Assembly (NCBI GenBank): GCA_000004985.1
Contig: GG738861.1
Direction: 5' to 3' (one strand)
DNA from: Naegleria gruberi
Lineage: Eukaryota
Length of the DNA: 64,000 nucleotides
Translations under genes and position numbers: made by a program
Notes under the pieces: generated by a model
What the model was told of the DNA's origin: nothing
Databases searched by the model: none
What the model saw: only the letters and a program-made list of their open reading frames with translations
In this document: piece after piece, positions 1-64,000 of the stretch
How the letters are laid out: each line of letters starts with the position of its first letter
Position numbering within the stretch: the first letter of the stretch is position 1

Positions 1-165
1 AATGTTTTTGTCCCGCCTCAGTTTCCTAACTTCACACATCCAATACGAACAATAGTTGCGTTCAAGGAAATATAATGAAAGCTTTGAAAGTTAAAAAAAG
101 CAGTGGTAAATCAAAAAATCATTACATGAGCTAATTACCATGAAGGTTAAAATTAAAATACTAAT

Positions 166-238
166 CGCCCACCGTGGGGGTCGAACCCACGACCACAAGG
201 TTAAGAGCCTTGCGCTCTACCGACTGAGCTAGACGGGC
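166..238 (-). tRNA. tRNA-Lys (anticodon CUU), eukaryotic nuclear type
   Basis: Reverse complement GCCCGTCTAGCTCAGTCGGTAGAGCGCAAGGCTCTTAACCTTGTGGTCGTGGGTTCGACCCCCACGGTGGGCG folds as a cloverleaf (7-bp acceptor stem with G-U pairs, GTTCGA T-loop, CTCTTAA anticodon loop). It is near-identical to metazoan tRNA-Lys-CTT. Confidence 0.85.
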
Positions 239-394
239 TACATGTTCATCATTTTGTATTCTTAAAATAAAATAATAATCAATCTTGATGATTAATATGA
301 TTATTAGTCTTCAAACACGAATATCAAAATAATGTGTTTCTAGACAATAATGATTATTGTCTAGAAATTTATTCTTGAAATTGCACTTAAAAAA

Positions 395-2355
395 ATGAAC
401 AAACGACATCTAGCTGTAGAAATTCTAAACGATCAGTTCGGAGACATTATTGGCAAGGTTGGTTCTGTTCTTTTAGAACAAGGACCTCAGACCATGACGG
501 ATTTGATTCAAAATACATCATTGCAATTTCCTCAAGTCAGAAATGCTCTCCTTGTTTTAATTCAACACAACATGTGTGTCTATTTTGACAAGAATATATA
601 TCAACAAAAATTAGAACATGGATCAAAGAATGCGGAAGAGGAAGATGACATGAAAACACAAACAGAAAAATTGAGAGAACAAGAGGAAAGGAGAGAAAAG
701 TGGAAGCATAAAGGTGGAGGTAATGATACAGCACCAGTCACTGTACCTATTGAGGAAGAAGAATCGGAACAAATTAAAGCAGAAAAACAAAAACAATTCG
801 AAAGACAAAGCAAAATTATTTATTATCAAGTAATCATTGAAAATATTATTATGAGGTTGAAGAGTGCCAAGTTATTATATACCATTAGGACAAGTTATGG
901 TATTGATGCAGAAGAATTGTTGCACATTCTCTTACAACACGGCAGATTGACAATGAAGGAATTAATTCAAAAAGCTTTGGAAAATATTACACAAACAGGT
1001 AGGTTTTACCCAAATATTTTGAGTGTATTGAATACTGTTATTGTTTATTTAATCTATTATTATTGTTAATTAATATTACTTTTAAACTCGGAATAACCCA
1101 CTCTCAATTTTATTAATTTTTATTATTATTATATTATTATTATCATAATAATAATATTTAAAAAGATTATACATTTGCCACTGAAAGTAAAAAGACATCC
1201 TTCATCACTGCCTTCCAAAAGATGGTCAAGGACAGATTTATCAAGAGAGTTCAGCCATATGTTTCATCCATTCAACTTCAAGAACAAAAGAAAAATGCAA
1301 AGGAAGGAGGATCAAACTCTACAACAGATTTACTTCAAAAGTACTCCAAACAAAACAAGGAATCTAAAAAGAAATCGGACAAGTCAAAGAAGAGAAAGAC
1401 AATTGAAGATGAAGATGGCAGCTCTCAATATGAACCTGAAAAGAAAAAGAAGAAGGGAACAAGTTCAGAAATTTCACCACTCGAATTTGACACTGAAGAA
1501 TTTGATTCAATTGATGAAGATGAAATTCATATTGATGCTGAAAATATTTTGTGGACTACCAATTACTCACAATTTATCAGAACTTTCAGAAATGAATCCA
1601 TCATTAAATATGTTGAAACCAAGATGGGAGAACAATTTGCATCCATTGTTAAAGCTGCCTTTGATGAAACTGCACCATATCAAAGATCTAAGAATGATCC
1701 AATGTCAACACCACTCAAATTTGAAAAATTATATGATAGAATATCAGAAACTGAGGAAATTGGTAGAAAGGTATTGGAAAATAACTTGAGTTTCCTCTGT
1801 AATCCAGAATTGGATATTTTGAGAGCTATGGGTAAGGACACTTATTTCATTAATTTGAAAGGTGTTGCCGATAAACTCAAAAAGCAAGAAACTGAAGTCA
1901 TCATTTCACAAAAATACAGTGTGATTGGATGTAGATTATTCAGATTATTGCTTGAAAAGAAGTATTTGGAACAGACTCATATTGCCGAATGTGCACTTTT
2001 ACCACCTTGTGAAGCTAGAACTCTATTGATGAACATGTTGAGAGGCTCCATCCTTCATTTACAAGAAGTACCTAAGAGTAAGGATCGTAGCGCTCAACAA
2101 ACCTTCTTCCTGTGGAGTGTCAAGTTGGAACAAGTTTATGAAAAGATTATCGATGACATGTACAAATCTGTAAGAAATTTGAGAATTAGATTAAAGAAAG
2201 AACAACAACATATAATTGAATCAGGCATTCTCGAAAGCACCTATTTGAGTGAAGAACAAGAAGAACAAATCAGACGATTGAAAAACATTGAAGACAGATT
2301 AGAAGCCTCTCTCATCAAACTAGTTGACCTCATTACTTTATTCGAAGATTTTTAA
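395..2355 (+). CDS. POLR3C: RNA polymerase III subunit RPC82/RPC3 (POLR3C); exons 395..998 and 1166..2355
   Basis: N-terminal block EHFGEIVEKIG...VLVQHN-like and C-terminal block (SRTFYLYTV-like 'AQQTFFLWSV') both align to POLR3C. A GT (999) / AG (1165) intron of 167 nt joins the two ORF-track frames in phase 1. Confidence 0.75.
1086..1160. repeat. AT-rich (ATT/TAT)n microsatellite inside the POLR3C intron
   Basis: Run tattattattatattattattatcataataataata seen in the sequence. Confidence 0.6.
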
Positions 2356-2540
2356 ACTTATAAAAAACATTTTCACCTGAGTACACCTGTGTGCTTGATA
2401 GAACAGATTTCTATAACTCAATAATAACTATTGACTCCAATTATTCTGAGAAATGATCATTAACCACCTCTGTACAACAAATCTGTTGTTGCTTCAAAAG
2501 ATTAAATGTTGAAAGTGAATTTTTCTTGAGTTCAAAAAAA

Positions 2541-5233
2541 ATGAGAAAACACGGAGGCAACAATAAGAAGCCTTCAAACAACAACAATAAGAAGGGAGGA
2601 AATAACCCTGCTGGTAATCAAAAAGGTGGAGCCGGAAAGAAGTTTGGTGGCGCTGGAAAGAAGGCACCAAACCAACAAAAAAGAAAGGCAGAAGAAATTG
2701 TCAAGGATGATGATGTTCACTTGAGTGATTTGGATGAAGCCGATTTTGAATTTGCTGAAAGAATGAGTAGTCTTGCTGATTTGAAAGAGTAAGTTTTATA
2801 TATTTATTGATTGTTCTTATGGAATATTATTACAGGTCCGACTTTGATAAGAAGAAAAAGAAGAAACAAAAATTCAACAAACCAGATCCTTCGGAAATGA
2901 TTTCTGATGATGAAAAGGAACCAACAGTATCCGAAGATGAGGATGATTTGAAAGTAAAACAATTAGAAGAAACCTACTCTAAAGGAAGACTCTCAAAGAT
3001 TATGGAAAAGACTGAAAAAGTTTTGGAAGAAAATGAAAAGGAAGAATCACAAAAGAAGGTCAAATTAAAGCTTCCAATTAAGGGTGAGGATGGTACCATT
3101 AAAAAACAACTTCAAGTTATCCAAGAAAAGGAGGAAAAGAAGAAAGTTTTGACAAAGCAAGCAAAGAAGGATAAAAAGGAACAACAAAAGAGAAATGAGG
3201 AACAAGAAGAGGATGATATGGAGGATGAAATTGATGAAGAGGAAGTGTTTGATTCACTGAATACTAAAATTGAGGAGGAAACAGACGAAACCAAAAAGGA
3301 AAGAGAAGCCAAAAAGCAAGAAAAGATTAGACTTCAACAAATTTTGGAAGATCCTATTTTGAGAGAAAACAGAAGACAAAAATTAAGAACTGAAATTGGT
3401 GCATTGGCTTCCTCCATTTTAGAATTGCCAGATGTTAATGTGAGTATAGTTGATCATTATTGAAATATTTAACCATTTATCAAGTTAATCAAAATTTCTA
3501 GAATTTATGACTTGTGTATGGATGGAGATGTTTTTGTGAAAAAGATTGCAGTTCTCTCCATGTGTGCTCTTTTCAAGGATTTACTTCCTGATTACAAGAT
3601 TAACTTGGAAGTTGCTGCTGAAGGTACTCGTTTCTCAAAGGAAGTTAAGACAAGAAGAAACTTTGAAAGTAATATTTTGAAACACTATCAAAAATATGTA
3701 CTCTATGTAGAGAAACATGCCAAGACTCCTTCCTCTAAAATTCAATTGATTTGTGCCAAGAGTTTGTGTGAACTTTTGGTTAATAGACCATACTTTAACT
3801 TTACCAATGATATTATTAGAATTATTGTTCCACAATTGAACTCTAAGGTTGACAAAGTGAGAGAACTTGTTGCTCAAAGCATTTCTGAACTCTTTGCCAA
3901 CGATCCAACTAAGGGTGCAACCAGTTTAGATATTGTTGAGGAAATTGCTGCCGTAATTGTAAGGAAAAAGTATGAAGTTTCTCCAACCATGTTCGATGTT
4001 TTCTTGTCCCTCAAGTTAAAGACCATTTTGAAAGACAAGGTTTTACCTGAAAATATTGTGAATAGAAAGAAGAATAAGAGAAATAAGAAGAAGGCTAAGG
4101 ATCTTTCAGATGGTGAAGAATTGAGAAGAGATTTGAAGGAAGCTGAAGGTGCATCAAACTCTGAACAAAAGAAGAATCAAACTGATATTTTGAGAAATAT
4201 CATTGTTTGTTATGTCAGAGTTCTCAAACAACAACCTGAATCACCAATCGTTTTCAGTGCTTTGGCAGGTTTGGCCAAGTTCTCCCACTTGATGAATGTT
4301 GATATATTGTACTCTCTCTTGGATTATATGAAGGCCTTGTTGGAATCTGCTGATAATATCAATGAATTGGTTGCCTCACATTTAGATGAAAATGAATCAA
4401 AGGCTTTCAAACCAATTGAATTACCAATCAGAACTGTTTTACAAACCCTCATCACTACTGCCAGACTTTTGACAGGTATTGGTAGTGCCATCGATATTGA
4501 TCCAAAGGAATTCTATACTCAACTCTACAATGCCATTGATAGAGTTATTTCATTACCATATGAAGAAACCAACCTTAGATTGCTTTTGGACGCTCTTGTG
4601 TTGCTCTTATTGAAGCCAGCCAAATTGCCAATTACCAGAGTTGCTGCCTTTATCAAAAAGTTATGTTGCTACTGTTTCACCACATCCATCCATATTACAT
4701 TGGCCTTCTTGGAAATTATTAAGGAACTCTTCATAAAATATCCAAATGCCAAGCAAATGCTCAGTGGAGAAGAAAGTGGTATTGGTAACTATTCATTCGA
4801 TGAAACTGTTCCAGACAGCACAACTCCATTCTCTAGTCCATTGTTCGAATTGGGTCAAATTCAAACTCACTACCACCCACAACTCAAATACAGTTTAGAT
4901 GGTATCAGAAGTGTTTTGGGTCTCGTAACCAAATTCCAACAAACCAAAGCCAGAGACGAATTCAAACTCTTATCATGTGATGAATATCAAAATATTTTAA
5001 CAGAGTTCGATCCACAAAACGTCAAATTCAAACCACCAGTGCAAGCTCCAACCTCACATCCACTCCAAGAAAAATTAGAAAGACTCAGCGAAAAGAAGAA
5101 TAATCCAGAATTTAACAAGAAGAAGAAGCAAAAACTCCAAGAAAAGCAAATCTACGTTTCTCCATCACTTCTTCACATGAGATCAACTTTTGCCCTTGAT
5201 TGTCTCTCTAAATCATCGACATTACGTTTGTAA
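2541..5233 (+). CDS. NOC3L: Nucleolar complex protein 3 (NOC3/NOC3L); exons 2541..2788, 2836..3439 and 3485..5233
   Basis: AIVSLLAIFKDIIPSY-like motif (AVLSMCALFKDLLPDY) and a CBF/NOC3 helical domain align to NOC3L. Two short GT-AG introns (47 nt starting gtaagtttt, 45 nt starting gtgagtat) keep the phases consistent. The true ATG lies 15 nt downstream of the track's TTG start. Confidence 0.8.
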
Positions 5234-5675
5234 AAAAGATTGTAAATAAATATCGACTTTTTCAACTTTCCAATACTAAAACCCAACAGGTTGGCACCTT
5301 ATCAGTCAACTAGCCTCAGACAAACAAAGTGGAGAAAATCAAAAAGACAAAAGACTACAGCACCACAGGTTCCCAAGTTGTCTCCAACCTCAGTACTGAT
5401 GTGGCTCGACGATGCTTAACTTCTCAAATCGGACGGGATGAGGTGCATTCATCGTGATATGGCCGTAGCCATTCATAACCCTAAAACAATGAATGTAAAG
5501 AATATTGAAAATCTTAATACTGAATTATTGGAGGTCGACACAAATACCAAATCAGACAGTTGTAGTATTATGGAACAACAAAAACAACACAGATTCAATA
5601 TCGATAATATTATCATTTCATCCTTTGTCTTACAAGAATCAAGAAAATTACAATTTATTAATAAAATTAAAAAAA

Positions 5676-8584
5676 ATGCAAAACAACAACAACTCATCAA
5701 ATCCACAACAAAAAGTTTATCTTCCCTCTGAGGAGATGACGTACATACACAGACACTTTAGAGAAGATTCCTTTTTGAAAATGTTTGTGGACAATTTCAA
5801 GCCTTCGGAAGCCTTTTCCTTTGATGTATCAAGCTATTTGAAAAAGAAATTAAAAGAAGAGGAAGATGATCAGTCGACAAATTCAAAATCAACATCATTA
5901 GAATCGGAAATATTAAAACTTTCTGAAGGTGTTTCTGCGATTGATAATCAAATTTTCAAGATTTTTGAAAAGCAAAGTTCACAGTTGGATGAAGAAGAAT
6001 CGGAATTTAAAACTTTTTTGTTTAAATCATTGGGTGATGAATTGACACAACATGATGAGTTGGCAGATATGAGTTTGGTCAATCAGTATCAAAAAGTCAT
6101 GTCTGGAAAGGGATTTTATAAGAGTATATTTGAAATTCAAAATTTAGAGGAAGATTTAAATTCCATCAAGAAGAGTGTTGATTTATTACAAACTTCAGTC
6201 AATAGGTTTGTGTTTATTTCTATTCATTAACATGATAGAGATTTATAATTATTTTGCAAATAATATGTGGTGTGAAATATGATTTTATTCGATTATTAAA
6301 TAACATTATTATTGGAAAATTTAAAGATTACAATCAAGTTTGGGAGCAAGTGCCACTAATTTGACCTCCCGACACAAACAACTTGAAAACATGTTCGAAA
6401 CACTTGAATTGATGAAGAAAGTTTATTCCTTCCTCTCAATGATCTCCAAATTAAAGAAGAGTTATAATGGATATAATTCTGATCAAACTAATTTATTTGC
6501 CACGTCACAATATATTTTCGAATTGGAACAAGTTGTAAAATCACGAGAATTGGAGAATATTACAATTGTAGATAAGGAAATTCCATATATTCAAAATATT
6601 TCAACCGAAGTGAAGAATGAAGCCATCAAGGCAATGAAGGAAGGCATGAAGAACAAACAACAATCAACAGTAGCTACTGCCCTACAAGTTTTTTTCAATT
6701 TTAACATTCTCTCAGAGATGATCAATGACACTGTTACACACCAAATCAATGCTGCAACAAATGCTGTAAAATCTGTATTTTCACAAAAACCAACCAAATC
6801 AACAGAGAGTACTTTCAAGACTCAATTCCTCGTCTCTCTCAAGAGCTTGTTTTCTGATATGGAAACTCTCTACCAACAAATTTATCACTTGGATTTGGTT
6901 GTAAAGAAGAAGAGGGATACATTGTCACAGAGGGATTTTTCTGCCATTCTCATTGAAAAGGGTAACGAAAACTTTTTGGAATTATTTTGGAATAATGTTC
7001 AAAAGTCAATTTCACTCTCAATGAAAAAGGTGATCGATAATCAATTCCTTAAGGACATTTTTGTGATTGAATATCCACAAATTAAGACCATGATGAAGGA
7101 ATTTTTCAATTCTCTCGTTCAGCAATTACCAACACAGGAGTCAAGGTTAGTTTTTTTTCTTTTTTTAATTAAATTATTATTAATCATTTTCACATCATAA
7201 TAATAATAACAATACATTAATGATAAAATAATAATATAGAAATCAATCTTGGATTATTACCATGTTGGATCCATTCGAAGTTCAATATTTATACTCATCC
7301 CTGAATAGACTTGTAGAAAAGACAAAACTAGTCTTTGGTAAGGTATCTCCTCCAAAACCAAAGGAAACAACATTCAAAGGTCTGACCACAACTGATATCA
7401 GACAAATCACTTCTCTCATGTTACAGGAATTGAATAATGTTAAATCTGATGAAAAGCTCTTCTTTGAAATTGGAAAGAATATTGCCAAGACCATTCAACT
7501 CTTTTGTAATAATATTGAAGAGCTCATAATTACTGATTCCTCTTCAAGAGATATCGATTTGCTCTCAGTTCTCGAGGGAAGTATTGGAAGATCCACCACT
7601 CCCTCCCAACTCTTCAATGCAAATCTATTCAATTCCACTTATTTCATGCTGACAAACACTACCAAATCAATCAAGACTCTATCGAATCTTCCAGCATTTA
7701 CAGCACTTGAGAAAATGTTAGAAATTTCTCTGAAAAAATTGGATGAAATTGGAAAGCAAATTACTGGGCCAATCTTTGACACAATCAGCAGACAACTTTT
7801 AACCATCCTATTGAATATGCATCTCTCTGAGGAGGAAATGAGAATCAAACAGCAACAATTGGAAATGAGTCGTATGAATGAGATTGGTGTCGAGTACAAT
7901 ACCAATACTCTATTCGTATGTCAATTCTTCTATTGCCTCAAACATGCCAAGAGAGTTTACTTTCAAATGTTCGATCAACAAACTGCCTCTGTGAGTGGAA
8001 ATATGTTCATTCCCCTCATTGAAAAACTGTATATTTACATTACCATTGAGATTACCCTCAAGACCATAACACTCTCGAGAACATTCCCACTCGAAGAGAG
8101 AGAAATTCACTTCCTAACTCTTCTCAATGATGCCAAGCAACTTCAAGCAATGATTGCTGACTTTTTGTCTGATGATAGTAATCATCAAACCAAAGGTCAC
8201 TTGCTGTTCAAAACCTTTTTAAAGATTATCTTTGTGAATGACTTTTCAATTATCGACAAGCAGTTGGCAATTAATGAAGCTTCTCATGCCATCCTAGTTT
8301 CTCATCTCTTAATGACCAAGATTGAGAATGTAGATTGGATTATTCCTCCTCACGAACATACCAAGACCTCACTGAGAGAGTACAGTAAGTGGTGGATTGA
8401 AAATATGCAAAATTCGAAAGAAGGTGTCATTCTAGATAATCTTAGCAAGTGTATTGCTGAAATGAAAAAGAAGGATACTGAATCTGCCTCCAAAGTCATT
8501 CCAATTATTGAGAATATTTTGAGTAAGAATTATTCCAGTGGTGCCAGTAATAATACTAATGGTGAAGATAATCTCAAACAATAA
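5676..8584 (+). CDS. COG5: Conserved oligomeric Golgi complex subunit 5 (COG5); exons 5676..6205, 6327..7145 and 7240..8584
   Basis: TALQVFFNFNIL (human TALQVFYNLGTL), VVKKKRDTLSQ and NIAKTIQLF motifs align to COG5. Introns of 121 and 94 nt (GT..AG) were resolved in phase 2. Confidence 0.7.
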
Positions 8585-8832
8585 ATTCAATTTTTGTGCG
8601 TTTCTCAAGTTCAATTACTAAACTTCATATGAATTACAAAGACAACAATTTAAGAATGTTTTTTTATGTTTTTTATTGTTATTGTGTGATGATCGAAAGT
8701 CATGATGATATTAATCCTGTTGTTGTTGTTTTTAGAGTGTTGTTCATTTACGGAACACACAATAATATTACTACTACAAATATCCATCATCATTCCCATT
8801 AAATTATATTTTCTATTTGATTGTTATTCAAA

Positions 8833-9189
8833 TTAATTCATCAATGGTCTTCTTCTGACAACTCTGACGAGACTCTTATTAGCAGATGGATCAATGATTT
8901 TAGCGTTAATCATTTCTTCTCTATTTTCCTTGTATCCTTTCAAACGTAAAAAAGAGTTAGCTTGAGTAATCCACAAACCACCAAAGAGAGAAACACTTGA
9001 AGCAACCAAAGCGGCAGACATTCTACCTGGTCCTCCTCTAGCATATCCAAAAATACCAGATCCAAGAGTCCACAAACCAACATATCCCAATTCCTTTGGT
9101 CTTGTATTTTGCATAATTTGTGGATAGGATGGTGCTTCGCTAATCACTGGATAGCACAAGTGTTCCTTTGTTTCAATGATACCCTCCAT
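8833..9189 (-). CDS. Small glycine-rich 2-TM membrane protein, TMEM14/UPF0136-like (tentative)
   Basis: 118-aa ORF. The segment LGYVGLWTLGSGIFGYARGGPGRMSAALVASSVSLFGG resembles the TMEM14 hairpin [29 protein letters not shown]. Family assignment is uncertain. Confidence 0.35.
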   Translation of the reverse strand: MEGIIETKEHLCYPVISEAPSYPQIMQNTRPKELGYVGLWTLGSGIFGYARGGPGRMSAALVASSVSLFGGLWITQANSFLRLKGYKENREEMINAKIIDPSANKSLVRVVRRRPLMN

Positions 9190-9616
9190 TGTTACTAACT
9201 AAGTATTTTTTTCAATTTAATATTTTTTAAAAATATTTCAAAAAAATTAAATATTTGTGATGGTGATGATGATAAGTGTTTTCTAGAAAACAATGAATTG
9301 AAGAAGGAAGTTAGATAGGAAGAGTAAGGTACATTTGAATGGTCAGATGCCAATACTTATTCGAGCCTTCCGAAGATAGAACTTTTATCCGTTAAAAATG
9401 TTCATCAATTAATTATGATGGAAAATTAAATTCTAATTTTTTGAAATGGTAGTCTATCCAATTCTATGAATTTAAATAAGATATTATTAATAACCTTCCA
9501 TCATCATCCATATTCCAACAAGTTTCTTACATTCGGACCGGAGAAGAAAACGGAGATGTTACCTAAAAGAAAATTAAAAAAAAATCAAATTATTTTTTCG
9601 AAATAACAATAAAAAA

Positions 9617-9880
9617 ATGGCTTGCAACAAATCAATTTGGATGGGCTGTTGCGGTTGTTGTGCCGTATACTCCCTAGTCAGCATGCTTATATTAGTATAT
9701 TTGGGTGTCCTCATCATTGCTGAGGCTTATCCTTTCTCTGAAGGTGTTAACGATCACGTGCATAAAACCAGAGTCCAAAAGGCTCAAGGTTTCTTCATTG
9801 CTGCCGGCATGTATTTGTTCTTTGTTTTGTTAGGAATTGGTGTTACGCTTGGACTCTACTTTAAGAAGAAGAGAGAATAA
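9617..9880 (+). CDS. Small Cys-rich 2-TM membrane protein (hypothetical)
   Basis: 87-aa ORF starting at ATG 9617 with two hydrophobic helices and an N-terminal CCGCC palmitoylation-like cluster. No family recognised. Confidence 0.35.
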   Translation: MACNKSIWMGCCGCCAVYSLVSMLILVYLGVLIIAEAYPFSEGVNDHVHKTRVQKAQGFFIAAGMYLFFVLLGIGVTLGLYFKKKRE

Positions 9881-10451
9881 GTTTGCGGATCATATAAATA
9901 TATAATTAATTTAATTCATCAGTACTGCTCAGAGTGTTTTAATAACAATATTTGGATAATTATTTGAGGAGGATAATAATTTATGGAATTCTCTTTGGAA
10001 ACCAATACTTTTCAAGGACCTATCCTCTGAAATATTATCCGAGAGGCTATCATTATGATCTTCAAATAATTATTCAAATCGTTTCATCTCTTTACAAAAA
10101 ACCTATTCTTAAATCGTTTTCAATTCTTATTACAAAATAATTAACTGTAGTTCCAATCAAATTGATATCATCTCCAAAAATCAAAACAACAGCTCCCCAC
10201 CACCAGTACTCAACCAAGCACAAACTCTAGCAATTACAGGTGAGGAGAATTATCGAGTCCTATTGCTGGTTCGTTCATTTTCCACTCCACCACATGAGTT
10301 TCAAAAGAATCTTCGGCCTTTTTATCAACACTGTAAAAAAACGCAAAACAACTTGCAACTTTGCTAATTGATATAACGATCAAGTTCTTCTTGAAATTGT
10401 TTTTCATCATCATTACTATCATTATCATTATCAGCATCATCATTTAAAAAG

Positions 10452-11912
10452 ATGACAAATACTAATTCCTATGTAATTGGTGTTGATCATGTTAGATTTC
10501 ATGTGGATAATGCTCTTCAAACAGCAGCCTATTATATTTCAAATCTTGGATTTGTTCCGATGGCTTATGAAGGATTGGAAACAGGTAATAAGGATTTTTG
10601 TACACATGTAATTCGACAAAATGATATTGTCTTGGCCTTTACTTCTCCTCTTCATAAGGCTCCTTGTGTATTACAGACCAATGTTCAACTTCATCCATAC
10701 TTGTTCACCACATTGAAACACTTTGAACAAACAAAAACAATTGAATACAAGGATGAAGATCCTATTAGAAAATTCTATAAATCATTGGAAGCTCATGGAA
10801 GTAATCATGCTCATGATATGGCCTTGTTAGTGAGTGATGTTGAAAAGGCCTATGAACAAGCTTGCAAACATCCAAAAACAAAAGCACTCACACCACCAAC
10901 TAGATTATATTTGGATGAGGATAAGAGTAGATTTATTGAATTTGCTTGTATTGCAACACAATTCGGAGAGGATGCTTGGATTCACACATTAATTAATAGA
11001 GATCATCAAGGAAGTGATATTGGTCAGGTTTTCCTTCCAGGATTCAGACAGAGAAAATTAAATCCAGACCAAGAAGTTCCACCTCAACATTTGGAATATG
11101 TTGATCATTTTGCTATTGCTATTCATAAAGGAACTCTCATTGAGGGAATACAGTGGTATTCCGAAGCATTGGGCTTTGAAAGATTCTACAATAATGATGA
11201 TGAAGAGGATCAGAAGGGTATTCAAATTGAGAGCTCGGAGAAGGATTTGGGTGGATTAACTACAATGGTAGTTGCTCCTTCATTAATTTCATCATTGAAT
11301 AGACATATTGAATTACACGAGCTCAACAAGCAATCTACTAAGGAAATGAATGAGAGTGAAATACATCACAGAAGAGAATTGATTGCCTCCAAGGTCATGA
11401 AGAAAATGATCAAGTTTGTACTGATTGAACCTGTCAATACCAAACAATCAAAGAGTCAAATTCAAGAATTTTTGGATTATAATGATGGACCAGGTATTGC
11501 TCACTTGGCTGTTCATACAGAAGATATTATCAATGCAGTTTCTAAATCTAGAAAGGCAGGTGTTGATTATATCACAGTTCCACCAACCTATTACACAAAT
11601 TGGAGGGAAAAGAAGGAATTGTACGATATGGTCAATGAGGATTGGACTCTATTGGAAAAGAATGCAATTTTGGTGGATGGTGTTGTCTTTTCTAAGGAAG
11701 ATGATGAATCATTACAGGAAAATCATGGATTCAGATATCTCTTACAAACTTTCACTAAACCAATTGAGGATAGACCAACATTTTACTTTGAAATTATTTC
11801 ACGTCGTGGTAATAGCGGATTTGGTAAGGGAAATATTAAAGCCCTCTTTGATGCTATTGAGAGGCTTCAAATTGAGAGAGGAAATTTATTTATTGAAGAG
11901 GATAAACAATAG
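10452..11912 (+). CDS. HPD: 4-hydroxyphenylpyruvate dioxygenase (HPPD), intronless, with an internal ~90-aa insertion
   Basis: GLETG...THVIRQ, GPGIAHLAVHTEDI and TVPPTYY motifs, plus a C-terminal FEIISRRG...GFGKGN block. At 486 aa it is longer than the ~370–400 aa of typical HPPDs. Confidence 0.9.
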   Translation: MTNTNSYVIGVDHVRFHVDNALQTAAYYISNLGFVPMAYEGLETGNKDFCTHVIRQNDIVLAFTSPLHKAPCVLQTNVQLHPYLFTTLKHFEQTKTIEYKDEDPIRKFYKSLEAHGSNHAHDMALLVSDVEKAYEQACKHPKTKALTPPTRLYLDEDKSRFIEFACIATQFGEDAWIHTLINRDHQGSDIGQVFLPGFRQRKLNPDQEVPPQHLEYVDHFAIAIHKGTLIEGIQWYSEALGFERFYNNDDEEDQKGIQIESSEKDLGGLTTMVVAPSLISSLNRHIELHELNKQSTKEMNESEIHHRRELIASKVMKKMIKFVLIEPVNTKQSKSQIQEFLDYNDGPGIAHLAVHTEDIINAVSKSRKAGVDYITVPPTYYTNWREKKELYDMVNEDWTLLEKNAILVDGVVFSKEDDESLQENHGFRYLLQTFTKPIEDRPTFYFEIISRRGNSGFGKGNIKALFDAIERLQIERGNLFIEEDKQ

Positions 11913-12431
11913 ATTATCTGGAATGGCAACTTGGATTTTTTTAATAGAAAATAAACAATGATACTAAACTAAACTATTCAGTTTTATATTAAGATTTGGG
12001 ATTCAATTACAATAATTTCAAAAACAGAGGTACAGTTGATGAATTTTCAGGAAATATCATCCACTGACCAATAAAGTGTTGATTTGAAATCAATTAACAT
12101 GTTTCTCCAAGTTGCTGGAATCTGATGAGGCAATTGAATTGGTTGCAGATGTTCAGGGAAAGGGAGATGTCATGTTGGAGCCGTTGTTGAAGCAGGTGCT
12201 GTCATTTTAGCATTGTGTGTTGCTGTGTGGGATGAAAAAAAGAAAAAGCCAAATAGAACGTTTTAAATTCATAAGCCTCAGCAAAACCATTGCTAAATCT
12301 CACATGAGAATTAAACTTGTGTATTTTGAATCTAATTATTGAGTTGAAGTTTAAACTTTCGAACATTTACTTGTTTCAAATCAATTAAAAAACAGTTGAA
12401 AAGATAACAACCTGTCATTACGTTAAAAAAA

Positions 12432-12765
12432 ATGAATCAAACAGAACTCTTGGTCTTGATTATTTTCAGTTTATTCTTCCCTCCACTTTGTAAGTTTTTC
12501 ATGAATAACCCGAAGTTTAGTTTCACCTAACTCCAATATAAATTCACTAGCTGTGGCAGTTGTAAGTAACAAAACATGACACCAAACATTTGACATTTCA
12601 CAACAATATTATTCGGATGATGATAATTATTGAATATCCAACATGAAAATAATTTAGAAAAAAAGAATGCACTTGCATTTGTACTTGAACATTCTCCTGA
12701 CAATTTTAGGTTGGATTCCAGGAGTTATTCATGCTTTTTTAGTATTGTTCGATGTTTTCAATTAA
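12432..12765 (+). CDS. PMP3/UPF0057 plasma-membrane proteolipid; exons 12432..12489, 12551..12561 and 12658..12765
   Basis: Spliced product MNQTELLVLIIFSLFFPPL-SVAV-KKRMHLHLYLNILLTILGWIPGVIHAFLVLFDVFN matches yeast Pmp3 (LFLPPVAVFLARG...IILTILAWFPGMLYALYIV). The middle exon is an 11-nt micro-exon, and exon 3 has no in-frame start codon, which is why it is absent from the ORF track. Confidence 0.5.
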
Positions 12766-12907
12766 AACAACTTAAAGATAGATTATCAAACTATCTATTT
12801 GGAGGAACTATTAAATATTTGATAGTTCAACTATATTATTAATTCACAATTTCTTTGATTTCACACAGAATATCACAAAATAATATTCAATCTTGTTATG
12901 AAACAAT

Positions 12908-14347
12908 TTATCGTTCTTTATTCAAAGTAGAGTTGAGAGCAATTTCTTGTGAAAGTGTAATGTCTTTTCTTTCAGGAATTGCAAATGAAATGTTGGATAA
13001 ATTAGCTCCAGCCAATTCATGCTTTTTTCTAATTCTTAATTTGGTTGAGTGGAGAAATTGTAACTTTTTCCAAACTTCTGTTCTTATCGATTTGAAAAAT
13101 TCCAAAGGTTTACGATATTGAACAATATCAGCAAATGGTAAAACACATTCTTGTTGTTTCCAAATTGTAATATCATCATCAAAAATTACAGTTTCAAAAC
13201 AGTCAATATCAAACTTTTTCAAATCTTTCAATCCTAGTGGTTTTGGAATACTTTCATGAGGAGTCATATCTTCTCTTGATTTAAGCATCTTTTTCAATGC
13301 AATTGTATCATCTACATCAATATATTTGATTAAATGTTCCTTGTTTGGATCTAGAATTTTACAAACTTCTCTTGCATATTCAAATATACTATTTGTAAAA
13401 ATGTATACTTGAAAAACTGTACAACACCATGAAAGTAATTGTTGTGTACCTGGTCTCACATAACAAACATATTTAGAACCAAGAACTGAAAATTCATATT
13501 CTGATGGATTTGAAATTACTTCATTAGGATTCATAACTCTTGTTCTAATTAGAGTTTCATCAAGATCAAGAGCCATTACAAATTTTGGAACTATTATACA
13601 AGTTAATTTGGAATCAAATTCAAAATCATCAAGTAAATAACCTTCTAAACTACATGGTGTATCAGAATATGATTTATCATTAATATGATCGAATACTAAA
13701 ATTTGATGTGTATGATTTGGTATTGGAACTATGGCAATTTCTGATTTTCTAACCAACATTCCTTTTAAATAACATAAAATATACCTAGATTGTTCATCCT
13801 TTCCAGAAATTTCAAATTGTGGAATATAATCATGAAATAAATTAGTTTTTAAATCCTTATATAATGATAAACTTTCATCTGAAATAAAATCCTTAATTTC
13901 CAAGTAAATGTCATTATTATTAAGTTTGACATCACTCTTTAAATGTGGATTTGATATAATATTTACAATTTGTTCTTCCATTTTGTGACTCTTATCTCCA
14001 TTATTCTTTAATGTAAATGTAACATTGGCAAATAGACCTTTTGTTGCTTTAAAATTACAATTAAATTTCCTAGTTCTCTTCTTTTGAGTAGTTGTATTAG
14101 AAGTTTGTTTTGAAATAAGTGGAGGTGAAACACTGAATTTAAGTGGATTCAATTTAGTTTTCTTTGGTGGTGTTTGTGTTTTATCTTCAAGATCCCATAA
14201 AGAACTCTCATCAGGAGTTGCAGGTGACAATTCATCAGCAGATAAATCATCAATCAGTGTTGGATCATCAATTTGTGATGAAGTACTTTCATAATCAAAA
14301 GCATCATCAAGTTTTCTCTTTCCTGTGAATGCTGTTGTTGTTGCCAT
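12908..14347 (-). CDS. FCP1-homology/NIF-family (CTD-phosphatase-like) HAD phosphatase
   Basis: MALDLDETLIRT (DxDxT motif), YVCYVRPGTQQLL and FTNSIFEYAREVCKILDP blocks typical of SCP/FCP1/Dullard phosphatases. An acidic N-terminal region precedes the true ATG at 14347. Confidence 0.75.
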   Translation of the reverse strand: MATTTAFTGKRKLDDAFDYESTSSQIDDPTLIDDLSADELSPATPDESSLWDLEDKTQTPPKKTKLNPLKFSVSPPLISKQTSNTTTQKKRTRKFNCNFKATKGLFANVTFTLKNNGDKSHKMEEQIVNIISNPHLKSDVKLNNNDIYLEIKDFISDESLSLYKDLKTNLFHDYIPQFEISGKDEQSRYILCYLKGMLVRKSEIAIVPIPNHTHQILVFDHINDKSYSDTPCSLEGYLLDDFEFDSKLTCIIVPKFVMALDLDETLIRTRVMNPNEVISNPSEYEFSVLGSKYVCYVRPGTQQLLSWCCTVFQVYIFTNSIFEYAREVCKILDPNKEHLIKYIDVDDTIALKKMLKSREDMTPHESIPKPLGLKDLKKFDIDCFETVIFDDDITIWKQQECVLPFADIVQYRKPLEFFKSIRTEVWKKLQFLHSTKLRIRKKHELAGANLSNISFAIPERKDITLSQEIALNSTLNKER

Positions 14348-14826
14348 TATAAATGGTCTGTCTCTCTCGTAGTCAATTGTTACTATATTCAAGTCTATAT
14401 TTAGAGTTGAAACTCTTTGTTCGCTAAAGAAAATATTCCAAAAATGCGGTTGTAGTTGTTGAGCGCAATTTATTGTTGCGTCGAGTTGTGTTGTTTTTTT
14501 TAACGATGAATTTTGTTTGTGTGTTGCGTGATTTAGCGTTGGAACTTGCTTTGCTTCCTCTGTATGTTGGAATTTGGACTTCCAGTAAAAACCAGAATCG
14601 ACTTCTTTTTCCCGAACAAGTCTGAAAAAACAAAAATATTTTTGGCGCGCTTATGGATGGTATTACCATCATAATATTGGATTGCAAAGATGTTCTTCAA
14701 AGGATTCTTCGGGTATGATGATATCAAATAAATTGAATATTGAATAGTAATTGGATTTATCTTGTTCAATTTACATAAGGCAATGTGTTTTTATAGTTTA
14801 CAAAAAATTAATACTTTACAATGCAA

Positions 14827-16209
14827 CTATTGCAGATCGTGTCGACATACAGGGCATGTATGCTTTCTTTCAAACCATTTTCCAATACACTCACTATGAA
14901 AGAAATGTTCACAAGGTAATGTTGTCGACCACTGTCCTCTACAAACATCGGTCTGACATATTGGACATTCCTCTCCTTCTATGAGTCTTGAGGTTGGCAA
15001 TTTATTCCAAATTTCTCTCTTCAGTGGCACGACAACATCCTCAAATGCTTCAAGGTTATGTTCATATGAATCAAAGTTATCTTGTCGTGGTTCTTCGTGT
15101 TGATTGGTGAAGGGTTGGAGAATGAGTTGATTTGCATGATGATGGTTTTGATGATGGTGTTGGAGAGGAAACAAGTTATGGTGATGATTGAGTGGTGGTG
15201 GATTGGCATCTTCAAGGAAGAGCTCTTCCTGTAATTTTCTGGCATATTCCTCATCGTCATGAATAGAATGATTCAAATTTTGTCGTTCTTGTACAATGGG
15301 TAATTTTGGTTGTCTTGATTGAGGAGGCAGTCTTGGTTGTCTTGTAACACTTTGTTGTACTGGAATATAGAGTTGTTGCTCTATTGGTGTTTGATTTACA
15401 AGAGCTGGTCTAAATACATTTCTTTGATTTTGTAAAACTTGATTAAATTGATCTCTATTTCCATACTCTAATGGATCGATTTCTCTGGAAATTTCTTGTT
15501 TTTTCTCAGTCTTCTTTTTGATTGGAACTACTCTTGGAGGAGAATTTTCCAAATATGTATCCTGTTTTAGTAAAACTGATTTTGATGCCAAATTGAGATT
15601 ATTTCTTTTTTCTGGAGTAGTAGTAGTATTAGAAAATAATGAAGTTGGTCTTATTGGATCTGTTGAGGAATATACCGAAACTGATTCACTACCTGGTTGT
15701 GTCGGTGGTCTATAAACAAATTTTTGTTGTGGACTAATTTGTGTCTGTGGCTGTGGCTGTGTCTGTTGTCCAAAAAGAAATTGTTGTGGTGGTTGGACAG
15801 TAGCATCTCTAATCACCTCTTTCTGTTTCTTACTCCTCTCCTTCAACTTTTTATTTTCATTACTCAATCGAGCATTCTCCTCTTGGAGTGTCTGAATTTC
15901 TCTTCTCAATCTCTCAATTTCTAACTGTTTTTCCTCTTTAATCAAACGAATTTCTCTTCATTGAAGTTACAATAAATTATTATTATCATTATTAAATGTT
16001 TATTATAAAATCACTCAAAAGTTAACTTACTCATCCCTTTCACTCAGATCAAATATTAATTGTTGGCATACGATGCAATCAATTCCATCGAGTGGATTGA
16101 ATTGTTGTTGTTGTTGTTGATCATTCCGAGGTTGTTGATGACGATTAAATTGATGAAACATTTTTTTGTGTTTTTTGTGTCTTGGAATTGGTGATTTTTT
16201 TATTCCCAA
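14827..16209 (-). CDS. RING-H2 finger E3 ligase-like protein with N-terminal coiled coil; exons 16209..16031 and 15955..14827
   Basis: C-terminal CPICQ...LPCEHFFHSECIGKWF...CPVCR is a RING-H2 motif. A GTAAGT donor follows ...SERDE and an AG acceptor precedes EIRLIKEEKQ, with phase 2 consistent. Confidence 0.7.
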
Positions 16210-16379
16210 GCCAAAAATAGGTTGGGAATTCTCAACAAGGGAATTTTAGCAAACAAAACAATAACATTATATATTGGTCACAAATTACAGCTAAATCATC
16301 CTTTTGAGGAACTGTGATGGATCTTTGAGGTAGTGGCTTTACAACCTCCATTCCCAAAAACTCATTAGAAATACTTTTT

Positions 16380-17626
16380 GGTATAGTGATTGTAAACTTG
16401 GCACAACAAGTTGTGAAAAGCTTCAGAAGTATTCCAACTTTCAACTATTGAAAATAATTGTTTGAATTTTCTCTATGGAGTGTGTACTTTCAAAATTTCA
16501 ATTAATATTGATGAGGGTGGACAAACGCGCTGAAGCAAATCGCTTATTAGCACAATTTCTGAATGCGGTCAAACTTTCGAATAAATTCTGAGGATCTAAG
16601 AGTGGGAATTTTTCAATTCAAAACACAAAAGAAAATGAGTAAAAAGTATAACATTGGTATTATTGGTGCAGGTAATATTGGATCTGCATTGGCCAAACAT
16701 TTGGTTGCTTTGGGTCATTCAGTTGTTATTGCAAATTCTCGTGGTCCTCAAACTTTGATCGAAGTTGAAAAGGAAACAGGAGCAAAGGCAGTTCAAATCT
16801 CTGAAACAATCAAAGACATTGTCATTGTAACCATTCCATTCAAAAATATTGAACAATTACCTAAAGATTTATTTAGAAATGCTCCAAAAGATTTGGTCAT
16901 TATTGATACTAATAATTATTATCCAGGATTTAGAGATGCTCCAATTGAATCGTTGGATAAACTTGAATTAACTCATAGTGAATGGGTTTCCAAAACAATT
17001 GGAAGATCAGTTGTTAAGGTTTTTAACAATATTTCAACCTACAGTTTGAAATTCAAGCCAACTCAAGATAAAAAACACAGAGTGGCTCTTCCAATTGCAG
17101 GAGATGATGAAAAGGCTAAGGCAATTGTCTTTGATTTGGTTGACCAAATTGGTTTTGATCCAGTTGATGCAGGTTCTTTGAAAGATTCTTGGAGACAACA
17201 TCCAGGAACTCCTTCCTATGGTTGTGACTATGGCAAGGAAGAATTGCAAGAAAAATTGAAACAAGCTGATCAATCTCTCTCACTTAAAAAACTTCAACAA
17301 GCTTTCGTTCTCTATGGACAAGCAGTTGAACAGTTCAATAAGGAGAAGGGAAAGGAGTGGACAATGGTAGAATATCTCTTACAAGGAGGAGAAGAGTTCA
17401 ATGATAAGTTTGTTGATATTCAACGTTCACTTTATCAATAAATATTCTATACGTGTTAGTGATACCAACATAAATTATCAATTCGTTGTTGCTTTTTACA
17501 CTTTTGCAAGTATATATAATTGAGAGAAATTCCAAGGCGAACCAACACACTTGGTGAAGCATAGTCATACATTGATTTTTGGTAGAGGACGTGTCGAATA
17601 CTTGATATGAGGTCAATATCATTTTT
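16380..17626. repeat. Inverted repeat copy A (~1.25 kb), partner at 41262..42440
   Basis: The reverse complement of 41262–42440 aligns base-for-base apart from scattered substitutions and one 58-bp indel (extra sequence about 17489–17546 in copy A). It spans ~190 bp upstream, the whole F420-reductase-like ORF, and ~185 bp downstream. Confidence 0.8.
16635..17441 (+). CDS. NADPH-dependent F420 reductase-like / COG2085 dinucleotide-binding oxidoreductase, copy 1 (intronless, prokaryote-type)
   Basis: N-terminal Rossmann motif IGIIGAGNIGSALAKHL, VVIDTNN and DAG motifs match the PF03807 F420_oxidored family. It differs from copy 2 at 4–5 aa. Confidence 0.8.
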   Translation: MSKKYNIGIIGAGNIGSALAKHLVALGHSVVIANSRGPQTLIEVEKETGAKAVQISETIKDIVIVTIPFKNIEQLPKDLFRNAPKDLVIIDTNNYYPGFRDAPIESLDKLELTHSEWVSKTIGRSVVKVFNNISTYSLKFKPTQDKKHRVALPIAGDDEKAKAIVFDLVDQIGFDPVDAGSLKDSWRQHPGTPSYGCDYGKEELQEKLKQADQSLSLKKLQQAFVLYGQAVEQFNKEKGKEWTMVEYLLQGGEEFNDKFVDIQRSLYQ

Positions 17627-20062
17627 CAATTCATCTGAGGCATATTTAAGAGCTATAGGACAGATATCAAGTACTTTCTTGAAGAATTCACGATTTCCTT
17701 TGAGTCTTTCAGAAATAAATTGTAAATTTTGGAATTTTTCCTCAGCTGTAAGGAGTGACAATACGAAGTCTCCATCATCTCTGAAATGGGGTGGAACATG
17801 TTCGAGTACTTGGTTTGTTATTTCATTAGATCCAATAATTACGCTCTCCGTAATCTGATTTGCATCTAAATACTCTATGATGGGTATTAATCTACAAATA
17901 CCTTCCAAAAATGAAATATCTTGTTTAAGATTTTCTGGAAATTGAGTAAAATCAAGCATGTAACAGTCTCGTGTTTGGTAAATCAGATATATGGCGTTTG
18001 AAACATCATACTCAAAGACATGTATCCATTGTTGAGTTAAACTTGGAGGAAATTTGAATTCACAAGTTTGTACATTGGTTTCCTCTTCATGATAAGAATA
18101 CACCATTGAGAGAATTGGATAGGTAAATATGTCCTCAACATGGAAGTTCATTCGCTTCACTTCTTGCATGACAAATTCTCTATCCATTAACAACTGAGCA
18201 CCAGCAAAGTATAACGGCTCTCTTGTAATGTTACTTGTTTCAGACATGGTTTGGTAAATATCCAATTGTTCTTCCTTATTTTCTATAAGATGATAGTCAA
18301 ATATCTTGTGAGGAGCTTGGTTACATTCTATTAAAAGCTTCTTTACAAGTTTTGTATTTGCTCTCAATCGTGGGGATGCATAACGAAAGAGGTCAACTTC
18401 ACCATACTTGACAACTTTCTCAATAAACTCTTCATTGTCTCTTAAAGATTGAGGGAAAATTTGCAAGATTTTGCTCTTGGATTTGAGAGGGAGAGTTCTA
18501 TATAGTGCTGGTATGCAACCACTTGCTATTTGGAAATCCAATCTCACAGCCTCTGAGAAGTGTGGATAAATCTCTGCTTTCTGTTCGATGCAATGTCTAC
18601 ACAGTTCAAGACTATTTCTAATACATTCTGGTGCATGTTTGATATTCAAGTCTAAAACGAAAAATTTACGATAAAGTGAAATGTCAGATCTGATTTCTTC
18701 TCCAAATAAATCAAATATGTCGTTGTAGGGAGTCAACATTGAATCTGCAACTTCCTTTGAGTTTCTAATTTTGTCAGAGGCAAATCGTATTGCATTCTCA
18801 GCCCCATAAACTTTCGAATGAATTGCAATATTTACCACTTCAATGTTATTTCGAATATCTTCAGAAGCAAAGGCAAGGGCCTCAGGGAATTTGTCAACAA
18901 TTTGTGAAACCAGTTCTATATCATTCTTCCAATGATGAGGCATTAGTTGTAATAAACACCCTTCAATAGAGAGCATTTGTTTCAAAGTGTCAGTACTCAA
19001 TTTTTCGTAATGTTCTATTGGTACTACTGTTGGTGATATCAAATTGGCATCCACAAGTTTTTTCCAAAATTCAAAATCGAAAGCATCACAATATTTGAAA
19101 AGTTGAACTTGTAGACCATATCTCTTGATCCAATCAAACATGAAATCACAATCTTGGGTGAGAGTAGAATTCATTAGAAATTCCAATGATCCACATTCCA
19201 ATATAAATTCAGGATCATTACGCCAACCAAAAGGTACAATCTTCATAAATTGTGAAGTACCTTTCCCACTCTTCAATGCCTCAATAACGAATGCCTGTTC
19301 TGGCCATGTCTTTCTCAAAAAGAAAATAACCTTTGGATTAGATCTAATGGCCTCCAACACTATCTCTCTATAACTTGTAATACTTTTGCAAGTTGACTTA
19401 ATTCCATACTGATATGCTAACCAAGCTTCAGAATGTAGTGGAATAAAATTGATCAGCCTATTCGGATTCTTAAACAAACTAATCAGTCCTTGCTGTGGCT
19501 TATTAGAGAAATCACACTTGTACAATACATCTTTCAGTTTTGGATCTTTCTTCAAGCTCTCAATATTTAAAGTCATATTGATAACATCCAAGTCACCTCT
19601 CAACCTCTCTGAAGCATATCGAAAGGCACTCTGGTGATGTTTTACACATTCCATCACAAATTCCTTATCATCCTTCAATTCCTCACTCGCAAATTTCATC
19701 AACAATCCTCTCTCCTTCACAACAGCTAACATATGAAACCTATCATTTGGAAATGGAATTGGATTCTGTTTAATGTACTTGATCACATAGGTCCAATCAT
19801 TCCGATGCAAACTAACAAGTTGATACAAGTATTCATAATTTTGCAGAGTATTCATTCGGGTTGTATGGTACCTATTTTTCAGACCGTTTAAACATTTTAA
19901 TGAAAAAGATTGATCATTGCCATCATCGTCATCATTATCGGCACCATTCGATGATGAATAATGATGAAAGATACCATCTATGAGAATTATTTTGGTGCTC
20001 ATTTTTTTTTTGATTTTAAAACATTGAAATTCTTTATTGGGAATTTGTTTCCTTATTGGCAT
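17456..20062 (-). CDS. DUF4116 repeat-containing protein (868 aa)
   Basis: At least six DUF4116-like repeat units (e.g. DKEFVMECVKHHQSAFRYASERLRGD, PEALAFASEDIRNNIEVV, NEEFIEKVVKYGEVDLFRYASPRLRAN). The alternative ATG at 20002 follows a poly-T tract. The last ~56 codons lie inside inverted-repeat copy A. Confidence 0.65.
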   Translation of the reverse strand: MPIRKQIPNKEFQCFKIKKKMSTKIILIDGIFHHYSSSNGADNDDDDGNDQSFSLKCLNGLKNRYHTTRMNTLQNYEYLYQLVSLHRNDWTYVIKYIKQNPIPFPNDRFHMLAVVKERGLLMKFASEELKDDKEFVMECVKHHQSAFRYASERLRGDLDVINMTLNIESLKKDPKLKDVLYKCDFSNKPQQGLISLFKNPNRLINFIPLHSEAWLAYQYGIKSTCKSITSYREIVLEAIRSNPKVIFFLRKTWPEQAFVIEALKSGKGTSQFMKIVPFGWRNDPEFILECGSLEFLMNSTLTQDCDFMFDWIKRYGLQVQLFKYCDAFDFEFWKKLVDANLISPTVVPIEHYEKLSTDTLKQMLSIEGCLLQLMPHHWKNDIELVSQIVDKFPEALAFASEDIRNNIEVVNIAIHSKVYGAENAIRFASDKIRNSKEVADSMLTPYNDIFDLFGEEIRSDISLYRKFFVLDLNIKHAPECIRNSLELCRHCIEQKAEIYPHFSEAVRLDFQIASGCIPALYRTLPLKSKSKILQIFPQSLRDNEEFIEKVVKYGEVDLFRYASPRLRANTKLVKKLLIECNQAPHKIFDYHLIENKEEQLDIYQTMSETSNITREPLYFAGAQLLMDREFVMQEVKRMNFHVEDIFTYPILSMVYSYHEEETNVQTCEFKFPPSLTQQWIHVFEYDVSNAIYLIYQTRDCYMLDFTQFPENLKQDISFLEGICRLIPIIEYLDANQITESVIIGSNEITNQVLEHVPPHFRDDGDFVLSLLTAEEKFQNLQFISERLKGNREFFKKVLDICPIALKYASDELKNDIDLISSIRHVLYQKSMYDYASPSVLVRLGISLNYIYLQKCKKQQRIDNLCWYH

Positions 20063-20296
20063 ACCAATTAGGATAAAAGGGAAAAGAAGTAATTAAGGTT
20101 TGAAGTTCTATAGTACTTGATGTTTACAAAAATCAATCAATTCCCTTGCTGGAATGTCTTGAGGATATTTCGATGAGAAATCTTGCAATTCAAAAACAGC
20201 CTCCTTGAACTGAGATCCACCAATCAAATCAACGGCCTTATTATACTGAATCCATTTTCCTTTCTTTTCCTTTGCTTCCAATTCGTACATCCATTC

Positions 20297-22673
20297 TTAA
20301 TGTGTGTGATATTTGTCCATAAAGTCAATTTCAAAAAAAACAATTGAAACAACCAACTTACCATCCATTGCCACATCATTTCTCTCTCCAATTTCATAAA
20401 CTGCAACATTATCCTTTCCAAACTTATCATATGAAATCCCAAACACAAAATTATTCTTATCAAAGGTGGCTAGCTCTGCATTTGCAATGAATCGATTCTG
20501 ATATTGCTTTTCAATTTCATCTCTCACACGTTTGGTGACCAGTATCGACACTTCATATCTTGAGGCCAAATCTGCCATACACTGAATATTTCCATTGATT
20601 GGTCCCATTATTGTGAAGGATTTGTAGTTTTTGGTACCAACATTTCCAGTCATGGATTTTTGGCTATCAATGGTGGTACTGAAAATAATGGTTCTGTTGC
20701 TCCATCGTTTCTTTAACTCTTCTGATTTCTTGATAAGAGTTTCGGCTGTTGAGAGGGCTTTCGAAATGTGTGAGGGACAATCTGAGGCTGAATTCCAAGA
20801 CATTGTAATGAATCCATTTTCAAAATTGCCGATTTGTCCCTTTGAAGTTTTGGTTGTTTGTTCCAATAGGGTGAAAACTTCAGACGAAATTTGAATGATT
20901 TCATTCGAATTTAGGTTTTCACACAGGTGAAACTTGAATCCAAGTATTGAAATATCTCTACATTCCAATCCAAGATCGAATTTTGAAATAGATTGAGTAT
21001 TCTTCAAGCTCATCATTGATTCTTCGGTTTTGGAAACTTGCCTTGAAGGTCTTGAACTTTTGGACATGAAGGAGGTTCGAGAGGCCAGTTCAGCATTTGA
21101 AGATTGTTGGTCATCATTGTGTTTTTCATTGGTTGGCAGGTTTTCTACACCCTTCTTATCTAATTCCTGTAAGAGATGAGGTGGAAGGAAAGCTCTGTAT
21201 AGTCTGAGTCTTTCCACTAAAAAGACGAAACTTGTTTGAATTGTAGAAACTTCAGAAAAGAATGAATTCTTAACATGAATAGAATCCAGATCCATATTCG
21301 CAACTGAAGCAAACATGACCACCAAATCATAGAATGGTTTGATTATCCTAACTGAGAATACAGCTCCAGAAATTCCTCCAATTGAAACAATGAAAACACT
21401 CAACAATAAAGCAACCACAATTGCAATTATCATTTGTCCAAGATAGAACCATTGAGGCACTGCCAAGATAAGCGTCCAATCCAAGTCTTGAGCAGTACAA
21501 ACTCTTACCAAGCTCACATAATTGGAATCCAATGGAAATGAAGCCATTTCATTACACGGAATACTAGTCAACTTGCCATATTTGTCATAGATACTATTGG
21601 ACACTTGCTTAATAGTTGGTTCTCCAAATTGACTACCTTTGTATCTATTATATTTGTATTGATTAATCTTTTCAAATACAGGAATATCAGGAAAGCTCGC
21701 TGCGAACTTTGTATTAGATTCCAAACTATTCCAACTTACTTGCAATAATATATTCAGTAGAAGTTTCCAACACAAATGCAACAGATCCAGTCAAATGTAC
21801 AATTGCCTCCTTCAAATAGGTAGAAAACGATTCCACACTCAAATCATACATAAACCAAGAGGCCAACTGTGTAGGATCTGTTGCATTTGGCACACTCGTC
21901 ACAATGGTCATGAAAACAATCGAATAACTGATATAACTTGGCACAAATGATGTTTTCCCCACTCGTGCACTTGCCCACTCAATTCCACTCAATCCATATC
22001 TCCTATCAATCTCATCTGGCTCACTATTTCTCACACAATATTCATTCTTGGCAAAGTCGTTACATTTCCATAGATAGGTTTCGTTTCTCGGATTGATTCC
22101 ATCCCACATGGAGAAGAAGAAAGTCTCCTCACCAACATAAATGCCAACACTATTCCTCTCGATATCTCCCATGTACATGGTCACTGCTACATCTGGTCTC
22201 AATTCTGATTCCAATTTGTATAATTGATAGGTCCAGTCAGAGACCAAATCGAAATTCCTAATGTCAAAGTTTCGTCTCATTAAATGGTTGACAGTTTGAG
22301 CCATTTGAACAATTTCATCGAGTGTTGTAAAAATGTGGGTCTGTAATTTTGTAAATTCGTGGTCTCTGTTTTGAGCAGTCAATTGGGAGAGACTCACTCC
22401 AAATGAGCTAGCCCATACAATGGTAATGATGGCAACAGAAACGAGAATGACAGTGCTGAGCATGAGGATGAGGCAAAATCTTACTGAACGATAGAAACCA
22501 TTTTTTTGTTGTTGGTGACTAGTTTCGTCCAGCAGAAATTGTTCTTGGTCTTCCTCTTGATGGGTCGAGTCCTTATCATTGGTTTTGTACTTTGAGGAAG
22601 AAATGGGAGCGACTCTTGTCATTTTGTTTTTTTTTTGAATTTTGTTATCTCCAGTTGTAGCGAATAAAGACAT
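20297..22673 (-). CDS. Receptor-type class-III nucleotidyl-cyclase-like protein (TM – extracellular sensor domain – TM – degenerate cyclase homology domain); two ORF frames with an unresolved junction near 21726–21781
   Basis: Topology: N-terminal TM (FCLILMLSTVILVSVAIITIVWA), ~350-aa extracytoplasmic domain, second TM (MIIAIVVALLLSVFIVSIGG), then RDISILGFKF...GQIGNFENGFITMSWN resembling the cyclase core RxVTVLFADIVGFT...GDAxMA but lacking the metal-binding Asp residues. The two reading frames overlap; a GTAAGT sits at the junction, but no simple GT-AG intron restores the frame. Confidence 0.45.
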
Positions 22674-22982
22674 TAGTCAAGAAACATCACTCAATTAAAA
22701 TCAAGTTGACTTGTTGAGATTGGCATTTCTGGATGTCCATCATCATGTATAATTGTCTCCACCATACAATCTCTCAGCTATGAACATTCAAATATGTCAT
22801 TATTTCGATTACAAATCACAAATACGAATGTGATCTTGAGAAGGGTATTTTTTAATATTAAACATTTGCTTGTTTTATTTCTAAGCTAGCTATTTATTCG
22901 AATTGGAAAATAATTTTATATTCTAAATAAGAATTACAAGGCAGGTTTGCCTGCCCATACATCCTTTCCAAATCCGCATTCA

Positions 22983-24018
22983 TTATGTCCTCTTAGAATC
23001 CAGAAATATCCATCCAATCCCCAAGCTATCACAATAATGAACACTCACATGATGATAAACTCCCGACTTGTATGAGAACAGATCACGATAGACAGCAATG
23101 GCTACTTGCACAGAACCATGAGTTTTGATTTCAGTCATAATCTCAACCATGTTTTCTAATTTCTTAGCAGCTGCTGCTTTGTAAAATTTGGAAGTTTGTC
23201 CTGGAACTGTGCATTTGGAAGGACAATGGCCAACTGTACCATTTCCAGATGAATATGGAACACAAGAATCAGTTGGAATACCTACAGAGACGAGGAATTG
23301 CCATGCAGCATGTAAAGTACCTCCTTAATATTTTTGATTTTTACAGTTATTGGAATTTTGTAAAGAATATTGTAAAATATTTTTCAAACGTACCATTACA
23401 AGCATTATTTTGAGCACTACATTCAAGCATGTATTCAGGTGATAGCATTACTTGAACGCTACCATTGGAATAAACACAAAATCTATCAGAGAGTACAGCA
23501 CTTGCCTGATATAATATTAATTTTCAATGAAATTCACACAAAACTTACAGAAACTATTTGAAATTATCAATTTCAGAGTGAATTAAACTTACATGCCCAA
23601 CAACTACCACATTGTTCTTGATTTCTGATTGGGGTAATGCAATGTGGCCATTCTTTTCTAGCATCAAATTGTTCTGGTAAATTTCTCACTTTGGTCAACT
23701 CTGCCCTGACATTAAATTTACTACGAGTTGGTTCAGTAAAATTATGAACACCCAAATACTACAAGATTACATCCCACTCTATTAGAAAATTAAATAAAAT
23801 TAAATACCAACCTTTCTAAAATCGGATAATTTCATATTATCAAAGTGTGGATAAGAAGTTGCTCTCCAACCAACTCCAACTTGTGAATTTACTTGTTCAA
23901 CAAGTGCTCTGGTTTGGATCGGTTTATTCCAGAAATCTTTCTCTTCGGCGAAAAGAAATGTGACAGCCAAGAGAAGCAAGCAGATAACAAGGAAACTATT
24001 GTAGACGAAACCGTTCAT
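22983..24018 (-). CDS. Cathepsin B-like papain-family cysteine protease, at least 5 exons, possibly C-terminally truncated
   Basis: Signal peptide, then [30 protein letters not shown] (active-site Cys), [25 protein letters not shown] and YKSGVYHHV blocks across GT-AG introns. After GVYHH the frame reads [12 protein letters not shown] and stops, with no ANSWN-type Asn block found. Confidence 0.6.
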
Positions 24019-24399
24019 TTTTTTTATCATATATGTGGTGGAAATGGAGAGATAGAGAGATGTAACATATCCATCGTGATAACTAATTATTTCTATGATA
24101 ATTCGAATAACAAAGCCAGGAATTGAAATAGAGTTCTTATCCTTGCACGTGATAACCATTCAATTATATACGAATAGTTTACAATAATCAAACTAATGGA
24201 CAATGATAAAAAAGATAGAAGGTTGTGTAAAACTTCCTGTGAACCAGCACACCTCTTCGATCTACTTTTCAATTCTTCAAGTCAATCAACAAATTTAACA
24301 CCTATTCCACAGATTAAAAACAAGTTGGTGTTGCTCTTTATCATAATGAAACCATTGGATAATATGAAGGAAAGGAAGAAGAAGAAGAATTTGTGTTTG

Positions 24400-24703
24400 T
24401 GACAAGGTTGGCAGCAACCCAATTCTGGGTTATCTTGTCAATGAAAGCAGTAAATATCCAATTATTTATGGAATAATAGCTGCCAACTGTCTATTATATG
24501 GATATTTCAAATTTTAAAGTTAAATATTCTGTAGATTTCTCATTCTTAAAGACATTTATGGAAAAACTTTGTCTTTCACCTCATAATTATCTTTCAGGAA
24601 CATTACACACTTCTTACTGAATGCCAATTCGATAGCTCACATTGGAGGTGCCTTATTTGGACTCTTATCAGCCTTCTCTTTGAAACAATGGGATAGAATT
24701 AAG
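24400..24703 (+). CDS. Rhomboid-family-like membrane protein fragment (partial gene model)
   Basis: Exon 24598..24703 encodes NITHFLLNANSIAHIGGALFGLLSAF, resembling the rhomboid TM6 AHxGG catalytic-His motif. Upstream exons were not resolved. Confidence 0.25.
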
Positions 24704-25080
24704 GTTAGGAGAGTTGAGATGAAAACTCGATCAGGTTATGAAGTGTGTGAACGCAGAAACTTTAGAACGGAGGGTAGGTCAGTGGGAATTAGTTGGAATT
24801 CGTCTGCTTGTAATGGAGAAGGGAAAGCTTGTGGAAGGAGAAATTTATTAAACCAAGACTATCTATGCAAGAAGGGAAGAAACCAAGAAGGAGTAAACAT
24901 TAGTTTATTATAAAGGATAATACTAAATGTTGTCAACTTGACATGAGATTCTAATAAAAGAAGTGTCAGTGACTAGATGGTATTTTCGTCATCCTTTCAT
25001 GGATCGATTCACTGCCAACAGGAATCAAAAAGAAACTAACGGTCAACAGCAAAAAACCATTCGAAACAAAACTAAAAAAA

Positions 25081-26009
25081 ATGTTTTCAGAACTTTCGTC
25101 CGTAGGCAATATTGTCTCCAACAAAATGCACAAAAAGCAACCATCCTTCAAAGAGATTCTCTACTCATCCACAAGTCCTCTCTTCGATCAGGATGGTGAA
25201 GAAATTCGAAAGCTATTCGACAAGTTTATCAACTCAACCGAGGTGAAGCAATTTAAGAGTTTTTTGGAGAGAAATAAAAAGATTGGTGAAATCCAAGGTC
25301 AGTCCCACTCTCTCAAGTTTCTAAAACAAGTAAATTTGGAGAATTGCTTGTTGACAAGAAGAAACTGTAGAGAAAAGTTTAGTTTCGGCTTGATTGGTGA
25401 AAATTGTAGGGAGGGAAATCTTTTCCTGACGAGAATGAGTGGTAGCTTTGATGATGCAGTGAGGTTCGATAATCCTGTACAAGTGTCTATGAAATATATG
25501 GATATGCAGACTAATCTTTCATTTGTGTAAGTTGTTTCAATATTGGAAAGGTTTCTAATAATTACTTTTACAGAGATTTATCAATTCAGGCACCATGGAA
25601 TGACAAACTATCCCTCCTACACTCTCAATATTCATCATTGAACCTCCAGAATCATCATGGTATTGCTCTCCTTCTCATAGATACAGTTCACTTCAATCAA
25701 ACATTCATTCTTCAACAATTACAAGCCATCACACGTGATTTCCACACCACCACTCAATCCAAATCATCGATCATCCTCCTAGGAATCAACACTAAACAGA
25801 GACATGACATTCTCACTCAAACTATTCCACTCACTGGAAAGGAATCTCAAATTCCACTTTCTAGAGAACAAGGTGAAAAACTTGCAGAGAAAATTGGATG
25901 TTTCACCTATTTGGAAGCAGATATTGAATCAAAAGATGGATTGGAACACTTGAAACAATTGCTTTTCAAAACTTTTTTTATAATTGAGGAATTAAACAAA
26001 ACTCACTAA
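25081..26009 (+). CDS. Divergent Ras-superfamily pseudo-GTPase; exons 25081..25526 and 25574..26009
   Basis: HHGIALLLIDTV aligns to GAHGIILVYDIT, ILLGINTKQ to LLVGNKCDL, and a C-terminal EADIE to SAK. The P-loop (GLIGENCREG) and the DTAGQ (QAPWN) and NKxD (NTKQ) motifs are all degenerate. The GTAAGT/AG intron is 47 nt. Confidence 0.45.
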
Positions 26010-26068
26010 CAAAATTTTTATGTGATTTGTGTGGGATTTATCTCAATATCACTTGGATTTACAAAATT

Positions 26069-27547
26069 TTAATGTTTTCCATTGGAAACTGGTGGAGGAG
26101 TGGCAGCTTTCTTTGGATGCTTTCTCTTTTTGGTAACGTGATGACGTTTCTTATTGACCTTCTTTGGTTTCTTATGATTCTTTGGTTTACTCTTTTCATT
26201 GTAAGTATCAAAATTGTCTTCCTTAACTGAAGAACAAACTCTCTTTCTCTTGGCACAGACAGTCTTTTGAGCAAAATGTTGACACTTGGCCTTACCACCT
26301 CCAAATGCAAACTTGACACAAACTTGTTGACCTTCACTCTTCTTGACACATTTCTTGACATGTCTTTGCTTGACACATCTCTTTGGAAGATTTTCATGTT
26401 GTGTACAGAATGAAACTGTCTTGTAAGAGGCACAGTATGGAACTTGTTTCTTCTTTAAACAACATCTAATCTTCTTGAATTGATCACATTGCTTTTCCTT
26501 AGTCCATCTAACACAATACTTGACACGTTTTTGTTTCTTACATTTTGGAGGAAGATAAGTATCAGCTGGAATGTAACCATCAGTCTTTGGAGCTGGTTGA
26601 GCACAGAATTGAGTATATCCAGTCTATTTTTGAGAAATTATTGTAATTTGAAAAATTGTAAATCAAAAACTTACCTTCTTACAGAACTTGACATTTTCAT
26701 ACTTTTCACAAGTCAATTTCTTTGAGAATTCATCACAAATCTTGTGACATTCTTGGTGACAAACCTTTCTGAATACCTTTGGTGGTGCATATGGATCAAC
26801 TTGCTTTCCCTTAGTTGGCTTGGTTGACTTGGCATTATGTGGAACATACAAATCAGATTGCTTAACTTCTTCCCACTTGCATTTCTTTTCACATTTCTTA
26901 CCAAATTTACTACAATATCTATCAGTCTTATAATGAACACATCTCTTCTTGTAATTACATTCCAATTTTGGAATATAAGAGTACAAATCACATCTGGCAT
27001 ATGGATCTGGTTTCTTTTGTTGAGGAGTATAATTATCTAAACAGATATCACGATGAGCCCATTCTAAACATTTACCATTTTCTCCATTGTGGACACAACT
27101 CTTCTTGAATTCTTCCTTTTCACAGACAGTCAAGTAGTGTTTCTTGGCACATTCTTGTCTGGTTCCGTGGGCAATACAGATGGTGGATGGACCTTCGTAT
27201 TTGTCACAATAGGTTTCACGTTTATATTCTAAACATTTGCCCTTGCCGATTGTCTTGTGTTGGATACACTTTTTGGTGGCTCCTTCCCAATTGTAATCGG
27301 TACATTTGCCCTTGATAGATGAATATTTGATACACTTGTTGTAACAGTATTTATCACCTTGTTTCTTGTAGGAATCGGTTGGTTTCTTATTCTTGTGGAT
27401 TTTCTTAATAACCTTTGGAGGAACTACAGGTGGTGCTGGATGAGGAGCTGTTGCTGGTGTTGCTGCAGTTGGATTTGAAAGAACAAGAGCTGCACAAACA
27501 CTCAACAATAGAATACAAGCTATACTAATGGTTTGGATTAGTTTCAT
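26069..27547 (-). CDS. Secreted cysteine- and lysine-rich protein (~480 aa, ~60 Cys); exons 27547..26675 and 26623..26069
   Basis: N-terminal signal peptide (MKLIQTISIACILLLSVCAALVLS), a Pro-rich linker, then dozens of CxxxxC/KC repeats (KCTDYNWEG, CLEYKRETYC, CVHYKTDRYC...). A 51-nt GTAAGT..AG intron separates the exons. Confidence 0.6.
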
Positions 27548-27776
27548 ATTTTTTAATGATGGAATTGAATTGTTGCTGTTGGAGGCATATTAATGGTTTT
27601 GTGAATGCATGTCACATGTTTATTCTTTTTTGGGATGATACATTCTCTTGATAATACTCCTAAAAAGTAACGAAAATTAATAAAGTGCATTTTGGAATCA
27701 TTCCAAATATTGAAGGATCGGTTGATTCAATTTAGGATCATGATTGGATATTTACAAGCTGTGTGCTAAAGAGTTT

Positions 27777-29006
27777 TCAGTGATTTACGATAAATCGTGC
27801 TAACCTGTTATCCTCAATAACTCTTTCCGAGGAACTCATTAGTAATAAGGAAGGATCAAAAGAGAGGTTGACATTAGTGACGAGAGTATCCTTGTTTGAT
27901 TCCTTTTCCAAATGTCCTTCCAAAAGAGTGTCTAAAATATGGATTGGATGTGAATGTTCATAGTCCAGTTCATTTCTGTGCAGGAATAACCTATCAAGGA
28001 CGTCTCTATTGAAGATTGTTCCATAAATTGAAACGTCCCTAGATGGATCAACTTCTGAATATATTCAAAATGAAATTAAACTATTAGAAATGTTTGAAAA
28101 CATACCTTGAGGCATTTCAATTGGTTGTCTAGTAAATGATGTATTAACACTAGTACAAATAGATGTAGTTGCCAGTTGATTTTCATCTTCATAATCTTCC
28201 TTAACCTTCTTTTGAGATGGTGTTTTCTTTGTTCCTGGAGGTCTTCCTCTCTTCTTCCTTGGAAGGTCTTCATTCTTTTTAGAGTTTGGAGTTTCAATTT
28301 GTTGTGTGAATTTTGAAGGTGTGACAATACGATCATCCTCTCTCAAAGGTTTTGTTTGTCTCTTCACTGGAGTTGTTACAGTGGCATGAGATGAAGAGGC
28401 TGTAGCACCACTTGCTGATGAAGAAGCCACTTGAGGGTTTGTTGATTTGTGTAGAGATCTAAGTTTTGTCTTTTTTGGTTTGGATTCATCCTCTCTTACT
28501 GTTTTGATAGGAATTGGAATAAGCATTGAAGAAGGAGGTTTTGGAGCATCGTGATGATGACTAACAATTACAGAAGGAATGGAAGAGGAAGGCTTACTTT
28601 GAGCAGCTCCGCTACTGAAAATTTGAAGTGATGTAGAAGTGCCTGTAGAATTGCTTCCAAAATCCATGAGAGGAGGTGGAGGAGGTTGTTGTGGTTGTTG
28701 AAGATTACAATTGCCATTCATCATGACACTATTATTCATATTCTCTGGTGAGGTAAAGAAGGAAGCAAATTCAATAAAAACCTTAGCATCTTCATCAATG
28801 ATTTTAGGCTTTTCCAATAATGAAGATGAATTTAACACCTCCATAGAAGATGATCTAACAATACTACCACTACTACTTTCACCAATAGCACTGCTCTTCT
28901 TATGAGTGGAACCATCCTCCTCATCAAGCCTTAATTCCCTCCTCGATTCATCCTCGCTATCAGAACTCTCATAATTGTGCAAACTTTCCCGCTCGACTTG
29001 TTTCAT
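27777..29006 (-). CDS. AT-hook-containing Ser-rich nuclear protein; exons 29006..28106 and 28054..27777
   Basis: AT-hook core PRKKRGRPPGTKK, S/T-rich low-complexity body, 51-nt GTATGT..AG intron in phase 1, conserved-looking C-terminal block VDPSRDVSIYGTIFNRDVLDRLFLH. The 3' end may extend through an additional donor at AG|GTTAGC. Confidence 0.5.
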
Positions 29007-29161
29007 TTTTTTATTGTTGAATATTTAATAGTAGACTTTCATCTTGAAGGCTAACAATTTTCATCTTCATCAAGTGTGTAAATTTTTCAATAGGAACAGA
29101 ATTAATTACCCTATTTATCATCATCCAGCATTATCACATGAATTTAAAATTGGATTAAAAA

Positions 29162-31522
29162 ATGAAAAAACTTGTCCGATGCATTCATCATCATTATAAA
29201 ATAATTAGTAATAGTGGTGGTGTTGATGGCATTGTTCCAATTACATGTATTAGTAATCAATTAGTGGGAGGCTATAGTACAAGTCATGTGGCTCTTTTGT
29301 TGAGGAATTTAAATTCTCGAATAATTAATGTTAGGAATTTTAGTTCTAATTCAATTGTCGTTGTTGCTGCAGAGGATTCACAATTATTAGTAAATAATAA
29401 TAAGAATAATATTATCGGAACGGAGAAGGTATTACACGATCAAAATTTGACTGCTAAGAATGATTTGTTTAATTTCATTCCGAATATGAAAACCAAAAAG
29501 GAAAAACCAAGAGCAACCATTTCTCGATCTGCTGATGATTATTTACTCGTAATGCAATCAATACTTTCTATAAAAAATCAATCGGAGGAAAAGATTGATA
29601 GATCTAAACATGCCATTCCTTCTTCACTGATCTTTTTAATTGATGGAACCAAGTATAAAGTGAGATGGTGGTTGAGTATGTTAACATCATTTGGAGAACT
29701 GGAAAATAGAGAGATTATGGAATTATTGTCAGATGTATTGTTGAATAGATTATTTGTTTATCCTGAAAAACGAAATGAAGTATTGGCTAAATGGTATGGC
29801 ATAACGAATATGGAACAAGCAGAAACAATGAATTTAGAAAATATCCACGATACTGAAATAGATAATGGAAAGAGTGAAATTATTTCACTTTCAGATATTG
29901 TCAAGTTTTACAAATCATTCCAAGTGTATGGCTCTGAAGAGGTGGAGAAGAATTTCGTTACAGAACTGAGAATGGTTTGTAAATCTCAGCTCATTGCAAA
30001 TTATTGTAATCTCAAAGATTTGGAAATGATTAGACAAGTTTTTCAATCTGTTAGAGAAGAGGAAGGAGAACCTTCAATTCAAATCTATAATCAAATGATG
30101 TCAGCCCTTGCTAATCTCTCCTCCAATGCAACTGAAGATGCCAAATCCATCATCCAAGAAATTGAAAGTCTCTACTCTGAAATTGAATCACCAAGTACTC
30201 AATGTATTCACACCATGTTACATACCTATGCAAAGTTTGGCATGTATGTCCAAATGGAAGAATTGGCCAAAAAATTAGAAGATAAGAACTCTTATACCTA
30301 CTCCATTCTGTTATATGGATATACTGTTGGTAAACGATTTTCAAAAGCTTTAGAAGTGTACAGTACTATAGCCGAGCCAAGACCAGAACATATTCGTTTG
30401 GTTGTTTCTCTCCTCTTAGAAGTTGGACTGGATATTCAAGGTGAGAGACTTATTCAATCCCTACCAGAATCCGTTCACAAATTGAGATTGACTAATGAAT
30501 TGATGGATCTCTACACTAAATCTGGTGATTTTGAATCAGTCATTAGGTTGTTCCATTCACTGAATGAACCAGATTGTTACAGTCTTGGAATTGTAATGAA
30601 TGCATATGTGAGGCAGAATAATGTGGAAACATCCCTCAATTTATTTCAAAAGTATTGTGTAGAGGGAAATATTGCACCAAATAGTATTATTTATAATTTA
30701 TTATTGCATGGAATTGCACTTCAAGGAGATTTTGAAAAACTGGAAAAATTCTTTCATCAAATTCCAAAGGCACTCGTTGACTGTAAAACCATTGTAACAA
30801 TGTTATCAGCGTATCAGAAGAAGAGAGATTATAGAAAAACTGAACAAATTTATAGAAACTATGCTGCCATTCTCAAAGATTCAATGTATGCCACTACTCT
30901 CATGATCAAGTGCTATGCCTCTCTGGGGAAGATTCACAAAGCAGAACAACTTTACGAGTCAGTTAAAAAGCCAGATCTAGTGTTGTGTAATATCATGTTG
31001 GACTCGTATGCCAAGATTGGTGACATGACAAAGGCATATAATTTATTTTTAGGAATGTACAAGAGAGACATAGTTTCCTATAATACTATTTTGAAAGGAT
31101 ATTCTGTAAAAGGAGCTCTGCATAATGCAGAAGTAATTTTCAATAGAATTGATGATCCTGATTCTCAATCCTATCTCATCATGTTAAACACTTATGCTGA
31201 ACATGGTAGCACAGAGAATGTAGAAACCTTTTTCAAAACGATACCAAAGAAATTCAAGAATTCATACATTTATACATGTATGATGAAAATTTATTCCAAG
31301 CTTAATAAGGTGGAAAGAGTGAAATTTTATTATGGACTTGTTGGAGCCAATAATTTCCATGCTGATCACTTAATGTTGAATACATTTTTAAAGAATGAGG
31401 ATTTTGAATCAATGAGACAATTAGAAAGTAAGATGAGAGAAAAATACACCAAGTATGATGTTCATTCTAGGGCAATTTTTGATTTATACAAACAAGTACC
31501 AGGTTTTAAATTTAAACAATAA
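29162..31522 (+). CDS. Pentatricopeptide-repeat (PPR) protein, probably mitochondrial, intronless
   Basis: Multiple 35-aa PPR-like units (YNTILKGYSVKGALHNAEVIF, CNIMLDSYAKIGDMTKAYNLF, YNLLLHGIALQGD). The N-terminus is Arg/Ser-rich and presequence-like. Confidence 0.7.
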   Translation: MKKLVRCIHHHYKIISNSGGVDGIVPITCISNQLVGGYSTSHVALLLRNLNSRIINVRNFSSNSIVVVAAEDSQLLVNNNKNNIIGTEKVLHDQNLTAKNDLFNFIPNMKTKKEKPRATISRSADDYLLVMQSILSIKNQSEEKIDRSKHAIPSSLIFLIDGTKYKVRWWLSMLTSFGELENREIMELLSDVLLNRLFVYPEKRNEVLAKWYGITNMEQAETMNLENIHDTEIDNGKSEIISLSDIVKFYKSFQVYGSEEVEKNFVTELRMVCKSQLIANYCNLKDLEMIRQVFQSVREEEGEPSIQIYNQMMSALANLSSNATEDAKSIIQEIESLYSEIESPSTQCIHTMLHTYAKFGMYVQMEELAKKLEDKNSYTYSILLYGYTVGKRFSKALEVYSTIAEPRPEHIRLVVSLLLEVGLDIQGERLIQSLPESVHKLRLTNELMDLYTKSGDFESVIRLFHSLNEPDCYSLGIVMNAYVRQNNVETSLNLFQKYCVEGNIAPNSIIYNLLLHGIALQGDFEKLEKFFHQIPKALVDCKTIVTMLSAYQKKRDYRKTEQIYRNYAAILKDSMYATTLMIKCYASLGKIHKAEQLYESVKKPDLVLCNIMLDSYAKIGDMTKAYNLFLGMYKRDIVSYNTILKGYSVKGALHNAEVIFNRIDDPDSQSYLIMLNTYAEHGSTENVETFFKTIPKKFKNSYIYTCMMKIYSKLNKVERVKFYYGLVGANNFHADHLMLNTFLKNEDFESMRQLESKMREKYTKYDVHSRAIFDLYKQVPGFKFKQ

Positions 31523-31545
31523 TTAAATAATGAACTGAGATTAAA

Positions 31546-34500
31546 CTAATTTATTATAACATCAGGAAGTCCGTAACAAACTGTTGCTGATCCAATAAGG
31601 GAAGGTAATTTACATGTTTCTCTTGCCTCAGTAAGAACTTCACAAATTGATTGGTTTTGATTATTGACAAGCCACTTCTCTAACATGTACTCTGTGAGTC
31701 TATCAATGTCCTTATCTGTTACATCCCAAAGATTAGCAATAACAAATGGTGAACCAGCCAACAAGAAACTCAAAATGGTGCCATTTGGTTCATAATTACC
31801 ATACTCTTTCAATCTTCCACTACTACATCCCATCAATAGTATTGGACAACATTTCAATAGTCTCCTTATCTTGTGTGGATTGTAGTATCTTTCTCCAGTT
31901 CCGTGGCCTATATAAATCATCAAATCACTATCAGATAATACTTGATAGAGGGTATCCTCAGAGGGAGGTGCATTTCCAATAATACCTTTCCAATTAGTGT
32001 GACTTTCAAAGAATGGTTTGAATCTTTCCTCTGAAGAAGCCAAATCTCCACTTGGATTCAAAAGATAATAGACATTATCTCGTTTGATTTCTCCATTCAC
32101 CTCTGTCATTCTATTCAAATGATAGTAGAGAAGTAAAAGGCTTGGCATTCTGGAGGTTGGATAACCTCTAATTGTTGGCATTGACTCGAGTGGAAGTTGT
32201 TGAATCAGCTTATCCAAACAAAATACTAAATGTTTTCTCTTAATCTTTTGCTTTTCAATCCTGGTACAGTGTCTGAATAATAGATTGTCCTTTTTCTTGT
32301 CACTCTCTGAGAAGGCCTGTAGGAAGGTGGTATAGAAAATATTTTGAATTGAAGACACAATCGAAGCATCACAATCAACATTGCCCAAAATGAAATACTT
32401 GATACATTCCTCCACATCTGACTCTTCCTTGAAGGAAGAGAAGGATTTCAATAATAATTTAGCCATTCTAGGATCAAATGTAAAGTCAACCATTCCTCCT
32501 ACATCTTTCAATTTTTCAATCAGAAATTCAGTTTTAGCTTCCAAAATTTCATCAAACTCACTCATTAAACGAGGGACAAGTAATAACTTGATTGGTCCGA
32601 AGAGTAGGTCCTCAATATATTTGACCAAGGTAGCAAGCTTTTCATCGAGATCCTTTCTAGTTTTCCACCAAGAGGATTTGTCAGTAATGGTGAAAGACTC
32701 CTTACTTAGGATTTGCAGGTGGTCAAAGGAGAGTAAAACCTTATGGAGAATGTTACTGTCATTTCCAAACAATGCCTGATAGGAACGCCAATTCGAGTAT
32801 GAGCTTAAACTACTGGAAGTGAGCTGAGATCCTGAATCAGAAGATTTTTGATACTGTAATTGAGTTTGTTTGATGGCAGACTCACTGAATAACCTGTTAA
32901 GTTTGGAGAATGACTCTGTATTTCTAACAAGTGGAATTGGCATGACAATACAATCATCATCACCTCCACTATGATTATTCATAACTGTCACTACCAGATT
33001 TGAATAATCTGTAATAAATATTATTTAGTAAATTAAAAAAAAAGAATAAATATACATACCATCGGTAATGCAAATGTTACAAACACTAATATTGGAAGGC
33101 AAAATCGAAATTAAATTATCCATAAAACTCTTTTTTGTTGTCAGATCCTTCAAGTCTAACATGAATGTAAATTGCAACTCATTCGTTATTGACAATCTTC
33201 TCATCATTTTTTCCACTCCCTTATTATCTGTCATGTCATCCATACTTCCAATACTTTGCATTCCATTATTATTCATTGAATTGAAATAGTCCAATAAATC
33301 TTGTAAGGTATGCTTCAATCTAATACCCATAGACATGGAGCTTAGGAATGCATAGTCCCTCTCTTCACTATTATTTGTAAAGGTTGTCTCGGAGGTAGTG
33401 TTCATGTGAGCCAAAATACGCTTCTTCAACGGTATTGGAACATCATTCCAAGCCAAACCAAAGTTAGATCTAAACTCATAGTTTAACTTGTTATTTCCAC
33501 TGAGTGCATTACAATAATACTTGACCCATAGTGAATCTTCCTCAGTCTTTTCATTGCTTGCATTCAAATCAACCACCTTCGACAGTCTCTCAAGTATTTG
33601 TTTGGCTCCTTGTTCATCATTCCTTTTAAGTAGGAGTATCACTTTTTGTAAATCGATACCCATTTCATTCTTATTTGAAATGCTATTGAGGAGTGTCTCT
33701 GCCTCTTCATCCTTATTTTGCATCAAGAGCATCGTACTCTCCAAGAGTAAGAATTCATGAGCAAACTTGTTAATAATATTATGTGTAGCACTGGTGTTAT
33801 CACTTAAAAGTGCTTTTACAATCTGTACAATATATTCTACATCTTCAAAATCGTGTCTATTCAACTTCAGTCTAGCAAGATGGTATAAATATGATAGAGT
33901 AAAACTCAAACATTTTACGAGAATTGAAAATCTCAAACCCTGTCTAATACAAGTCTCACATGAAGAAAAGTTGCCTCTCACTTCATGTATTCTAATCATT
34001 TGCTGATAATGAAGTAAAGAAATACACGAATGATCAAAGTGGTGAGCCAATGAGAAGGAAGTTTTCAAATCACTCTTGGTAGCCTTCTTTGTTATTGACT
34101 CTATGACTTTAGCTTCAGACCTCTTTTCCTTTTCCAACATACCTCTCATTTTCATACTCTTAATGAGATGTTGATAGGCCACTTGGACGTCATACTTCAT
34201 TGCTGCCTTGCAATTAATGTAGCTATATTTAGATATTGAGGCAGCATCCTCAGTTGATAATTCCAAAATCTTACCAGTTATTTCATTAGATAGTTGCATA
34301 AAGCTGTCATCCTCGGGCTTGCAACAAAATCTCCTCCGATATTCAAATTCTTGGAAGGAATCCAATTTTTCTCTCTTGATAAACTGTTTATCGTTCATAT
34401 GTAAAGCATGATCATTGAGAATGGAAAGTATTGTTTGGTATTGTTTCAAATAGTCGGCATCCACATTAGAGGGAATAGGCTTTGAGAAAATCCTTCTAAA

Positions 34501-35565
34501 ATTGAGAATGACATCATCCATTCCATAAACCATACAGAATCTAATTACAGTTCCAATCAGATAGAAAATGTAAATAATATCCCTCTTGTTAAGATGTGCA
34601 AACAAATCAGTAACATCCAGATTAAATCTCAAATTTCTTGTAAGTGATTCTATTGATTGTAAATGACCATTGAAAACAGTTTTCAGCACCTTGCTAAATA
34701 TTTCCTTATTTTTCATATTGAGAGTTTCATTACTATTATTCACTGAGAGCAAGTCTTCGATATTCGAAGGATTCCTCTCCAAATATCTCATACATGAAAC
34801 AAATGTTGTAATGATATTGGTAATGAAAGGAATGATAGTTTGGGTGAGAGTATCGTTACCATTGACTATGGTGGTACCTAGCATTGAACTCACCTCTTCC
34901 AATTCTTTCAAAACTTGAGAATCGGAAACAGGTTGAGTTCCAGAGTATGAGTGTAAAAAGAGAAGAATTCTCTTGACCTTGTAGAGAATAATATCTGATG
35001 AATTGGGTGATACTTTCTCTAAATATTCTCCCAGTCGTTGTAATACTAGAATATTTTCCTTGAAGAGTATATCCTGACAATTAGTATCCTCTATTGCTTT
35101 TAATTCCAATTTGAGAAAAGGTATTTGATGAACTTCATAGGCCTCCTCTTTGATGGCTTCTACTATTGTAAAAATTGGTTGTTCTTGTGGAGATTTGTGT
35201 GCTTTTGTTTTGCAGTTAATATAACTCTGGAAAAGAAATAAAAGTTTAGCCTCGTTGAAAGTTCCCGTCGAAACATTTTGCCGAATTAACTTGATGAAAC
35301 CCTTCTGAATTTCCATAAAATCGGCATTTGGTAGTTTGTATTTCGATCTCAAAAGTAGTTCGAATGTTTTCAGCAAGTGATCGGAGGCTACTTTAAATTT
35401 ATCAGCAAATTTCTCAGGTATTGGAGTGCTGAGTACTTTTTGAAAGAGTTGTTTACCTTCCTCCAAACTCTTGACAGCCTGCTCGAAATTGTTTGCTTGG
35501 TAGGCAGAGAGACCTTTGTTATACTCTTCAATGCCCTTCTTATAGAGGTCGATGAGTGCTTGCAT
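31546..35565 (-). CDS. ESPL1: Separase (peptidase C50, ESP1/ESPL1); exons 35565..33060 and 33008..31546
   Basis: C-terminal caspase-like domain with catalytic His (MIYIGHGTGERYY) and Cys (LLMGCSSGRL), plus a long helical N-terminal region. A single 51-nt GTATGT..AG intron joins the two ORF-track frames in phase 1, giving ~1322 aa. Confidence 0.8.
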
Positions 35566-35595
35566 TTTTTTTCTTTTTTTTTTTAACTGGTAATA

Positions 35596-35700
35596 TTGGC
35601 GGGAACTTTCATCACGTTTTATTCAAATTAATTTCGTCACTTTTATTAATATTAATTTCATCACGTTTTATTAATAATATTAATTTACTTGGTGATGGTG
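35596..35700. repeat. Degenerate ~30-bp tandem motif (attaatttcRtcacKttttatt) ×3 in the separase 5' / AP3S 3' intergenic region, preceded by a T(20) tract
   Basis: Direct repeats seen in the sequence: ttcatcacgttttattcaaattaatttcgtcacttttattaatattaatttcatcacgttttattaataatattaattt. Confidence 0.4.
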
Positions 35701-35825
35701 CCACGTACATGAATCCAACCAATGATGATAAAAATTCCCACATACGTAACAACTTTTACAATATTTTCAAATAATTAAAGGTTTTAATAATATTTTAATT
35801 TTGTACAAGTGAATTTTACATTGAA

Positions 35826-36317
35826 TTATCTATTCATGATTTTGGTGACTGTTGGTCCTTGATTCTTAGTTCTATTTTCAATATCGTTTTGTTCCTTGAT
35901 TGACATTAAAATTTCTTCCTTATTTGTTTCTAAAACTAAACCTCCAATAACAATTTCTTCCAAAATATAATGTACTTTATCAGAGTGGAAAATCAAATCT
36001 AATTCACAAACATTTTCAAAGCATTTATCCAAAGTCTCAACAAAAACTTGGATAAGATCTAAAATTCCTAATTCGCTTTCATTTTGATCCACAGCAAATA
36101 TAAAGTACAATGTAGCATAATGTCTATAGATGAGTTTGGTATCCTTTCCCCAAATAGCACCTCCTTCCAAGAAGTTGCAAACATTATCCGGTCTTCTCAC
36201 TACCAATGAGTAACATTCACGAACAGCTTGTTGTTGTTTTTCGAATGGGACTTGTTCAAAGAACTTGGAAAGACGAGCTTTACCGTGATTATTCACAACA
36301 AGGATACCTTTAATCAT
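35826..36317 (-). CDS. AP3S: AP-3 adaptor complex sigma subunit
   Basis: About 80% identical to human AP3S1 across the whole protein (MIKAILIFNNHGKPRLSKFY...LDLIQVFVETLDKCFENVCELDLIFH). Confidence 0.9.
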   Translation of the reverse strand: MIKGILVVNNHGKARLSKFFEQVPFEKQQQAVRECYSLVVRRPDNVCNFLEGGAIWGKDTKLIYRHYATLYFIFAVDQNESELGILDLIQVFVETLDKCFENVCELDLIFHSDKVHYILEEIVIGGLVLETNKEEILMSIKEQNDIENRTKNQGPTVTKIMNR

Positions 36318-36573
36318 TTTTTATATTTTTAAAAAGATTTTTTATTATTATTGTTTGATGATGAAAGCTTCCACCTCCTTTCTATTTGATGATAATGATA
36401 ACAACTGCTTGCCTAGGAGTTTTAATTCTGTATTATTAATTAATGCTAATGAGACCTCACATTAAAATCTAGTTGTTGTTTTGTTTTATCACAATGACAA
36501 ATATGACGGCAGTTAAAACCCGCCAAAACATAAAACTCACCGTTAACAAATTCAAAAAACCAATTTAAAAAAA

Positions 36574-38169
36574 ATGACGAACATTACCTCTGATAAAACC
36601 AAGGTACACTTCTTCAGAGATGAATTTATGGAAGGAAGATTTAGAAGACCAGAACCTTTTCTAACTGTTGACTATAATTCACAGACCAATCGACTTGTTA
36701 CAGCAGGTATTCAAACCGATATTAAAGTTTGGGAAATTTCCTACTCTGACGATGATGTCATGTTCAAGCTTGTTGCTGTGATGAATCCAATCTATGACAG
36801 TGCCAAGGTTGTCAATATTGCTAGATGGAGTCCTTGTGGTAATTATATTGCTACAGGATGTGGTAGAGGTGCTGTTATTATTTGGAAAAAGAAGGGTCTA
36901 ATTGATCAAGGCTCACAACAGAAAAAGGCTGCTGCTTTGAATATTCAAGATGATGAAACAGATCTATCCTTCTTGGAAAGTGAAGTCAAGCCAACTGAAG
37001 AATGGATTATTGTAAAGAGATTTGGTGGCGAAGAAGGAGAAGATGTTTGGGATTTGAATTGGTCACCTCCACTCATTGATCATAAAACTGGAAAGACAAC
37101 CTACTTGTTGGCAACTACATCCATGGATAGAAGACTCAAAGTTTATCAACCATTGGAAACTTATGATATTTTGCATGAATATATTTCTGATGTCCACTCA
37201 TCGATTGGTGGTGTGGCTTGGGATCCTCTAGGTTATTATTTGGCCATTCAATTGAGTGCTGCTAAAAAGTCGATACTGTTTGGGTTGAATCAAGAAAAAT
37301 TCTCAATTCTAGGTCCAAGAAGTCAACAATCATCAAATACTGCTGGTGAATCTAAGAAAAAGAAGAAGGGAGCTCCAGTCTTTGAAAAGGTTGGAACTAT
37401 CAAGAAGAGTGCTAAGGATAATAAGGAATTATTCCAAGGAGATAATCATACCATTCAGTACAGATCTACAGTGTTGAATAGTGTTAGAAGATTGTCCTTC
37501 TCTCCAGATGGTACCTTCTTATTCACAACAGCAGGTTTATCCAACTCTTTACACATGTTCTATAGAAATATATGGAAGAAGCCAGTCAAGTGTATTGCTG
37601 GCCTGACTTCCACTTGTCCAGTTGTTAGATTCTCACCAATTCTTTACAAATCCATTGCTGAAAAATCAATGCTGCCTTATAGAATGATGGCTTGTGCCTC
37701 CTCGAAGGATGAAATTATTATTTTCGATACCGAGTCCAATAATGTATTATACAGAGCTCAGAAATTATTCACACAAACAATTACCGATGTTGCTTGGAGC
37801 AATGACGGCAATGTTCTCTTTATTTCATCACAAGAAGGGTTGATGGGTATTATTCGATTTGATTCAACTGAACTGGGAGAAAAGTACGATTTACTCTCAG
37901 TCATTACTGAAATGCAAAACAACAGCAGCTCAACAACTGAAACTAATTCAACAACACCTCTCTCACCTCTCCAAACTCACATCTCAAAGATTGGAGAACT
38001 CATCTCTCAGAGTGGTAAATCACTTCAAAAGATTATCCAATCCAATTCAGAGGCACCAAAGGAAGTAGAACAAGTGAATGTTCTTGTTCCTAAGAGAAAG
38101 AATGTTGTAACAACACTTGGTGCAACAACAACAACTTCATCTACAGCAGCAATTATTAATATTGAATAA
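36574..38169 (+). CDS. CHAF1B: Chromatin assembly factor 1 subunit B (CAF-1 p60) WD40 protein
   Basis: WD-repeat protein with VRRLSFSPDGTFLFTTAG (human FRRLSFTPDGSLLLTPAG) and GGVAWDPLGYY motifs. Confidence 0.8.
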   Translation: MTNITSDKTKVHFFRDEFMEGRFRRPEPFLTVDYNSQTNRLVTAGIQTDIKVWEISYSDDDVMFKLVAVMNPIYDSAKVVNIARWSPCGNYIATGCGRGAVIIWKKKGLIDQGSQQKKAAALNIQDDETDLSFLESEVKPTEEWIIVKRFGGEEGEDVWDLNWSPPLIDHKTGKTTYLLATTSMDRRLKVYQPLETYDILHEYISDVHSSIGGVAWDPLGYYLAIQLSAAKKSILFGLNQEKFSILGPRSQQSSNTAGESKKKKKGAPVFEKVGTIKKSAKDNKELFQGDNHTIQYRSTVLNSVRRLSFSPDGTFLFTTAGLSNSLHMFYRNIWKKPVKCIAGLTSTCPVVRFSPILYKSIAEKSMLPYRMMACASSKDEIIIFDTESNNVLYRAQKLFTQTITDVAWSNDGNVLFISSQEGLMGIIRFDSTELGEKYDLLSVITEMQNNSSSTTETNSTTPLSPLQTHISKIGELISQSGKSLQKIIQSNSEAPKEVEQVNVLVPKRKNVVTTLGATTTTSSTAAIINIE

Positions 38170-38315
38170 ACAATTACTAAGTTATTTATCTAATTCTAAA
38201 CATGTCATCATAAAAACCTTCGGATCACATTAAATAATAAATATTTAAAAATTCCTTCACTACTTCAACAAAATAAATGTGATGAAGAATAAAATTATTC
38301 AACTTCAAAAAAAAT

Positions 38316-39185
38316 ATGACAAAATTCTCATCACTGAAAAACGCAATTCCTCGTAAAACCAAGAAGGAACGTTCCCAACCAAAATGGCGTAGGGATTTGG
38401 GTTATGGTACATTGGAAAAACACAAGGATTATAAAGTGAGATCCCGAAAGGCCCATCAAATTGAGGAACAAAAAAAGTTATTACACGAACAAATCAAGAA
38501 TAAGAATGAAGATGAATACTTTATCGATATGGCACACGCCACAAAAACCGATACAGGAACAACAGTTATTGAAAAGATTCCAACAATGAAGAAGAAAAAG
38601 GAAGCCTTGAATAATTTAAAAAAAACAAAGAAGGAACAACGATTGTTTGTACAACAAAATGCGGAAAAGAATTTGAATTTACTCAGAATGAAATTACAAA
38701 TTATAAATAATAATATTGAAAAACTGAGAAGAGGACTTGGATTTTTGGAAGTTGCTTCCAAGTCTGATAAGAAAATTAAGCATAAAGTATTTTTGAAGAG
38801 TAAGGAAGAGCTGGAAACTTTCGATCCTGTGGAATATTTCGATACTGATCCTTTACTGCTCAATCAAACTCATAACAGAGTGAAACGAAAGACTTTGGCT
38901 GAACAATCTGTTCAAGCATATGCACCAAACGCAGGTATTGATGCTTACACTACACCAGCAACTGATAATGCCACACTTGCAGAATATAAAAAGTTGGAAA
39001 AGTTAATTTCCAAGAGAGAAGTTATTGAAAAGACAATTAATGATATTGAAGTAGCTCTCCAATTAACACTCTCATCAGACAAGGTTGAAAAGATTGAAAG
39101 AGACAAATCAACTGAAAGAAAGAATCTTAAAGGTGACTATTCTGATGTAAAGACTGTTCAATTCAAGAAGGAAAGAAAAAGATAA
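38316..39185 (+). CDS. UTP11: U3 snoRNP / SSU processome protein UTP11
   Basis: N-terminal AIPRKTKKERSQP and GxLEKHKDYK motifs, plus a C-terminal KRKR tail as in UTP11L. Confidence 0.85.
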   Translation: MTKFSSLKNAIPRKTKKERSQPKWRRDLGYGTLEKHKDYKVRSRKAHQIEEQKKLLHEQIKNKNEDEYFIDMAHATKTDTGTTVIEKIPTMKKKKEALNNLKKTKKEQRLFVQQNAEKNLNLLRMKLQIINNNIEKLRRGLGFLEVASKSDKKIKHKVFLKSKEELETFDPVEYFDTDPLLLNQTHNRVKRKTLAEQSVQAYAPNAGIDAYTTPATDNATLAEYKKLEKLISKREVIEKTINDIEVALQLTLSSDKVEKIERDKSTERKNLKGDYSDVKTVQFKKERKR

Positions 39186-39349
39186 ATTATTTATTAATTC
39201 ACTTTCAAAATTTTTCATCAAAATTGGAAGCTTAGTTCAATTTGTGATTTTTGAACTGTGTAACACTTGCAGTAATTTGAGTTGTTGGTTCTCTTACAAG
39301 TTAGAGCCAAGTACACTGAGCGGGTTGACATGAAACCAAAATTATTGAA

Positions 39350-41158
39350 TTATTCCTTCTTCTTTTTAGCTACTCTTGGTGGTTCAGACTTTTCTTCTGG
39401 CTCACTATCTTCGTCTTTCTTGTCACTCTTTTCTGACTTGTTTCTCTTTACAGTTCTCTTACGTTTCTTTTCTCCATCGGCTGATGATGAGGATGACTTT
39501 TTCTTCTTCTTTTCTTCGCCAGTTGTTGTGGAAGAGCTTGGAGCACTGGATGAGCTTGCTTCGGAAGGTTTTGATGAAGAGCCTTCCTTTGAAGATGTTG
39601 CAAGGGAGGCACTGCTTGAAGATGGTCTAATTGACTCAATTTCTGGAACTAAGGCCTTTAACTTTTTAATGACATCTGTCTTTGAAGGCCAAATGCTACG
39701 CAATTCCTTGATAAATTGGTCTAGCTCCTTTCTCTTATCGAGATGTTCCTCAACTGGCTTACCCTTGTTATGGCTATCGACATACTCAAAGGTTTTGTTA
39801 ATAATTTGCTTAATAAGCTCGTTGGTTTCTTGAGAGAGTGAAAGTCTCATGTTTGCCTCCTTTCTAAATTTATCTCGAAGAGTTTCATAAACAGTGGCAG
39901 AATAAGTAAGGGTTGTCTCATTCAATTTGTTGGCAACTTCCCTAAAGAGGGCCTCTTTGAGTGCAGTCTTCAAGGTGGAAATCTCTGCTGGATAAGCAAC
40001 TTGCTCATGCTCATTGACGAGTGACTTCATTCGATCCTTGATTGTCTTTGGACCAAAGTTAAGTGGTGGAATTTTTCTCAACCTTTTGAGAAGTGTATTT
40101 GGTACACCCTTCTTGAAATGCTTCAAACGAGCAAGAGCCAACTTTTTAATTCCTTCATTGAGTTCTGGAGGAATGGTCTTGTAGGATTTAGAAGAGTCAA
40201 ACCCGAGTGATTTAGAGAGTTCTTCGAGCTCAGTGATTGCTTCTTCAATTTCTTCATGGAATTTAGAATTCTTTTGATCATCTCCACCAAGAGTATCATC
40301 TTCATCACTGGATGATTCATCGGAATCTTCTTCAGAATCTTCATCATCATAGAATGTGTGCTTTTCTAATTGTTGAGCTTCTTGGTGTGGAATCATTGGG
40401 AAATCAGTAGCAATTACATCATATTCTGTATCATCAATGAATGAATCCTCACTATCATAATCGAATCTTCTCTTTTCTTCCTCCTTCTTCTTCTTAGTGC
40501 TTTTACTACTACCTCTTTCTGGAAGAGTGAGAGAATATTTGAGTTGTCTTTCTCTCTTTGTAATGTTGTGAATCACATCATTCAAACGATTTGCATGAGA
40601 GTTTGTCTCGGACAATAATTCCCAATCCAATTCGTCAGGATCAATCTCACCTCTATCGGATTGTGTTAATAATCCAGTAGTAAGAATGGTATTGGTCTTT
40701 AATTTTTCTCTTCTCTGTTTGTCTTTTTCTTGTTCTGATGGTTGTGGTTGTGTTGGAGCACTTTCCGATTCGAAAACATATTCCTCCTCTTCGTCATTAT
40801 TGCTGGCCAAGAAACCAAAACCTATCGTAGATGATGAAGATGCTTCATTGTTATTATCACTTGTGGTAGTAGCATTTGTTTCTGTTGGTAATTTAGATGG
40901 TTCCTCATCCTCCATCATTTCACCCTCCGATTCCTCATCATCATCAACTACCTTTTTAGCTTTTCGTTTGGGTGTTGAAACTCTTTTTCCAGAGGTTTTT
41001 TCAATAAACTTCTTTGCATCCCGTAAAAGTTTCTTAAAATTGATTACAGTTGTAGGATATTTGTCAGCGAGTGGATCTTCATAACTATCAAAATCGATGG
41101 GTGTAATGGGAATGTAGAATCTCAGAGATGGTTTTGCAGCAGGTTGAGTATTGTCCAT
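39350..41158 (-). CDS. Acidic Ser/Lys-rich nuclear protein (hypothetical; possibly a histone-chaperone partner)
   Basis: 602 aa with poly-acidic stretches (DDEDSEEDSDESSSDEDD) and KKKKE tails. It lies head-to-tail next to CAF-1 p60 and UTP11. No family motif recognised. Confidence 0.45.
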   Translation of the reverse strand: MDNTQPAAKPSLRFYIPITPIDFDSYEDPLADKYPTTVINFKKLLRDAKKFIEKTSGKRVSTPKRKAKKVVDDDEESEGEMMEDEEPSKLPTETNATTTSDNNNEASSSSTIGFGFLASNNDEEEEYVFESESAPTQPQPSEQEKDKQRREKLKTNTILTTGLLTQSDRGEIDPDELDWELLSETNSHANRLNDVIHNITKRERQLKYSLTLPERGSSKSTKKKKEEEKRRFDYDSEDSFIDDTEYDVIATDFPMIPHQEAQQLEKHTFYDDEDSEEDSDESSSDEDDTLGGDDQKNSKFHEEIEEAITELEELSKSLGFDSSKSYKTIPPELNEGIKKLALARLKHFKKGVPNTLLKRLRKIPPLNFGPKTIKDRMKSLVNEHEQVAYPAEISTLKTALKEALFREVANKLNETTLTYSATVYETLRDKFRKEANMRLSLSQETNELIKQIINKTFEYVDSHNKGKPVEEHLDKRKELDQFIKELRSIWPSKTDVIKKLKALVPEIESIRPSSSSASLATSSKEGSSSKPSEASSSSAPSSSTTTGEEKKKKKSSSSSADGEKKRKRTVKRNKSEKSDKKDEDSEPEEKSEPPRVAKKKKE

Positions 41159-41261
41159 TTTTTTATTTTAATTTTTAAATTTATTTACCAACAATTAGAC
41201 TTCCCGCCAATTTTCATATGATTATTCAGAACAATGCCAATTTTATTGGAATAGTAAAAAG

Positions 41262-42440
41262 AAAAATGATATTGACCTCATATCGAGTATTCAACACGTA
41301 CTCTACCAAAAATCAATATATGACTATGCTTCACCAAGCAACAACGAATTGACAATTTATGTTGTTGGTATCACTAACACGTATAGAATATTTATTGATA
41401 AAGTGAACGTTGAATATCAACAAACTTATCATTAAACTCTTCTCCTCCTTGTAAGAGATATTCTACCATTGTCCACTCCTTGCCCTTCTCCTTATTAAAT
41501 TGTTCAACTGCTTGTCCATAGAGAACGAAAGCTTGTTGAAGTTTTTTAAGTGAGAGAGATTGATCAGCTTGTTTCAATTTCTCTTGCAATTCTTCCTTAC
41601 CATAGTCACAGCCATAGGAAGGAGTTCCTGGATGTTGTCTCCAGGAATCTTTCAAAGAACCTGCATCAACTGGATCAAAACCAATTTGTTCAACCAAATC
41701 AAAGACAATTGCCTTAGCCTTTTCATCATCTCCTGCAATTGGAAGAGCCACTCTGTGTTTTTTATCTTTGCTTGGCTTGAATTTCAAACTATAGGTTGAA
41801 ATATTGTTAAAAACCTTAACAACTGATCTTCCAATTGTTTTGGAAACCCATTCACTATGAGTTAATTCAAGTTTATCCAACGATTCAATTGGAGCATCTC
41901 TAAATCCTGGATAATAATTATTAGTATCAATAATGACCAAATCTTTTGGAGCATTTCTAAATAAATCCTTTGGTAATTGTTCAATATTTTTGAATGGAAT
42001 GGTTACAATGACAATGTCTTTGATTGTTTCAGAGATTTGAACTGCCTTTGCTCCTGTTTCCTTTTCAACATCAATCAAAGTTTGAGGACCACGAGAATTT
42101 GCAATGACAACTGAATGACCCAAAGCAACCAAATGTTTGGCCAATGCAGATCCAATATTACCTGCTCCAATAATACCAATGTTATACTTTTTGCTCATTT
42201 TCTTTTTTGTTTTGAATTGAAAAATTCCCACTCTCTGATCCTCAGAATTTATTCGAAAGTTTGACCGCATTCAGAAATTGTGCTTTTAAGCGATTTGCAT
42301 AAAGCACGTTTGTCCACCCTCATCAATATTAATTGAAATTTTGAAAGTACTCACTCTCCATAGAGAAAATTCAAACAATTATTTTCAATATTTGAAAGTT
42401 TGAATACTTCTGAAGATTTTCACAACTTGTTGTGCCAAGT
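41262..42440. repeat. Inverted repeat copy B (~1.18 kb), partner at 16380..17626
   Basis: See copy A. It lacks the 58-bp insertion, and its outer edges diverge at the same positions as in copy A. Confidence 0.8.
41392..42198 (-). CDS. NADPH-dependent F420 reductase-like / COG2085 oxidoreductase, copy 2
   Basis: About 98% protein identity to copy 1 (substitutions L→Q, Q→K, E→D, T/Q→S/K, D→E). Confidence 0.8.
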   Translation of the reverse strand: MSKKYNIGIIGAGNIGSALAKHLVALGHSVVIANSRGPQTLIDVEKETGAKAVQISETIKDIVIVTIPFKNIEQLPKDLFRNAPKDLVIIDTNNYYPGFRDAPIESLDKLELTHSEWVSKTIGRSVVKVFNNISTYSLKFKPSKDKKHRVALPIAGDDEKAKAIVFDLVEQIGFDPVDAGSLKDSWRQHPGTPSYGCDYGKEELQEKLKQADQSLSLKKLQQAFVLYGQAVEQFNKEKGKEWTMVEYLLQGGEEFNDKFVDIQRSLYQ

Positions 42441-43114
42441 TTACAATCACTGTACCATAAAGTAGTACAATCATCAACACCATTTGACTTATGATAAACA
42501 ACTAAATTGACAGTATCATTACCTTCAACACTATACCATAATGTAGTTCTAATAAGTTTTTGGGAATCAAATTGGAAGCAGCTGTTACAACAACATTAAT
42601 ATTACATTGTTTTTATTACAATGACAGATGAAAAAGAAGAGGGTCCTCAACCAGATGAAATGAGCAATTAAAATTGTTGAAACACTTTGAATTTCTCTTT
42701 GATTGCTATGAACAATTCCAATTCTGCAAGAAGTGAAAAGTTTGCACTGAGAGTTTGGGATCACTTTCTAGCTCGTATTAAACACTTTCCACTCACAATA
42801 ATTGGATGATTACAATTAATCTCAGTAGATAAACATTGTAACTTCATGCAACAAGATTTCTGCAACTTTTCGTGGAACTGAACTCTCAGTACCATAAACA
42901 ATATTTCAAATTTATTGGTGTTATTCCAGCTTTAAATAAAGGATATTCAAGGGTTTGCTTTTAGATACCACGTTTTTAAGAATGGGAAATGTTCATGCCA
43001 ATGATTTCTTGAAAAAAAGAAAAGAGACCTCAACCAAACATTCATAGAACCAATTGTTCATTTATTAATCACTAATAATAAATCACACAACAAGCAAATA
43101 AAAGGTTGACAAAA

Positions 43115-43570
43115 CTAATAACGGTATGCTCCTCCATTAGCCACATTTCCATACGAAGGATAACCATAATTAGAACTGTAAGCCACTCCACCTGGTGTTT
43201 GAACACTTTGATAATTACTTCCAGGTTGATAATAATAAGGTGACGATCCATAATATCCTCCACCATATGGATATCCATAGGAACCATAAGCATTACCACC
43301 ATACATGGAAGGTTGTCTGTATCCACTTGATTGAGCCACAAATGGCACAAACATCATGACTTGAATCTTATCCTTATAGGCGAGCGTATCTGAATTGTAC
43401 TTATCGAGTGTACCACCTTGTGTTAGATAGGAGGCTCCACTTGGGCCAATGGCTCCACCAGAGGCTGCACCTCCTCCAGCAACAACTGGATATTGAGCAT
43501 TTAGATGGTGCTGGAATGAAGAAAAGAGGAAAATTAGAAGGAGAAGAAATGAGAATTTGGTTAGTAACAT
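43115..43570 (-). CDS. Secreted Gly/Tyr-rich low-complexity protein
   Basis: Signal peptide (MLLTKFSFLLLLIFLFSSFQ) followed by GGGAASGGAIG and YGYPYGGGYYGSSPYYY tracts. Confidence 0.55.
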   Translation of the reverse strand: MLLTKFSFLLLLIFLFSSFQHHLNAQYPVVAGGGAASGGAIGPSGASYLTQGGTLDKYNSDTLAYKDKIQVMMFVPFVAQSSGYRQPSMYGGNAYGSYGYPYGGGYYGSSPYYYQPGSNYQSVQTPGGVAYSSNYGYPSYGNVANGGAYRY

Positions 43571-44088
43571 TTTTTCTGTTATTGTTTTTTGAAAGAAAGG
43601 TTTCTAATAATGAGGAAAGGATATTTTTGGAAATTGTATAATTATTGGCAGTTAAGACAAAGTAGATATTAATAGATAAGACTATTGCATTATCATAAAT
43701 TTAATAATGTGGTTGAAAAGTCCTTTGAAAACTCCTTAGAACAATCCATTCAAAAAATCGTAACCCCAGATTCAAAAAATCCAAAAGATTTTTGATCGAG
43801 TAAATTCCCTTAATTTCCTTAAACTTTGGAATAACGGCGTACACAGAAGGACAAATTTCCAATCATTCCATGTGATTCACATTCAACTCAGTTTGTAGTT
43901 CATTACAAAACATCATCCAAATTCCAAGAATGGCAAATCAACCAGCAAATGTACATTTGGATAACACCAACTCAAATCCTTCCTCTTCCAATTTCTCTCT
44001 CTCTCTACTATACTGAAACAACACTCTAAAGATTTGTAATCATCATCATCATCTCCGTTACACAACAAAAACAACAATTTTTAAAAAA

Positions 44089-45075
44089 ATGTCTCAACCA
44101 TCTACATTCCACCCACAACTCACCGACACTGTATTGATGGTGCGCCCAGTTGATTTTGCATTCAACGAACAAACAGCTGTCGATAATGAATTCCAAAATA
44201 GAATTGATGACAAGACACCAAACCAAATTAGAGATGCTGCTATTGAAGAATTTGATAAGAGTGTTTCTGCTCTTCGGGAAGCTGGTGTTCAAGTTTTAGT
44301 TTTGGAGGGATCCAAGAAGGAGAATGTTACTAAATGTCCAGATGCTGTTTTCCCAAATAATTGGTTCTCATCATCGGCCGATGGTACCGTTTTTACTTAT
44401 CCAATGTTTACTCCAAACCGTCGTGCTGAAGTTGAAAGATTGGATGACGTTTTAGCCTTGTTAGATGAAGCTAAATTAAAGGTGAAACGTATTGTCAAGA
44501 TGCACGAAGAACCATCATCAAAGGCTTTGGAAGGAACTGGTTGTATGGTATTTGATCATTTGAATGGTGTTGTTTATGCAAACATTTCGGAAAGATGTAA
44601 TGCTGAACAATTGGATGCTTTTGTTAAAAGCACTGAAGGATCAAAGACTAGAGCTGTTACTTTTAAAACAAAGAGTTCAAATGGAAAGGGATTCTATCAT
44701 ACCAATGTCATGTTGAGTATTGGTGAAGAATTTGCCATTGTTTGTTCTGCTGTCATTGTTGAAGAAGATAGAGAAAGAGTCATGTCTGAATTGAGAAAGG
44801 CTAGAAAGCTCGTTATTGACTTGACTGTTGAACAAACTGAAAAGATGATGTGTGCCAATGTTATTCAACTTGCTACCAAGACTGGTGGAAAGGTTATTGT
44901 CATGTCTGATTCTGCTTATAATGGTTTCACACAAGAACAAAGAACAATTTTGGAAGCTGAACATGGTAAGGCTGTTGTTTTCCCAATCAGTAAGATTATT
45001 GAAACCATTGGTGGAGGTAGTGCCAGATGTATGATTGCTGAAGTTTTTAATCCAAGTTTGACACAAGTCCAATAA
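44089..45075 (+). CDS. Amidinotransferase-superfamily hydrolase (CtlX / DDAH / arginine-deiminase-like), intronless and bacterial-like
   Basis: 328 aa ending in the superfamily's C-terminal catalytic-Cys motif GGGSARCMIAE. It has no introns, unlike most neighbouring genes. Confidence 0.75.
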   Translation: MSQPSTFHPQLTDTVLMVRPVDFAFNEQTAVDNEFQNRIDDKTPNQIRDAAIEEFDKSVSALREAGVQVLVLEGSKKENVTKCPDAVFPNNWFSSSADGTVFTYPMFTPNRRAEVERLDDVLALLDEAKLKVKRIVKMHEEPSSKALEGTGCMVFDHLNGVVYANISERCNAEQLDAFVKSTEGSKTRAVTFKTKSSNGKGFYHTNVMLSIGEEFAIVCSAVIVEEDRERVMSELRKARKLVIDLTVEQTEKMMCANVIQLATKTGGKVIVMSDSAYNGFTQEQRTILEAEHGKAVVFPISKIIETIGGGSARCMIAEVFNPSLTQVQ

Positions 45076-45360
45076 TTTTGCACACAATTTTACAATTTTG
45101 AGAGCGTATTAAATAGTTTGCAAACAATTGAAAACTATTATTCTTCAACTGCAATTGCATATTAGTAAGAACAATGTGAAATTACATTGATAATTTGATT
45201 AGTATTGAATTATAATACAAAGAGGAATTATTTTCTTAATTGATTTTAAAGATAATCTGTAATCTTTGAGTAAATTTGGTAAATCACTAAATAGACAATG
45301 CGCAGATTCAACACGTTCTCCCATCTATCAAGAAATTACAACGGTCAATCAAAGTAAAAA

Positions 45361-45780
45361 ATGTCAACACAAGAAAAAGCAAAGCAATTTGATGAGTTGT
45401 TAAAACTGTTGGAAGAATTAAAAAACGATATTCACAATACTACCTACAACACTGGTCATACAAGACCAAATAGTTGGAATTCAGATACAAAACAAAGATG
45501 GGAAGAATTAATTGACCAATCAACTAACAAAGTACAAGATTATTCAAAGAATAATGATTTACAATCACAGCATGTTGTGGATTTGGAAAATGAAAATTCA
45601 ACATTAAAGGAAAAGATTAAAACTCTTGAAAAACGTCTCAAACTCTTGTCTTTGATTTCCGAATCCAATGATGAGCAAGTTGATGAATTAATGACAGAGT
45701 TGGCAAATAAGAAATTCTTTGATCGTGATAATCATGATCGTGACTCCAATGAGGGAAATAATGATGGACAAGTTATTTAG
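45361..45780 (+). CDS. Short coiled-coil protein (hypothetical)
   Basis: 139-aa ORF with heptad-like ELLKLLEELK and LENENSTLKEKIKTLEKRLKLL segments. Confidence 0.35.
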   Translation: MSTQEKAKQFDELLKLLEELKNDIHNTTYNTGHTRPNSWNSDTKQRWEELIDQSTNKVQDYSKNNDLQSQHVVDLENENSTLKEKIKTLEKRLKLLSLISESNDEQVDELMTELANKKFFDRDNHDRDSNEGNNDGQVI

Positions 45781-45863
45781 TTTGCCATTTACTTATTGAA
45801 TATATTTCCTCATTCCTGTAAATATCCTGTAAAATTAGTTGAAATAAAGATAGATCGATAAAT

Positions 45864-47540
45864 TTATTCTTCATCTTCGTTTGTTGCTTTATCAGAGAGC
45901 AAGAGTCTTCTGTGTTGATAGTTTTCCTTAGCAGAATTTAAATTCTTGTCAAAATACTTGAGATCTGCATCCTTATTAAGCGTGTGATGTAAATTGTAAG
46001 TGAGAAGAATGTTTACAAAAGTAGGAAGAAGAATAAATCTAGCTCTTCTCCACAACAATAATAGTGATATCACTTCCAAAGATCTTATGGAGGTATTAAT
46101 AATATTAACTGTGGTAGGACTGAATTTAGTTCCACTGTAATTTGAACCATTCTCTGAATAATATTGTTCCACCTTTTTACCAAATGGCTTGGAAAGCAAT
46201 GTTGTGACCATTAAATCAGCAACAGCTGGAACTAGACCAGCAACAATGGCCCACTTTTTAATGTGATTATTGAATTGCTTTTGAAAATAATATTAATGCA
46301 ATATTCGCAAATTATTCCAATAAAATTATAAAAAACTTACAACAGGTGAATTAGCTCTCTTCTTCCATGAATAGAGGCAATAGACAACAGTAGAAGCCAC
46401 TTCGAGTGGTACCAAACTAACTCTAGCCAAGAGGGTTTTCATTAATCCATTACCTTCTGTATTCTCTCCAAGATTTAATTTCCCTATCGATTCATTATTC
46501 TGTTTCATGAATTCTAATCGCTTGACTGCCTCTATTGAATCCAAATGAAGTCTATTCTCATAGTACTTTTTAATTTCCTCCACAGATCCATCATAATATT
46601 GATACAGTAACTTGAGGGAAATATCATGTTGATTATTTTGCATTAATTTTTGAATGACATTGTGGAAATTGGTTGGACATTCCTCTCTCAAAATTTTCAT
46701 GGCAATCTTGGAGGAGAATAACTTTTCAAGAATTGCCTTAGTGACCTCACTTGTTAAACTAACTTGCAAAGAATCGACAAGACTTGACAAAAAGTCTCTC
46801 TTCCAAATCAATTGCTTGAGAAAATAGTCATATCGACACAATGAATAAATAGTAGAAAGAGTTTCTCTCCTCACTTCAATATTAATCTCATCAGAATTCA
46901 ATTTTTCCACAAGCTTTTCAATATTCAATCCCATCAATGAAGGAAAGCTTCCATAATTACTAGAATTCAATTGTATCGATCGGAGAGTAGTTATTGTTGA
47001 ATCCATATCAAACCTCTCCTGTTCTATCAATTTCCCAACAAATTGTTTATAGTAAAATAAATAATACATGTACAAGAATCCACTCGTTCCTAAAATTGCT
47101 AACAAGGCTACCCAATAATAATTCTTTGGATTTTTCATCATTTCATTCAGGAAGAAGGGAGTCATTTGGATGGATGATTTTGGAAAATAGGCTAGTACTT
47201 GTTGTTCCATAGCTTCTATTCCATTCTTTAAATTGTAGACTTGAGAAAGAAATGTTGGAGAGTTCTTTTCTTTGATTAATCCTGTCTGTTTTCGTTCTTC
47301 TTCCTCCTTCAATGATGAATCGAGTTGTTTCTCAGGGGGAGTATGATCCTCTTTCTTTATCAACTGAAACAGGGAATTGGAAAATTGTCTTTGATTACAT
47401 AATGATTGAATTTGCATTCCTTTCATTCTACCATTTCCCGAAGAAGAATGAAACAAGAGCCTCCTGTTATTACCACTCTTCACCACAAACATCATCAGAG
47501 ATGATTTATTCATTTTTTTAAATCTAAAATTCTTCATCAC
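45864..47540 (-). CDS. Helical (ARM-like) protein with C-terminal TM segments (hypothetical, possibly organellar); exons 47540..46341 and 46253..45864
   Basis: The two ORF-track frames are joined by a GTAAGT donor after ...NSPV and an AG acceptor before WAIVAGLVPAVADL. Exon coordinates come from track arithmetic; my hand count in this region was off by ±1. Confidence 0.45.
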
Positions 47541-47709
47541 AATTAATTTTTCTTAAAATTCCTTTCCTCATCTTGTGCCCAATACCAAGATTGTTCAATA
47601 TGAACAATATGTACTTTGTGATGAACACAAGTTGATTCTCTTATTAACTTTGCAATGTCTTTCACTTCTTCTCAGTGAACAAATCACAAAAGTTTCATAA
47701 ATCAAAAAA

Positions 47710-49047
47710 ATGCCTCTTCCCGCCAGAACTTCATCTTTTAGACGCGCTGCTTCTATTGTATTATCATCAGTAATCAATAATAATAGATCACCATCATCAT
47801 CTTTATCATCCTATCAATGTAACAACAGCTTGAAGGGTTGTTCACAATTGGTTGGATCATCATCAAATGTTAGATTTTATAAATATAATTATTCCCAAAT
47901 ATCTGCTGAAGAGATCCGTAGATTATCTGAAGAGTCTTATTCTAATGGACGTTTGCCTTGGGTCACTGGATTGTTGGGAGTTCTTGCTGGATTCGGATTA
48001 GGTTACTTACTTGCAGAAACAACAGAAGAACCAAAACTCAAAGAAGCAGGAATTGAAAAGGTTGCTAAAGGCTCATCAAAGAATATTGTTGAACTTTTTG
48101 AACAATATGCCGATGTAGATATTGTTGATCCAAAGACTGGACGTACTGAAAAGATGATGAGTCTTGAAGCATTTATCAATTCATTGCTCACTTCTAGACC
48201 TGATGCTCCTTCTTGGGTTGCTCTTCCAAGAAGAGATGGAAAATTACTTGTTGACAAGAAGAGAGCCAATGATGAACAATTGAAACTCATTTTCGACTAT
48301 GCTGATACTGATAAGAATGGATATATTAGTTTTGATGAATATGCATTGTTCATGACCTTCTTGTCATGTTCTGAACGTCAATTACAAATTGCTTTCCAAT
48401 GTTTTGATTTGGATGGATCAGGTAGTATTGAAGCATCAGAATTCAAAGAATTGATCAAAGCTAGTCGTTTGAGAAAGAGTTCCAAGAAGGATATTTTGGA
48501 TGATATTGACTGGAATAATAATGGATTAATGAATCGTTTGTTCGGAAAAGATTTGAGTCAAAAGTTATCATTCGAAGAATTTAACAAGTTTATTCACAAG
48601 TGTAAAAGTGCTCTCTTAAAGCAAGAATTTTTACAATATGATGTTGAAGGAAATGGTTTAATATCTGTTGAAGCCTTCTCTGAGCTCATGACAAAGAGTG
48701 TACATTACAACTCTACTAATATTAGTGATTTCAAGAGACAATTGAATTTGTTGAAAACTAGAGGATTTTTCGCCCCAACTGGACGTATTGATTATGATAC
48801 CTTCAAGGCATTCAATGATATGGCTAGTCACAGTGAAGATATTGGTATTGCTATCCAATTGATCACATCATCAAGAGGTGGTATGAAGAAGCAAGATTTC
48901 AAATTTGCCCTTGAAAGAGTGGCAAAGATTAAGGTTAATGACAGAGTTGTTGATTTGGTCTATGCTATCTATGATAAGGATAAGGATGGCGTTTTGGAAT
49001 ATGATGAATTCATGAGCACCATGAAAGCCAGAAAGGAAAAGATGTAA
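47710..49047 (+). CDS. MICU1: Mitochondrial calcium uptake protein 1 (MICU1-like EF-hand regulator of the uniporter)
   Basis: Presequence-like N-terminus and two canonical EF-hands (DTDKNGYISFDEY; DLDGSGSIEASEF). The C-terminal block VDLVYAIYDKDKDGVLEYDEFMSTMKAR matches MICU1 [29 protein letters not shown]. Confidence 0.8.
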   Translation: MPLPARTSSFRRAASIVLSSVINNNRSPSSSLSSYQCNNSLKGCSQLVGSSSNVRFYKYNYSQISAEEIRRLSEESYSNGRLPWVTGLLGVLAGFGLGYLLAETTEEPKLKEAGIEKVAKGSSKNIVELFEQYADVDIVDPKTGRTEKMMSLEAFINSLLTSRPDAPSWVALPRRDGKLLVDKKRANDEQLKLIFDYADTDKNGYISFDEYALFMTFLSCSERQLQIAFQCFDLDGSGSIEASEFKELIKASRLRKSSKKDILDDIDWNNNGLMNRLFGKDLSQKLSFEEFNKFIHKCKSALLKQEFLQYDVEGNGLISVEAFSELMTKSVHYNSTNISDFKRQLNLLKTRGFFAPTGRIDYDTFKAFNDMASHSEDIGIAIQLITSSRGGMKKQDFKFALERVAKIKVNDRVVDLVYAIYDKDKDGVLEYDEFMSTMKARKEKM

Positions 49048-49245
49048 ACTAGTTCATTTGTATAAATATAAATTATGTCTATTCATCATTGCATGGTATG
49101 ATGATGGTTGACATTTTTGAAATATTAATATTTAATTGTAAATTTAAAATTTAAATGAAATAATTTAAAAATTAAATTGGAAATTCCAACAAATTAAAGA
49201 ATTATAAATTTATTTCCAAATCATGTTAAAAAATCAAAATATCGC

Positions 49246-50136
49246 TTATTGTTGCTTAGGTGTTTCAGCTTTAACTTCTTCAACTGGTTCCGCTATCACT
49301 TCTTCGGTTTCTGACATTTCTTGTTGTGGTTCGAAGACTTCTTCAGCTTCAACAGTTTCAGTTGTCTTTTCTCTGAGCATGTCTTCTTCATATTCTCTCC
49401 AAGTCTTGTTGGTCCAACCATATCTACCCAATCTGTGTTCACCTTCAATTTCTGGAACTTCAACCATCTTTACAAGAACACTTGTTTTTCTATTCAATTC
49501 AAGACCGAAACGACCCTTGGCGTGGAATCTCAAAGCTTTACCATACTTTTGCTTATTGACAATACATTCTCTAATCAAAAGACGGTCAGCATTCATTCCG
49601 TGAATGTTTTCGGCATTTAACATACAACTACGAATGAAACGATAAATAATTGGAGCAATCTTCTTGTCGCAACTTTGTAATTGTATGAGTGCTTCCTTGG
49701 CACTAATTCCACGCAACAATTCAGTGACTTCATTAACCTTCTTTGGACCTTGTTTAATGTTAATTTGTCTGAAAGTAACGGTAGGGAGAGTGTCCAAGAA
49801 TTTAGGAGTGACTTTTGGTCTATCTCTCCATGTTTGTCTGGTTTTATTTCTCACAACAGGTTCCTTCTTATTTCTTGGCTTGATATTCAATGTTGATGGA
49901 TCTGGTAAATTCTTCATAATTTCCTCAATATTTGATGATGAAAGGGCGTTGAGTGATACTTGAGCATTTGAGAAGACGGTATTTGTATGGAAGGATTTAT
50001 TGGAAGTTGTAGTAGAATTTAAAAAGTTGTTGATGGCAGCGTAAGCCGATAAAGAAGGAGTGGTGTTATGATGGAAACAACATGATGAAGAAACAATCTT
50101 GTTGAAGACAGAGTGAGAGGATAAAAATTTTTTCAT
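49246..50136 (-). CDS. MRPL22: Mitochondrial ribosomal protein L22 (uL22m)
   Basis: Ribosomal L22 signature (AKEALIQL...RFIRSCMLNAEN...KGRFGLELNRKTSVLV) preceded by a long presequence. The true ATG is 9 nt inside the track's TTG-start ORF. Confidence 0.7.
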   Translation of the reverse strand: MKKFLSSHSVFNKIVSSSCCFHHNTTPSLSAYAAINNFLNSTTTSNKSFHTNTVFSNAQVSLNALSSSNIEEIMKNLPDPSTLNIKPRNKKEPVVRNKTRQTWRDRPKVTPKFLDTLPTVTFRQINIKQGPKKVNEVTELLRGISAKEALIQLQSCDKKIAPIIYRFIRSCMLNAENIHGMNADRLLIRECIVNKQKYGKALRFHAKGRFGLELNRKTSVLVKMVEVPEIEGEHRLGRYGWTNKTWREYEEDMLREKTTETVEAEEVFEPQQEMSETEEVIAEPVEEVKAETPKQQ

Positions 50137-50560
50137 TTTTTTCAAACTTTACAATATTTTTTTTATTGGCTGAAAAATTAAATTCTTCTTTTTATATTGT
50201 TTTATGTAAATTCATTGAGGAGAGAGATAATTTTATGTTTGATTATTGTTTACATATGATTCAATAGTTAGTAATAATTAAGAAATTATTTTTCTAACAA
50301 GTATTTTTCGGATTCCCGAATTTTTTGTTCAACAATTTCTTCATCCCCTATTACTTAGAAAAATATTCAACCTAGTCCATTCTTCAACTCGTGCGCTTTC
50401 ATACTTCATAATACATTCAATACCAACAAGACAAATATTATATGGTACAAGCATTACAATAATAAATAATAACAGGTCAAATATTGTCTCCAGGATAATA
50501 ATCAAGCGTTTTCCGAAACCTAATTGCGCAACAGAATCAAAGGCTTGTGAATTTAAAAAA

Positions 50561-51742
50561 ATGTCTCTTCTCGGATCCCTTTTTTCAAGCCTTTGGTATG
50601 GCTTCATGTGGTAGGTATCTAATCAAATTGATGCATTGTTCATACAGATGATTGTTGTTGCTTTTGAAAACCAACGATCCATTATTGTTGTTGTTATTCT
50701 CTCTTGTTGATTATTATAGGCTCACTGGTGTCATCATTGGTGTCATGATTTTGTTCAAGGTTCTCTTTATTATTTATTGCAAGTACTTCCCTAATGCTGA
50801 TCTCAAGAAGAGATATCAAACTGAATGGGCTATGGTTACAGGTGGTAGTTCTGGTATTGGTGCCAGTTTGGTTGAAAAGTTGTTGAGAGACCAAAAGATG
50901 AATGTTGTCATTGTTGCTTTGGAAGACAAGTTGTTGACTGATTTCACAAAGAAGATGCAAGAAACATACAAGGACAGAAAGGTTGTTGCCATTGGTGTCG
51001 ATTTGAGTAATGATAACCCAGAAACTGGTTACATGAAGTCTATCATTGAAAAGACCAAGGATATTGATATTGGTTGTGTTTTCTGTAATGCTGGTTTCTT
51101 CAGATTGGCTGGTTTTGATAAGGTCAATATTGAAGATCACATGAAGCAAATTGAATGGTAAGTTTTAGTAATGATCATATTTTGATCTAATTCCGATGAT
51201 TATTTCACACCAAAAATTTTCACATCAAATCATGAAAATCAATAATTGAAAACAATCGTTCTAATAGTAATACTCTCTCATATGTCAAGATTACTCACCA
51301 CTTCTTCTGCAAGTTCAAGCAACAAAAGCACAAGAAGCTCATTTCTATGACTTGTAGTTCTGTTTCTTACTTCCCAGCCCCATTCTCTGTCATGTATGGT
51401 GCTACCAAGTCCTTCTTGAACAGTTTTGCTTCTTCATTGGCCATTGAAGGTATTGCCAACAATATTGATATTTTGGCTTATAATCCTCAATACACTCGTT
51501 CTAACTTGTATGCCAACTCTCCAAAATTGAGTGTTTTGGACTTTATGGCTTTGATTGGTTCCGATTGTGATGATGTTGCTCAAGAAATGCTCAACTCTGT
51601 TGGTAAGGTTAATTACAGAGATCAAGGATTGTACTCTATCTTTATGAAGATCTTTGGTGGTATTGTCTTTGACATGAACTGGTTGTTCCCATTGATGGCT
51701 ATGGGTGTTTCTATGGCTCCTGAATTCAAAAAGTTGAACTAA
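50561..51742 (+). CDS. Short-chain dehydrogenase/reductase, 17β-HSD12 / very-long-chain 3-ketoacyl-CoA reductase-like; exons 50561..50610, 50720..51157 and 51268..51742
   Basis: TGGSSGIG cofactor motif and NAG, then after splicing the catalytic YGATKSF (YxxxK). Introns of 109 and 110 nt were resolved in phase 2. An N-terminal TM anchor is present. Confidence 0.65.
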
Positions 51743-51900
51743 ATTTTTGTATTTTATTGAGTGGATTTTTATTTCTTTTATTGGAATTTAAATGGAATTT
51801 TATATGAATGTTAAATACTAGATAATGGAAAGGAAAGGATCAATTACTATTGATTTAAAAACACGTGTTTCCTAATTTCTTGAATTCTTTACAAAAAAAA

Positions 51901-53271
51901 ATGCAACCACTAATACCAGAAAAGCAATCATTTTCATTATTGATTTTATTTTCCTCCCTGTTGGTCGGATCGCTGACCATCATTGCCTCACTCGTTAATT
52001 CACATGTTCCCAATCCGTACATGGATGAAATCTTTCACATTCCTCAAGCTATTAAATTCGTACAGAATAGATTTACAGAGTGGGATGACAAAATTACAAC
52101 TCTGCCTGGACTTTATTTATTTTCCTACGTGTATGAACATTTGGGAATGAATATTTCATCGATAAGGAGTTATATGGGAACGAGTGCATCATTCCGAAGC
52201 TTGAATTTAATATTTACCTTGTTGATGTTTATTGTTTTGGGAGGATTATTGAAAAATTATGCAAAGGCTTTCAGATTGACACTCTTTCCATTGACTTATT
52301 TCTTTGCATTCTTGTATTATACTGATGTTGGATCGTGTTTATTTGTATTACTTTCTGTATATTTTGCAAGGAAGAATCAAATTGCATTGAGTGGACTCTG
52401 CTCGCTTATTGCTGTTTTATTTAGACAGAGTAATATTATTTGGGCATTTTGGATTGTATTGTCGAGTATTATTGAGTCATTTGAAAGTACTGATGTTGAA
52501 TTCAGTAGTGGAAGTATTTTTACTCAATCGAGGAAGTTTATTGGAGGATGTTTGACTAATTTCTTCTCAATCTTGATCAAGTTTTGGAGTTTTGCATTGC
52601 TTGCAATTGGATTTTTAGCATTTGTAAAATGGAATAATGGTCTAACTGTTGGGGACCGTTCCAATCATATTGCCACAACACATGTATCTCAATTATTTTA
52701 CTTTTTCTCATTTGTCATGTTGATGGAGCCAGGTATTATCTTATTCAGATATTTGCTGAGCTTGAAGAGTGTCATTATTGGAAAATGGAAAATCATTGTT
52801 CTTAGTCTATTAGTATTGACACCAATTTTTATTTACCTATCGTTGAATTACAGTTATGTTCACAAGTTTATTTTGAGTGATAATAGACATTACATTTTCT
52901 ACTTGTGGAGAAGGCTATTCAAGATTCATATCATTCCAGAAATTCAACTTGCCGAATGTATCAAATTTTCTCCAATTTATGTACTTGCATTGTTGATTAT
53001 TATTGCAGAATTGAGAAGAAACCAAAAGAGTTCCCTATGGATTGGAACGTTCTTGTTTTGTACGGCATTGAACTTGATTCCTCTTCCATTGATTGAATTC
53101 AGATACTTTATCATTCCATTCATGATTTTAAATTTGAATACAAGCAGCAGTGACAGACAAGAATTTGTCAATATTTTGTGGTATCTATTAATTAATGGAG
53201 CTACTTTGTACATGTTCCTTTTCAAACCTTTTGTAGGACCTGATGGAAATGAGGCAAGATTCATGTGGTAA
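51901..53271 (+). CDS. ALG10: Dol-P-Glc:Glc2Man9GlcNAc2-PP-Dol alpha-1,2-glucosyltransferase (ALG10/DIE2)
   Basis: MDEIFHIPQA, ITTLPGLY, FRQSNIIWA, VGDRSNH, LADNRHYTFYLWRR and EFRYFIIP blocks are collinear with ALG10, including the C-terminal FMW. Confidence 0.85.
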   Translation: MQPLIPEKQSFSLLILFSSLLVGSLTIIASLVNSHVPNPYMDEIFHIPQAIKFVQNRFTEWDDKITTLPGLYLFSYVYEHLGMNISSIRSYMGTSASFRSLNLIFTLLMFIVLGGLLKNYAKAFRLTLFPLTYFFAFLYYTDVGSCLFVLLSVYFARKNQIALSGLCSLIAVLFRQSNIIWAFWIVLSSIIESFESTDVEFSSGSIFTQSRKFIGGCLTNFFSILIKFWSFALLAIGFLAFVKWNNGLTVGDRSNHIATTHVSQLFYFFSFVMLMEPGIILFRYLLSLKSVIIGKWKIIVLSLLVLTPIFIYLSLNYSYVHKFILSDNRHYIFYLWRRLFKIHIIPEIQLAECIKFSPIYVLALLIIIAELRRNQKSSLWIGTFLFCTALNLIPLPLIEFRYFIIPFMILNLNTSSSDRQEFVNILWYLLINGATLYMFLFKPFVGPDGNEARFMW

Positions 53272-53352
53272 AATATATGAATAAATGTCAAGTTGTTTGT
53301 TTGAACAACTATTTCAGAATATTATTCTGTTATTCCCATTTCAAAAATATAT

Positions 53353-54456
53353 TTAAAATCCTTCTGCTAGAGGATCATCATCGTCATCAAAGTCATCGTC
53401 CATATTCATTGAGGACATGGATTTCTTCTTGTCATTCTCCTCTGTCTCTTCCAATAATTTTAGCTTGTTCACATTAGGACTAGCTCCAGGGTGGAGTGGA
53501 TTCTCCTCGTAATAGTGAGATAGTAAATGAGTTGGGGTTTCACTTGGATGTTTTGGAGGTAAATCTTCACTCACTTGAAGTTCATACTTTTCCACATTTT
53601 CTTGAGAAAATTCCTTATATTTGGATCTGTCAGCTTTGGTTGCCAGGTAGTGATCCGATTTCAAGTGGTGACACTCTCTGCAAAGCTCTGTTTCAGGATT
53701 CACAATTTTTGGATTGTAAACATACAGCTCACTACCCTCCTCTCCAACAGGCCAAGATTGAAAGAGTTGACATGCACAACTACTCACGGAACAAGCACCT
53801 CGATATGGATCACAATCAATTTCTGGAACAAATCTTTCAGGTTCTCTCCAACCTGGATGCCAATTCAGATTATATCTCGATAAATCATTCCCAAATAGAG
53901 CCAATTTTTCTGGGAATGCCTTGGAAATTTTCATTTTAGCCTCAACAGCTTGATCTAGAAGAATTAATAATTTTCTCTTCTTTTCCTCAAACTCTTCTTT
54001 TGTTTCTGTTTGGTCAACTCTATCATTTGAGAGCAATTCCAATAAACTGTCTTGTTCCTCATCATCTTTTTCAGATGAAGGATTAACTTGCTGATGATTC
54101 TTTGGAATTAAAATTGGATTAAATTCAGAATGTTGATGATTGGAATTTGTAAAATTATTTTCTTGTTCCTTTTTGAAGAAGAATTGATTATTGAGTGAAG
54201 ATTGAATTTCTGGTTTTCTCTCATTATTTTTCAATCCTCCTCTATTTAAATCATTTCCGAAATACCAATCTAAATTGTTGGATCGATAATTTCGATTCTC
54301 GCTCCTATTAATTGTATTGTTGGATTGATGAGTGACCACCCGTTGAGTATGATTCAAACAGGTTTGAAGTGGTATTGAAAATACATGTCTAGCCAACACT
54401 CCAAGTCTCCTCCCAGTAACACTTTGATTCAACGCTTCCTTGTTGCTGTTATTCAT
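53353..54456 (-). CDS. Cys/His-rich putative zinc-binding protein with an acidic C-terminus (hypothetical)
   Basis: CDPYRGACSVSSCACQ...CRECHHLKSDHY cluster. No family recognised. Confidence 0.4.
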   Translation of the reverse strand: MNNSNKEALNQSVTGRRLGVLARHVFSIPLQTCLNHTQRVVTHQSNNTINRSENRNYRSNNLDWYFGNDLNRGGLKNNERKPEIQSSLNNQFFFKKEQENNFTNSNHQHSEFNPILIPKNHQQVNPSSEKDDEEQDSLLELLSNDRVDQTETKEEFEEKKRKLLILLDQAVEAKMKISKAFPEKLALFGNDLSRYNLNWHPGWREPERFVPEIDCDPYRGACSVSSCACQLFQSWPVGEEGSELYVYNPKIVNPETELCRECHHLKSDHYLATKADRSKYKEFSQENVEKYELQVSEDLPPKHPSETPTHLLSHYYEENPLHPGASPNVNKLKLLEETEENDKKKSMSSMNMDDDFDDDDDPLAEGF

Positions 54457-54672
54457 TGATAAAGCCTTTAATTTGATGAAGAAATATTTTTAAAACATTT
54501 TTTTGATTTCTTTTAACGATGAGAGTAAGATTAAATATCATAATATAATATTATACCATCCGATTCACTAATAATACAATCATCATTTCAAATCCAATAA
54601 GAAAGAGAACAATAGAGAAGAAATATTAAATTTTAAATTAAATTTAAAAATAATGTTGGAAAAATAAAAAAA

Positions 54673-55169
54673 ATGCCTTTGGATTTCAAGTTTGAAATTG
54701 GTAACCCATTCTTGTTGGGTAATGCCATCGGTTTCTTGGGTTATGCTGGTGCTTGTAAACTTCAACGTGTTCACTTCGTCAGAAGTAAGTAGGATAGTGA
54801 TAAATATGATAGAAGGATTTTGTTGTTGCAAAAACGTTATTACGGAACATTTTGACTGGATTTAATTGTTAATGATAATTTTATGAATATATCGGATGAT
54901 GACAATGATCTTTAAATAATTATTGTTAATATTATTATTAATTTAACTAAATAGGACCTTGGCACTTGATTACCACCATGTTGCTCACTGGTACTGGTTT
55001 CCAAGCTTATAGTGGAGCTCATGAAAGTTTCACTGATGATTTGGTCAGAAAGAGAAGACTGTACGTTCAAAGAAGAAGAAAGAGATTCAACTCCTCCGAT
55101 GATGTTGCTGACAGAGTCAATGATGACAAGGACTTGTACAAAAACATTTCAAAGGATTTGGCTCAATAA
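54673..55169 (+). CDS. Small 2-TM mitochondrial-type membrane protein (HIG1/Rcf1-like, tentative); exons 54673..54784 and 54955..55169
   Basis: GNAIGFLGYAGACKLQR...HLITTMLLTGTGFQAYSG hairpin resembling HIG1 (GIAGFAAIVAYGLYKLKSRG...RVAAQGFVVGAM). A GTAAGT/AG intron of 170 nt sits in phase 1. Confidence 0.35.
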
Positions 55170-55615
55170 GTGGACCATTACTATAGTAACATTTTAATTA
55201 TTTACGATTTTCATAAACAATAAAAAAACCAAATATTTAAAATTGGGAAATTATCGAGAATTAAAACACTATATTAATAATTTAATTCTTTTTATGGAAT
55301 TTTGATAAAGTGATTTTTCATTCTAACCATTCATCTTCATCATGTACGTGTATAATAATTATTTAAAACTTGAATATTATTATTCTGTATTATAATCTTC
55401 AATAATACGTCATTATAAATATTCGTAATTCCTCTTGATATTATTCATCATAACTGAACTGCATCCAAGAAAGTACTCTGTTGTGTGATGATGTGTTGAG
55501 CCACAATGCTGATGGAATTACTTTTGCTGAGCAAGGCAGCAAGACGTGTCACTTAAAAATGCCTTCTAACTTTTGTAAACGCACCTTGCCAAGCTAAAAT
55601 CATTCACAAAAAAAA

Positions 55616-55825
55616 ATGGATCTTGTTGACGAAGTTGCCCAACCAGCCGGTGAATTCTACCGTGCTTCTAAGAGATTTATTACTATTTGCAAGAAGCCAG
55701 ATTCAAAGGAATTTTCAAAGATTGCCTTTGCTACTGCTATTGGATTTTTGATTATGGGATTCATCGGATTCTTTGTGAAACTTATCCACATCCCAATCAA
55801 CAACATCATCATCGGTAACCAATAA
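55616..55825 (+). CDS. SEC61G: Sec61 translocon gamma subunit (SSS1)
   Basis: [41 protein letters not shown] is near-identical to human SEC61G. Confidence 0.9.
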
Positions 55826-56311
55826 TTTCCTTTTTCTCCTTTATATTTGTAGAACACACAATCCCTAAACTTTTTGTATATTCACTTCCTCCCCTCGCTA
55901 ACCAATAAAAGCGTAAAAAATTAAAAAATTATTAAAAAATTTTCATCATTAATTTTTTGCCGATCGCTTGGGAGGAAAGATTTTTCAAGTTTTCATCAGT
56001 TTAAAGCTGACTGATTTTGAATGCCAACAAATTGAATTGTGATCATGAAAGGTCATTCTTCTCATCGATAACTGTCTATTAGTGGTACCGTGACTCTCAA
56101 AATTGCAACGATATCAACAATGAGACACTGCTACCCACAAGTATACCGTGAAATAAGATGATATTGGAAATTCAATAGCAGCCTTACTATTTTCCAAACT
56201 CCAAAATTCCCCAAATAAGGCCAGCTTCTAGACTCTGTCCACTCACACAAACTTATTAATACATAAATTTTACACAAAGCAGTCCGTTTAAATTAAACTG
56301 TCAGCAAAAAA

Positions 56312-56839
56312 ATGGTCAGAGCATTCTACATCGACAATCCTGAAAGATCAGTTACTTTGGAGGAATTGGAACAATCGGTGGGTGTATTGTACACTTTCAT
56401 TGATAACAAGGACTATGAAACTCGTATTCAAGAAATCTGCAAGGAAAGAGGATACGGCCATCGTTCAATGGTCTACTTGTACAAGGAAAAGATGCCAAAC
56501 ATTGATGAAATGCTTCCTAAATTCTTTGATGAACATATTCATGAATTTGAAGAAATTAGATACTTTGTTGACGGATCAGGTATTTTCGATGTTAGAGACA
56601 AATCCGATGAATGGATTAGAATTCTTGTTGAAGCTGGTGATTTGCTTGTTTTACCTGCTGGTATTTATCACAGATTCACTTTGGATGATAAGAAGTATGC
56701 TATTGCTATGCGTTTATTCTTGGAATGTATGGCTGAACCTATTTGGACTCCTCTTAATCGTTCCGAACAAGGCATTGAAGAATTGCCATGCAGAAAGGAA
56801 TATGTTAATAAGTTTAACTTGATTGTAAAGGCAATTTAA
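56312..56839 (+). CDS. ADI1: Acireductone dioxygenase (ARD/ADI1), methionine salvage
   Basis: EEIRYFVDGSGIFDVRDKSDEWIRI...LPAGIYHRFTLD cupin motifs align to human ADI1. Confidence 0.9.
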   Translation: MVRAFYIDNPERSVTLEELEQSVGVLYTFIDNKDYETRIQEICKERGYGHRSMVYLYKEKMPNIDEMLPKFFDEHIHEFEEIRYFVDGSGIFDVRDKSDEWIRILVEAGDLLVLPAGIYHRFTLDDKKYAIAMRLFLECMAEPIWTPLNRSEQGIEELPCRKEYVNKFNLIVKAI

Positions 56840-56882
56840 ATGATTACATTCTTGGAAAAGCAAAAATCTTCAAATAAATTAT

Positions 56883-57929
56883 TTATTCATCTTGCATTTC
56901 ATCAACAGTTCTCTTCTTATTAACTTGTTCAGAGGAAAGTTCAGTAACTTTAACAACACCTCTGATGGCCTTTCTCATTTCTGAATGTTTCAAGGCGTGC
57001 AGAGCATTGGCTGTGATGAGAGATTTACCAACAACAAAACTCAATCCAAATAATCCAACCATATTGGCAACATCATGAGGAGATCTAATGAATGGAAGTT
57101 GATTAATATCTTGTACAATAGCTGTGCTCAACATTTTAGAACTACCATTCGAAAAGATTAATTGTTTAGCCTTAAAGTTACGAATCATGACAATGAGGAA
57201 TTGAATCCAATTGGAAATACCAAACTTTTTCAATTCATCCTTGGAATGAACAACATCTCCATAACAAAATTCCATACAAATATTTCTCCTCAAAGCTTCC
57301 TTCAGTTTGTTCTTTGATTTTCTAATAACTGTATCGAGGGTTGTATCAAATGGAGGTCTAAAGCTCAAAATATCAATATTAGATTTTGTACAAATAGTAC
57401 TCAAATAAGAAATCATATTATCACAAGATAAGTGTTGTCCAATTTGTAAATCCAAAGCAATAATATCAATTTCTTGATAAATTTCCTCCTCAAAGTTCAT
57501 ATTCACAAGTTTCTTGTGCAAATCAGAAGAATATGTCAATCGTGTAAATACTTTAAAATCCCTTCCTCCATCTTGATTAAATAATGAACAAGTAGCATTG
57601 GACTTTTTACGAAGAGGAGCAATGAATGAAATTTTAGAATCATGCTCCAATTTATCCAATGATTCCCTCAAATATTTAACAATTATTGGAAATGTATCTT
57701 GAATGATTTGATTTTGTTGTCCGATATTTGTAGAGTCAATAGTAATATTTAAACAAACTCCTTGCCAACCCACTTTTCCCAAATAAAAGAAGAAGAAGAA
57801 TTTCAGATTATATATATTAAAAACCCCATATGCACACCACACGCGGTGATATTTGCAAATGGTGTGATTCATCATTATAAATATTATTATAATTAATAAT
57901 ACTGTGTGATGATGGAATTTTACATACAA
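56883..57929 (-). CDS. RPP30: RNase P/MRP protein subunit p30 (RPP30/Rpp1); 5' end and first intron unresolved
   Basis: RSPHDVANMVGLFGLS...ANALHALKHSEMRKAI aligns to RPP30 RGPYDVANLGLLFGLS...RAALLHGETRKTA. Confidence 0.65.
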   Translation of the reverse strand: MYVKFHHHTVLLIIIIFIMMNHTICKYHRVWCAYGVFNIYNLKFFFFFYLGKVGWQGVCLNITIDSTNIGQQNQIIQDTFPIIVKYLRESLDKLEHDSKISFIAPLRKKSNATCSLFNQDGGRDFKVFTRLTYSSDLHKKLVNMNFEEEIYQEIDIIALDLQIGQHLSCDNMISYLSTICTKSNIDILSFRPPFDTTLDTVIRKSKNKLKEALRRNICMEFCYGDVVHSKDELKKFGISNWIQFLIVMIRNFKAKQLIFSNGSSKMLSTAIVQDINQLPFIRSPHDVANMVGLFGLSFVVGKSLITANALHALKHSEMRKAIRGVVKVTELSSEQVNKKRTVDEMQDE

Positions 57930-58188
57930 TTTCTCAGAAAACTACAACGATGAGCCAGTGACGACAAGTAACTATCCGATGTATCGGCTTTAATTGGGAA
58001 ATTGCACTCCAAGTACATTTTGAATTTTTTTAATAACTTTTTTAAGAAAATTTGAAATTTTATTAAAATTGAATTAAACTTTATTGAACTCAATTGATTG
58101 GAATTATTGCTTTGGATATTTGTTGAGTAGAATGAAATCTGTTTTATTTGGAAAAATTCCTTTAAATTAATTTAGGTAACTTGTTAAA

Positions 58189-59790
58189 TTATTTCAAACT
58201 CTTGGCCTTCTTTTTAGCAATTTGGTACAAATCTTCAACTGCCTTTCTACTCTTTTGTAATAAATTATCAACATCATTTTCCAAAGTCATTCCCTTAACA
58301 CTGATTGGATCACCAACAACGATAGCACAACGACCTGGACGTGGTAATTTATGTTTCAATTCCCAAATGGTGTGACTTCCAGAGATGGCCATTGGAATAA
58401 TGTCAGCTCCAGTTTGCAAAGCCATAACAAAGGCACCCTTACGGAATTCCAAGAATTCATCTGGATTATCACTTCTTCTGCCTTCTGGGAAGAAGAATAC
58501 AGCACAATCATTATTGAGATAATTTCTCAATGTATCAAGAGCACGAGTGACACTTGACTTATCAGTGGTAGTATGTTCTGCCTTCTTGGATGTGAAAACA
58601 ATTGGAACATCTCCAATCATTGACATGAGCCAACCAGCAATTGGAATCTTGAAAATAATATGCTTGGCAACCCATTTGGCTTCAATTGGAAGTGCAGAAA
58701 TCAAAATAAATGGATCCATTCCACTTTGATGATTGCAAATGAAAATGACCTTCTTTTGTTTCTTTGGTAATCTATTCTTTGTTGATCCATTGGCATAGAA
58801 TGTTTTAATATTCCAAAATGGATTAGTTTCAACAGCCCATCTATTAAAGTAACGGAACAACCATCCCATCAAACTCTTATTCCTATCAAATCCAAACAAA
58901 ATGTGACATATATACATTGGTAATACAACAATAAAACACAAATTCCAAGCAATGAGTAATCCAATTGCAAAATAAGCTCTACAAAGCCAAGCACTAAGAG
59001 AATTGTCATCTTTTCCTGGATTATGAGCACGTTTTGTTTTGACAATAGGACTTGGTTGAGCAGTTGTGGCAATATCACTGGCAACAGTTGTTGTAGGACT
59101 TGTTGTGACACTGCTACTAGTAGAAGTGATACTAGTATTTGGTGATGGATTATTCTTGGTAGCTACAATTTCAACAGTTCCATTCACTGATTGAGTATTG
59201 GTGGATTCGGAAGATGATGACTTCTTTTTCTTCTTCTTTGAGATAGGAGTAGCAACATTTTCATTATTTGATGAGCTACTTGGAGTAACAGTTACAGTAG
59301 TAGTATTATTATTATTATTCTTAGATTGAACAGCAGTAGGAGTAGCAACAACAGGAGTAGTAGTAGTGGTTGTTGTTGTTGTATTGGCAGTGGTTGTATC
59401 AGATGATTTTTGTTTCTTCTTCTTTGAAGTATTTGATGAATCATTGGTAACAACAGTTGCATTGGAATTTACACTGGTACTAGCTACAGGCTTATTATTA
59501 ATATTATTTTGAGATGGAGTAGTAGTAATTGTTGTATTGGCATTCTTACTTGTTTGTTGTTGTTTTACATTCTTCTTAGATTCATCAACAGTACTCTTCT
59601 CTGCAACAATAGATAATTTTGATGAGACCTTTTCCGATTGTTGTTGTTGTTGTGCTGATGGTGGTGATACCTGTTTTGTTGTTGTAGTTTTCGGAACAGC
59701 AGCAGCAGAAGGCTTTGATGTAGTAGTGGTATTGGTATTACTATTTGTTGTTTGGGAAGGCTTTGAATCAGCCTTCTTCTTGGTAGCCAT
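58189..59790 (-). CDS. 1-acyl-sn-glycerol-3-phosphate acyltransferase (LPAAT/AGPAT, PlsC family) with a ~250-aa S/T/N-rich N-terminal extension
   Basis: Acyltransferase motifs NHQSGMD (HxxxxD) and FPEGRRS, preceded by low-complexity T(n)/S(n)/N(n) tracts. Confidence 0.75.
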   Translation of the reverse strand: MATKKKADSKPSQTTNSNTNTTTTSKPSAAAVPKTTTTKQVSPPSAQQQQQSEKVSSKLSIVAEKSTVDESKKNVKQQQTSKNANTTITTTPSQNNINNKPVASTSVNSNATVVTNDSSNTSKKKKQKSSDTTTANTTTTTTTTTPVVATPTAVQSKNNNNNTTTVTVTPSSSSNNENVATPISKKKKKKSSSSESTNTQSVNGTVEIVATKNNPSPNTSITSTSSSVTTSPTTTVASDIATTAQPSPIVKTKRAHNPGKDDNSLSAWLCRAYFAIGLLIAWNLCFIVVLPMYICHILFGFDRNKSLMGWLFRYFNRWAVETNPFWNIKTFYANGSTKNRLPKKQKKVIFICNHQSGMDPFILISALPIEAKWVAKHIIFKIPIAGWLMSMIGDVPIVFTSKKAEHTTTDKSSVTRALDTLRNYLNNDCAVFFFPEGRRSDNPDEFLEFRKGAFVMALQTGADIIPMAISGSHTIWELKHKLPRPGRCAIVVGDPISVKGMTLENDVDNLLQKSRKAVEDLYQIAKKKAKSLK

Positions 59791-60105
59791 TTTCTTGTTG
59801 TGGTGTTCAACACTCTTTTCTTTTCTGAAGAATCTTGTTTTCTAATGCGCGCCTATGTTTGATTGTTCATGGATACCATCAAAGAAGCACGTCACCTTTG
59901 ATTATTGGCTGACATCGTTCATCATCGGAAGATTAGAAAAATTCCTTGTCATGAAGCTTCATCTCTTTTCTCTGTGGACATCAACATAATCAATTCAAAA
60001 TCTGTTTCCATGTATTAATCGGTAAATAATAACAGATGTGTATTGGAAAACCAGCAACACACGATACTGTATTCAAAACAAATATTTTAAACAACTAAAC
60101 AAGAA

Positions 60106-60177
60106 GGGACCATGGTCTAGTGGTATGATTCTCGCTTTGGGTGCGAGAGGCCGTGGGTTCGATTCCCACTGGTCCCC
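60106..60177 (+). tRNA. tRNA-Pro (anticodon UGG)
   Basis: GGGACCATGGTCTAGTGGTATGATTCTCGCTTTGGGTGCGAGAGGCCGTGGGTTCGATTCCCACTGGTCCC is near-identical to eukaryotic tRNA-Pro, and the anticodon loop TTTGGGT gives UGG. It overlaps the spurious ORF 60038..60253. Confidence 0.85.
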
Positions 60178-60505
60178 TTTCATTTTAAATTATCTCTGTA
60201 AACAGTATTTTGTTATTTTGTTTACCTTTTGCCTTCTCCTGCCTCAGATCTGATGGATAATCTTTAATTTTGATTTGTTTATTATTCTGATTAAGATAGA
60301 TGGATCACGTTTGTTATAAATATTTCGTGAATTCTCATGTCAAAATTCTCACGTTCGATAGTTTCTTCTTCTCGAACGTGATCTCTTTTTATAAATAATT
60401 TATTATTAGCCAATCTAATATGTGAATTCATATCTGAAACTTATTTAATCTCGAAAGCTTAACAAACCACCATTTACAAGTTAAAAAACAATACACAACT
60501 CGATC

Positions 60506-61422
60506 ATGTCTAAACAACTCATTCACGGCAACTATCCTGTCAATGGCATGCAAATGTCTTTCAATAAGAATTACTCTCTTATTTGTGCCTTTTTCATTCA
60601 ATTCATTCCACTCTTCGTCTTGCATTTCCTTTTCAAACACCAATACCATCTTGCTCTTCAAGTCATTGTCATTCCAATAGTGTATCTTGTATGTGGAGGC
60701 AGATGGACACTCAACTATCATAATCTTCTCCATCAATTGAGCGGGTTAAATCCAATATTGGATATTTTCTTGGGGGTTGGTTTTGGCCACTTGTTATCTT
60801 TTGGTCCAGGTATGTTATTTCACAATCAATTAATATGTTTAACCAATCAATACCAGGAAAGAAAGGACATGATAGTCATCACAGAATCAATTATGGAGAA
60901 AATGACAAGAGAATTTCATTAGAGAATATTGAAGATTTAAGCGAATCAGATATCGAATACCGATTGAACGAAATCTTGGCCAAAGATGCTGACTTTTGGT
61001 GTAAGAGTTCATTGAATCGTTGGACTCTCTTCTTGAGAAGTTCCCAATTCGAAATGAATTATATTCAATTCTACTTGAAGAATGTTGAGAATGCCAAACA
61101 AAAACTATTCCCAATTTACATGACAAGATTGGCTCTCCTTCTTTTGCCTTACCTCTTCTTGAATCCAATTCTGTACAGCATACATTTGGTCCTATGTCGC
61201 TTGGTTATGGCTTTAATTTTTATGGTCTTTACTACATTGTCACACGAGAAGGGTTGGTTTGATGGTTTTGTGGCCAAATTTTATCCTTTCCAAAAGTGGT
61301 TAGATGTGAATGTCTTTTTAGAGTTGTTGATTGGATATCATGTGCATCATGTTAATGAGCACGATAATCATCATACTTATCCTAAAAGAGATGTCAGTAT
61401 CTTGGCAAACATGTTTGAATAA
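60506..61422 (+). CDS. Membrane fatty-acid desaturase/hydroxylase-family protein (three His boxes); exons 60506..60809 and 60857..61422
   Basis: His boxes HNLLH (HX3H), HDSHH (HX2HH) and HDNHH, plus four predicted TM helices. A 47-nt GTATGT..AG intron joins the two ORF-track frames in phase 1. Confidence 0.55.
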
Positions 61423-61477
61423 TTTCACTCAATCAATATAATAATCAATCAGTTCAATAAATTTTGTTCCAAATTTA

Positions 61478-62386
61478 CTAATTTCCATAAGTCTTTTCCA
61501 TCTTGTACATTTCAATAAATTTCCTTACATCCTTAGCTGGTGTTTCTTGAAGTTTGAGGAAAAATTCATGATCTGGATATATTTCTCCCCCCAATCGTTC
61601 AAATGATTCACGATAGATTCTTCTCCACAATAGAGTTGTCATGGATACATCGGCATGAGCTCTATGGGCATTAATAGACCTACCCAAACCAAGGTTTTCT
61701 ACCAAGTTACCCAACTTGTAATCTGGTTGACCTTGAAATAATCTTCTTGCAAGCTTTAGGGTACAGAGTGTGTTTGTAAAGAGTGAATGTGATATAAAGT
61801 CGTCAGGTTTGTGAACTTCATTATTGATAATCTTATATCTCACAAATTCATTGTAAATCACACTAGCATCAAATCTAACATTATGCCCAACTACAAGGGA
61901 TGGTTGTGAACTCAAAAAATTATATAATTGTGAAAGAACTATTTGGGGAGGAGGTGAAAGGTCAATCATGGCTTTTGTAATCTTTGTAATTTCTTGAACT
62001 GGTTCTGGTATATAATCGATATCAGCATTAACCAAACTGGTAAATGAACTGATTGATGTACCATCGACAATTCTTGCACAAGCAACTTCAATCATTCTGC
62101 AATAACTGGTATTGGTTGATGTACCTTCAATATCCAAAACTACAACATTATATCTGGGAGAAAACAATGGAGTGGTGGAAGTACTCGACGACGACGTCGA
62201 ATAATTATTCATCATCATTACATTAAATCCAATCTTTCCGAAACTGTGTTGATTCATCATTGATTTGTTCTTCAACCCTCCTCCAAGGATAATTGAATAA
62301 AGACTCCTCTTGTTACCACTCATCATGATTGTTTGTGGTGAAGAAGATTTTACAGCACAATTCAATCCATTTGCTAATTTTCTCAT
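61478..62386 (-). CDS. DEDDh-family 3'-5' exonuclease (DnaQ/RNase T-like) with an N-terminal presequence-like extension
   Basis: Exo I VVVLDIEGT, Exo II GHNVRFDASV and Exo III AHRAHADVSMT motifs. Confidence 0.7.
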   Translation of the reverse strand: MRKLANGLNCAVKSSSPQTIMMSGNKRSLYSIILGGGLKNKSMMNQHSFGKIGFNVMMMNNYSTSSSSTSTTPLFSPRYNVVVLDIEGTSTNTSYCRMIEVACARIVDGTSISSFTSLVNADIDYIPEPVQEITKITKAMIDLSPPPQIVLSQLYNFLSSQPSLVVGHNVRFDASVIYNEFVRYKIINNEVHKPDDFISHSLFTNTLCTLKLARRLFQGQPDYKLGNLVENLGLGRSINAHRAHADVSMTTLLWRRIYRESFERLGGEIYPDHEFFLKLQETPAKDVRKFIEMYKMEKTYGN

Positions 62387-62986
62387 TTTTTTAGATTTGA
62401 AAAAGGCGCCAAATTATTATCCAACACAATTTTTCAATCATTATTAACCAAAGATTTTAGTAAATGTGTAATAGTATCAAAATAACATTTTAATGGATTT
62501 TCTAAGCAAATATCGGCAATCTTCAAAAGTGGTCTGCATTTGGGTAGAGACAAACTTTTTATGCCAGACCTCAATTATTCAAGTTAATGAAACGTTAAAA
62601 ATCAACAGTTTAATCCTTCATGTTGTAACCAAAATGACCATAAGCATGCTTTGATATCCTCATTCCTTTGAAAGTCAAATAAATACACACCTCATCACAC
62701 TCCCGATATTTTGAGCAATTCGTTGACTAATCGAATCCACAGCTCGACAGACAACTTTAAAAAAAAGCATAAAATCTCAAAGCGTGTGCTGTTACAGTAG
62801 AGTTTGATATTTATAACAACATTCATAAACGTGAGAGGAGCAAGTACGGGAGTGTGTGGAAAAAGAATAATTTGGAAAGGGGAAGACAATTTTCAAAATT
62901 AGTGAAGAATTTGATAGTTAGTTAGGAGGATTTTTATATAATATATAGTAAATAGTGTGATTTACAAACAGCAAGACATATAAATA

Positions 62987-63861
62987 ATGGGTAATTGTGG
63001 TTCAAAGAGGGAAACACCCACAACAACATCAGGATCCGATAATAATATGATTGTTATTGGAGGTGGAGGGACAGAAAAGGCTGAAGCCTATGCTCAATTG
63101 GATAATGAAAATGAATTATTCTTTAAATTATTATTATTGGTAGGTTGAAAGTTAGAATAGTGTCGGAAATGCTAATCACGATTCATAATCATGATTTAAT
63201 TTTATTATTAATTGAATGAATTGATTGGATATTAAATTTTGATAGGGTGATAGTGGTGTAGGAAAATCGACGATTTTATCAATGTTCAGTGATCAAAAGT
63301 TTAATCCAAGTCACATTTCTACAGTTGGTGTAGATTTTAAAACTGTTCATTTGAATGTTTCTGGAAAGACAGTGCAACTCCAAGTGGTAAGTTTTCAATT
63401 CATTATCTAGTTGCATTTACAGTTGATAATAGTGGGATACTGCAGGTAGGTTTTCATAATTTAAAGAATTTGAATCTAGATATTTTGTAATTTCAATCAA
63501 ATATCATTTTATTACTTGAATTTTATGAAATTTAGGTCAAGAGCGATACAGATCCATCATAACTGCCTACTATAGAGGTGCTCATGGTATATTACTTACA
63601 TTTGATTTAACGAGACGAGAATCATATGATAATATAAGGCGTTGGTTACAAGATGTTCATAAACATGCACATCAACATACCAAGACAGTTCTTGTTGGAA
63701 ATAAGAAGGATGTGGAACATATGAGAAATGTAACGAGAGAGGAAGCAGAAGAATTAGCCACCGAATTAGGTGTTAGATATTTCGAGGTCAGCGCCAAAGG
63801 AAACGATGGTATAAAGGAAGTATTCGAGGATATTGCCCAACAATTAATTGACTCACAATAA
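62987..63861 (+). CDS. Rab-like small GTPase with N-terminal MGNCGS (myristoylation-type) extension; exons 62987..63139, 63246..63386, 63433..63445 and 63536..63861
   Basis: After splicing: GDSGVGKST (P-loop), TVGVDF, WDTAGQERY (the WDTA| part is encoded by a 13-nt micro-exon), GNKKD and SAK. All junctions are GT..AG. Coordinates are hand-counted, ±1. Confidence 0.65.
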
Positions 63862-64000
63862 TGTAATAATATTAAATTAGTATATTTTAATTCATTCGAA
63901 ACTCTTTGTAATTATTATTGATTAAAATCTCTAGTTCAATAAATATTTGCTGAACAAATACTAAAATTACAATAATTTATTACTTTCCAATACGTAATAA

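Follow-up and report, generated by a model that had tools for sequence, protein, structure and literature searches.

Why should an amoeba carry the same small gene of bacterial type twice, in opposite orientations and 23.6 kb apart, with a set of core eukaryotic genes in between? What kind of event placed the two copies there, which of them came first, and does the arrangement still have consequences for the DNA that it encloses? These questions are raised by a 64-kb stretch of the Naegleria gruberi NEG-M reference (33% GC; hereafter the window), in which a first-pass annotation, made from the letters alone, had noticed an inverted repeat pair of about 1.2 kb. A literature search for this repeat, for the identifiers of its genes and for the run or project accessions of ERR1078381, the read set that is used below, returned nothing.

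The inverted repeat and the genes that it carries

The repeat pair is real. A repeat search together with gapped local alignment defines an arm A of 1,256 bp on the plus strand and a reverse-complemented arm B (Table 1), which align over 1,198 columns with 39 mismatches, giving an identity of 96.7% that is slightly lower than the 97-98% first estimated, and which differ further by four indels of 2, 1, 3 and 58 bp. The edges originally proposed (16380-17626 and 41262-42440) were right to within 8-24 bp. The likeness of the arms is far beyond chance, since they represent the sole repeat of at least 60 bp across the whole window. Nor is the similarity confined to the open reading frame (ORF), for the shared sequence extends 263 bp on its 5' side and 186 bp on its 3' side. 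The presence in both arms of these flanks, together with a fragment of a neighbouring DUF4116 gene, supports a copy made at the level of DNA, as opposed to retroposition or independent paralogues, and upholds the earlier reading of an inverted segmental duplication of a single-gene cassette with its flanks; the arms likewise fall within the definition of a segmental duplication as an alignment of 1 kb or longer, with no less than 90% identity, inside one genome. At the arm edges there is no poly(A) tract, and no tRNA, Rfam or tandem-repeat feature was found. The pair is, in these terms, an ordinary low-copy inverted segmental duplication.

Table 1. Features of the duplicated cassette and its surroundings (positions within the window).
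Feature	Position	Strand	Remarks
Arm A, parental cassette copy	16372..17627	+	Inner end continuous with intact DUF4116 gene; A-type inner junction also in contig L002
Gene A 5' flank, duplicated, 263 bp	16372..16634	+	Presumed promoter and 5' UTR; within divergent intergenic region shared with RING-finger gene
Gene A, NAEGRDRAFT_66113 (XP_002678490.1), NAD(P)-binding oxidoreductase, 268 aa	16635..17441	+	Exact protein match, Pfam PF03807
Last 57 codons and stop of DUF4116 gene, in arm A 3' flank	17456..17627	-	Repeat motif scan
58-bp segment missing from NEG-M arm B	17492..17549	.	Present in A, A' (L002) and B' (L014)
DUF4116-repeat gene, 868-aa ORF, convergent with gene A	17456..20062	-	Pfam PF13475 (E = 3e-57), repeat motif scan
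Unique interior, 23,633 bp	17628..41260	.	No repeats found; no paralogy beyond the arms
HUN-domain gene NAEGRDRAFT_48133, arm B inner neighbour	39350..41158	-	Start codon 103 bp from arm edge
Arm B, derived inverted copy, 1,204 bp	41261..42464	-	Between HUN-gene upstream region and NAEGRDRAFT_66126; sharp edges
DUF4116 3'-end pseudogene relic in arm B	41261..41377	+	KNDIDLISSIQHVLYQKSIYDYASPS, then frame lost through 58-bp deletion
Gene B, NAEGRDRAFT_66125 (XP_002678608.1), paralogue, 268 aa	41392..42198	-	Exact protein match
Gene B 5' flank, duplicated	42199..42464	-	Alignment

Each arm contains an intact, intronless ORF of 268 codons that matches the Pfam family F420_oxidored (PF03807) with an E value of about 1e-20, and the two proteins correspond exactly to entries on one 507-kb NEG-M scaffold. 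An in-frame ATG further upstream, at 16563, would give gene A an ORF of 292 amino acids; within this 72-nt extension three A/B differences alter 2 of the 24 codons (L12Q and Q22K), and the start used in the reference annotation is that of the 268-residue form.

What type of protein is encoded by the cassette? The AlphaFold model of protein A (pLDDT 95.4) adopts the fold of FNO and the STEAP N-domain, and the structures matched by Foldseek are 4HUJ, the N-domains of STEAP2, STEAP3 and STEAP4 and the T. fusca FNO 5N2I (E values from 6e-15 to 2e-11, target TM scores of 0.67-0.83), with 4HUJ, 2VNS and 1JAX matched at the level of sequence. The GxGxxG and N-S-R-G motifs are invariant in the family alignment. 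As in FNO/NpdG and the STEAP N-domain (1JAX/1JAY, 5N2I, 2VNS) the fold is a Rossmann-type dinucleotide-binding one with PF03807 above threshold, but unlike these the N. gruberi protein is extended at its C-terminus by about 70 further residues of helical structure (H201-265), and its closest solved relative is 4HUJ, the uncharacterised SMa0349. The initial description as F420-reductase-like is thus appropriate for the fold and the Pfam family and does not extend to the curated model of the NADPH-dependent F420 reductases (NpdG/FNO, TIGR01915), against which the protein scores 40.1 bits where the cut-off is 149.8; the Willaertia and bacterial relatives that were tested also lie below this cut-off. 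There are no genes for F420 biosynthesis in the window, and Naegleria is not known to possess an F420 system.

The family to which the protein belongs is mainly bacterial. The named short-form matches come from Hymenobacter and other bacteria, and a scan of metagenomes for close relatives of the cassette protein found none, returning only bacterial-type loci of 40-52% identity. A neighbour-joining tree constructed without support values unites the heterolobosean sequences in a single clade; the proteins nearest to it are of the long form, one on a clearly bacterial contig with a TetR regulator (L007) and one on a eukaryote-like contig (L006). Within the Heterolobosea there is an older N. gruberi paralogue that is 52% identical, and one copy, with 66% identity and a different neighbourhood, was seen in Willaertia magna; the top 120 matches include none from N. 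fowleri or N. lovaniensis, although both proteomes are in the database. The composition of the oxidoreductase gene (GC 0.348, GC3 0.227) is host-like, and together with the Willaertia orthologue and the older paralogue this speaks against a recent arrival. Any transfer would be older than the split between Naegleria and Willaertia, so that the epithet prokaryote-type suits the family and not a recent import.

The bacterial affinity of the family, with a long-form relative beside a TetR regulator on a bacterial contig, could be taken to mean that the interior is the cargo of a composite transposon-like element, or of foreign DNA acquired recently, with the arms as its terminal inverted repeats. 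The interior contains, however, core eukaryotic genes, as judged by matches to Peptidase_C50 (separase), the CAF1B/HIR1 propeller, Clat_adaptor_s (AP sigma chain) and Utp11, alongside a PPR protein, the HUN-domain protein, a cathepsin-like gene and several ORFs that match no family. The separase, CAF-1 p60 and UTP11 genes listed in the first-pass annotation are thereby confirmed at the Pfam level, and its AP-3 sigma is borne out as an AP sigma chain. No transposase or recombinase family was detected among the ORFs scanned, arm B has neither a target-site duplication (TSD) nor terminal inverted repeats, only two copies exist, and both the GC and the GC3 of the arms are host-like. The reading of the interior as mobile-element cargo is on this evidence refuted, as had been argued from the gene content at the outset.

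Direction and age of the duplication

The direction of copying can be read from the fragment of the neighbouring gene that travelled with the cassette. The edge of the arm at 17627 splits a DUF4116 repeat unit (ALKYASDE/LKNDIDL...), and only beside arm A does the DUF4116 gene run on past this edge. The raw 868-residue ORF of this gene differs from the annotated gene model. In arm B the corresponding relic is frameshifted by the 58-bp deletion. Evidence from outside the reference is provided by ERR1078381, an environmental short-read metagenome from a sample that was assembled by two different pipelines, in which one contig leads from the arm into DUF4116 (L002, here A') and another from the arm into the spacer, HUN and Utp11 (L014, here B'). 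Of the changes between A and A' in the DUF4116 segment 5 are synonymous and 2 conservative, which marks it as constrained coding sequence. The B' relic has kept its length and has suffered the substitutions L>P, Y>H and A>G, which wreck the conserved YAS motif, and the 58-bp deletion is a derived change peculiar to the NEG-M lineage. Since the DUF4116 gene is intact beside A and survives only as a decayed relic in B, arm A is evidently the parent and arm B the copy.

The same contigs bear on whether the repeat could be a product of assembly. Errors are common in repeats whose length approaches that of a read, and the NEG-M assembly is a draft of older date; the Sanger assembler might have misplaced a single copy, or two alleles, and so created an inverted duplicate. 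Against this, 18 of the 20 ORF differences lie at third codon positions, a pattern expected of evolution and not of noise, and homology ends sharply on both sides where a haplotig would continue. Above all, the arm/DUF4116 and arm/HUN junctions recur in an independent sample, through two pipelines, at nucleotides identical to those of NEG-M. The contigs end inside the arms, and the confirmation covers these two inner junctions; for the outer flanks, no near-identical RING protein or NAEGRDRAFT_66126 protein is present in the sequence collection searched. An artefact, which the first-pass annotation had named as a possible refutation, is consequently as good as refuted for the inner junctions.

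The presence of both inner junctions also implies that the duplication is older than the split of NEG-M from the environmental strain. The two are 99.05% identical in unique sequence, with a single-copy dS of 0.018, and the dS of 0.10 between the two NEG-M gene copies is about five times this divergence. Of the young duplication first proposed, the duplication stands, but it is not particularly young.

The course of events that most probably accounts for the locus is that a 1.26-kb segment of the arm A locus was duplicated at the DNA level and placed, inverted, 23.6 kb away. The source would have comprised 263 bp of upstream sequence, the intronless 268-codon gene and 186 bp of downstream sequence including the last 57 codons of DUF4116, and the copy would have been inserted on the upstream side of the HUN-domain gene. 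The insertion may be placed in the N. gruberi lineage, after the split from Willaertia and before NEG-M parted from at least one wild strain. The DUF4116 fragment that was copied along with the gene serves no function and is in decay.

The same geometry is reportedly produced in Drosophila by staggered breaks, a model associated with Ranz et al. 2007. Here two breaks, one of which was staggered over the oxidoreductase cassette, would have flipped the interior once, and the fill-in of single-stranded overhangs would have left a cassette at each end, the repeat being a by-product. Such an event would yield two inverted copies of one segment with identical boundaries and sharp edges and without a TSD, all of which are found, and arm A retains the ancestral DUF4116 adjacency while the inner junction of arm B is novel, as the model predicts for one copy. 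The position of an acyltransferase gene argues in the other direction. In N. fowleri its orthologue is located 8.4 kb away on the 5' side of the HUN gene, and in N. gruberi the gene (58189-59790) is also on the 5' side of HUN, past arm B and 17 kb off; this suggests that the right-hand flank already adjoined HUN before the arrival of arm B, though weakly, since the relative orientation differs and the local order is otherwise scrambled. Moreover, no left-flank gene of the window is found near HUN in N. fowleri or Willaertia. An inversion with staggered breaks is on balance unlikely.

An allele with an empty site, or an outgroup with conserved local order, was sought in Willaertia, N. fowleri and the environmental contigs and none was found. 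The gene order of the window is hardly matched at the locus of the Willaertia orthologue (L001) or at the HUN loci in N. fowleri (L003) and W. magna (L004, L005), and an environmental AP-sigma contig (L016-L018) considered as an empty-site candidate is not syntenic.

Divergence of the copies and possible exchange between the arms

How have the two genes fared since the duplication? Proteins A and B differ by four amino acids (E43D, T143S, Q144K and D170E), and the genes give a dN of 0.006 and a dS of 0.10. Both are apparently functional and are held by purifying selection, as judged from the preponderance of third-position changes noted above and a dN/dS of 0.063. Under the proposed insertion the copy would have remained functional, like its parent, because it brought its own upstream region with it. 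The substitution density is 2.5% in the ORF compared to 4.9% in the flanks, with the 5' flank showing 14 mismatches in 263 bp (5.3%) and two small indels. This contrast had been put forward as a measure of gene conversion, by which the pair might have been homogenised. The lower divergence of the ORF is explained by purifying selection without any need for conversion, which is rejected as its cause given that synonymous sites diverge more than the flanks and not less. No significant conversion tract was seen between the NEG-M arms.

The resulting low-copy inverted repeat might nonetheless serve as a substrate for homologous exchange between its arms, in which case a crossover would invert the interior. 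A comparison of all four copies (A and B from NEG-M, A' and B' from the environment) is relevant here. A and A' differ at 23 sites over the whole 1,106-bp contig, 20 of them in the part comparable with arm B, and 16 of these 20 sit exactly on sites at which A and B differ and show the B state (hypergeometric P of about 3e-24). The pattern expected from orthology occurs at only 1 of 14 A/B differences, where about 82% would be expected (P of about 2e-9). Between A' and B' there are differences at 2 of 447 interior positions, compared with 6 of 78 beside the junction, and the linked sites 17588 and 17603 are swapped between the loci in the two strains. The environmental arm pair appears more alike than the NEG-M pair, which may be an assembly effect. 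A chimeric origin of L002 from k-mers of NEG-M-type copies of A and B was considered and rejected; five of its A/B phase switches are less than 31 bp apart, so they are taken as real haplotypes.

The site patterns among the four copies are thus not tree-like, and a single duplication followed by simple divergence is for this reason an incomplete history. They hint either at exchange between the arms or at assembly consensus. On the former reading the arms would recombine actively, through gene conversion and through crossovers that repeatedly invert the interior, with both orientations, or flip-flop isomers, present among cells and strains. Besides the four-copy statistics, the site swap and the haplotypes of L002, such activity is favoured by the 176 bp over which the NEG-M arms match perfectly at their longest, a length that suffices for homologous recombination in other eukaryotes. 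In contrast, bubble popping and population consensus within a two-copy repeat can mimic homogenisation in short-read contigs, the ORFs scanned include no recombinase, and true flip-flop repeats stay near-identical, unlike the NEG-M arms, which differ at 3.3% of sites with the dS of 0.10 and no significant tract already described. Active flip-flop recombination is accordingly unlikely, and the same low expectation attaches to the proposal that in natural N. gruberi populations sequence still passes between the arms by patchy conversion and an occasional crossover, with the 23.6-kb block existing in both orientations. If this were true, the diagnostic arm sites would constitute a natural, scorable reporter of homologous and possibly meiotic recombination in an organism whose sex has never been observed.

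Relation to known systems

The arm pair is a thoroughly documented case of an ordinary process, the dispersed inverted duplication of one gene, and its polarity is legible in a co-copied fragment of a neighbouring gene. It has practical consequences, in that the mapping of short reads, the calling of variants and estimates of expression for NAEGRDRAFT_66113 and NAEGRDRAFT_66125 will be confounded at this reference locus. It also means that an oxidoreductase of bacterial type is maintained in two or three copies under strong constraint in N. gruberi, and the contrast with its lack among the best matches from N. fowleri and N. lovaniensis may be of interest for comparisons of free-living and pathogenic metabolism. 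Finally, the arm pair lends itself to the question whether Naegleria undergoes ectopic recombination or inversion, for which public Nanopore R9/R10 reads of NEG-M are available (BioStudies S-BSST1363, cited in PMC12344493).

Dispersed inverted repeats, often with whole ORFs, are said to lie at inversion breakpoints in Candida albicans, another microbial eukaryote and a mostly asexual one, where the inversions were reportedly demonstrated by isolate comparison (Todd et al. 2019, eLife). The N. gruberi case differs in being known from the repeat alone. More generally, inverted low-copy repeats are a known substrate for recurrent inversion and for gene conversion between paralogues, for instance in human polymorphic inversions (PMC3961182). 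The N. gruberi arms resemble these human repeats in being inverted copies, 1 kb or more in length and above 90% in identity, with non-coding flanks, around a unique multi-gene segment (PMC3961182), and they are unlike them in lying near the lower limit of the size range (1.2 kb, with a perfect match of 176 bp at most), in belonging to a heterolobosean amoeba and in being known as a repeat only. With the 2Rj inversion of Anopheles gambiae they have in common an inverted duplicate at both ends of a segment, sharp edges and an absence of transposon signatures (PMC1952172). In cases of the 2Rj type an outgroup or the standard arrangement reveals that the segment is inverted (PMC1952172), whereas for N. 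gruberi the limited evidence from N. fowleri favours simple insertion.

An inverted gene cassette and its surroundings

The inverted repeat described in the first-pass annotation is present, and the four collinear inverted blocks given by repeat search are joined by gapped local alignment into a single pair, arms A and B. In the gapped alignment the arms have 39 mismatches over 1,198 aligned columns (96.7% identity), with indels of 2, 1, 3 and 58 bp, and they enclose a unique interior of 23,633 bp. The pair is the sole repeat of at least 60 bp that the repeat search finds within the 64-kb window. The similarity is not confined to the oxidoreductase ORF that each arm carries (genes A and B) but reaches 263 bp 5' and 186 bp 3' of it, with no paralogy past the arm limits. 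The edges of arm B are sharp and lack a target-site duplication, no tRNA, Rfam family or tandem repeat was found at the arm edges, and Pfam reveals no transposase or recombinase family among the ORFs scanned. The feature, a genuine low-copy inverted segmental duplication involving a single gene cassette, is independently confirmed. Such features are ordinary; this one lies in a public reference genome, and no published description of the arm pair was found in the literature.

Features of the arms and their surroundings (window positions)
Feature	Position	Strand	Remarks
tRNA-Lys(CTT)	166-238	-	
5S rRNA gene	5352-5470	-	Rfam, 105 bits
RING-finger gene region	14827-16372		372 aa
Arm A	16372-17627	+	gapped local alignment
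Gene A, 268-aa oxidoreductase	16635-17441	+	intact ORF; exact match XP_002678490.1 = NAEGRDRAFT_66113
DUF4116-repeat gene, 868-aa ORF	17456-20062	-	convergent with gene A; 3' end overlaps arm A 3' flank
Cathepsin-like ORF fragments	22986-24159	-	several short frames
Cys/Lys-rich ORF, 294 aa	26663-27547	-	
Arm B	41261-42464	reverse complement of A	gapped local alignment
Gene B, 268-aa oxidoreductase	41392-42198	-	intact ORF; exact match XP_002678608.1 = NAEGRDRAFT_66125
tRNA-Pro(TGG)	60106-60177	+	

Both annotated oxidoreductase genes lie on one 507,294-bp scaffold of the N. gruberi NEG-M reference genome, to which the window belongs; its base composition had pointed to a yeast. An earlier in-frame ATG would open a 292-aa ORF, as against the annotated 268 aa, and this 24-codon extension is treated as 5' UTR because the three A/B differences within it alter two of the 24 codons (L12Q, Q22K). 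Gene A and its outer neighbour, a RING-finger gene, probably share a divergent promoter region that includes the duplicated 263-bp 5' flank. The annotated RING-finger protein has 419 aa rather than the 372 aa of the continuous ORF, which indicates an extra upstream exon or a start nearer the outer edge of arm A.

The housekeeping genes previously assigned to the interior are borne out by Pfam as Peptidase_C50 (separase), a CAF1B/HIR1 propeller, a clathrin-adaptor sigma chain and Utp11, to which a PPR protein and a HUN-domain protein are added; the HUN-domain, AP-sigma and Utp11 proteins match N. gruberi NEG-M proteins exactly. The interior also contains ORF fragments that carry the papain-type active-site motif QCGSCWA across several frames, indicating a cathepsin-like gene with one or more introns; in Willaertia magna a homologue is found some 5 kb away from the HUN gene. 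The 294-aa ORF, with a signal-peptide-like N-terminus, extreme Cys/Lys richness, repeated C-x-K motifs and no Pfam match, may encode a lineage-specific secreted protein. Elsewhere in the window there are two tRNA genes and a lone 5S rRNA gene amid protein-coding genes.

Direction of copying and a second strain

The direction of copying is given by the DUF4116-repeat gene. The inner edge of arm A at 17627 splits one repeat unit of this gene, between ...ALKYASDE and LKNDIDLISS..., and the gene runs on into the unique interior. Arm B holds just the part distal to this point, KNDIDLISSIQHVLYQKSIYDYASPS, which then passes out of frame via the 58-bp deletion, and no DUF4116 gene adjoins it. A gene cut by the arm edge at A, together with a fragment without its adjoining gene at B, shows that the A context was the source of the cassette and the B site its destination. 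The protein collection has no exact match to the 868-aa ORF as read from the DNA; the reference gene model must therefore differ, through another start or an intron.

Protein clusters at 90% identity included members from run ERR1078381 (PRJEB11402, labelled as a metagenome), for which no paper was found. From this run, Logan contig L002 (1,106 bp; copy A') is collinear with arm A, has the 58-bp segment and crosses the inner edge to include 37 bp of unique DUF4116 sequence. L014, an ENA megahit contig (3,499 bp; copy B'), carries Utp11, HUN and the 102-bp spacer corresponding to 41159-41260, before entering the arm exactly at the nucleotide matching the 41261/41260 boundary and continuing for 525 bp, including the last 112 oxidoreductase codons. 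In unique sequence the environmental contigs match the window at 99.05% identity over 3 kb, with a dS of 0.018 for HUN and Utp11. A wild strain about 1% removed from NEG-M thus has both A-type and B-type copies with the same inner junctions, which rules out an assembly artefact and places the duplication before the split of the strains; dS between genes A and B, about five times the strain-split value, is consistent with this order.

The environmental copies also bear on the direction of copying. As B' retains the 58-bp segment, its deletion from NEG-M arm B is secondary. Over the 57 DUF4116-derived codons, five synonymous and two conservative changes separate A from A', whereas the B'-specific changes (L>P, Y>H, A>G) destroy the conserved YAS motif; this is separate evidence that the gene end is functional at A and that B carries a neutral relic. 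The sample (L002, L014 and L015; ENA assembly ERZ929261) contains this N. gruberi-like strain, which could be used as a second genome for population comparisons.

Selection, and possible exchange and inversion

Genes A and B differ at 20 nt, 18 of which are third codon positions, with four conservative amino-acid differences (Nei-Gojobori dS = 0.101, dN = 0.0063, dN/dS = 0.063). Divergence is 4.9% in the flanks and 2.5% in the ORF (Fisher P = 0.037). However, synonymous sites, at 9.5% raw, are diverged at least as much as the flanks (P = 0.055, tested in this direction), so the lower density in the ORF reflects purifying selection on two functional genes rather than homogenisation, and on this substitution pattern both copies are under constraint. 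The longest identical run, 176 bp, is no excess over expectation, whether taken over the whole arm (P = 0.10) or over third positions (P = 0.19).

The four copies A, B, A' and B' do not fit a simple tree. The L002 span contains 28 sites at which NEG-M A and B differ; A' agrees with B at 16 of them and with A at the other 12, and it has four changes of its own. A and A' have 23 differences across the whole contig, and in the region comparable with arm B 16 of 20 fall on A/B sites (P about 3e-24); dS(A,A') is 0.062, exceeding the single-copy strain value (P = 0.012). In the four-way region there are 14 A/B differences, one of which follows the orthology pattern, against about 82% expected (P about 2e-9); between A' and B', 2 of 447 interior positions are different, against 6 of 78 beside the junction (P = 2e-4). 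Two linked sites 15 bp apart, 17588 and 17603 in arm A (41300 and 41285 in arm B), have their haplotype swapped between the loci: G,T lies by DUF4116 and T,C by HUN in NEG-M, with the reverse in the environmental strain, and both linkages to unique flanks lie close enough to the junction for k-mers to bridge. The observed site pattern is the one expected from patchy gene conversion between the arms in the environmental lineage. A single conversion event does not readily account for the reciprocal two-site swap. Much of the pattern could also arise through bubble popping and population consensus when a two-copy repeat is assembled from short metagenomic reads; L002 as a de Bruijn chimera of NEG-M-type copies is excluded by five of its phase switches, less than 31 bp apart, which mark real haplotypes.

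Flip-flop inversion of the interior through recombination between the arms is a hypothetical possibility, made slightly likelier by these non-tree-like patterns and less likely by the 3.3% divergence between the NEG-M arms. None of the accessible data joins an outer flank to an inner one across an arm. The inner junctions move along with the interior and carry no information on its orientation, and outgroup gene order (Willaertia, N. fowleri) is too scrambled to polarise it. Nanopore reads of NEG-M are public (S-BSST1363; PMC12344493). The Willaertia oxidoreductase orthologue sits in an unrelated neighbourhood, and around HUN, N. fowleri and W. magna have in common with the window only an acyltransferase and the cathepsin-like gene. 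Insertion of arm B into a pre-existing neighbourhood is weakly favoured over origin through a staggered-break inversion, because the acyltransferase is on the HUN 5' side both in N. fowleri (8.4 kb) and in N. gruberi (17 kb, beyond arm B). In W. magna (GCA_041937235.1) the same 20 kb or so around the HUN orthologue occurs on JBEGDK010000166.1 and JBEGDK010000039.1, with the same called-gene order and identical window-ORF tblastn identities, one copy at the extreme end of a 1.29-Mb contig; the doubling probably represents haplotigs or assembly duplication.

Family and fold of the oxidoreductase

The search gave about 2,650 homologues, of which the named ones are bacterial (Hymenobacter and others), with some 55% identity across the first 72% of the protein. 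A neighbour-joining tree, drawn without support values, gives a heterolobosean clade of four, comprising A, B, the Willaertia protein (66%) and an older N. gruberi paralogue (52%), which adjoins other long-form proteins, of which one is encoded on a clearly bacterial contig and another on a contig that looks eukaryotic. The latter protein (P0004; 45% identity, 93% coverage) is found on contig Ga0606088_0054 of JGI metagenome 3300062526, whose 35% GC, adaptor-complex subunit, SPRY and Macro domain genes and fragmented gene calls suggest a eukaryote likewise carrying the family. The N. gruberi gene is host-like in composition (GC3 0.23). A bacterial origin is plausible, and any transfer would be older than the Naegleria-Willaertia split and unconnected with the duplication.

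The protein matches Pfam PF03807 and scores 40 bits against the NADPH-dependent F420 reductase (FNO) model TIGR01915, for which the cut-off is 149.8; the Willaertia and bacterial relatives are also far below. The structure predicted from a 44-sequence alignment (pLDDT 95.4, pTM 0.92) has as its nearest solved folds the uncharacterised rhizobial protein 4HUJ, STEAP N-terminal NADPH domains and T. fusca FNO, with residues 201-265 modelled as an additional helical extension. Because of the Pfam match, the low TIGR01915 score and these fold neighbours, it is classed as a putative FNO/STEAP-N-type NAD(P)-dependent oxidoreductase. The invariant N-S-R-G motif after strand 2, presumably linked to NADP preference in FNO, suggests by analogy the same preference here.

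What the first reader, a model, noticed from the sequence alone, without database searches (positions are those of the whole stretch)
16635..17441. Duplicated intronless NADPH-dependent F420-reductase/COG2085-like gene is a horizontal-transfer candidate
The protein (IGIIGAGNIGSALAKHLVALGH...VVIDTNNYYP...GFDPVDAGSL) has the architecture of archaeal/bacterial NADPH-dependent F420 reductase (Npd) and COG2085 dinucleotide-binding enzymes, a family that is rare in eukaryotes outside STEAP N-domains and P5CR. It is intronless in a genome where most neighbours carry introns. It sits in a cassette that has duplicated (second copy 41392–42198).
Basis: partly seen in the sequence, partly recalled or inferred. 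Interest (0 to 1): 0.65.

Follow-up and report, generated by a model that had tools for sequence, protein, structure and literature searches.

The report
Bacterial-origin NADPH oxidoreductase gene, duplicated, in Naegleria
This is a real, duplicated gene of the amoeba Naegleria gruberi for a small NADPH-binding enzyme that an ancestor of Naegleria and Willaertia probably acquired from bacteria long ago, but a 2013 survey already listed it as such a transfer, so it is an ordinary, known case.

Summary
An intronless 268-codon gene lies at 16635-17441 (+), with a second copy at 41392-42198 (-). The copies sit in inverted ~1.25-kb blocks 24 kb apart, 96% identical in DNA, and differ at 4 amino acids (dS 0.10, dN/dS 0.06). 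The window is Naegleria gruberi: the copies are NAEGRDRAFT_66113 and NAEGRDRAFT_66125. The protein matches Pfam PF03807 and has an FNO/STEAP-N-domain fold (AlphaFold pLDDT 96). It fails the NpdG/Fno equivalog model (40 vs 150 bits), so "F420 reductase" is a family label, not a shown function.

Horizontal transfer from bacteria is supported. The only named eukaryotic relatives are a third N. gruberi paralogue and one Willaertia magna gene; these four form one clade (91-98% NJ bootstrap). All other close relatives (44-56% identity) are bacterial, from many phyla. The transfer is old: codon usage is fully Naegleria-like, and the paralogue split predates the Naegleria/Willaertia divergence.

Copy B and the paralogue already appear in the "LGT-derived genes" table of Clarke et al. 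2013 (PMC4053784). Interest is low.

The parts
16635..17441 (+). Copy A coding sequence: 268 codons plus stop, no intron. It is NAEGRDRAFT_66113 / XP_002678490.
   Evidence: ORF. The translation is identical to P0212. PF03807 at E = 2.9e-20. AlphaFold2 model with mean pLDDT 96.2.
41392..42198 (-). Copy B coding sequence: 268 codons plus stop, no intron. It is NAEGRDRAFT_66125 / XP_002678608.
   Evidence: ORF. Identical to P0001. It differs from copy A at 19 codons, 4 of them non-synonymous; dS 0.10 and dN/dS 0.063.
16372..17627 (+). Duplicated block A, inferred to be the parental copy. It comprises the upstream region, the gene, and a 3' flank that overlaps the coding 3' end of the neighbouring DUF4116 gene.
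   Evidence: blastn and repeat finder. The 3' flank 17456-17627 lies inside the 868-aa ORF 17456..20062 (-).
41261..42464 (-). Duplicated block B, inferred to be the derived copy, inverted relative to A and about 24 kb away.
   Evidence: It lacks 55 nt that are present in A at 17495-17549.
41261..41338 (-). Non-coding relic of the 3' end of the DUF4116 gene, carried along with copy B. This is the basis for inferring that A was copied to B.
   Evidence: 78 nt, 94.9% identical to 17550-17627. It lies between the stop codon of copy B and the start of the 602-aa ORF 39350..41158.
16563..16634 (+). In-frame upstream ATG and a 24-codon leader, conserved in both copies. It is probably 5' UTR rather than coding sequence.
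   Evidence: 3 differences in 72 nt between the copies, a rate typical of the non-coding parts of the block. Bacterial, Willaertia and paralogue proteins all start right at the Rossmann strand. The NCBI models start at 16635.
17456..20062 (-). Neighbouring gene: DUF4116-repeat protein of 868 aa in a single ORF. It gives eukaryotic context for copy A.
   Evidence: Pfam PF13475 at E = 3.4e-57.
39350..41158 (-). Neighbouring gene: HUN-domain (ubinuclein/HPC2-like) protein of 602 aa in a single ORF. It gives eukaryotic context for copy B.
   Evidence: Pfam PF08729 at E = 1.8e-08.

Best explanation
The two loci are recent inverted duplicates of one nuclear Naegleria gruberi gene. The gene encodes a soluble NADPH-binding oxidoreductase with the FNO/STEAP-N-domain fold (Pfam PF03807, COG2085).

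Origin. The lineage entered Heterolobosea by a single ancient transfer from a bacterium, before Naegleria and Willaertia diverged. It then duplicated once to give NAEGRDRAFT_75850 and the 66113/66125 lineage. Much later it duplicated again in N. gruberi, when a ~1.25-kb segment (promoter region, gene and 3' flank) was copied from the 16.4-17.6 kb site into the 41.3-42.5 kb site in inverted orientation. All copies have stayed under purifying selection and are fully adapted to host codon usage.

Mechanism (inferred). The N-terminal Rossmann domain (G11-x-G13-x-x-G16, followed by S35-R36 for the 2'-phosphate) binds NADPH. Hydride passes to a small acceptor held by the subfamily-invariant motifs DTxNYYP, K-x-F-N and SWRQxPGT. 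The C-terminal helical region, absent from FNO and STEAP domains, would cap or dimerise the site. The acceptor is unknown. F420 is unlikely, because eukaryotes are not known to make it. A flavin, quinone or other electrophile is more plausible.
For: Shown:
- Organism and gene models.
- Family and fold: PF03807 at 73 bits; AlphaFold2 pLDDT 96.2; best structural matches are 4HUJ (31% identity), STEAP2/3/4 N-domains and Thermobifida FNO.
- The GxGxxG and 'SR' motifs align with the corresponding segments of STEAP3 (GSRNP) and A. fulgidus FNO (GSRR). Invariant columns across 64 homologues are listed.
- Phyletic pattern: three searches of 5.8 billion proteins returned no named eukaryotes other than N. 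gruberi (three genes) and W. magna.
- 598 of the first 600 motif matches in a one-genome-per-species prokaryote collection encode relatives. The best 80 are all bacterial and span at least 10 phyla, at 44-56% identity.
- NJ trees: copy A + copy B 100%, plus Willaertia 98-100%, plus NAEGRDRAFT_75850 91-98%, across six alignment and distance variants.
- The ~25-residue C-terminal insertion is shared only with bacterial-type proteins P0121 and P0126, plus one acidobacterial protein with a possibly unrelated long tail, among 377 sequences. P0126 sits on a clearly bacterial contig.
- Not contamination: both copies are flanked by RING, DUF4116, NIF, HUN, Utp11, HIRA-like and DDAH genes. The Willaertia gene lies among eukaryotic genes in an independent assembly.
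- Old transfer: GC 0.348 vs 0.351 for neighbours; GC3 0.23 vs 0.30 +/- 0.05; CAI-like index 0.80 vs 0.72 +/- 0.05.
- Purifying selection: dN/dS 0.063.
- Independent published support: Clarke et al. 2013, Additional file 2, 'LGT-derived genes', lists XP_002678608 and XP_002669187.
- The F420 review finds no evidence that eukaryotes make F420.
Against: - The sister group of the heterolobosean clade is unresolved (10-19% bootstrap), so no donor lineage is established.
- The trees are distance-based only; no maximum-likelihood program was available.
- Only the best 120 hits of each protein search are listed.
- No N. fowleri or N. lovaniensis orthologue appeared. Under the single-transfer scenario that requires losses, and their genomes were not searched directly.
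- No expression data were examined.
- The substrate and the role of the C-terminal region are inference only.
- Bacterial gene neighbourhoods give no functional clue.
Confidence: 0.8

Rival explanations
1. Vertical descent. The gene is an ancient eukaryotic PF03807 member retained only in a few lineages after many losses, and its similarity to bacterial proteins reflects slow evolution.
For: The gene is fully host-like in composition. It is present in two genera plus an older paralogue. A second, unidentified eukaryote (contig L001, with an intron-split AP mu gene next to P0004) also carries a family member.
Against: No other named eukaryote occurs among the best 120 hits of three searches of a database that includes nr, UniRef and EukProt, while hundreds of bacterial clusters score higher than any such eukaryote could. 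The unidentified eukaryote's protein is nearer to bacterial sequences (59-61%) than to the heterolobosean ones (about 50%), and groups with them in only 0-4% of bootstraps. The published maximum-likelihood screen also called these genes LGT.
Confidence: 0.06
2. Several independent bacterial transfers into N. gruberi and Willaertia, rather than one ancestral event. This is what the different 'donors' in the 2013 table imply (Geobacter for copy B, Kribbella for the paralogue).
For: The 2013 table gives different nearest neighbours for the two paralogues. No synteny exists between the Willaertia locus and either N. gruberi locus. No N. fowleri or N. lovaniensis orthologues were seen.
Against: The four heterolobosean proteins are each other's best hits. 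They form one clade with 91-98% bootstrap under all settings. They share the rare C-terminal insertion. Nearest-neighbour 'donors' drawn from 2013-era sampling are unreliable.
Confidence: 0.07
3. It is a genuine F420 (or FO) : NADPH oxidoreductase that works on deazaflavin taken up from bacterial prey.
For: It has the same fold and Pfam family as Fno. PGAP names many bacterial homologues 'NADPH-dependent F420 reductase'. The profile-to-A. fulgidus FNO alignment keeps the 'TIP' motif, the G-D-D motif and the Ile that aligns with the Ile of FNO's H-T-I-P segment.
Against: The NpdG/Fno equivalog model scores 40.1 bits against a cutoff of 149.8. Identity to solved FNOs is only about 22%. The His of FNO's 'ALHTIP' segment is Asn here, as in STEAPs and 4HUJ, which are not known to use F420. 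From my own knowledge, not tested here, most bacterial genera carrying the subfamily (Hymenobacter, Spirosoma, Duganella, Myxococcota and others) are not known F420 producers. Eukaryotes are not known to make F420 (PMC8498797).
Confidence: 0.05
4. The second copy is an assembly artefact: divergent haplotypes or a mis-join rather than a true paralogue.
For: From memory, not checked here, N. gruberi NEG-M is heterozygous and probably polyploid. A Logan-assembled variant (P0213) mixes residues diagnostic of copy A and copy B.
Against: The two blocks lie in inverted orientation on one scaffold, 24 kb apart, with entirely different unique flanks containing different genes. Their 3.6% divergence and a 55-nt indel exceed what alleles would typically show. 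The derived copy carries a truncated relic of the parental neighbour.
Confidence: 0.04

Closest known systems
Entries XP_002678608 and XP_002669187 in the 'LGT-derived genes' table of Clarke et al. 2013, Genome Biol 14:R11 (PMC4053784, Additional file 2)
   Same: These are the same genes: copy B of this finding and its older paralogue. They were called prokaryote-derived by a maximum-likelihood phylogenomic screen with manual inspection.
   Different: The paper lists them without discussion and assigns different nearest neighbours (Geobacter sp. M18 and Kribbella flavida). Copy A (XP_002678490) is not listed. Added here: the Willaertia orthologue, monophyly of all heterolobosean copies, the structure and direction of the inverted duplication, the amelioration and selection statistics, and the long C-terminal form shared with P0121 and P0126.
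SMa0349 of Sinorhizobium meliloti (PDB 4HUJ), an uncharacterised COG2085 protein
   Same: It is the best sequence and structure match among solved structures: profile E = 3e-27, Foldseek E = 3e-15, 31% identity, TM 0.81 on the target. It shares the GAGxIGS...ANSRGP NADPH motif and K-A-F-N.
   Different: It lacks the DTxNYYP and SWRQxPGT motifs and the ~70-residue helical C-terminal region. Its function is also unknown.
F420H2:NADP+ oxidoreductase (Fno/NpdG; PDB 1JAX/1JAY, 5N2I; TIGR01915)
   Same: Same Pfam family and fold, an NADP(H)-binding Rossmann domain, and a conserved G-D-D...G...D-x-G C-terminal core.
   Different: It scores far below the equivalog cutoff (40 vs 149.8 bits), with about 22% identity. 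His is replaced by Asn in the segment that aligns with FNO's 'ALHTIP', and there is an extra C-terminal region. The host is not known to have F420.
N-terminal oxidoreductase domain of STEAP2/3/4 metalloreductases
   Same: An FNO-like NADPH-binding domain, 22-27% identical, sharing the G-S-R and A-F-N motifs.
   Different: STEAP domains are fused to a six-helix haem/FAD membrane domain. This protein is a stand-alone 268-residue soluble protein with its own helical C-terminus.

Membership tests
Pfam PF03807 (F420_oxidored) / COG2085 dinucleotide-binding enzymes | Whole-protein score above the Pfam gathering threshold | tested here: met
   73.1 bits (copy A) and 72.0 bits (copy B) against a cutoff of 21.6; profile positions 2-94 of 94 matched.
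Pfam PF03807 (F420_oxidored) / COG2085 dinucleotide-binding enzymes | N-terminal Rossmann GxGxxG motif followed by a Ser-Arg pair at the end of strand 2 (the NADP(H) 2'-phosphate site in FNO and STEAP, according to established structures) | tested here: met
   G11, G13 and G16 are invariant, and S35 and R36 are conserved in at least 90% of 64 homologues. They align with the GSR of STEAP3 and the GSRR of FNO. The role of these residues is taken from the literature on those structures, recalled from memory.
Pfam PF03807 (F420_oxidored) / COG2085 dinucleotide-binding enzymes | FNO-like three-dimensional fold | tested here: met
   AlphaFold2 pLDDT 96.2. Foldseek top hits are 4HUJ, STEAP2/3/4 N-domains, 5N2I, 3DTT and 2RAF, all at probability 1.00.
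NADPH-dependent F420 reductase, NpdG/Fno (NCBIfam TIGR01915, EC 1.5.1.40) | Score at or above the curated equivalog cutoff | tested here: not met
   40.1 bits against a cutoff of 149.8.
NADPH-dependent F420 reductase, NpdG/Fno (NCBIfam TIGR01915, EC 1.5.1.40) | The organism produces or has access to coenzyme F420 | not testable with these tools
   Only this window was available. The F420 review states there is no evidence that eukaryotes synthesise F420 as a redox cofactor (PMC8498797).
NADPH-dependent F420 reductase, NpdG/Fno (NCBIfam TIGR01915, EC 1.5.1.40) | Hydride transfer between NADPH and F420 (enzyme activity) | not testable with these tools
   This needs a recombinant enzyme assay.
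STEAP metalloreductases | FNO-like domain fused to a C-terminal six-helix ferric-reductase membrane domain | tested here: not met
   The protein ends at residue 268. No Pfam ferric-reductase domain was found. The C-terminus is modelled as four soluble helices. Foldseek aligns only the N-domain of full-length STEAP2/4 (TM on target 0.33-0.36).
Pyrroline-5-carboxylate reductase (ProC) | Score above the TIGR00112 cutoff, and a P5CR dimerisation domain | tested here: not met
   16.1 bits against a cutoff of 196.75. No P5CR_dimer domain was found by Pfam.
Prokaryote-to-eukaryote laterally transferred genes of Naegleria | Closest relatives outside the recipient lineage are prokaryotic, with a narrow eukaryotic distribution | tested here: met
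   The only named eukaryotes are N. gruberi and W. magna. Bacterial relatives at 44-56% identity occur in many phyla.
Prokaryote-to-eukaryote laterally transferred genes of Naegleria | The recipient sequences form a supported clade nested within prokaryotic diversity | tested here: inconclusive
   The heterolobosean clade has 91-98% NJ bootstrap support. The node joining it to a particular bacterial group has only 10-19% support. No maximum-likelihood analysis was possible. The published screen required bootstrap above 75%.
Prokaryote-to-eukaryote laterally transferred genes of Naegleria | Physically integrated in the host genome, i.e. not contamination | tested here: met
   Flanked on both sides by eukaryotic genes on the same contig, with host-like codon usage. 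The orthologue lies in an independent Willaertia assembly among eukaryotic genes.

The most novel reading that the evidence does not exclude
The heterolobosean enzymes descend from the rare 'long-form' bacterial lineage represented by P0121 and P0126. P0126 sits on a 36.6% GC contig. Its rlmD-relA adjacency, which I recall as typical of gammaproteobacteria, makes an amoeba-associated bacterium conceivable. On this reading the enzymes act on a deazaflavin or flavin obtained from bacterial prey, which would make them the first F420/FO-linked redox enzymes working in a eukaryote.
Probability: 0.04. Interest if true: 0.6.

Novelty: already known. Interest (0 to 1): 0.15.

Why it matters
It matters little beyond bookkeeping. 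The case illustrates a well-known pattern: free-living bacterivorous amoebae carry hundreds of bacterial metabolic genes. The 2013 supplementary workbook mentions N. gruberi 431 times, roughly one row per listed gene. This work adds three refinements to the published table entry. First, all heterolobosean copies share one origin, and the transfer predates the Naegleria/Willaertia split. Second, the nearest-neighbour 'donors' in the table (Geobacter, Kribbella) are not meaningful. Third, the 'F420 reductase' name propagated by annotation pipelines is not supported for this subfamily. The subfamily itself is very widespread in soil bacteria, has strongly conserved motifs (DTxNYYP, SWRQxPGT), and has no known substrate. 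That makes it a reasonable target for enzymology, but this is a point about bacterial enzymes, not about this locus.

Tried and rejected
- Exact-sequence contig look-ups for the N. gruberi proteins, including the 292-aa ORFs, found nothing on record. I therefore obtained no annotated context and no transcript contig.
- I tried to name the bacterium carrying P0126 and the eukaryote carrying P0004 through cluster look-ups of their neighbouring proteins. All were singletons without names.
- The AlphaFold-database fold search, which would have named organisms, was unavailable. Model coordinates were not exposed, so I could not test whether the invariant residues cluster around the NADPH site.
- Gene-neighbourhood analysis of 83 bacterial loci found no conserved partner; the largest neighbour family occurs in 4 loci. 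Scattered HxlR, TetR, AraC and LysR regulators nearby are too inconsistent to use.
- There is no synteny between the Willaertia locus and this window.
- The viral-contig scan gave three weak hits at 40-45% identity, so there is no support for a viral vector.
- The metagenome scan found nothing closer than 54%.
- Literature searches for the locus tags in main text found nothing.
- I could not find the published intron density of N. gruberi in the held papers. The Cell 2010 genome paper is not held. My recollection, unverified here, is that only about a third of N. gruberi genes have introns.
- Contamination was considered and rejected.
- A recent, N. gruberi-specific transfer was considered and rejected.
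Full report

Yes. The window has an ORF at 16563..17441 (+) and a near-identical one at 41392..42270 (-), each 292 aa from the first ATG. They give the 268-aa proteins that NCBI annotates.

The window is Naegleria gruberi. Copy A is identical to XP_002678490 (NAEGRDRAFT_66113). Copy B is identical to XP_002678608 (NAEGRDRAFT_66125). Both lie on a 507-kb scaffold.

Homologues from bacteria, Willaertia and the N. gruberi paralogue all start directly at the Rossmann strand. The 72-nt in-frame leader differs between the copies at a non-coding-like rate, 3 of 72. The 268-aa model is therefore the likely protein.

**2. The duplication**

The repeat finder and blastn agree. 16372-17494 matches 42464-41336 in inverted orientation (1129 nt, 96.4%). 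17550-17627 matches 41338-41261 (78 nt, 94.9%). Copy B lacks a 55-nt stretch present in copy A between these two segments. Nothing else in the 64 kb is duplicated.

The 'cassette' is therefore one gene, about 190-260 nt of upstream sequence and a short 3' flank.

In copy A the 3' flank is the coding 3' end of the convergent 868-aa DUF4116 gene (17456..20062, minus strand). In copy B the same sequence is an intergenic relic with the 55-nt deletion. I infer that A is the parent and B the derived copy. This is inference, not proof.

Within the coding sequence, 19 codons differ and 4 of those changes are non-synonymous. Nei-Gojobori estimates are dS 0.10, dN 0.006 and dN/dS 0.063. Both copies have been under purifying selection since the duplication.

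No tRNA, known RNA family or tandem repeat sits at the block boundaries.

**3. What the protein is**

- Both copies match Pfam PF03807 at 72-73 bits against a 21.6-bit cutoff.
- An AlphaFold2 model built on 64 homologues is confident throughout (mean pLDDT 96.2, pTM 0.93).
- Its best structural matches are 4HUJ (SMa0349, uncharacterised, 31% identity), the STEAP2/3/4 N-terminal domains, Thermobifida FNO (about 22% identity), 3DTT and 2RAF.
- The G11-x-G13-x-x-G16 motif and the S35-R36 pair align with the corresponding segments of STEAP3 and A. fulgidus FNO. From established structures, recalled from memory, those segments hold the NADP(H) 2'-phosphate.
- The subfamily has its own invariant motifs: D91-T92-x-N94-Y-Y96-P97, K128-x-F130-N131 and S185-W-R-Q-x-P190.
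- It also has a helical C-terminal region of about 70 residues that FNO and STEAP domains lack.

The gene is not a demonstrable F420 reductase:

- The NCBIfam equivalog TIGR01915 (npdG) scores 40.1 bits against a cutoff of 149.8.
- The His in FNO's 'ALHTIP' segment aligns with Asn here, as in STEAPs and 4HUJ.
- The F420 review states there is no evidence that eukaryotes synthesise F420 as a redox cofactor (PMC8498797).

The PGAP name 'NADPH-dependent F420 reductase' on many bacterial homologues is a family label. Across 83 bacterial loci there is no conserved neighbour; the largest neighbour family occurs in 4 loci. Genomic context therefore gives no substrate clue.

My best mechanistic reading is a soluble NADPH-dependent hydride-transfer enzyme acting on an unidentified small acceptor. 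This is inference.

**4. Is it a horizontal transfer?**

The evidence supports it.

*Phyletic pattern.* I ran three searches of a 5.8-billion-protein collection that includes nr, UniRef and EukProt, using copy A, a profile of the eukaryotic sequences, and the paralogue as queries. The only named eukaryotes returned were N. gruberi (copies A and B plus NAEGRDRAFT_75850, 52% identical) and Willaertia magna (KAL9656700.1, 66% identical). Every other named hit was bacterial: Hymenobacter, Duganella, Janthinobacterium, Sphingobium, Corallococcus, Paraburkholderia, Microvirga and Alicyclobacillus, among others.

In a one-genome-per-species prokaryote collection, 598 of the first 600 motif matches encode relatives. 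The best 80 are all bacterial, at 44-56% identity. They span Pseudomonadota, Bacteroidota, Acidobacteriota, Verrucomicrobiota, Gemmatimonadota, Actinomycetota, Myxococcota, Chloroflexota, Eremiobacterota, Nitrospirota and Bacillota. None of those 80 is archaeal.

*Phylogeny.* I built neighbour-joining trees from 103 non-redundant sequences, with 4HUJ and STEAP3 as outgroups. Bootstrap support across six combinations of columns and distance corrections was:

| Grouping | Support |
|---|---|
| Copy A + copy B | 100% |
| + Willaertia | 98-100% |
| + NAEGRDRAFT_75850 | 91-98% |

The branching order places the split between the two N. gruberi lineages before the Naegleria/Willaertia divergence. That fits a single acquisition in or before their common ancestor. 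The sister group is unresolved (10-19% support).

*A rare shared character.* A ~25-residue insertion in the C-terminal region occurs in only 7 of 377 sequences: the four heterolobosean proteins, P0121, P0126, and one acidobacterial protein whose long tail may be unrelated. Copy A, NAEGRDRAFT_75850, P0121 and P0126 also share the WRQH variant of the WRQQ motif; the Willaertia protein has WRQQ.

P0126 lies on an unmistakably bacterial contig carrying relA, rlmD, scpA/scpB, trpS-type aaRS and yafQ, with 36.6% GC. The full 'long' architecture therefore exists in bacteria. I could not name that bacterium.

*Not contamination, and not recent.*

- Both copies are embedded among ordinary eukaryotic genes: RING finger, DUF4116, NIF phosphatase, HUN/ubinuclein-like, Utp11, HIRA-like WD40 and eukaryotic-type DDAH.
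- The Willaertia gene lies among eukaryotic genes in an independent assembly.
- Composition is fully host-like:

| Measure | This gene | 27 neighbouring ORFs |
|---|---|---|
| GC | 0.348 | 0.351 +/- 0.023 |
| GC3 | 0.23 | 0.30 +/- 0.05 |
| CAI-like index | 0.80 | 0.72 +/- 0.05 |

That is what an old transfer predicts.

*The intron argument.* It does not hold. Utp11 (profile 1-242 of 242) and DDAH (1-291 of 291) are complete in single ORFs. So are the 531-aa WD40 gene, the 868-aa DUF4116 gene and the 602-aa HUN gene. Some genes in the window do look split, for example ORF pairs with non-ATG starts. Being intronless is nonetheless ordinary here. I recall, but could not verify in the held literature, that only about a third of N. 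gruberi genes contain introns.

**5. Already known?**

Yes, in substance. Clarke et al. 2013 (Genome Biol 14:R11, PMC4053784) ran a phylogenomic LGT screen on five amoebal proteomes, including N. gruberi. The screen used maximum-likelihood trees, required bootstrap support above 75%, and included manual inspection.

Their Additional file 2, sheet 'LGT-derived genes', lists XP_002678608 (copy B) with nearest neighbour Geobacter sp. M18. It lists XP_002669187 (the paralogue) with nearest neighbour Kribbella flavida. Copy A is not listed. The methods text mentions special handling of paralogues but is cut off in the passage I read.

No paper in the library mentions the locus tags in its main text.

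This analysis adds:

- the Willaertia orthologue;
- the single origin of all heterolobosean copies, which makes the two different published 'donors' uninformative;
- the anatomy and direction of the inverted duplication;
- the selection and amelioration statistics;
- the failure of the F420-reductase equivalog test;
- the link to long-form bacterial proteins.

**6. Other eukaryotes**

One metagenomic homologue, P0004 (JGI 3300062526, 22-kb contig, 35% GC), sits 0.5 kb from an AP mu-subunit gene. That gene is split between a Clat_adaptor_s ORF and an Adap_comp_sub ORF by an intron-sized gap of about 95 nt, so the contig is eukaryotic.

P0004 is closer to bacterial sequences (59-61%) than to the heterolobosean clade (about 50%), and joins that clade in at most 4% of bootstraps. 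It probably represents a separate acquisition by an unidentified protist.

Scans of viral contigs (three hits at 40-45%) and JGI metagenome contigs (best 54%) found nothing closer.

**7. Verdict**

The feature is real and correctly assigned to its family. The horizontal-transfer reading is well supported, but the transfer is ancient, of a common kind, and already recorded in the literature. The enzyme's substrate is unknown, and the 'F420' label is unsupported.

Main remaining uncertainties:
- No maximum-likelihood tree was possible, and no donor is resolved.
- N. fowleri and N. lovaniensis genomes were not searched directly.
- No expression evidence was examined.

Noticed in passing
Protein P0213 (Logan assembly, 1106-nt contig); compare window 16563-17441 and 41392-42270: This 292-aa variant in the same 90% cluster mixes residues diagnostic of copy A (TQKK, LVDQIG) and copy B (EDQ, IDVEKE, PSKDKK). 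It could reflect gene conversion between the inverted copies, a third allele or strain, or a chimeric short-read assembly.
   Followed up: partly
L001:6360-8741 (JGI metagenome 3300062526, contig Ga0606088_0054): An unidentified eukaryote carries an intronless family member (P0004) next to an intron-split AP mu-subunit gene. P0004 is closer to bacterial sequences than to the Naegleria/Willaertia clade, which suggests a second, independent acquisition. The same contig also has bacterial-looking Pyr_redox_2 and erythromycin-esterase genes.
   Followed up: partly
L004:2094-2999 (Logan SRR24908176_662) and L005 (Logan SRR22388317): The bacterial-type proteins P0126 and P0121 share the rare ~25-residue C-terminal insertion and the WRQH motif variant with the heterolobosean proteins. 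P0126's contig has 36.6% GC and an rlmD-relA / scpA-scpB / trpS gene order. The organism could not be named.
   Followed up: partly
window 5352-5470 (-): A complete 5S rRNA gene (Rfam RF00001, 105 bits) lies on its own between protein-coding ORFs, i.e. a dispersed 5S gene outside any rDNA unit.
   Followed up: no
window 166-238 (-) and 60106-60177 (+): tRNA-Lys(CTT) and tRNA-Pro(TGG) genes.
   Followed up: no
window 36574-38169 (+), 38316-39185 (+), 39350-41158 (-): A HIRA/CAF1B-like WD40 gene and a HUN-domain (ubinuclein/HPC2-like) gene lie within 1.2 kb of each other, with Utp11 between them. Their products would be partners in the HIR histone-chaperone complex. All three are single uninterrupted ORFs.
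   Followed up: no
PMC4053784, Additional file 2, sheet 'LGT-derived genes': The published table assigns the two paralogues different putative donors (Geobacter sp. M18 and Kribbella flavida), although the paralogues form one clade here. Nearest-neighbour donor calls from 2013-era sampling appear unreliable for this family. Copy A (XP_002678490) is missing from the table.
   Followed up: yes
window 17438-17443 and 41390-41395: An AATAAA hexamer overlaps the TAA stop codon in both copies (CAATAAATATTC). The Willaertia gene has AATAAA-like strings about 40 nt downstream of its stop instead. In DNA this AT-rich, the match may be chance.
   Followed up: no

What the first reader, a model, noticed from the sequence alone, without database searches (positions are those of the whole stretch)
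20297..22673. Sensor-cyclase-like receptor with degenerate catalytic core and a frame discontinuity
The TM–large extracytoplasmic domain–TM–cyclase-homology layout resembles CHASE/dCache sensor cyclases, but the canonical metal-binding Asp residues of class III cyclases are absent (FKF in place of FADIVGF; NFENGF in place of IGDA). The N- and C-terminal halves are in different frames overlapping at 21726–21781, where a GTAAGT is present but no simple GT-AG intron restores the frame. This could be a pseudo-enzyme receptor, a non-canonical intron, or a recently frameshifted pseudogene.
Basis: partly seen in the sequence, partly recalled or inferred. Interest (0 to 1): 0.55.

Follow-up and report, generated by a model that had tools for sequence, protein, structure and literature searches.

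The report
Intron-split amoeba receptor with dead cyclase domain
The "frame break" is an ordinary 40-base intron inside an intact gene of a Naegleria-like amoeba; the gene encodes a membrane receptor with a dCache sensor outside the cell and, inside, a cyclase-type domain that has lost the residues needed to make cAMP or cGMP, as have all 77 full-length cyclase-type domains among the 150 closest family members.

Summary
A canonical GTAAGT…CAG intron of 40 nt (window 21739–21700, minus strand, phase 1) joins the two ORFs in frame. The junction (…YIIA|TSFPDIPV…) aligns gap-free with full-length Naegleria and Willaertia homologues. Three other homologous loci carry a 41–44 nt GTAAGT intron at the same codon. 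A second intron (20361–20296, 66 nt) adds a third exon, so the gene runs 22673–20108 and encodes 819 aa.

A metagenome contig that is 97.5% identical has the same structure. Against it dN/dS is 0.08 and exon indels are multiples of three, so this is not a pseudogene.

- **Architecture:** TM1, dCache ectodomain (AF2 pLDDT 93.5; all top Foldseek hits are dCache sensors), TM2, HAMP-like segment, disordered linker, class III cyclase-homology domain (family profile vs CyaB E=1e-22; Foldseek TM 0.77), TPR-like tail.
- **Catalytic residues:** canonical D/D/K/D/R are K567, G607, N603, S672 and M686. The phosphate-loop motif is deleted.
- **Family:** none of 77 family domains has the full set. Metal Asp1 is present in 2/77 and Arg in 0/77.

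Relatives are already annotated as "adenylate/guanylate cyclase" in Naegleria. This is a new member of a known kind; the output is most likely non-catalytic (inferred).

The parts
21740..22673 (-). Exon 1 (ATG at 22673; aa 1-311 plus the first base of codon 312). Encodes the cytosolic N-tail, TM1 (aa 66-90, nt 22404-22478), the long stalk helix and the membrane-distal module of the dCache ectodomain.
   Evidence: ORF list. Hydropathy. Exon 1 aligns contiguously with full-length homologues, q26-399. AF2 of aa 88-311 gives pLDDT 93.5. Foldseek top hits are all dCache domains: KinD 4jgq, Tlp3 6w3r, PscC 6mni, TlpA, CqsR.
21700..21739 (-). Intron 1: 40 nt, GTAAGT...CTAAT...CAG, phase 1. It explains the frame discontinuity at 21726-21781.
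   Evidence: Removing it gives ...TEYIIA|TSFPDIPV... in frame. The junction aligns gap-free with 18 homologues. Same-position phase-1 GTAAGT introns occur in L002 (43 nt), L005 (44 nt) and L006 (41 nt). The Willaertia homologue is one uninterrupted ORF across the site. The same intron is present in the 97.5%-identical contig L001.
20362..21699 (-). Exon 2 (aa 312-757). Encodes the membrane-proximal dCache module (aa 313-395), TM2 (aa 398-428, nt 21350-21442), a HAMP-like segment (aa 429-490, nt 21164-21349), a disordered Ser/Asn/Gln-rich linker (aa ~496-547) and the cyclase-homology domain (aa 548-754, nt 20372-20992).
   Evidence: AF2 of exon 2 gives pLDDT 86.1, with only the linker below 50. 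Foldseek finds CyaB 3r5g at E=3e-11 and TMt 0.77, then CyaC and Cya2. The family profile against PDB gives CyaB 9.7e-23. The profile of the HAMP-like segment has the NarQ HAMP as its best PDB hit, at E=0.056 only.
20576..20935 (-). Positions equivalent to the six canonical class III catalytic residues: K567 (metal Asp 1; nt 20933-20935), N603 (adenine Lys), G607 (metal Asp 2), S672 (specificity Asp), N682 (Asn, possibly retained), M686 (Arg; nt 20576-20578). The four residues of the GFT phosphate-loop position after K567-F568 are deleted.
   Evidence: Alignment of the window domain and 76 relatives with CyaB (3r5g) and Cya2 (2w01) through the family HMM. HMMER alignment to CyaB. The deletion relative to all relatives is visible.
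20296..20361 (-). Intron 2: 66 nt, GTAAGT...TTAAG, phase 1.
   Evidence: Splicing gives ...NDVAMD|EWMYELEAKEKK..., which matches the family-wide DEWxYEL motif. Paralogue P0002 is continuous at this point. L001 has a 1-nt deletion inside this stretch, tolerated only if it is non-coding.
20108..20295 (-). Exon 3 (aa 758-819 plus stop TAG 20108-20110): conserved DEWxYEL motif and a TPR-like helical tail.
   Evidence: The tail is conserved in P0002 and across the family consensus. Relatives give weak TPR_2, TPR_14 and Fis1_TPR_C hits in the equivalent region.

Best explanation
The locus is one intact three-exon nuclear gene (minus strand, 22673..20108; 819 aa). The organism is a heterolobosean amoeba related to, but distinct from, Naegleria and Willaertia.

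**Frame break.** It is a canonical 40-nt phase-1 spliceosomal intron. The position is conserved in other family members.

**Protein.** It is a receptor with both termini inside the cell. In order it has:
- TM1;
- an extracellular double-Cache (dCache) sensor with two conserved Cys pairs;
- TM2;
- a HAMP-like transducer ending in the conserved YRxFIPxHLL element;
- a disordered linker;
- a class III cyclase-homology domain (CHD);
- a DEWxYEL/TPR-like tail.

**Shown here.** The CHD keeps the cyclase fold. It lacks both metal-binding Asp, the substrate Lys/Asp pair, the transition-state Arg and the phosphate-loop motif. The full catalytic set is missing from every family domain examined, yet the domain is under purifying selection.

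**Inferred mechanism.**
- A ligand binds the membrane-distal dCache module.
- The signal passes through TM2 and the HAMP-like segment to a CHD dimer.
- The CHD dimer acts as a non-catalytic output. The options are heterodimerising with and silencing or regulating active cyclases, or presenting the TPR-like tail to partners. It does not synthesise cAMP or cGMP.
For: **Gene model**
- Splicing restores the frame.
- The junction aligns gap-free with 18 homologues.
- The exon 1 product matches the same full-length proteins contiguously.
- An intron sits at the same codon in L002, L005 and L006.
- The Willaertia homologue is intronless.
- 9 of the 20 GTAAGT sites in the window lie at ORF ends, with acceptors 36-110 nt downstream.

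**Not a pseudogene**
- L001 is 97.5% identical and has the same structure.
- It differs by 39 synonymous and 12 nonsynonymous codons, and its exon indels are 6 and 3 nt.
- A 1-nt indel occurs only in intron 2.
- dN/dS is 0.08 overall and 0.14 in the CHD.

**Domains**
- dCache.
- CHD.
- 18 of 53 wider relatives hit Pfam Guanylate_cyc and 4 of 53 hit dCache_1.

**Degenerate core**
- The signature in the order metal Asp 1, metal Asp 2, adenine Lys, specificity Asp, Asn, Arg is K-G-N-S-N-M, against the canonical D-D-K-D-N-R.
- Across the family, Asp1 is present in 2/77, Lys in 2/77 and Arg in 0/77.

**Organism**
- The best named relatives are Willaertia magna and Naegleria spp., at 23-37% identity.
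Against: - No transcript data are available, so splicing is inferred from sequence and comparative evidence only.
- Loss of activity is inferred from residues, not measured.
- Asn682 may be retained, and 35 of 77 relatives keep the second Asp. Some residual or unconventional chemistry cannot be excluded.
- The HAMP assignment rests on position, a conserved Pro and Glu, predicted helices and a weak NarQ match (E=0.056).
- The ligand and the downstream partners are unknown.
- The dimeric state was not modelled.
Confidence: 0.8

Rival explanations
1. Recently frameshifted pseudogene: a once-continuous ORF broken by a 1-nt indel and now decaying.
For: The two ORFs are offset by one frame and overlap. 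The CHD has lost its catalytic residues and carries a private 4-residue deletion in the phosphate loop.
Against: - A canonical 40-nt intron accounts for the offset.
- The same interruption is present in a 97.5%-identical independent assembly and, at the same codon, in three divergent homologues.
- dN/dS is 0.08, and 0.09 and 0.05 for the two exons separately.
- All exon indels are multiples of 3.
- The catalytic loss is shared across the family and is therefore old.
Confidence: 0.02
2. Non-canonical intron, programmed +1 frameshift or stop-codon read-through joins the halves.
For: The N-frame ends in TAG immediately after the GTAAGT.
Against: A GT-AG solution exists. It has the donor hexamer (GTAAGT) found at the other candidate intron donors in the window, a CTAAT branch-like motif 14 nt upstream of the AG, and a length similar to the intron at the same codon in the homologous loci. 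Nothing unusual is needed.
Confidence: 0.02
3. A working nucleotide cyclase after all. Either it uses a non-canonical active site, or it contributes one half-site in a heterodimer with a complementary partner (as C1/C2 of mammalian adenylyl cyclases, or the alpha/beta subunits of soluble guanylyl cyclase).
For: - The CHD fold is well preserved, with motifs under purifying selection (GNxGT, KxFTIxG, the R of FxxRP).
- Asn is retained in 44/77 and the second Asp in 35/77 relatives.
- Relatives are annotated 'adenylate/guanylate cyclase'.
Against: - The first metal Asp is replaced by Y, K, H, L, R, N or F with no conserved substitute.
- Arg is replaced by Leu or Met in 62/77 and is absent from all 77, and Lys is nearly always absent.
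- The protein is therefore neither C1-like (needs both Asp) nor C2-like (needs Lys/Asp and Asn/Arg). Neither half-site of a heterodimer would be complete.
- The window protein additionally lacks the GFT phosphate-loop position.
Confidence: 0.13
4. Two separate genes: a secreted or membrane sensor protein (exon 1) and an independent membrane-anchored cyclase-like protein (exon 2).
For: Prokaryote-style gene callers split it this way in the metagenome contigs.
Against: - The dCache fold is split by the break. Its membrane-proximal module lies in exon 2.
- Full-length homologues cover both halves in one chain.
- The Willaertia homologue is one ORF.
Confidence: 0.01

Closest known systems
Naegleria and Willaertia predicted receptor 'adenylate/guanylate cyclases': W. 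magna KAL9645173.1 (P0011), N. lovaniensis XP_044550760.1 (P0003), N. gruberi XP_002673367.1 (P0024, named 'adenylate/guanylate cyclase')
   Same: They share the full architecture (N-tail, TM, ~300-aa ectodomain, TM, HAMP-like segment with YRxFIPxHLL, linker, CHD, DEWxYEL/TPR-like tail) and align end to end. They have the same non-canonical catalytic signature.
   Different: Identity is only 23-37% over the regions aligned. The window protein has a private 4-residue deletion at the phosphate loop. The gene carries two short introns, whereas the Willaertia homologue has none.
Bacterial class III adenylyl/guanylyl cyclase catalytic domains: P. aeruginosa CyaB (3r5g), Synechocystis Cya2 (2w01), Spirulina CyaC (1wc0)
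   Same: Same fold and detectable profile homology: E=9.7e-23 and 5.5e-19; Foldseek 3e-11, TMt 0.77.
   Different: The metal-binding Asp pair, the substrate Lys/Asp and the catalytic Arg are absent, and the phosphate loop is shortened. The window sequence alone does not reach any Pfam Guanylate_cyc score.
Bacterial dCache_1 sensor domains of chemoreceptors and kinases: B. subtilis KinD 4jgq, C. jejuni Tlp3 6w3r, P. syringae PscC 6mni
   Same: A long stalk helix plus a membrane-distal PAS-like module, followed by a proximal module, lying between two TM helices. All top Foldseek hits belong to this class.
   Different: There is no sequence-level match (Pfam, or profile against PDB), and identity is about 10%. 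By eye, the R-x-W-Y part of the amino-acid-binding motif of dCache_1AA sensors is not present; this comparison rests on my own knowledge of the motif and was not formally tested. Two invariant Cys pairs suggest eukaryote-style extracellular disulfides.
Receptors built on degenerate nucleotide-cyclase-type domains, such as LapD (TM, periplasmic domain, TM, HAMP, degenerate GGDEF-EAL), and the non-catalytic pseudo-symmetric site of mammalian adenylyl cyclase C1/C2 and soluble guanylyl cyclase (from general knowledge, not tested here)
   Same: The concept is the same: a cyclase-type domain kept for regulation or binding rather than catalysis, coupled through HAMP to an extracytoplasmic domain.
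   Different: This is a different domain family (class III CHD, not GGDEF). No ligand or partner is known here. In C1/C2 and soluble guanylyl cyclase one composite site remains active, whereas here neither half-site is complete.

Membership tests
Class III nucleotidyl cyclase catalytic domain (CHD; Pfam PF00211) | Cyclase-homology fold and profile-level homology | tested here: met
   The family profile A5 against PDB gives CyaB 9.7e-23, Cya2 5.5e-19 and 60+ cyclase chains. The AF2 model against PDB gives CyaB at E=3e-11 and TMt 0.77, and all top 50 hits are cyclases.
Class III nucleotidyl cyclase catalytic domain (CHD; Pfam PF00211) | The sequence itself passes the Pfam Guanylate_cyc gathering score | tested here: not met
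   The window protein has no hit at E<=10. Of ten close relatives, six show no Guanylate_cyc hit at E<=0.1 and three (P0018, P0015, P0032) score 14-20.9 bits against a cut-off of 21.9. 18 of 53 wider relatives hit at E<=0.01.
Class III nucleotidyl cyclase catalytic domain (CHD; Pfam PF00211) | Two metal-binding Asp residues (beta1 FxDIxGFT and beta4 GD) | tested here: not met
   K567 and G607 occupy these positions, and the GFT loop is deleted. Across the family Asp1 is present in 2/77 and Asp2 in 35/77.
Class III nucleotidyl cyclase catalytic domain (CHD; Pfam PF00211) | Substrate-specifying pair (Lys/Asp for ATP, Glu/Cys-type for GTP) | tested here: not met
   N603 and S672. The family shows N/S/Q/H/T and N/S/Q/K at these positions.
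Class III nucleotidyl cyclase catalytic domain (CHD; Pfam PF00211) | Transition-state Asn and Arg (VNxAxR) | tested here: not met
   The Arg position is M686, with Leu or Met in 62/77 relatives and Arg in 0/77. The Asn is ambiguous: N682 aligns only if a 1-residue insertion is allowed.
Class III nucleotidyl cyclase catalytic domain (CHD; Pfam PF00211) | cAMP or cGMP synthesis | not testable with these tools
   This needs an enzyme assay.
dCache (double Cache / tandem PAS-like) extracytoplasmic sensor | Long N-terminal helix plus a membrane-distal PAS-like alpha/beta module | tested here: met
   AF2 of aa 88-311 gives pLDDT 93.5 and pTM 0.86. There are 27 PDB hits at E<=1e-3; 26 are bacterial dCache/tandem-Cache sensor domains (KinD, Tlp3, TlpA, PscC, CqsR, CtaA) and one, 8irj, is described only as an orphan GPCR.
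dCache (double Cache / tandem PAS-like) extracytoplasmic sensor | A second, membrane-proximal module leading into TM2, with the whole domain bracketed by two TM helices | tested here: met
   In the exon 2 model, residues 1-81 form strands and a helix at pLDDT 76-96 and run straight into the TM2 helix. TM1 is aa 66-90 and TM2 is aa 398-428. This proximal part of the model was not searched separately.
dCache (double Cache / tandem PAS-like) extracytoplasmic sensor | Match to the Pfam dCache_1 / MCP-like_PDC_1 models | tested here: not met
   The window protein and its close relatives give none. The ectodomain profile against PDB gives nothing. 4 of 53 wider relatives hit dCache_1. P0066 and P0082, whose ectodomains match the window's weakly, hit MCP-like_PDC_1 below the cut-off.
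HAMP domain | About 50 aa directly after TM2, two amphipathic helices with a connector, and a conserved Pro in AS1 and Glu at the start of AS2 | tested here: inconclusive
   P433 and E461 are invariant in the family. Helices are predicted. The best PDB hit of the profile is the NarQ HAMP over its full length, but only at E=0.056. There is no Pfam HAMP hit.
Spliceosomal GT-AG intron | GT...AG boundaries; removal restores a frame that matches homologues | tested here: met
Spliceosomal GT-AG intron | Conserved position in homologues; non-coding pattern of change | tested here: met
   Phase-1 GTAAGT introns of 41-44 nt sit at the same codon in L002, L005 and L006. A 1-nt indel occurs in intron 2, whereas exon indels are 3 and 6 nt.
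Spliceosomal GT-AG intron | A spliced transcript is observed | not testable with these tools
   No RNA data were available.
Pseudogene | Disabling lesions in the coding sequence and relaxed selection | tested here: not met
   The spliced CDS has no internal stop. dN/dS is 0.08 overall, 0.05 in the ectodomain and 0.14 in the CHD.

The most novel reading that the evidence does not exclude
The dCache-HAMP-CHD-DEWxYEL proteins of Heterolobosea form an old, expanded clade of true pseudo-cyclase receptors maintained by selection. More distant relatives appear in diplonemid transcriptomes. The exhaustive search found 74 cluster representatives at E<=1e-30, and none of the 77 domains examined has a complete catalytic set. 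In this reading the cyclase fold has been repurposed as a non-enzymatic signalling output. It could act as a dominant-negative or allosteric partner of active cyclases, as a nucleotide-binding module, or as a scaffold through the TPR-like tail. If so, a substantial part of the 81 or more 'cyclases' counted in Naegleria genomes (PMC9928731) would not make cyclic nucleotides. I found no paper describing this; the four literature searches aimed at it returned nothing relevant.
Probability: 0.5. Interest if true: 0.5.

Novelty: new member of a known kind. Interest (0 to 1): 0.3.

Why it matters
For the scan, an apparent frameshift or pseudogene turns out to be a normal intron, and the genome turns out to be eukaryotic (heterolobosean) with 40-110 nt GTAAGT introns. 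ORF-based reading of this window will therefore split many genes.

Biologically the gene is one more member of the large receptor 'cyclase' expansion of Naegleria-type amoebae. The modestly interesting point is that this branch has lost the catalytic residues of class III cyclases while staying under purifying selection. Genome annotations and cyclase counts for these organisms, including the pathogen N. fowleri, may overstate their cAMP/cGMP-producing capacity. A dCache-coupled pseudo-cyclase output module would be open to experimental test.

Tried and rejected
- **Pfam on the window sequences.** I scanned both ORFs, the separate domains and paralogue P0002 at E<=10 and found nothing relevant.
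- **PDB with the window CHD alone (phmmer).** Nothing.
- **PDB with the ectodomain family profile.** Only a chance lectin hit at E=1.5.
- **Word-indexed homologue search.** It returned only two proteins, both from one metagenome. The exhaustive HMMER search was needed to find the family.
- **Spliced 819-aa protein.** I used exon 2 plus P0002 instead. The structure jobs were likewise run on exact exon translations (aa 88-311 and aa 313-757), so the complete ectodomain was never modelled in one piece.
- **Alternative acceptors for intron 1.** Acceptors at 103 or 118 nt also keep the frame, but they delete the conserved SFPDIPV block, so I rejected them.
- **Paralogues in the window.** tblastn and an HMM search of the six-frame translation found none.
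- **Literature.** Searches for Naegleria cyclase catalytic residues, pseudo-cyclase or inactive cyclase domains, and the metagenome project PRJEB11402 gave nothing specific.
- **HAMP.** Only weak support, E=0.056.
Full report
**1. What is in the sequence**

On the minus strand there are two long ORFs in different frames. They run 22673..21726 (315 aa, ATG start) and 21781..20297 (494 aa), and they overlap at 21726-21781, where a GTAAGT is present.

The window is AT-rich (32-36% GC) and densely packed with ORFs for typical eukaryotic nuclear proteins. These include NOC3/CBF, a CAF1B/HIR1 WD40 protein, a PPR protein, ubinuclein, an EF-hand protein and a DUF4116-repeat protein.

**2. The frame discontinuity is a canonical short intron**

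- **Intron 1.** Reading the minus strand, the N-terminal frame runs ...GAA TAT ATT ATT GCA A|GTAAGTTGGAATAGTTTGGAATCTAATACAAAGTTCGCAG|CG AGC TTT CCT GAT ATT CCT... The bracketed stretch (window 21739..21700) is 40 nt, starts GTAAGT, ends CAG and lies in phase 1. Removing it joins the two frames exactly and gives ...TEYIIA-T-SFPDIPVFEK....
- **Intron 2.** A second GTAAGT at 20361 opens a 66-nt intron (20361..20296, ending TTAAG) that contains an in-frame stop. Splicing it gives ...NDVAMD-E-WMYELEAKEKKGKW... and adds a third exon down to the TAG at 20108-20110.
- **Full coding sequence.** It is 22673..21740 + 21699..20362 + 20295..20108, which is 2460 nt and 819 aa with no internal stop.

**3. 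Evidence that the introns are real**

(a) The spliced junction aligns without a gap against 18 homologues. Examples are N. lovaniensis ...TDYIVASSFPTIAV... and Willaertia ...TGYIIASSSSSLSF.... The exon 1 product matches those same proteins contiguously across the junction, at query 26-399.

(b) Three other homologous loci from metagenome assemblies have a phase-1 GTAAGT intron at exactly the same codon. These are L002 (43 nt, paralogue P0002), L005 (44 nt, P0004) and L006 (41 nt, P0013, from a different sample). Each splices to ...NYIVV-S-SFP[DE]IPV... or ...NYLIV-A-NDPTISF....

(c) The Willaertia magna homologue (P0011, GCA_041937235.1) is a single uninterrupted 803-codon ORF across the site.

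(d) The window contains 20 GTAAGT hexamers. Nine lie at the end of an ORF of at least 60 codons, with an AG 36-110 nt downstream that opens another long ORF. Several of these candidate introns carry a CTAAT or GTAAC motif 10-20 nt before the AG. Short GTAAGT introns thus appear to be the usual kind in this window.

(e) Paralogue P0002 is continuous where intron 2 lies, and the DEWxYEL motif produced by splicing is conserved across the family.

**4. Not a pseudogene, not an assembly error**

A contig from an independent metagenome assembly (L001, ERR1078381) is 97.5% identical over the locus and has the same two interruptions.

Against it the spliced CDS shows 39 synonymous and 12 nonsynonymous codon differences. 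Exon indels are 6 and 3 nt, and there is a 1-nt indel inside intron 2.

Nei-Gojobori dN/dS values are:

| Region | dN/dS |
|---|---|
| Whole CDS | 0.08 |
| Exon 1 | 0.09 |
| Exon 2 | 0.05 |
| Ectodomain | 0.05 |
| Cyclase-like domain | 0.14 |

Both halves, in the frames defined by the intron model, are under purifying selection.

**5. Organism and family**

The word-indexed search found only the near-identical metagenome protein and one paralogue at 32% identity. An exhaustive HMMER search used a two-sequence profile (exon 2 plus P0002). It found 3332 proteins at E<=1e-3 and 74 at E<=1e-30 among cluster representatives.

The named top hits are Willaertia magna, Naegleria lovaniensis, N. gruberi and N. 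fowleri proteins of about 770-1000 aa. Their identity to the window protein is 23-37% over the regions aligned. UniProt or NCBI call some of them 'Guanylate cyclase domain-containing protein' or 'adenylate/guanylate cyclase'.

More distant members come from Percolomonas and from diplonemid transcriptomes. The window therefore comes from a heterolobosean that is related to, but not within, Naegleria or Willaertia.

**6. Domain anatomy**

- **Topology.** Hydropathy gives TM1 at aa 66-90 and TM2 at aa 398-428, with basic residues on the cytosolic sides of both.
- **Ectodomain.** AF2 of aa 88-311, using a family alignment, gave pLDDT 93.5 and pTM 0.86. Against the PDB, 26 of the 27 hits at E<=1e-3 are bacterial dCache or tandem-Cache sensor domains (KinD, Tlp3, TlpA, PscC, CqsR, CtaA). 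The remaining one, 8irj, is described only as an orphan GPCR.
- **Proximal module and disulfides.** The first ~81 residues of exon 2 model as the membrane-proximal module, running into TM2. Four Cys are invariant in the family ectodomain (C204, C213, C360, C379), which suggests two disulfides.
- **No sequence-level match.** No sequence method links the ectodomain to Cache. Only a few distant relatives give weak dCache_1 or PDC hits.
- **HAMP-like segment.** After TM2 comes a segment with invariant Pro433 and Glu461. Its best PDB match is the NarQ HAMP, but at E=0.056. It ends in the conserved YRxFIPxHLL element.
- **Linker.** A disordered low-complexity linker follows (pLDDT below 50).
- **C-terminal domain.** This is the cyclase-like domain treated in section 7.
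- **Tail.** Exon 3 encodes a TPR-like tail (weak TPR hits in relatives).

**7. Cyclase homology and the catalytic core**

The window protein alone is invisible to Pfam and to PDB phmmer. None of the ten close relatives scanned reaches the Guanylate_cyc cut-off.

A 31-sequence family profile, however, hits solved class III cyclases. It finds CyaB 3r5g at 9.7e-23 and Cya2 2w01 at 5.5e-19, followed by bPAC and OaPAC, CyaC, mammalian AC5/8/9, sGC and others. The AF2 model of exon 2 (pLDDT 86.1) matches CyaB at E=3e-11 and TMt 0.77, and all top 50 hits are cyclases. Of 53 wider relatives, 18 hit Pfam Guanylate_cyc.

I mapped the domain onto CyaB and Cya2 through the family HMM. The assignment of catalytic roles comes from established knowledge of class III cyclases.

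| Canonical role | Canonical residue | Window residue |
|---|---|---|
| Metal Asp 2 | D | G607 (in FENGF) |
| Adenine Lys | K | N603 |
| Specificity Asp | D | S672 |
| Transition-state Arg | R | M686 |
| Transition-state Asn | N | N682, aligned only if a 1-residue insertion is accepted |

The window protein (and L001) also lacks four residues at the GFT phosphate-loop position, which all relatives have.

Across 77 family domains the canonical D-D-K-D-N-R set is never complete. Asp1 occurs in 2/77 and is otherwise replaced by Y, K, H, L, R, N or F with no conserved substitute. Lys occurs in 2/77 and Arg in 0/77, where it is Leu or Met in 62. Asp2 occurs in 35/77 and Asn in 44/77.

It is an old, family-wide trait rather than recent decay.

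**8. Mechanism**

*Shown here:* the gene structure, the topology, the dCache and CHD folds, the loss of catalytic residues and the purifying selection.

*Inferred:* a ligand binds the distal dCache module, and the signal passes through TM2 and the HAMP-like segment to a CHD dimer. The protein lacks both the 'C1-type' residues (the Asp pair) and the 'C2-type' residues (Lys/Asp, Arg). It cannot therefore complete either composite active site, even with a competent partner. The most likely output is non-catalytic:
- regulating or silencing active cyclases by heterodimerisation;
- binding a nucleotide or other ligand in the former active-site groove;
- recruiting partners through the conserved DEWxYEL/TPR-like tail.

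An unconventional catalytic activity cannot be excluded without an assay. I give it about 0.13.

**9. Comparison and novelty**

The closest known things are the following.
- The annotated Naegleria and Willaertia receptor 'cyclases' have the same architecture and the same degenerate signature.
- Bacterial class III cyclases share the fold but keep intact catalytic residues.
- Bacterial dCache sensors share the fold only.
- As a functional analogy, there are receptors built on degenerate cyclase-type domains (LapD) and the non-catalytic pseudo-site of C1/C2 cyclases. This comparison comes from general knowledge and was not tested here.

The gene is a new member of a known, already annotated kind. 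I found no paper noting that this branch lacks the catalytic residues. A Naegleria pangenome paper simply counts 'at least 81 cyclases' (PMC9928731). That family-level point is the only part with some novelty.

**10. Verdict**

Interest is low to moderate (0.3).

Noticed in passing
window 17456-20062 (-): The immediately downstream neighbour is an 868-aa ORF made of at least 9 DUF4116 repeats (Pfam E=3.4e-57).
   Followed up: partly
window ~23000-24160 (-): A papain/cathepsin-B-like gene appears to be split into several ORFs by short introns; this rests on my reading of the sequence only. ORF 23573-23755 carries the CGSCWA active-site motif, and ORF 23800-24159 looks like the signal/pro-region. 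It was not modelled.
   Followed up: no
window 24167-24267 vs L001 ~250-262: The window has a ~100-nt segment just upstream of the cathepsin-like gene's ATG that is absent from the 97.5%-identical metagenome contig. The segment is bounded by AATTGAA direct repeats. It is an indel polymorphism in the 5' flank.
   Followed up: partly
window 2789(+), 25527(+), 51158(+), 46340(-), 26674(-), 16030(-), 8385(+): Further GTAAGT sites at ORF ends have acceptors 36-110 nt downstream that reopen long ORFs. They are probable short introns of other genes, several with CTAAT or GTAAC branch-like motifs. Any ORF-based reading of this window will split these genes.
   Followed up: partly
L002 3468-4931 (+), and the top hits: At least three more paralogues of this receptor (P0002, P0004 and others of ~450-600 aa) come from the same metagenome run, ERR1078381. 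Prokaryote-style gene calling truncated them at the same intron position. L002 also carries a VWA-domain gene next to its paralogue.
   Followed up: partly
P0048, P0070, P0082, P0146 and similar: A more distant branch of the family (~1150-1300 aa) has N-terminal ankyrin repeats in front of TM, ectodomain, TM and CHD. Other relatives carry NIT, PA, Bmp or NCD3G-type ectodomains. The degenerate CHD module is thus combined with many different sensor domains.
   Followed up: no
window aa 496-547 (nt ~20993-21148): A Ser/Asn/Gln/Lys-rich low-complexity insert lies between the conserved YRxFIPxHLL element and the first strand of the CHD. It is predicted disordered (pLDDT below 50) and is variable in length across the family.
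   Followed up: no

What the first reader, a model, noticed from the sequence alone, without database searches (positions are those of the whole stretch)
44089..45075. Bacterial-like amidinotransferase-superfamily hydrolase (CtlX/DDAH/ADI-like), intronless
The C-terminal GGGSARCM catalytic-Cys motif and the overall length fit the guanidino-group-modifying enzyme superfamily. The closest architecture I recognise is bacterial CtlX-type citrulline/arginine-utilisation hydrolases rather than the animal DDAH sequence. It is intronless among intron-bearing neighbours, making it a second horizontal-transfer candidate in this window.
Basis: partly seen in the sequence, partly recalled or inferred. Interest (0 to 1): 0.55.

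Follow-up and report, generated by a model that had tools for sequence, protein, structure and literature searches.

The report
CtlX-type hydrolase gene in Naegleria
This is an ordinary, functional gene of the amoeba Naegleria gruberi for a bacterial-type enzyme that probably splits citrulline into ornithine; other amoeboid protists share it, so any transfer from bacteria was ancient, not recent.

Summary
The ORF at 44089-45075 (+) is real: 328 aa, 100% identical to N. gruberi XP_002678495.1, so the window is N. gruberi. It matches Pfam PF19420 over its full length (E 4e-81). It matches the NCBIfam CtlX model end to end but scores below its cut-off (309.5 vs 334 bits). It has the C-terminal GGGSARCM cysteine and the two Asp-to-Asn changes (FPNN, HTN) that separate CtlX from arginine deiminase and DDAH. 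The predicted fold (pLDDT 91) is closest to the arginine dihydrolases ArgZ/AgrE and to DDAH-1, AstB and ADI. The family assignment is therefore right, and the most likely reaction is citrulline to ornithine + CO2 + NH3. That reaction is unproven even in bacteria.

The transfer claim holds only weakly. GC3 and codon usage match the host. Most nearby genes are also intronless. Orthologues exist in N. fowleri and N. lovaniensis (dN/dS about 0.1). Homologues occur in Acrasis kona (two), Percolomonas, Lapot and unidentified eukaryotic contigs. Two indels unite Naegleria with these eukaryotes against 131 other sequences, but distance trees cannot resolve the branching. An ancient bacterial origin of a eukaryote-rich subclade is plausible; a recent Naegleria-specific transfer is not.

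The parts
44089..45075 (+). Complete intronless coding sequence (328 codons plus TAA stop) of the CtlX-like hydrolase, identical to N. gruberi XP_002678495.1 / NAEGRDRAFT_66127
   Evidence: ORF list; 100% identity hit P0001 with accessions; Pfam PF19420 full length
44350..44361 (+). FPNN motif (Phe88-Pro-Asn90-Asn91). Asn replaces the first guanidino-binding Asp of ADI/DDAH (FTRD in ADI)
   Evidence: Sequence read directly; N90 and N91 invariant in alignment A1; motif defined in PMC9007349
44530..44532 (+). Glu148 in the LEGTG motif, the inferred acidic partner of the catalytic His
   Evidence: Invariant column E148 in A1; the role is inferred from superfamily knowledge and not tested geometrically
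44593..44664 (+). Segment Arg169 to Phe192, which carries a 2-3 residue insertion shared with the eukaryotic homologues
   Evidence: Length 23 in Naegleria 4/4 and EukB 24/24, 21-25 in EukA, 24 in P0075; 20-21 in 131/131 other sequences
44698..44706 (+). His204-Thr-Asn206 (HTN). This is the catalytic His, and Asn replaces the second guanidino-binding Asp (HLD in ADI)
   Evidence: Sequence; invariant H204, T205 and N206; motif from PMC9007349
44965..45003 (+). Segment Gly293 to Glu305 (FPISKIIE), which carries a one-residue insertion shared with the eukaryotic homologues
   Evidence: 12 residues in Naegleria 4/4, EukA 28/28, EukB 23/24 and P0075; 11 residues in 131/131 other sequences. The same insertion occurs alone in 13 distant family representatives
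45010..45033 (+). GGGSARCM motif with the nucleophilic Cys314 (45028-45030)
   Evidence: Sequence; invariant G308-G310, S311, R313, C314 and M315

Best explanation
The ORF is a functional, vertically maintained nuclear gene of Naegleria gruberi. It encodes a cytosolic hydrolase of about 36 kDa from the CtlX / PF19420 branch of the guanidino-group-modifying (pentein-fold) superfamily.

Inferred mechanism: Cys314, in GGGSARCM, attacks the ureido carbon of L-citrulline. His204 acts as general acid/base and Glu148 orients it. Asn90/Asn91 and Asn206 replace the two aspartates that bind the charged guanidinium in arginine deiminase and DDAH, and they accommodate the neutral ureido group. Ammonia leaves, and hydrolysis of the thio-carbamoyl intermediate gives ornithine plus CO2. 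This is the same chemistry as the second half-reaction of the arginine dihydrolases ArgZ/AgrE and AstB. The net reaction is citrulline + H2O to ornithine + CO2 + NH3, which feeds ornithine into polyamine or proline/glutamate metabolism in a bacterivorous amoeba.

Evolution: the gene belongs to a eukaryote-rich subclade of an otherwise bacterial family. That subclade holds Naegleria spp., Acrasis, Percolomonas, Lapot and unidentified protists. It most likely descends from one old bacterium-to-eukaryote transfer, with Bacteroidota of the Flexibacter type as the nearest sampled bacteria. Since then it has been inherited within Heterolobosea and fully adapted to the host genome.

Shown: the ORF, family, motifs, fold, host-like composition, orthologues and purifying selection. 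Inferred: the substrate, the catalytic roles and the direction and age of the transfer.
For: Family and fold:
- PF19420 full length, E 4e-81.
- CtlX NF046062 aligned 2-299/299, 309.5 bits.
- AF2 model pLDDT 91, pTM 0.90.
- Foldseek top hits are ArgZ 6juy/6jv1 and AgrE 6lrf, then DDAH-1, AstB and ADI, all at probability 1.0.

Active site:
- FPNN, HTN, E148 and C314 are invariant in 20 homologues and present in nearly all 123 first hits.
- These are the motifs Price et al. use to argue for an amide (citrulline) substrate (PMC9007349).
- A close bacterial homologue in Marinomonas lies directly downstream of an arginine/ornithine succinyltransferase gene, the CtlX context.

Host gene, not a contaminant:
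- Flanked by Utp11, CAF1B/HIR1, mitochondrial L22, ALG10 and EF-hand genes.
- GC, GC3 and codon usage fall within the host range.

Conservation:
- N. lovaniensis 80% identity; N. fowleri orthologue in the same 90% cluster.
- dN/dS about 0.10 against N. lovaniensis.
- RNase P p30 lies about 10 kb away in both Naegleria species.

Eukaryotic relatives:
- Acrasis kona has two copies, and the one examined at its locus lies among TOR, Arf and arrestin genes.
- Contigs L001, L005 and L006 carry CH, ATG101, EF-hand, Got1 and F-box genes.
- Percolomonas, Lapot and Adineta also have homologues.

Shared origin and bacterial affinity:
- Two indels unite Naegleria with these eukaryotes against 131/131 other sequences.
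- In the NJ tree, the eukaryote-rich cluster plus the Flexibacter group has bootstrap 52%.
- Eukaryotic groups are as similar to the Flexibacter group (51-54%) as bacterial groups are to each other (44-54%, one pair 61%), so they sit inside bacterial diversity.
- The family is large and spread over many bacterial phyla.
Against: - The substrate is unproven. Price et al. themselves say biochemistry is still needed for CtlX, and the ctlX mutant phenotypes also appeared on ornithine.
- The protein and all sampled eukaryotic homologues score below the NCBIfam equivalog cut-off, 268-330 against 334.
- No ornithine- or arginine-pathway gene lies beside it in Naegleria.
- Distance phylogeny does not place the Naegleria clade. 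All-eukaryote monophyly appears in only 6% of 300 bootstraps, and the sister group varies: the P0060 group 24%, other bacteria 23%, EukB 15%.
- Clade-profile scores are equal for the Acrasis-containing clade (428 bits) and the Flexibacter-type group (425 bits).
- The one-residue insertion also occurs alone in 13 of 146 more distant representatives, so it can arise more than once.
- Bacterial sequences P0146 and P0155 fall inside the eukaryote-rich cluster in the NJ tree.
- Active-site geometry in the model was not inspected, because no coordinates were available.
Confidence: 0.6

Rival explanations
1. Recent, Naegleria-specific transfer. A bacterial ctlX gene was taken up by N. gruberi or its immediate ancestor from prey bacteria and still looks foreign.
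For: The family is overwhelmingly bacterial: 584 of 600 candidate stretches in bacterial genome contigs were confirmed as relatives, across many phyla. The gene is intronless. Identity to Flexibacter-type sequences (51-55%) equals or exceeds identity to other eukaryotes. NJ bootstraps often put bacterial or unassigned sequences as sister.
Against: Orthologues exist in N. lovaniensis and N. fowleri. Homologues exist in Acrasis, Percolomonas and other eukaryotes. Two indels are shared with eukaryotes only, in the 188-sequence set. GC3 and codon usage are fully host-like, and bacterial homologues fit far worse. No bacterial sequence exceeds about 55% identity, so no donor is identifiable. Being intronless is the norm locally.
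Confidence: 0.07
2. Vertical inheritance from the last eukaryotic common ancestor. The eukaryotic subclade is ancestral and was lost from most lineages, so no transfer into eukaryotes occurred, or the transfer ran from eukaryotes to some bacteria.
For: Homologues occur in at least two supergroups (Discoba and Rhizaria), in a rotifer and in unidentified protists. Indel signatures are shared. Pfam seeded and named the family as eukaryotic.
Against: Named eukaryotic occurrences are very few and patchy. Bacterial occurrences span Gammaproteobacteria, Bacteroidota, Desulfobacterota, Planctomycetota, Acidobacteriota, Cyanobacteriota and more. Eukaryotic groups are no more distant from Flexibacter-type sequences than bacterial groups are from each other, so there is no deep eukaryote/bacteria split. 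The rotifer and the P0259 sequences fall elsewhere in the tree. All genomic copies seen are intronless.
Confidence: 0.13
3. Same fold and chemistry but a different substrate. The enzyme hydrolyses another ureido or amide compound (for example homocitrulline, N-acetylcitrulline or N-carbamoylputrescine). Alternatively, as the Pfam name suggests, it acts on a guanidino compound such as methylarginine or arginine.
For: The eukaryotic clade scores below the CtlX equivalog cut-off. There is no pathway linkage in Naegleria. CtlX activity itself has never been shown biochemically. The Pfam label is DDAH_eukar. DDAH-1 and ADI are close fold matches.
Against: Both guanidinium-binding Asp residues are Asn, and invariantly so, which argues against arginine or methylarginine. 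All residues invariant in bacterial CtlX relatives are retained, and the alignment to the CtlX model is end to end. The nearest solved folds are dihydrolases that do hydrolyse the citrulline ureido group (PDB titles).
Confidence: 0.2
4. Assembly contaminant or bacterial DNA mis-assembled into the scaffold.
For: The family is of bacterial type.
Against: The gene is embedded between eukaryotic genes on a 507-kb scaffold. Flanks are AT-rich and eukaryote-like. Codon usage is host-like. Orthologues occur in two other independently sequenced Naegleria genomes. An identical gene with the same downstream ORFs appears on an independent metagenome contig.
Confidence: 0.01

Closest known systems
CtlX, putative citrullinase of Pseudomonas simiae/fluorescens and Phaeobacter inhibens (NCBIfam NF046062; Price et al. 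2022, PMC9007349)
   Same: Same Pfam family (PF19420). End-to-end alignment to the CtlX model. Same length class (about 300-330 aa). Same FPNN and HTN Asn-for-Asp motifs and the same C-terminal GGGSxRCM cysteine.
   Different: Scores 309.5 bits, below the 334-bit equivalog cut-off. It is eukaryotic, monocistronic and not next to ocd or aruFG. It carries two small insertions shared with other eukaryotic members. No genetic or biochemical data exist for it.
ArgZ / AgrE arginine dihydrolase N-terminal domain of cyanobacteria (PDB 6juy, 6jv1, 6lrf)
   Same: Best structural matches: Foldseek E 1e-13, TM 0.68-0.81 on the target. Same pentein fold and Cys nucleophile. From my own knowledge of these enzymes, their second half-reaction hydrolyses a citrulline-type ureido intermediate to ornithine.
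   Different: Only 15-17% sequence identity, undetectable by sequence or profile search. ArgZ/AgrE start from arginine and carry extra C-terminal domains.
Animal and Pseudomonas DDAH (dimethylarginine dimethylaminohydrolase; PDB 2ci3, 6szq, 1h70)
   Same: Same fold and the same Cys-His catalytic arrangement. The Pfam label of PF19420 alludes to DDAH.
   Different: 13-17% identity. The guanidino-binding aspartates are replaced by Asn. There is no sequence-level match. It is not a member of the animal DDAH clade.
Arginine deiminase (ADI; PDB 1rxx, 2aaf, 4bof)
   Same: Same superfamily. The motif positions correspond: FTRD to FPNN, HLD to HTN, and the C-terminal Cys.
   Different: ADI is about 410 aa with an extra helical domain. 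It binds the charged guanidinium through two Asp residues, which are absent here.
Ctu citrullinase (citrulline ureidase) of Francisella tularensis
   Same: Same proposed net reaction, citrulline to ornithine + CO2 + NH3.
   Different: Not homologous: it belongs to the carbon-nitrogen hydrolase family PF00795 (stated in PMC9007349).

Membership tests
Guanidino-group-modifying enzyme superfamily (pentein fold, Pfam clan CL0197) | Five-fold alpha/beta propeller (pentein) fold | tested here: met
   AF2 model pLDDT 91. Foldseek probability 1.0 to ArgZ, AgrE, DDAH-1, AstB, ADI and amidinotransferases.
Guanidino-group-modifying enzyme superfamily (pentein fold, Pfam clan CL0197) | C-terminal nucleophilic Cys plus catalytic His and an acidic partner | tested here: met
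   C314 (GGGSARCM), H204 and E148 are invariant in alignment A1. Their spatial arrangement in the model could not be inspected.
CtlX / PF19420 family | Full-length match to Pfam PF19420 above the gathering score | tested here: met
   272.8 bits against a cut-off of 23, profile positions 1-291/291.
CtlX / PF19420 family | Score at or above the NCBIfam NF046062 equivalog cut-off (334 bits) | tested here: not met
   309.5 bits. Other eukaryotic members score 268-330. Bacterial relatives straddle the cut-off at 322-347.
CtlX / PF19420 family | Asn in place of the two substrate-binding Asp residues (FTRD to FPNN, HLD to HTN) | tested here: met
   FPNN at residues 88-91 and HTN at 204-206. The criterion comes from PMC9007349.
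CtlX / PF19420 family | Genomic linkage to ornithine cyclodeaminase or ornithine/arginine succinyltransferase | tested here: not met
   Neighbours within about 8 kb on either side (36.6-53.3 kb) are a CAF1B/HIR1-type WD40 protein, Utp11, a HUN-domain protein, an NpdG-like oxidoreductase, unknown proteins, an EF-hand protein, mitochondrial L22 and ALG10. Operon-type linkage is not expected in a eukaryote. A Marinomonas homologue does sit next to AstA/AruG.
CtlX / PF19420 family | Required for citrulline utilisation / citrulline-hydrolysing activity | not testable with these tools
   This needs an enzyme assay or genetics. It is not yet shown biochemically even for bacterial CtlX.
Animal-type DDAH, arginine deiminase, or GATM amidinotransferase | Sequence-level membership and guanidinium-binding Asp pair | tested here: not met
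   No PDB hit by phmmer or by profile. Only 10-17% identity in structural alignments. The Asp residues are replaced by Asn.
Recently horizontally transferred gene | Composition or codon usage deviating from the host | tested here: not met
   GC 0.379 and GC3 0.271 fall within the range of 30 window ORFs. Codon-usage fit ranks 27 of 30; bacterial homologues score -1.26 to -1.97 against -0.82 for this gene.
Recently horizontally transferred gene | Absent from sister species and related lineages | tested here: not met
   Present in N. lovaniensis, N. fowleri, Acrasis kona (two copies) and Percolomonas cosmopolitus.
Horizontally transferred gene of any age | Phylogenetic nesting of the eukaryotic sequences inside bacterial diversity | tested here: inconclusive
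   The identity matrix and NJ topology place the eukaryotes among bacterial groups, next to Flexibacter-type Bacteroidota (bootstrap 52% for the joint cluster). Deep nodes have bootstrap below 25%. No ML software was available.

The most novel reading that the evidence does not exclude
A distinct eukaryotic clade of CtlX-like ureidohydrolases, marked by two insertions, gives free-living heteroloboseans and other protists a one-step citrulline-to-ornithine route. Members include Naegleria (with the pathogen N. fowleri), Acrasis, Percolomonas and Lapot. This route has not been described in eukaryotic arginine metabolism and has no homologue of this family among solved human proteins.
Probability: 0.35. 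Interest if true: 0.5.

Novelty: new member of a known kind. Interest (0 to 1): 0.3.

Why it matters
If the enzyme is a citrullinase, eukaryotic arginine and citrulline metabolism gains a branch now known only from bacterial genetics. N. fowleri would then have a metabolic enzyme with no close human counterpart. The locus is also a cautionary case for transfer screens in intron-poor protists. A bacterial-looking, intronless gene here turns out to be old, host-adapted and shared by several eukaryotic lineages. It also shows that the Pfam name 'DDAH_eukar' is misleading, because the family is mostly bacterial and lacks the guanidino-binding aspartates. The gene is already in the databases as a predicted protein, and its family is known, so the advance is modest.

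Tried and rejected
1. Identifying the organism behind the second eukaryotic clade (contigs L005 and L006). I searched with a concatenate of its ATG101, AlkB-like and DAP3-like proteins. It returned only unnamed environmental hits, so the lineage stays unidentified.

2. Foldseek against AFDB50, to get organism names. The library was not available.

3. Reading the ArgZ and AgrE structure papers for residue roles. They are not held.

4. Profile search of PDB sequences with alignment A1. There was no true hit, so no family member has a solved structure.

5. Literature on this gene. Nothing specific was found for Naegleria plus amidinotransferase, or in the Acrasis genome supplements.

6. The upstream neighbour at 41392-42270 as a possible pyrroline-5-carboxylate reductase, which would have linked it to ornithine and proline. 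It is NpdG/FNO/STEAP-like instead, so I rejected this.

7. NJ bootstrap phylogeny on 188 and 213 sequences. It cannot place the Naegleria clade.

8. Clade-specific HMM scoring. It ties between the Acrasis clade and the Flexibacter-type group.

9. The N-terminal 'HPxxxDTVLMVRP' extension as a eukaryotic marker. I rejected it because Marinomonas and P0042 have it too.

10. Looking up the N. gruberi scaffold annotation for intron status. The tool returned only a metagenome contig, so I used the N. lovaniensis annotation instead.

Full report
**Observation**

The window holds one uninterrupted ATG-to-TAA ORF at 44089-45075 on the + strand, 328 aa. AT-rich non-coding DNA flanks it. Its product is 100% identical to the N. 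gruberi predicted protein XP_002678495.1 / NAEGRDRAFT_66127 / D2VB85, so the window is Naegleria gruberi nuclear DNA at about 33% GC.

**Family**

- Pfam PF19420 ('DDAH_eukar') matches over the full profile (1-291/291) at E 4.4e-81.
- NCBIfam's equivalog model for the citrulline utilisation hydrolase CtlX (NF046062) aligns end to end (2-299/299) at 309.5 bits. This is below its 334-bit cut-off.
- Other eukaryotic homologues score 268-330 bits. Close bacterial ones straddle the cut-off at 322-347.
- Neither the single sequence nor a 20-sequence profile detects any solved structure by sequence.
- An AlphaFold2 model is confident (pLDDT 91, pTM 0.90). Foldseek places it in the pentein fold. The best matches are the cyanobacterial arginine dihydrolases ArgZ and AgrE, followed by DDAH-1, AstB, NnhA, ADI and amidinotransferases, at 10-17% identity.

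**Active site and likely reaction**

Price et al. (PMC9007349) defined CtlX genetically, by fitness on citrulline in Pseudomonas and Phaeobacter. They noted that it differs from guanidino-acting relatives because the two substrate-binding aspartates are asparagines (FTRD to FPNN, HLD to HTN), which fits an amide substrate. The Naegleria protein has FPNN at 88-91 and HTN at 204-206. It also has the Cys314 nucleophile and Glu148. All of these are invariant in an alignment of 20 homologues and present in almost all of the first 123 hits.

I therefore infer the following. Cys314 attacks the ureido carbon of citrulline. His204 acts as acid/base, with Glu148 orienting it. Ammonia is lost and the thio-carbamoyl intermediate is hydrolysed. 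The products are ornithine, CO2 and NH3. From my own knowledge, this is the second half-reaction of the dihydrolases ArgZ/AgrE and AstB, which are the nearest solved folds.

This reaction is unproven. The authors of the CtlX paper state that biochemistry is still needed. One close bacterial homologue, in Marinomonas agarivorans, sits directly downstream of an AstA/AruG succinyltransferase gene, which is the published CtlX context. Four other bacterial loci showed no informative context. N. gruberi is reported to have ornithine transcarbamylase (PMC5052871), so citrulline and ornithine are part of its metabolism. The neighbours in the window are unrelated housekeeping genes.

**Is it a foreign gene?**

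Composition says no.
- GC is 0.379 and GC3 is 0.271, both inside the range of 30 long ORFs in the window.
- Its synonymous-codon fit to the pooled window usage ranks 27 of 30, among the best adapted. Bacterial homologues fit far worse.

Intron absence is not informative.
- ATG-ORFs of at least 100 aa cover 70% of the window.
- The nearest neighbours are single ORFs with full-length domain coverage.
- In the annotated N. lovaniensis locus, the orthologue and 6 of 9 complete neighbours are intronless.
- Some genes farther away in the window are split: separase, RPC82 and NOC3.

The gene is conserved and constrained.
- N. lovaniensis is 80% identical. The N. fowleri orthologue falls in the same 90% cluster.
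- dN/dS against N. lovaniensis is about 0.10. dS is about 1.7 and near saturation, so the ratio is approximate.
- Synteny is loose: RNase P p30 lies about 10 kb away in both species.

**Wider distribution**

The family is large and mainly bacterial.
- There are 941 clusters at 50% identity with E below 1e-30.
- It occurs in Gammaproteobacteria (Kangiella, Vibrio, Marinomonas), Bacteroidota, Desulfobacterota, Planctomycetota, Acidobacteriota, Cyanobacteriota and others. The best identity in the bacterial genome collection is 49%. The Flexibacter-type sequences found in the protein search reach 51-53%.

The sequences most similar to Naegleria include many eukaryotic ones.
- Acrasis kona has two paralogues. 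The one I examined lies among TOR, Arf, RGS and arrestin genes.
- Environmental contigs carry clearly eukaryotic neighbours such as CH domain, ATG101, EF-hand, Got1, F-box and SANTA.
- Named eukaryotes include Percolomonas cosmopolitus (Heterolobosea), Lapot gusevi (Rhizaria), the bdelloid rotifer Adineta steineri and further EukProt entries.

**Phylogeny**

Neighbour-joining trees with 200-300 bootstraps gave these results.
- The Naegleria clade is recovered at 100%.
- 'EukA', 28 sequences including both Acrasis paralogues, is recovered at 91-96%.
- 'EukB', 24 sequences including two eukaryotic contigs, is recovered at 100%.
- A joint cluster of all these plus Percolomonas, Lapot and the Flexibacter-type Bacteroidota has 52% support.
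- The branching inside that cluster is unresolved.
- Clade-specific HMMs score the Naegleria protein equally against EukA (428 bits) and the Flexibacter-type group (425 bits). Scores are lower against EukB, Kangiella and the Desulfobacterota/Acanthopleuribacter group.

Two indels are more informative.
- Segment Gly293-Glu305 has 12 residues in Naegleria 4/4, EukA 28/28, EukB 23/24 and P0075. It has 11 residues in all 131 other sequences.
- Segment Arg169-Phe192 has 23 residues in Naegleria and EukB, 21-25 in EukA and 24 in P0075. It has 20-21 residues in all 131 others.
- In a broader sample of 50%-identity representatives, the first insertion alone recurs in 13 distant sequences, so it can arise more than once.
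- Among the new representatives in that sample, seven carry both insertions. Three of these trace to EukProt or named eukaryotes (P0191, Percolomonas, Adineta). The other four are unnamed environmental sequences.

The identity matrix shows eukaryotic groups no farther from Flexibacter-type sequences than bacterial groups are from one another. The eukaryotic sequences therefore lie inside bacterial diversity rather than across a deep split.

**Conclusion on evolution**

The best reading is one old bacterium-to-eukaryote acquisition, followed by vertical descent within Heterolobosea and possibly spread among eukaryotes. The gene is now fully domesticated. A recent Naegleria-specific transfer is contradicted by the orthologues, the indels and the composition. 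Descent from the last eukaryotic common ancestor with massive loss is possible but less parsimonious. A proper ML analysis is needed, and no ML software was available.

**Verdict**

The horizontal-transfer flag is only weakly justified, and the evidence offered for it (intronlessness) does not discriminate. This is a new eukaryotic member of a known, mostly bacterial, family that is still uncharacterised biochemically. Interest is modest.

Noticed in passing
window 16535-17470 (+) and 41363-42298 (-): There are two inverted copies, 97% identical over 936 nt, of an intronless 292-aa NpdG/FNO/STEAP-like NADP oxidoreductase (PF03807). The proteins are 98% identical. The copies lie 23.9 kb apart, and the repeat covers essentially the gene alone with no flanks.
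   Followed up: partly
window 31546-35565 (-): The separase gene (Peptidase_C50) is split into two ORFs, 33025-35565 and 31546-32982. A short intron between them has a TACTAA branch-point-like element and a TTACAG acceptor. RPC82 (395-1069 / 1222-2355) and NOC3 (2819-3463 / 3518-5233) also look split. Introns therefore exist in the window, but not in the target's nearest neighbours.
   Followed up: partly
L002 8001-9092 (Acrasis kona JAOPGA020001235.1): The Acrasis kona homologue KAL0486433.1 is annotated 'sulfite reductase' and its paralogue KAL0485486.1 'ykgA'. Both hit only PF19420, so the 'sulfite reductase' name looks like a mis-annotation.
   Followed up: partly
Pfam PF19420, seen across loci L007-L087: The Pfam name 'DDAH_eukar' is misleading. 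Most members sampled are bacterial and spread over many phyla. They carry Asn where DDAH and ADI have the guanidino-binding Asp residues. NCBI even propagates the name 'N,N dimethylarginine dimethylhydrolase, eukaryotic' to a bacterium (Sulfidibacter corallicola).
   Followed up: partly
L088 (ENA ERZ929261, contig k127_156353, 2920 bp): A metagenome contig encodes a protein 100% identical to the window's. It also has the same downstream 139-aa and 115-aa ORFs. N. gruberi DNA is therefore present in a public metagenome assembly.
   Followed up: no
proteins P0042 (524 aa), P0222 (727 aa), P0223 (648 aa), P0250, P0305: Some family members are fusions of the CtlX-like domain with N-terminal extensions. 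P0042 carries PF01121 (dephospho-CoA kinase). These were not examined further.
   Followed up: no
window 43115-43570 (-): The upstream neighbour is a 151-aa Gly/Tyr/Ser-rich protein with a hydrophobic signal-like N-terminus (MLLTKFSFLLLLIFLFSS...). It has no Pfam or NCBIfam match.
   Followed up: no
L090/L091 (JGI 3300034364 / 3300034306), proteins P0006, P0007, P0011: The 'bacterial-looking' sequences most similar to Naegleria (53-55%) sit on monocistronic contigs of about 1.1 kb. These have an ACCATGG start context and a 3' flank of more than 100 nt without an ORF. They may be eukaryotic transcripts even though they lack the two insertions. If so, the nearest certain bacterial relatives are only the Flexibacter-type sequences at 51-53%.
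   Followed up: partly
L092 4354-5286 (Logan SRR20140227), proteins P0146/P0155: A 35% GC bacterial contig has a dense same-strand gene array (purD, an acyltransferase and a DJ-1-like gene, with a ferritin gene on the opposite strand). It carries a homologue that clusters inside the eukaryote-rich group in NJ trees but lacks both insertions. It could mark the donor lineage or a back-transfer.
   Followed up: no
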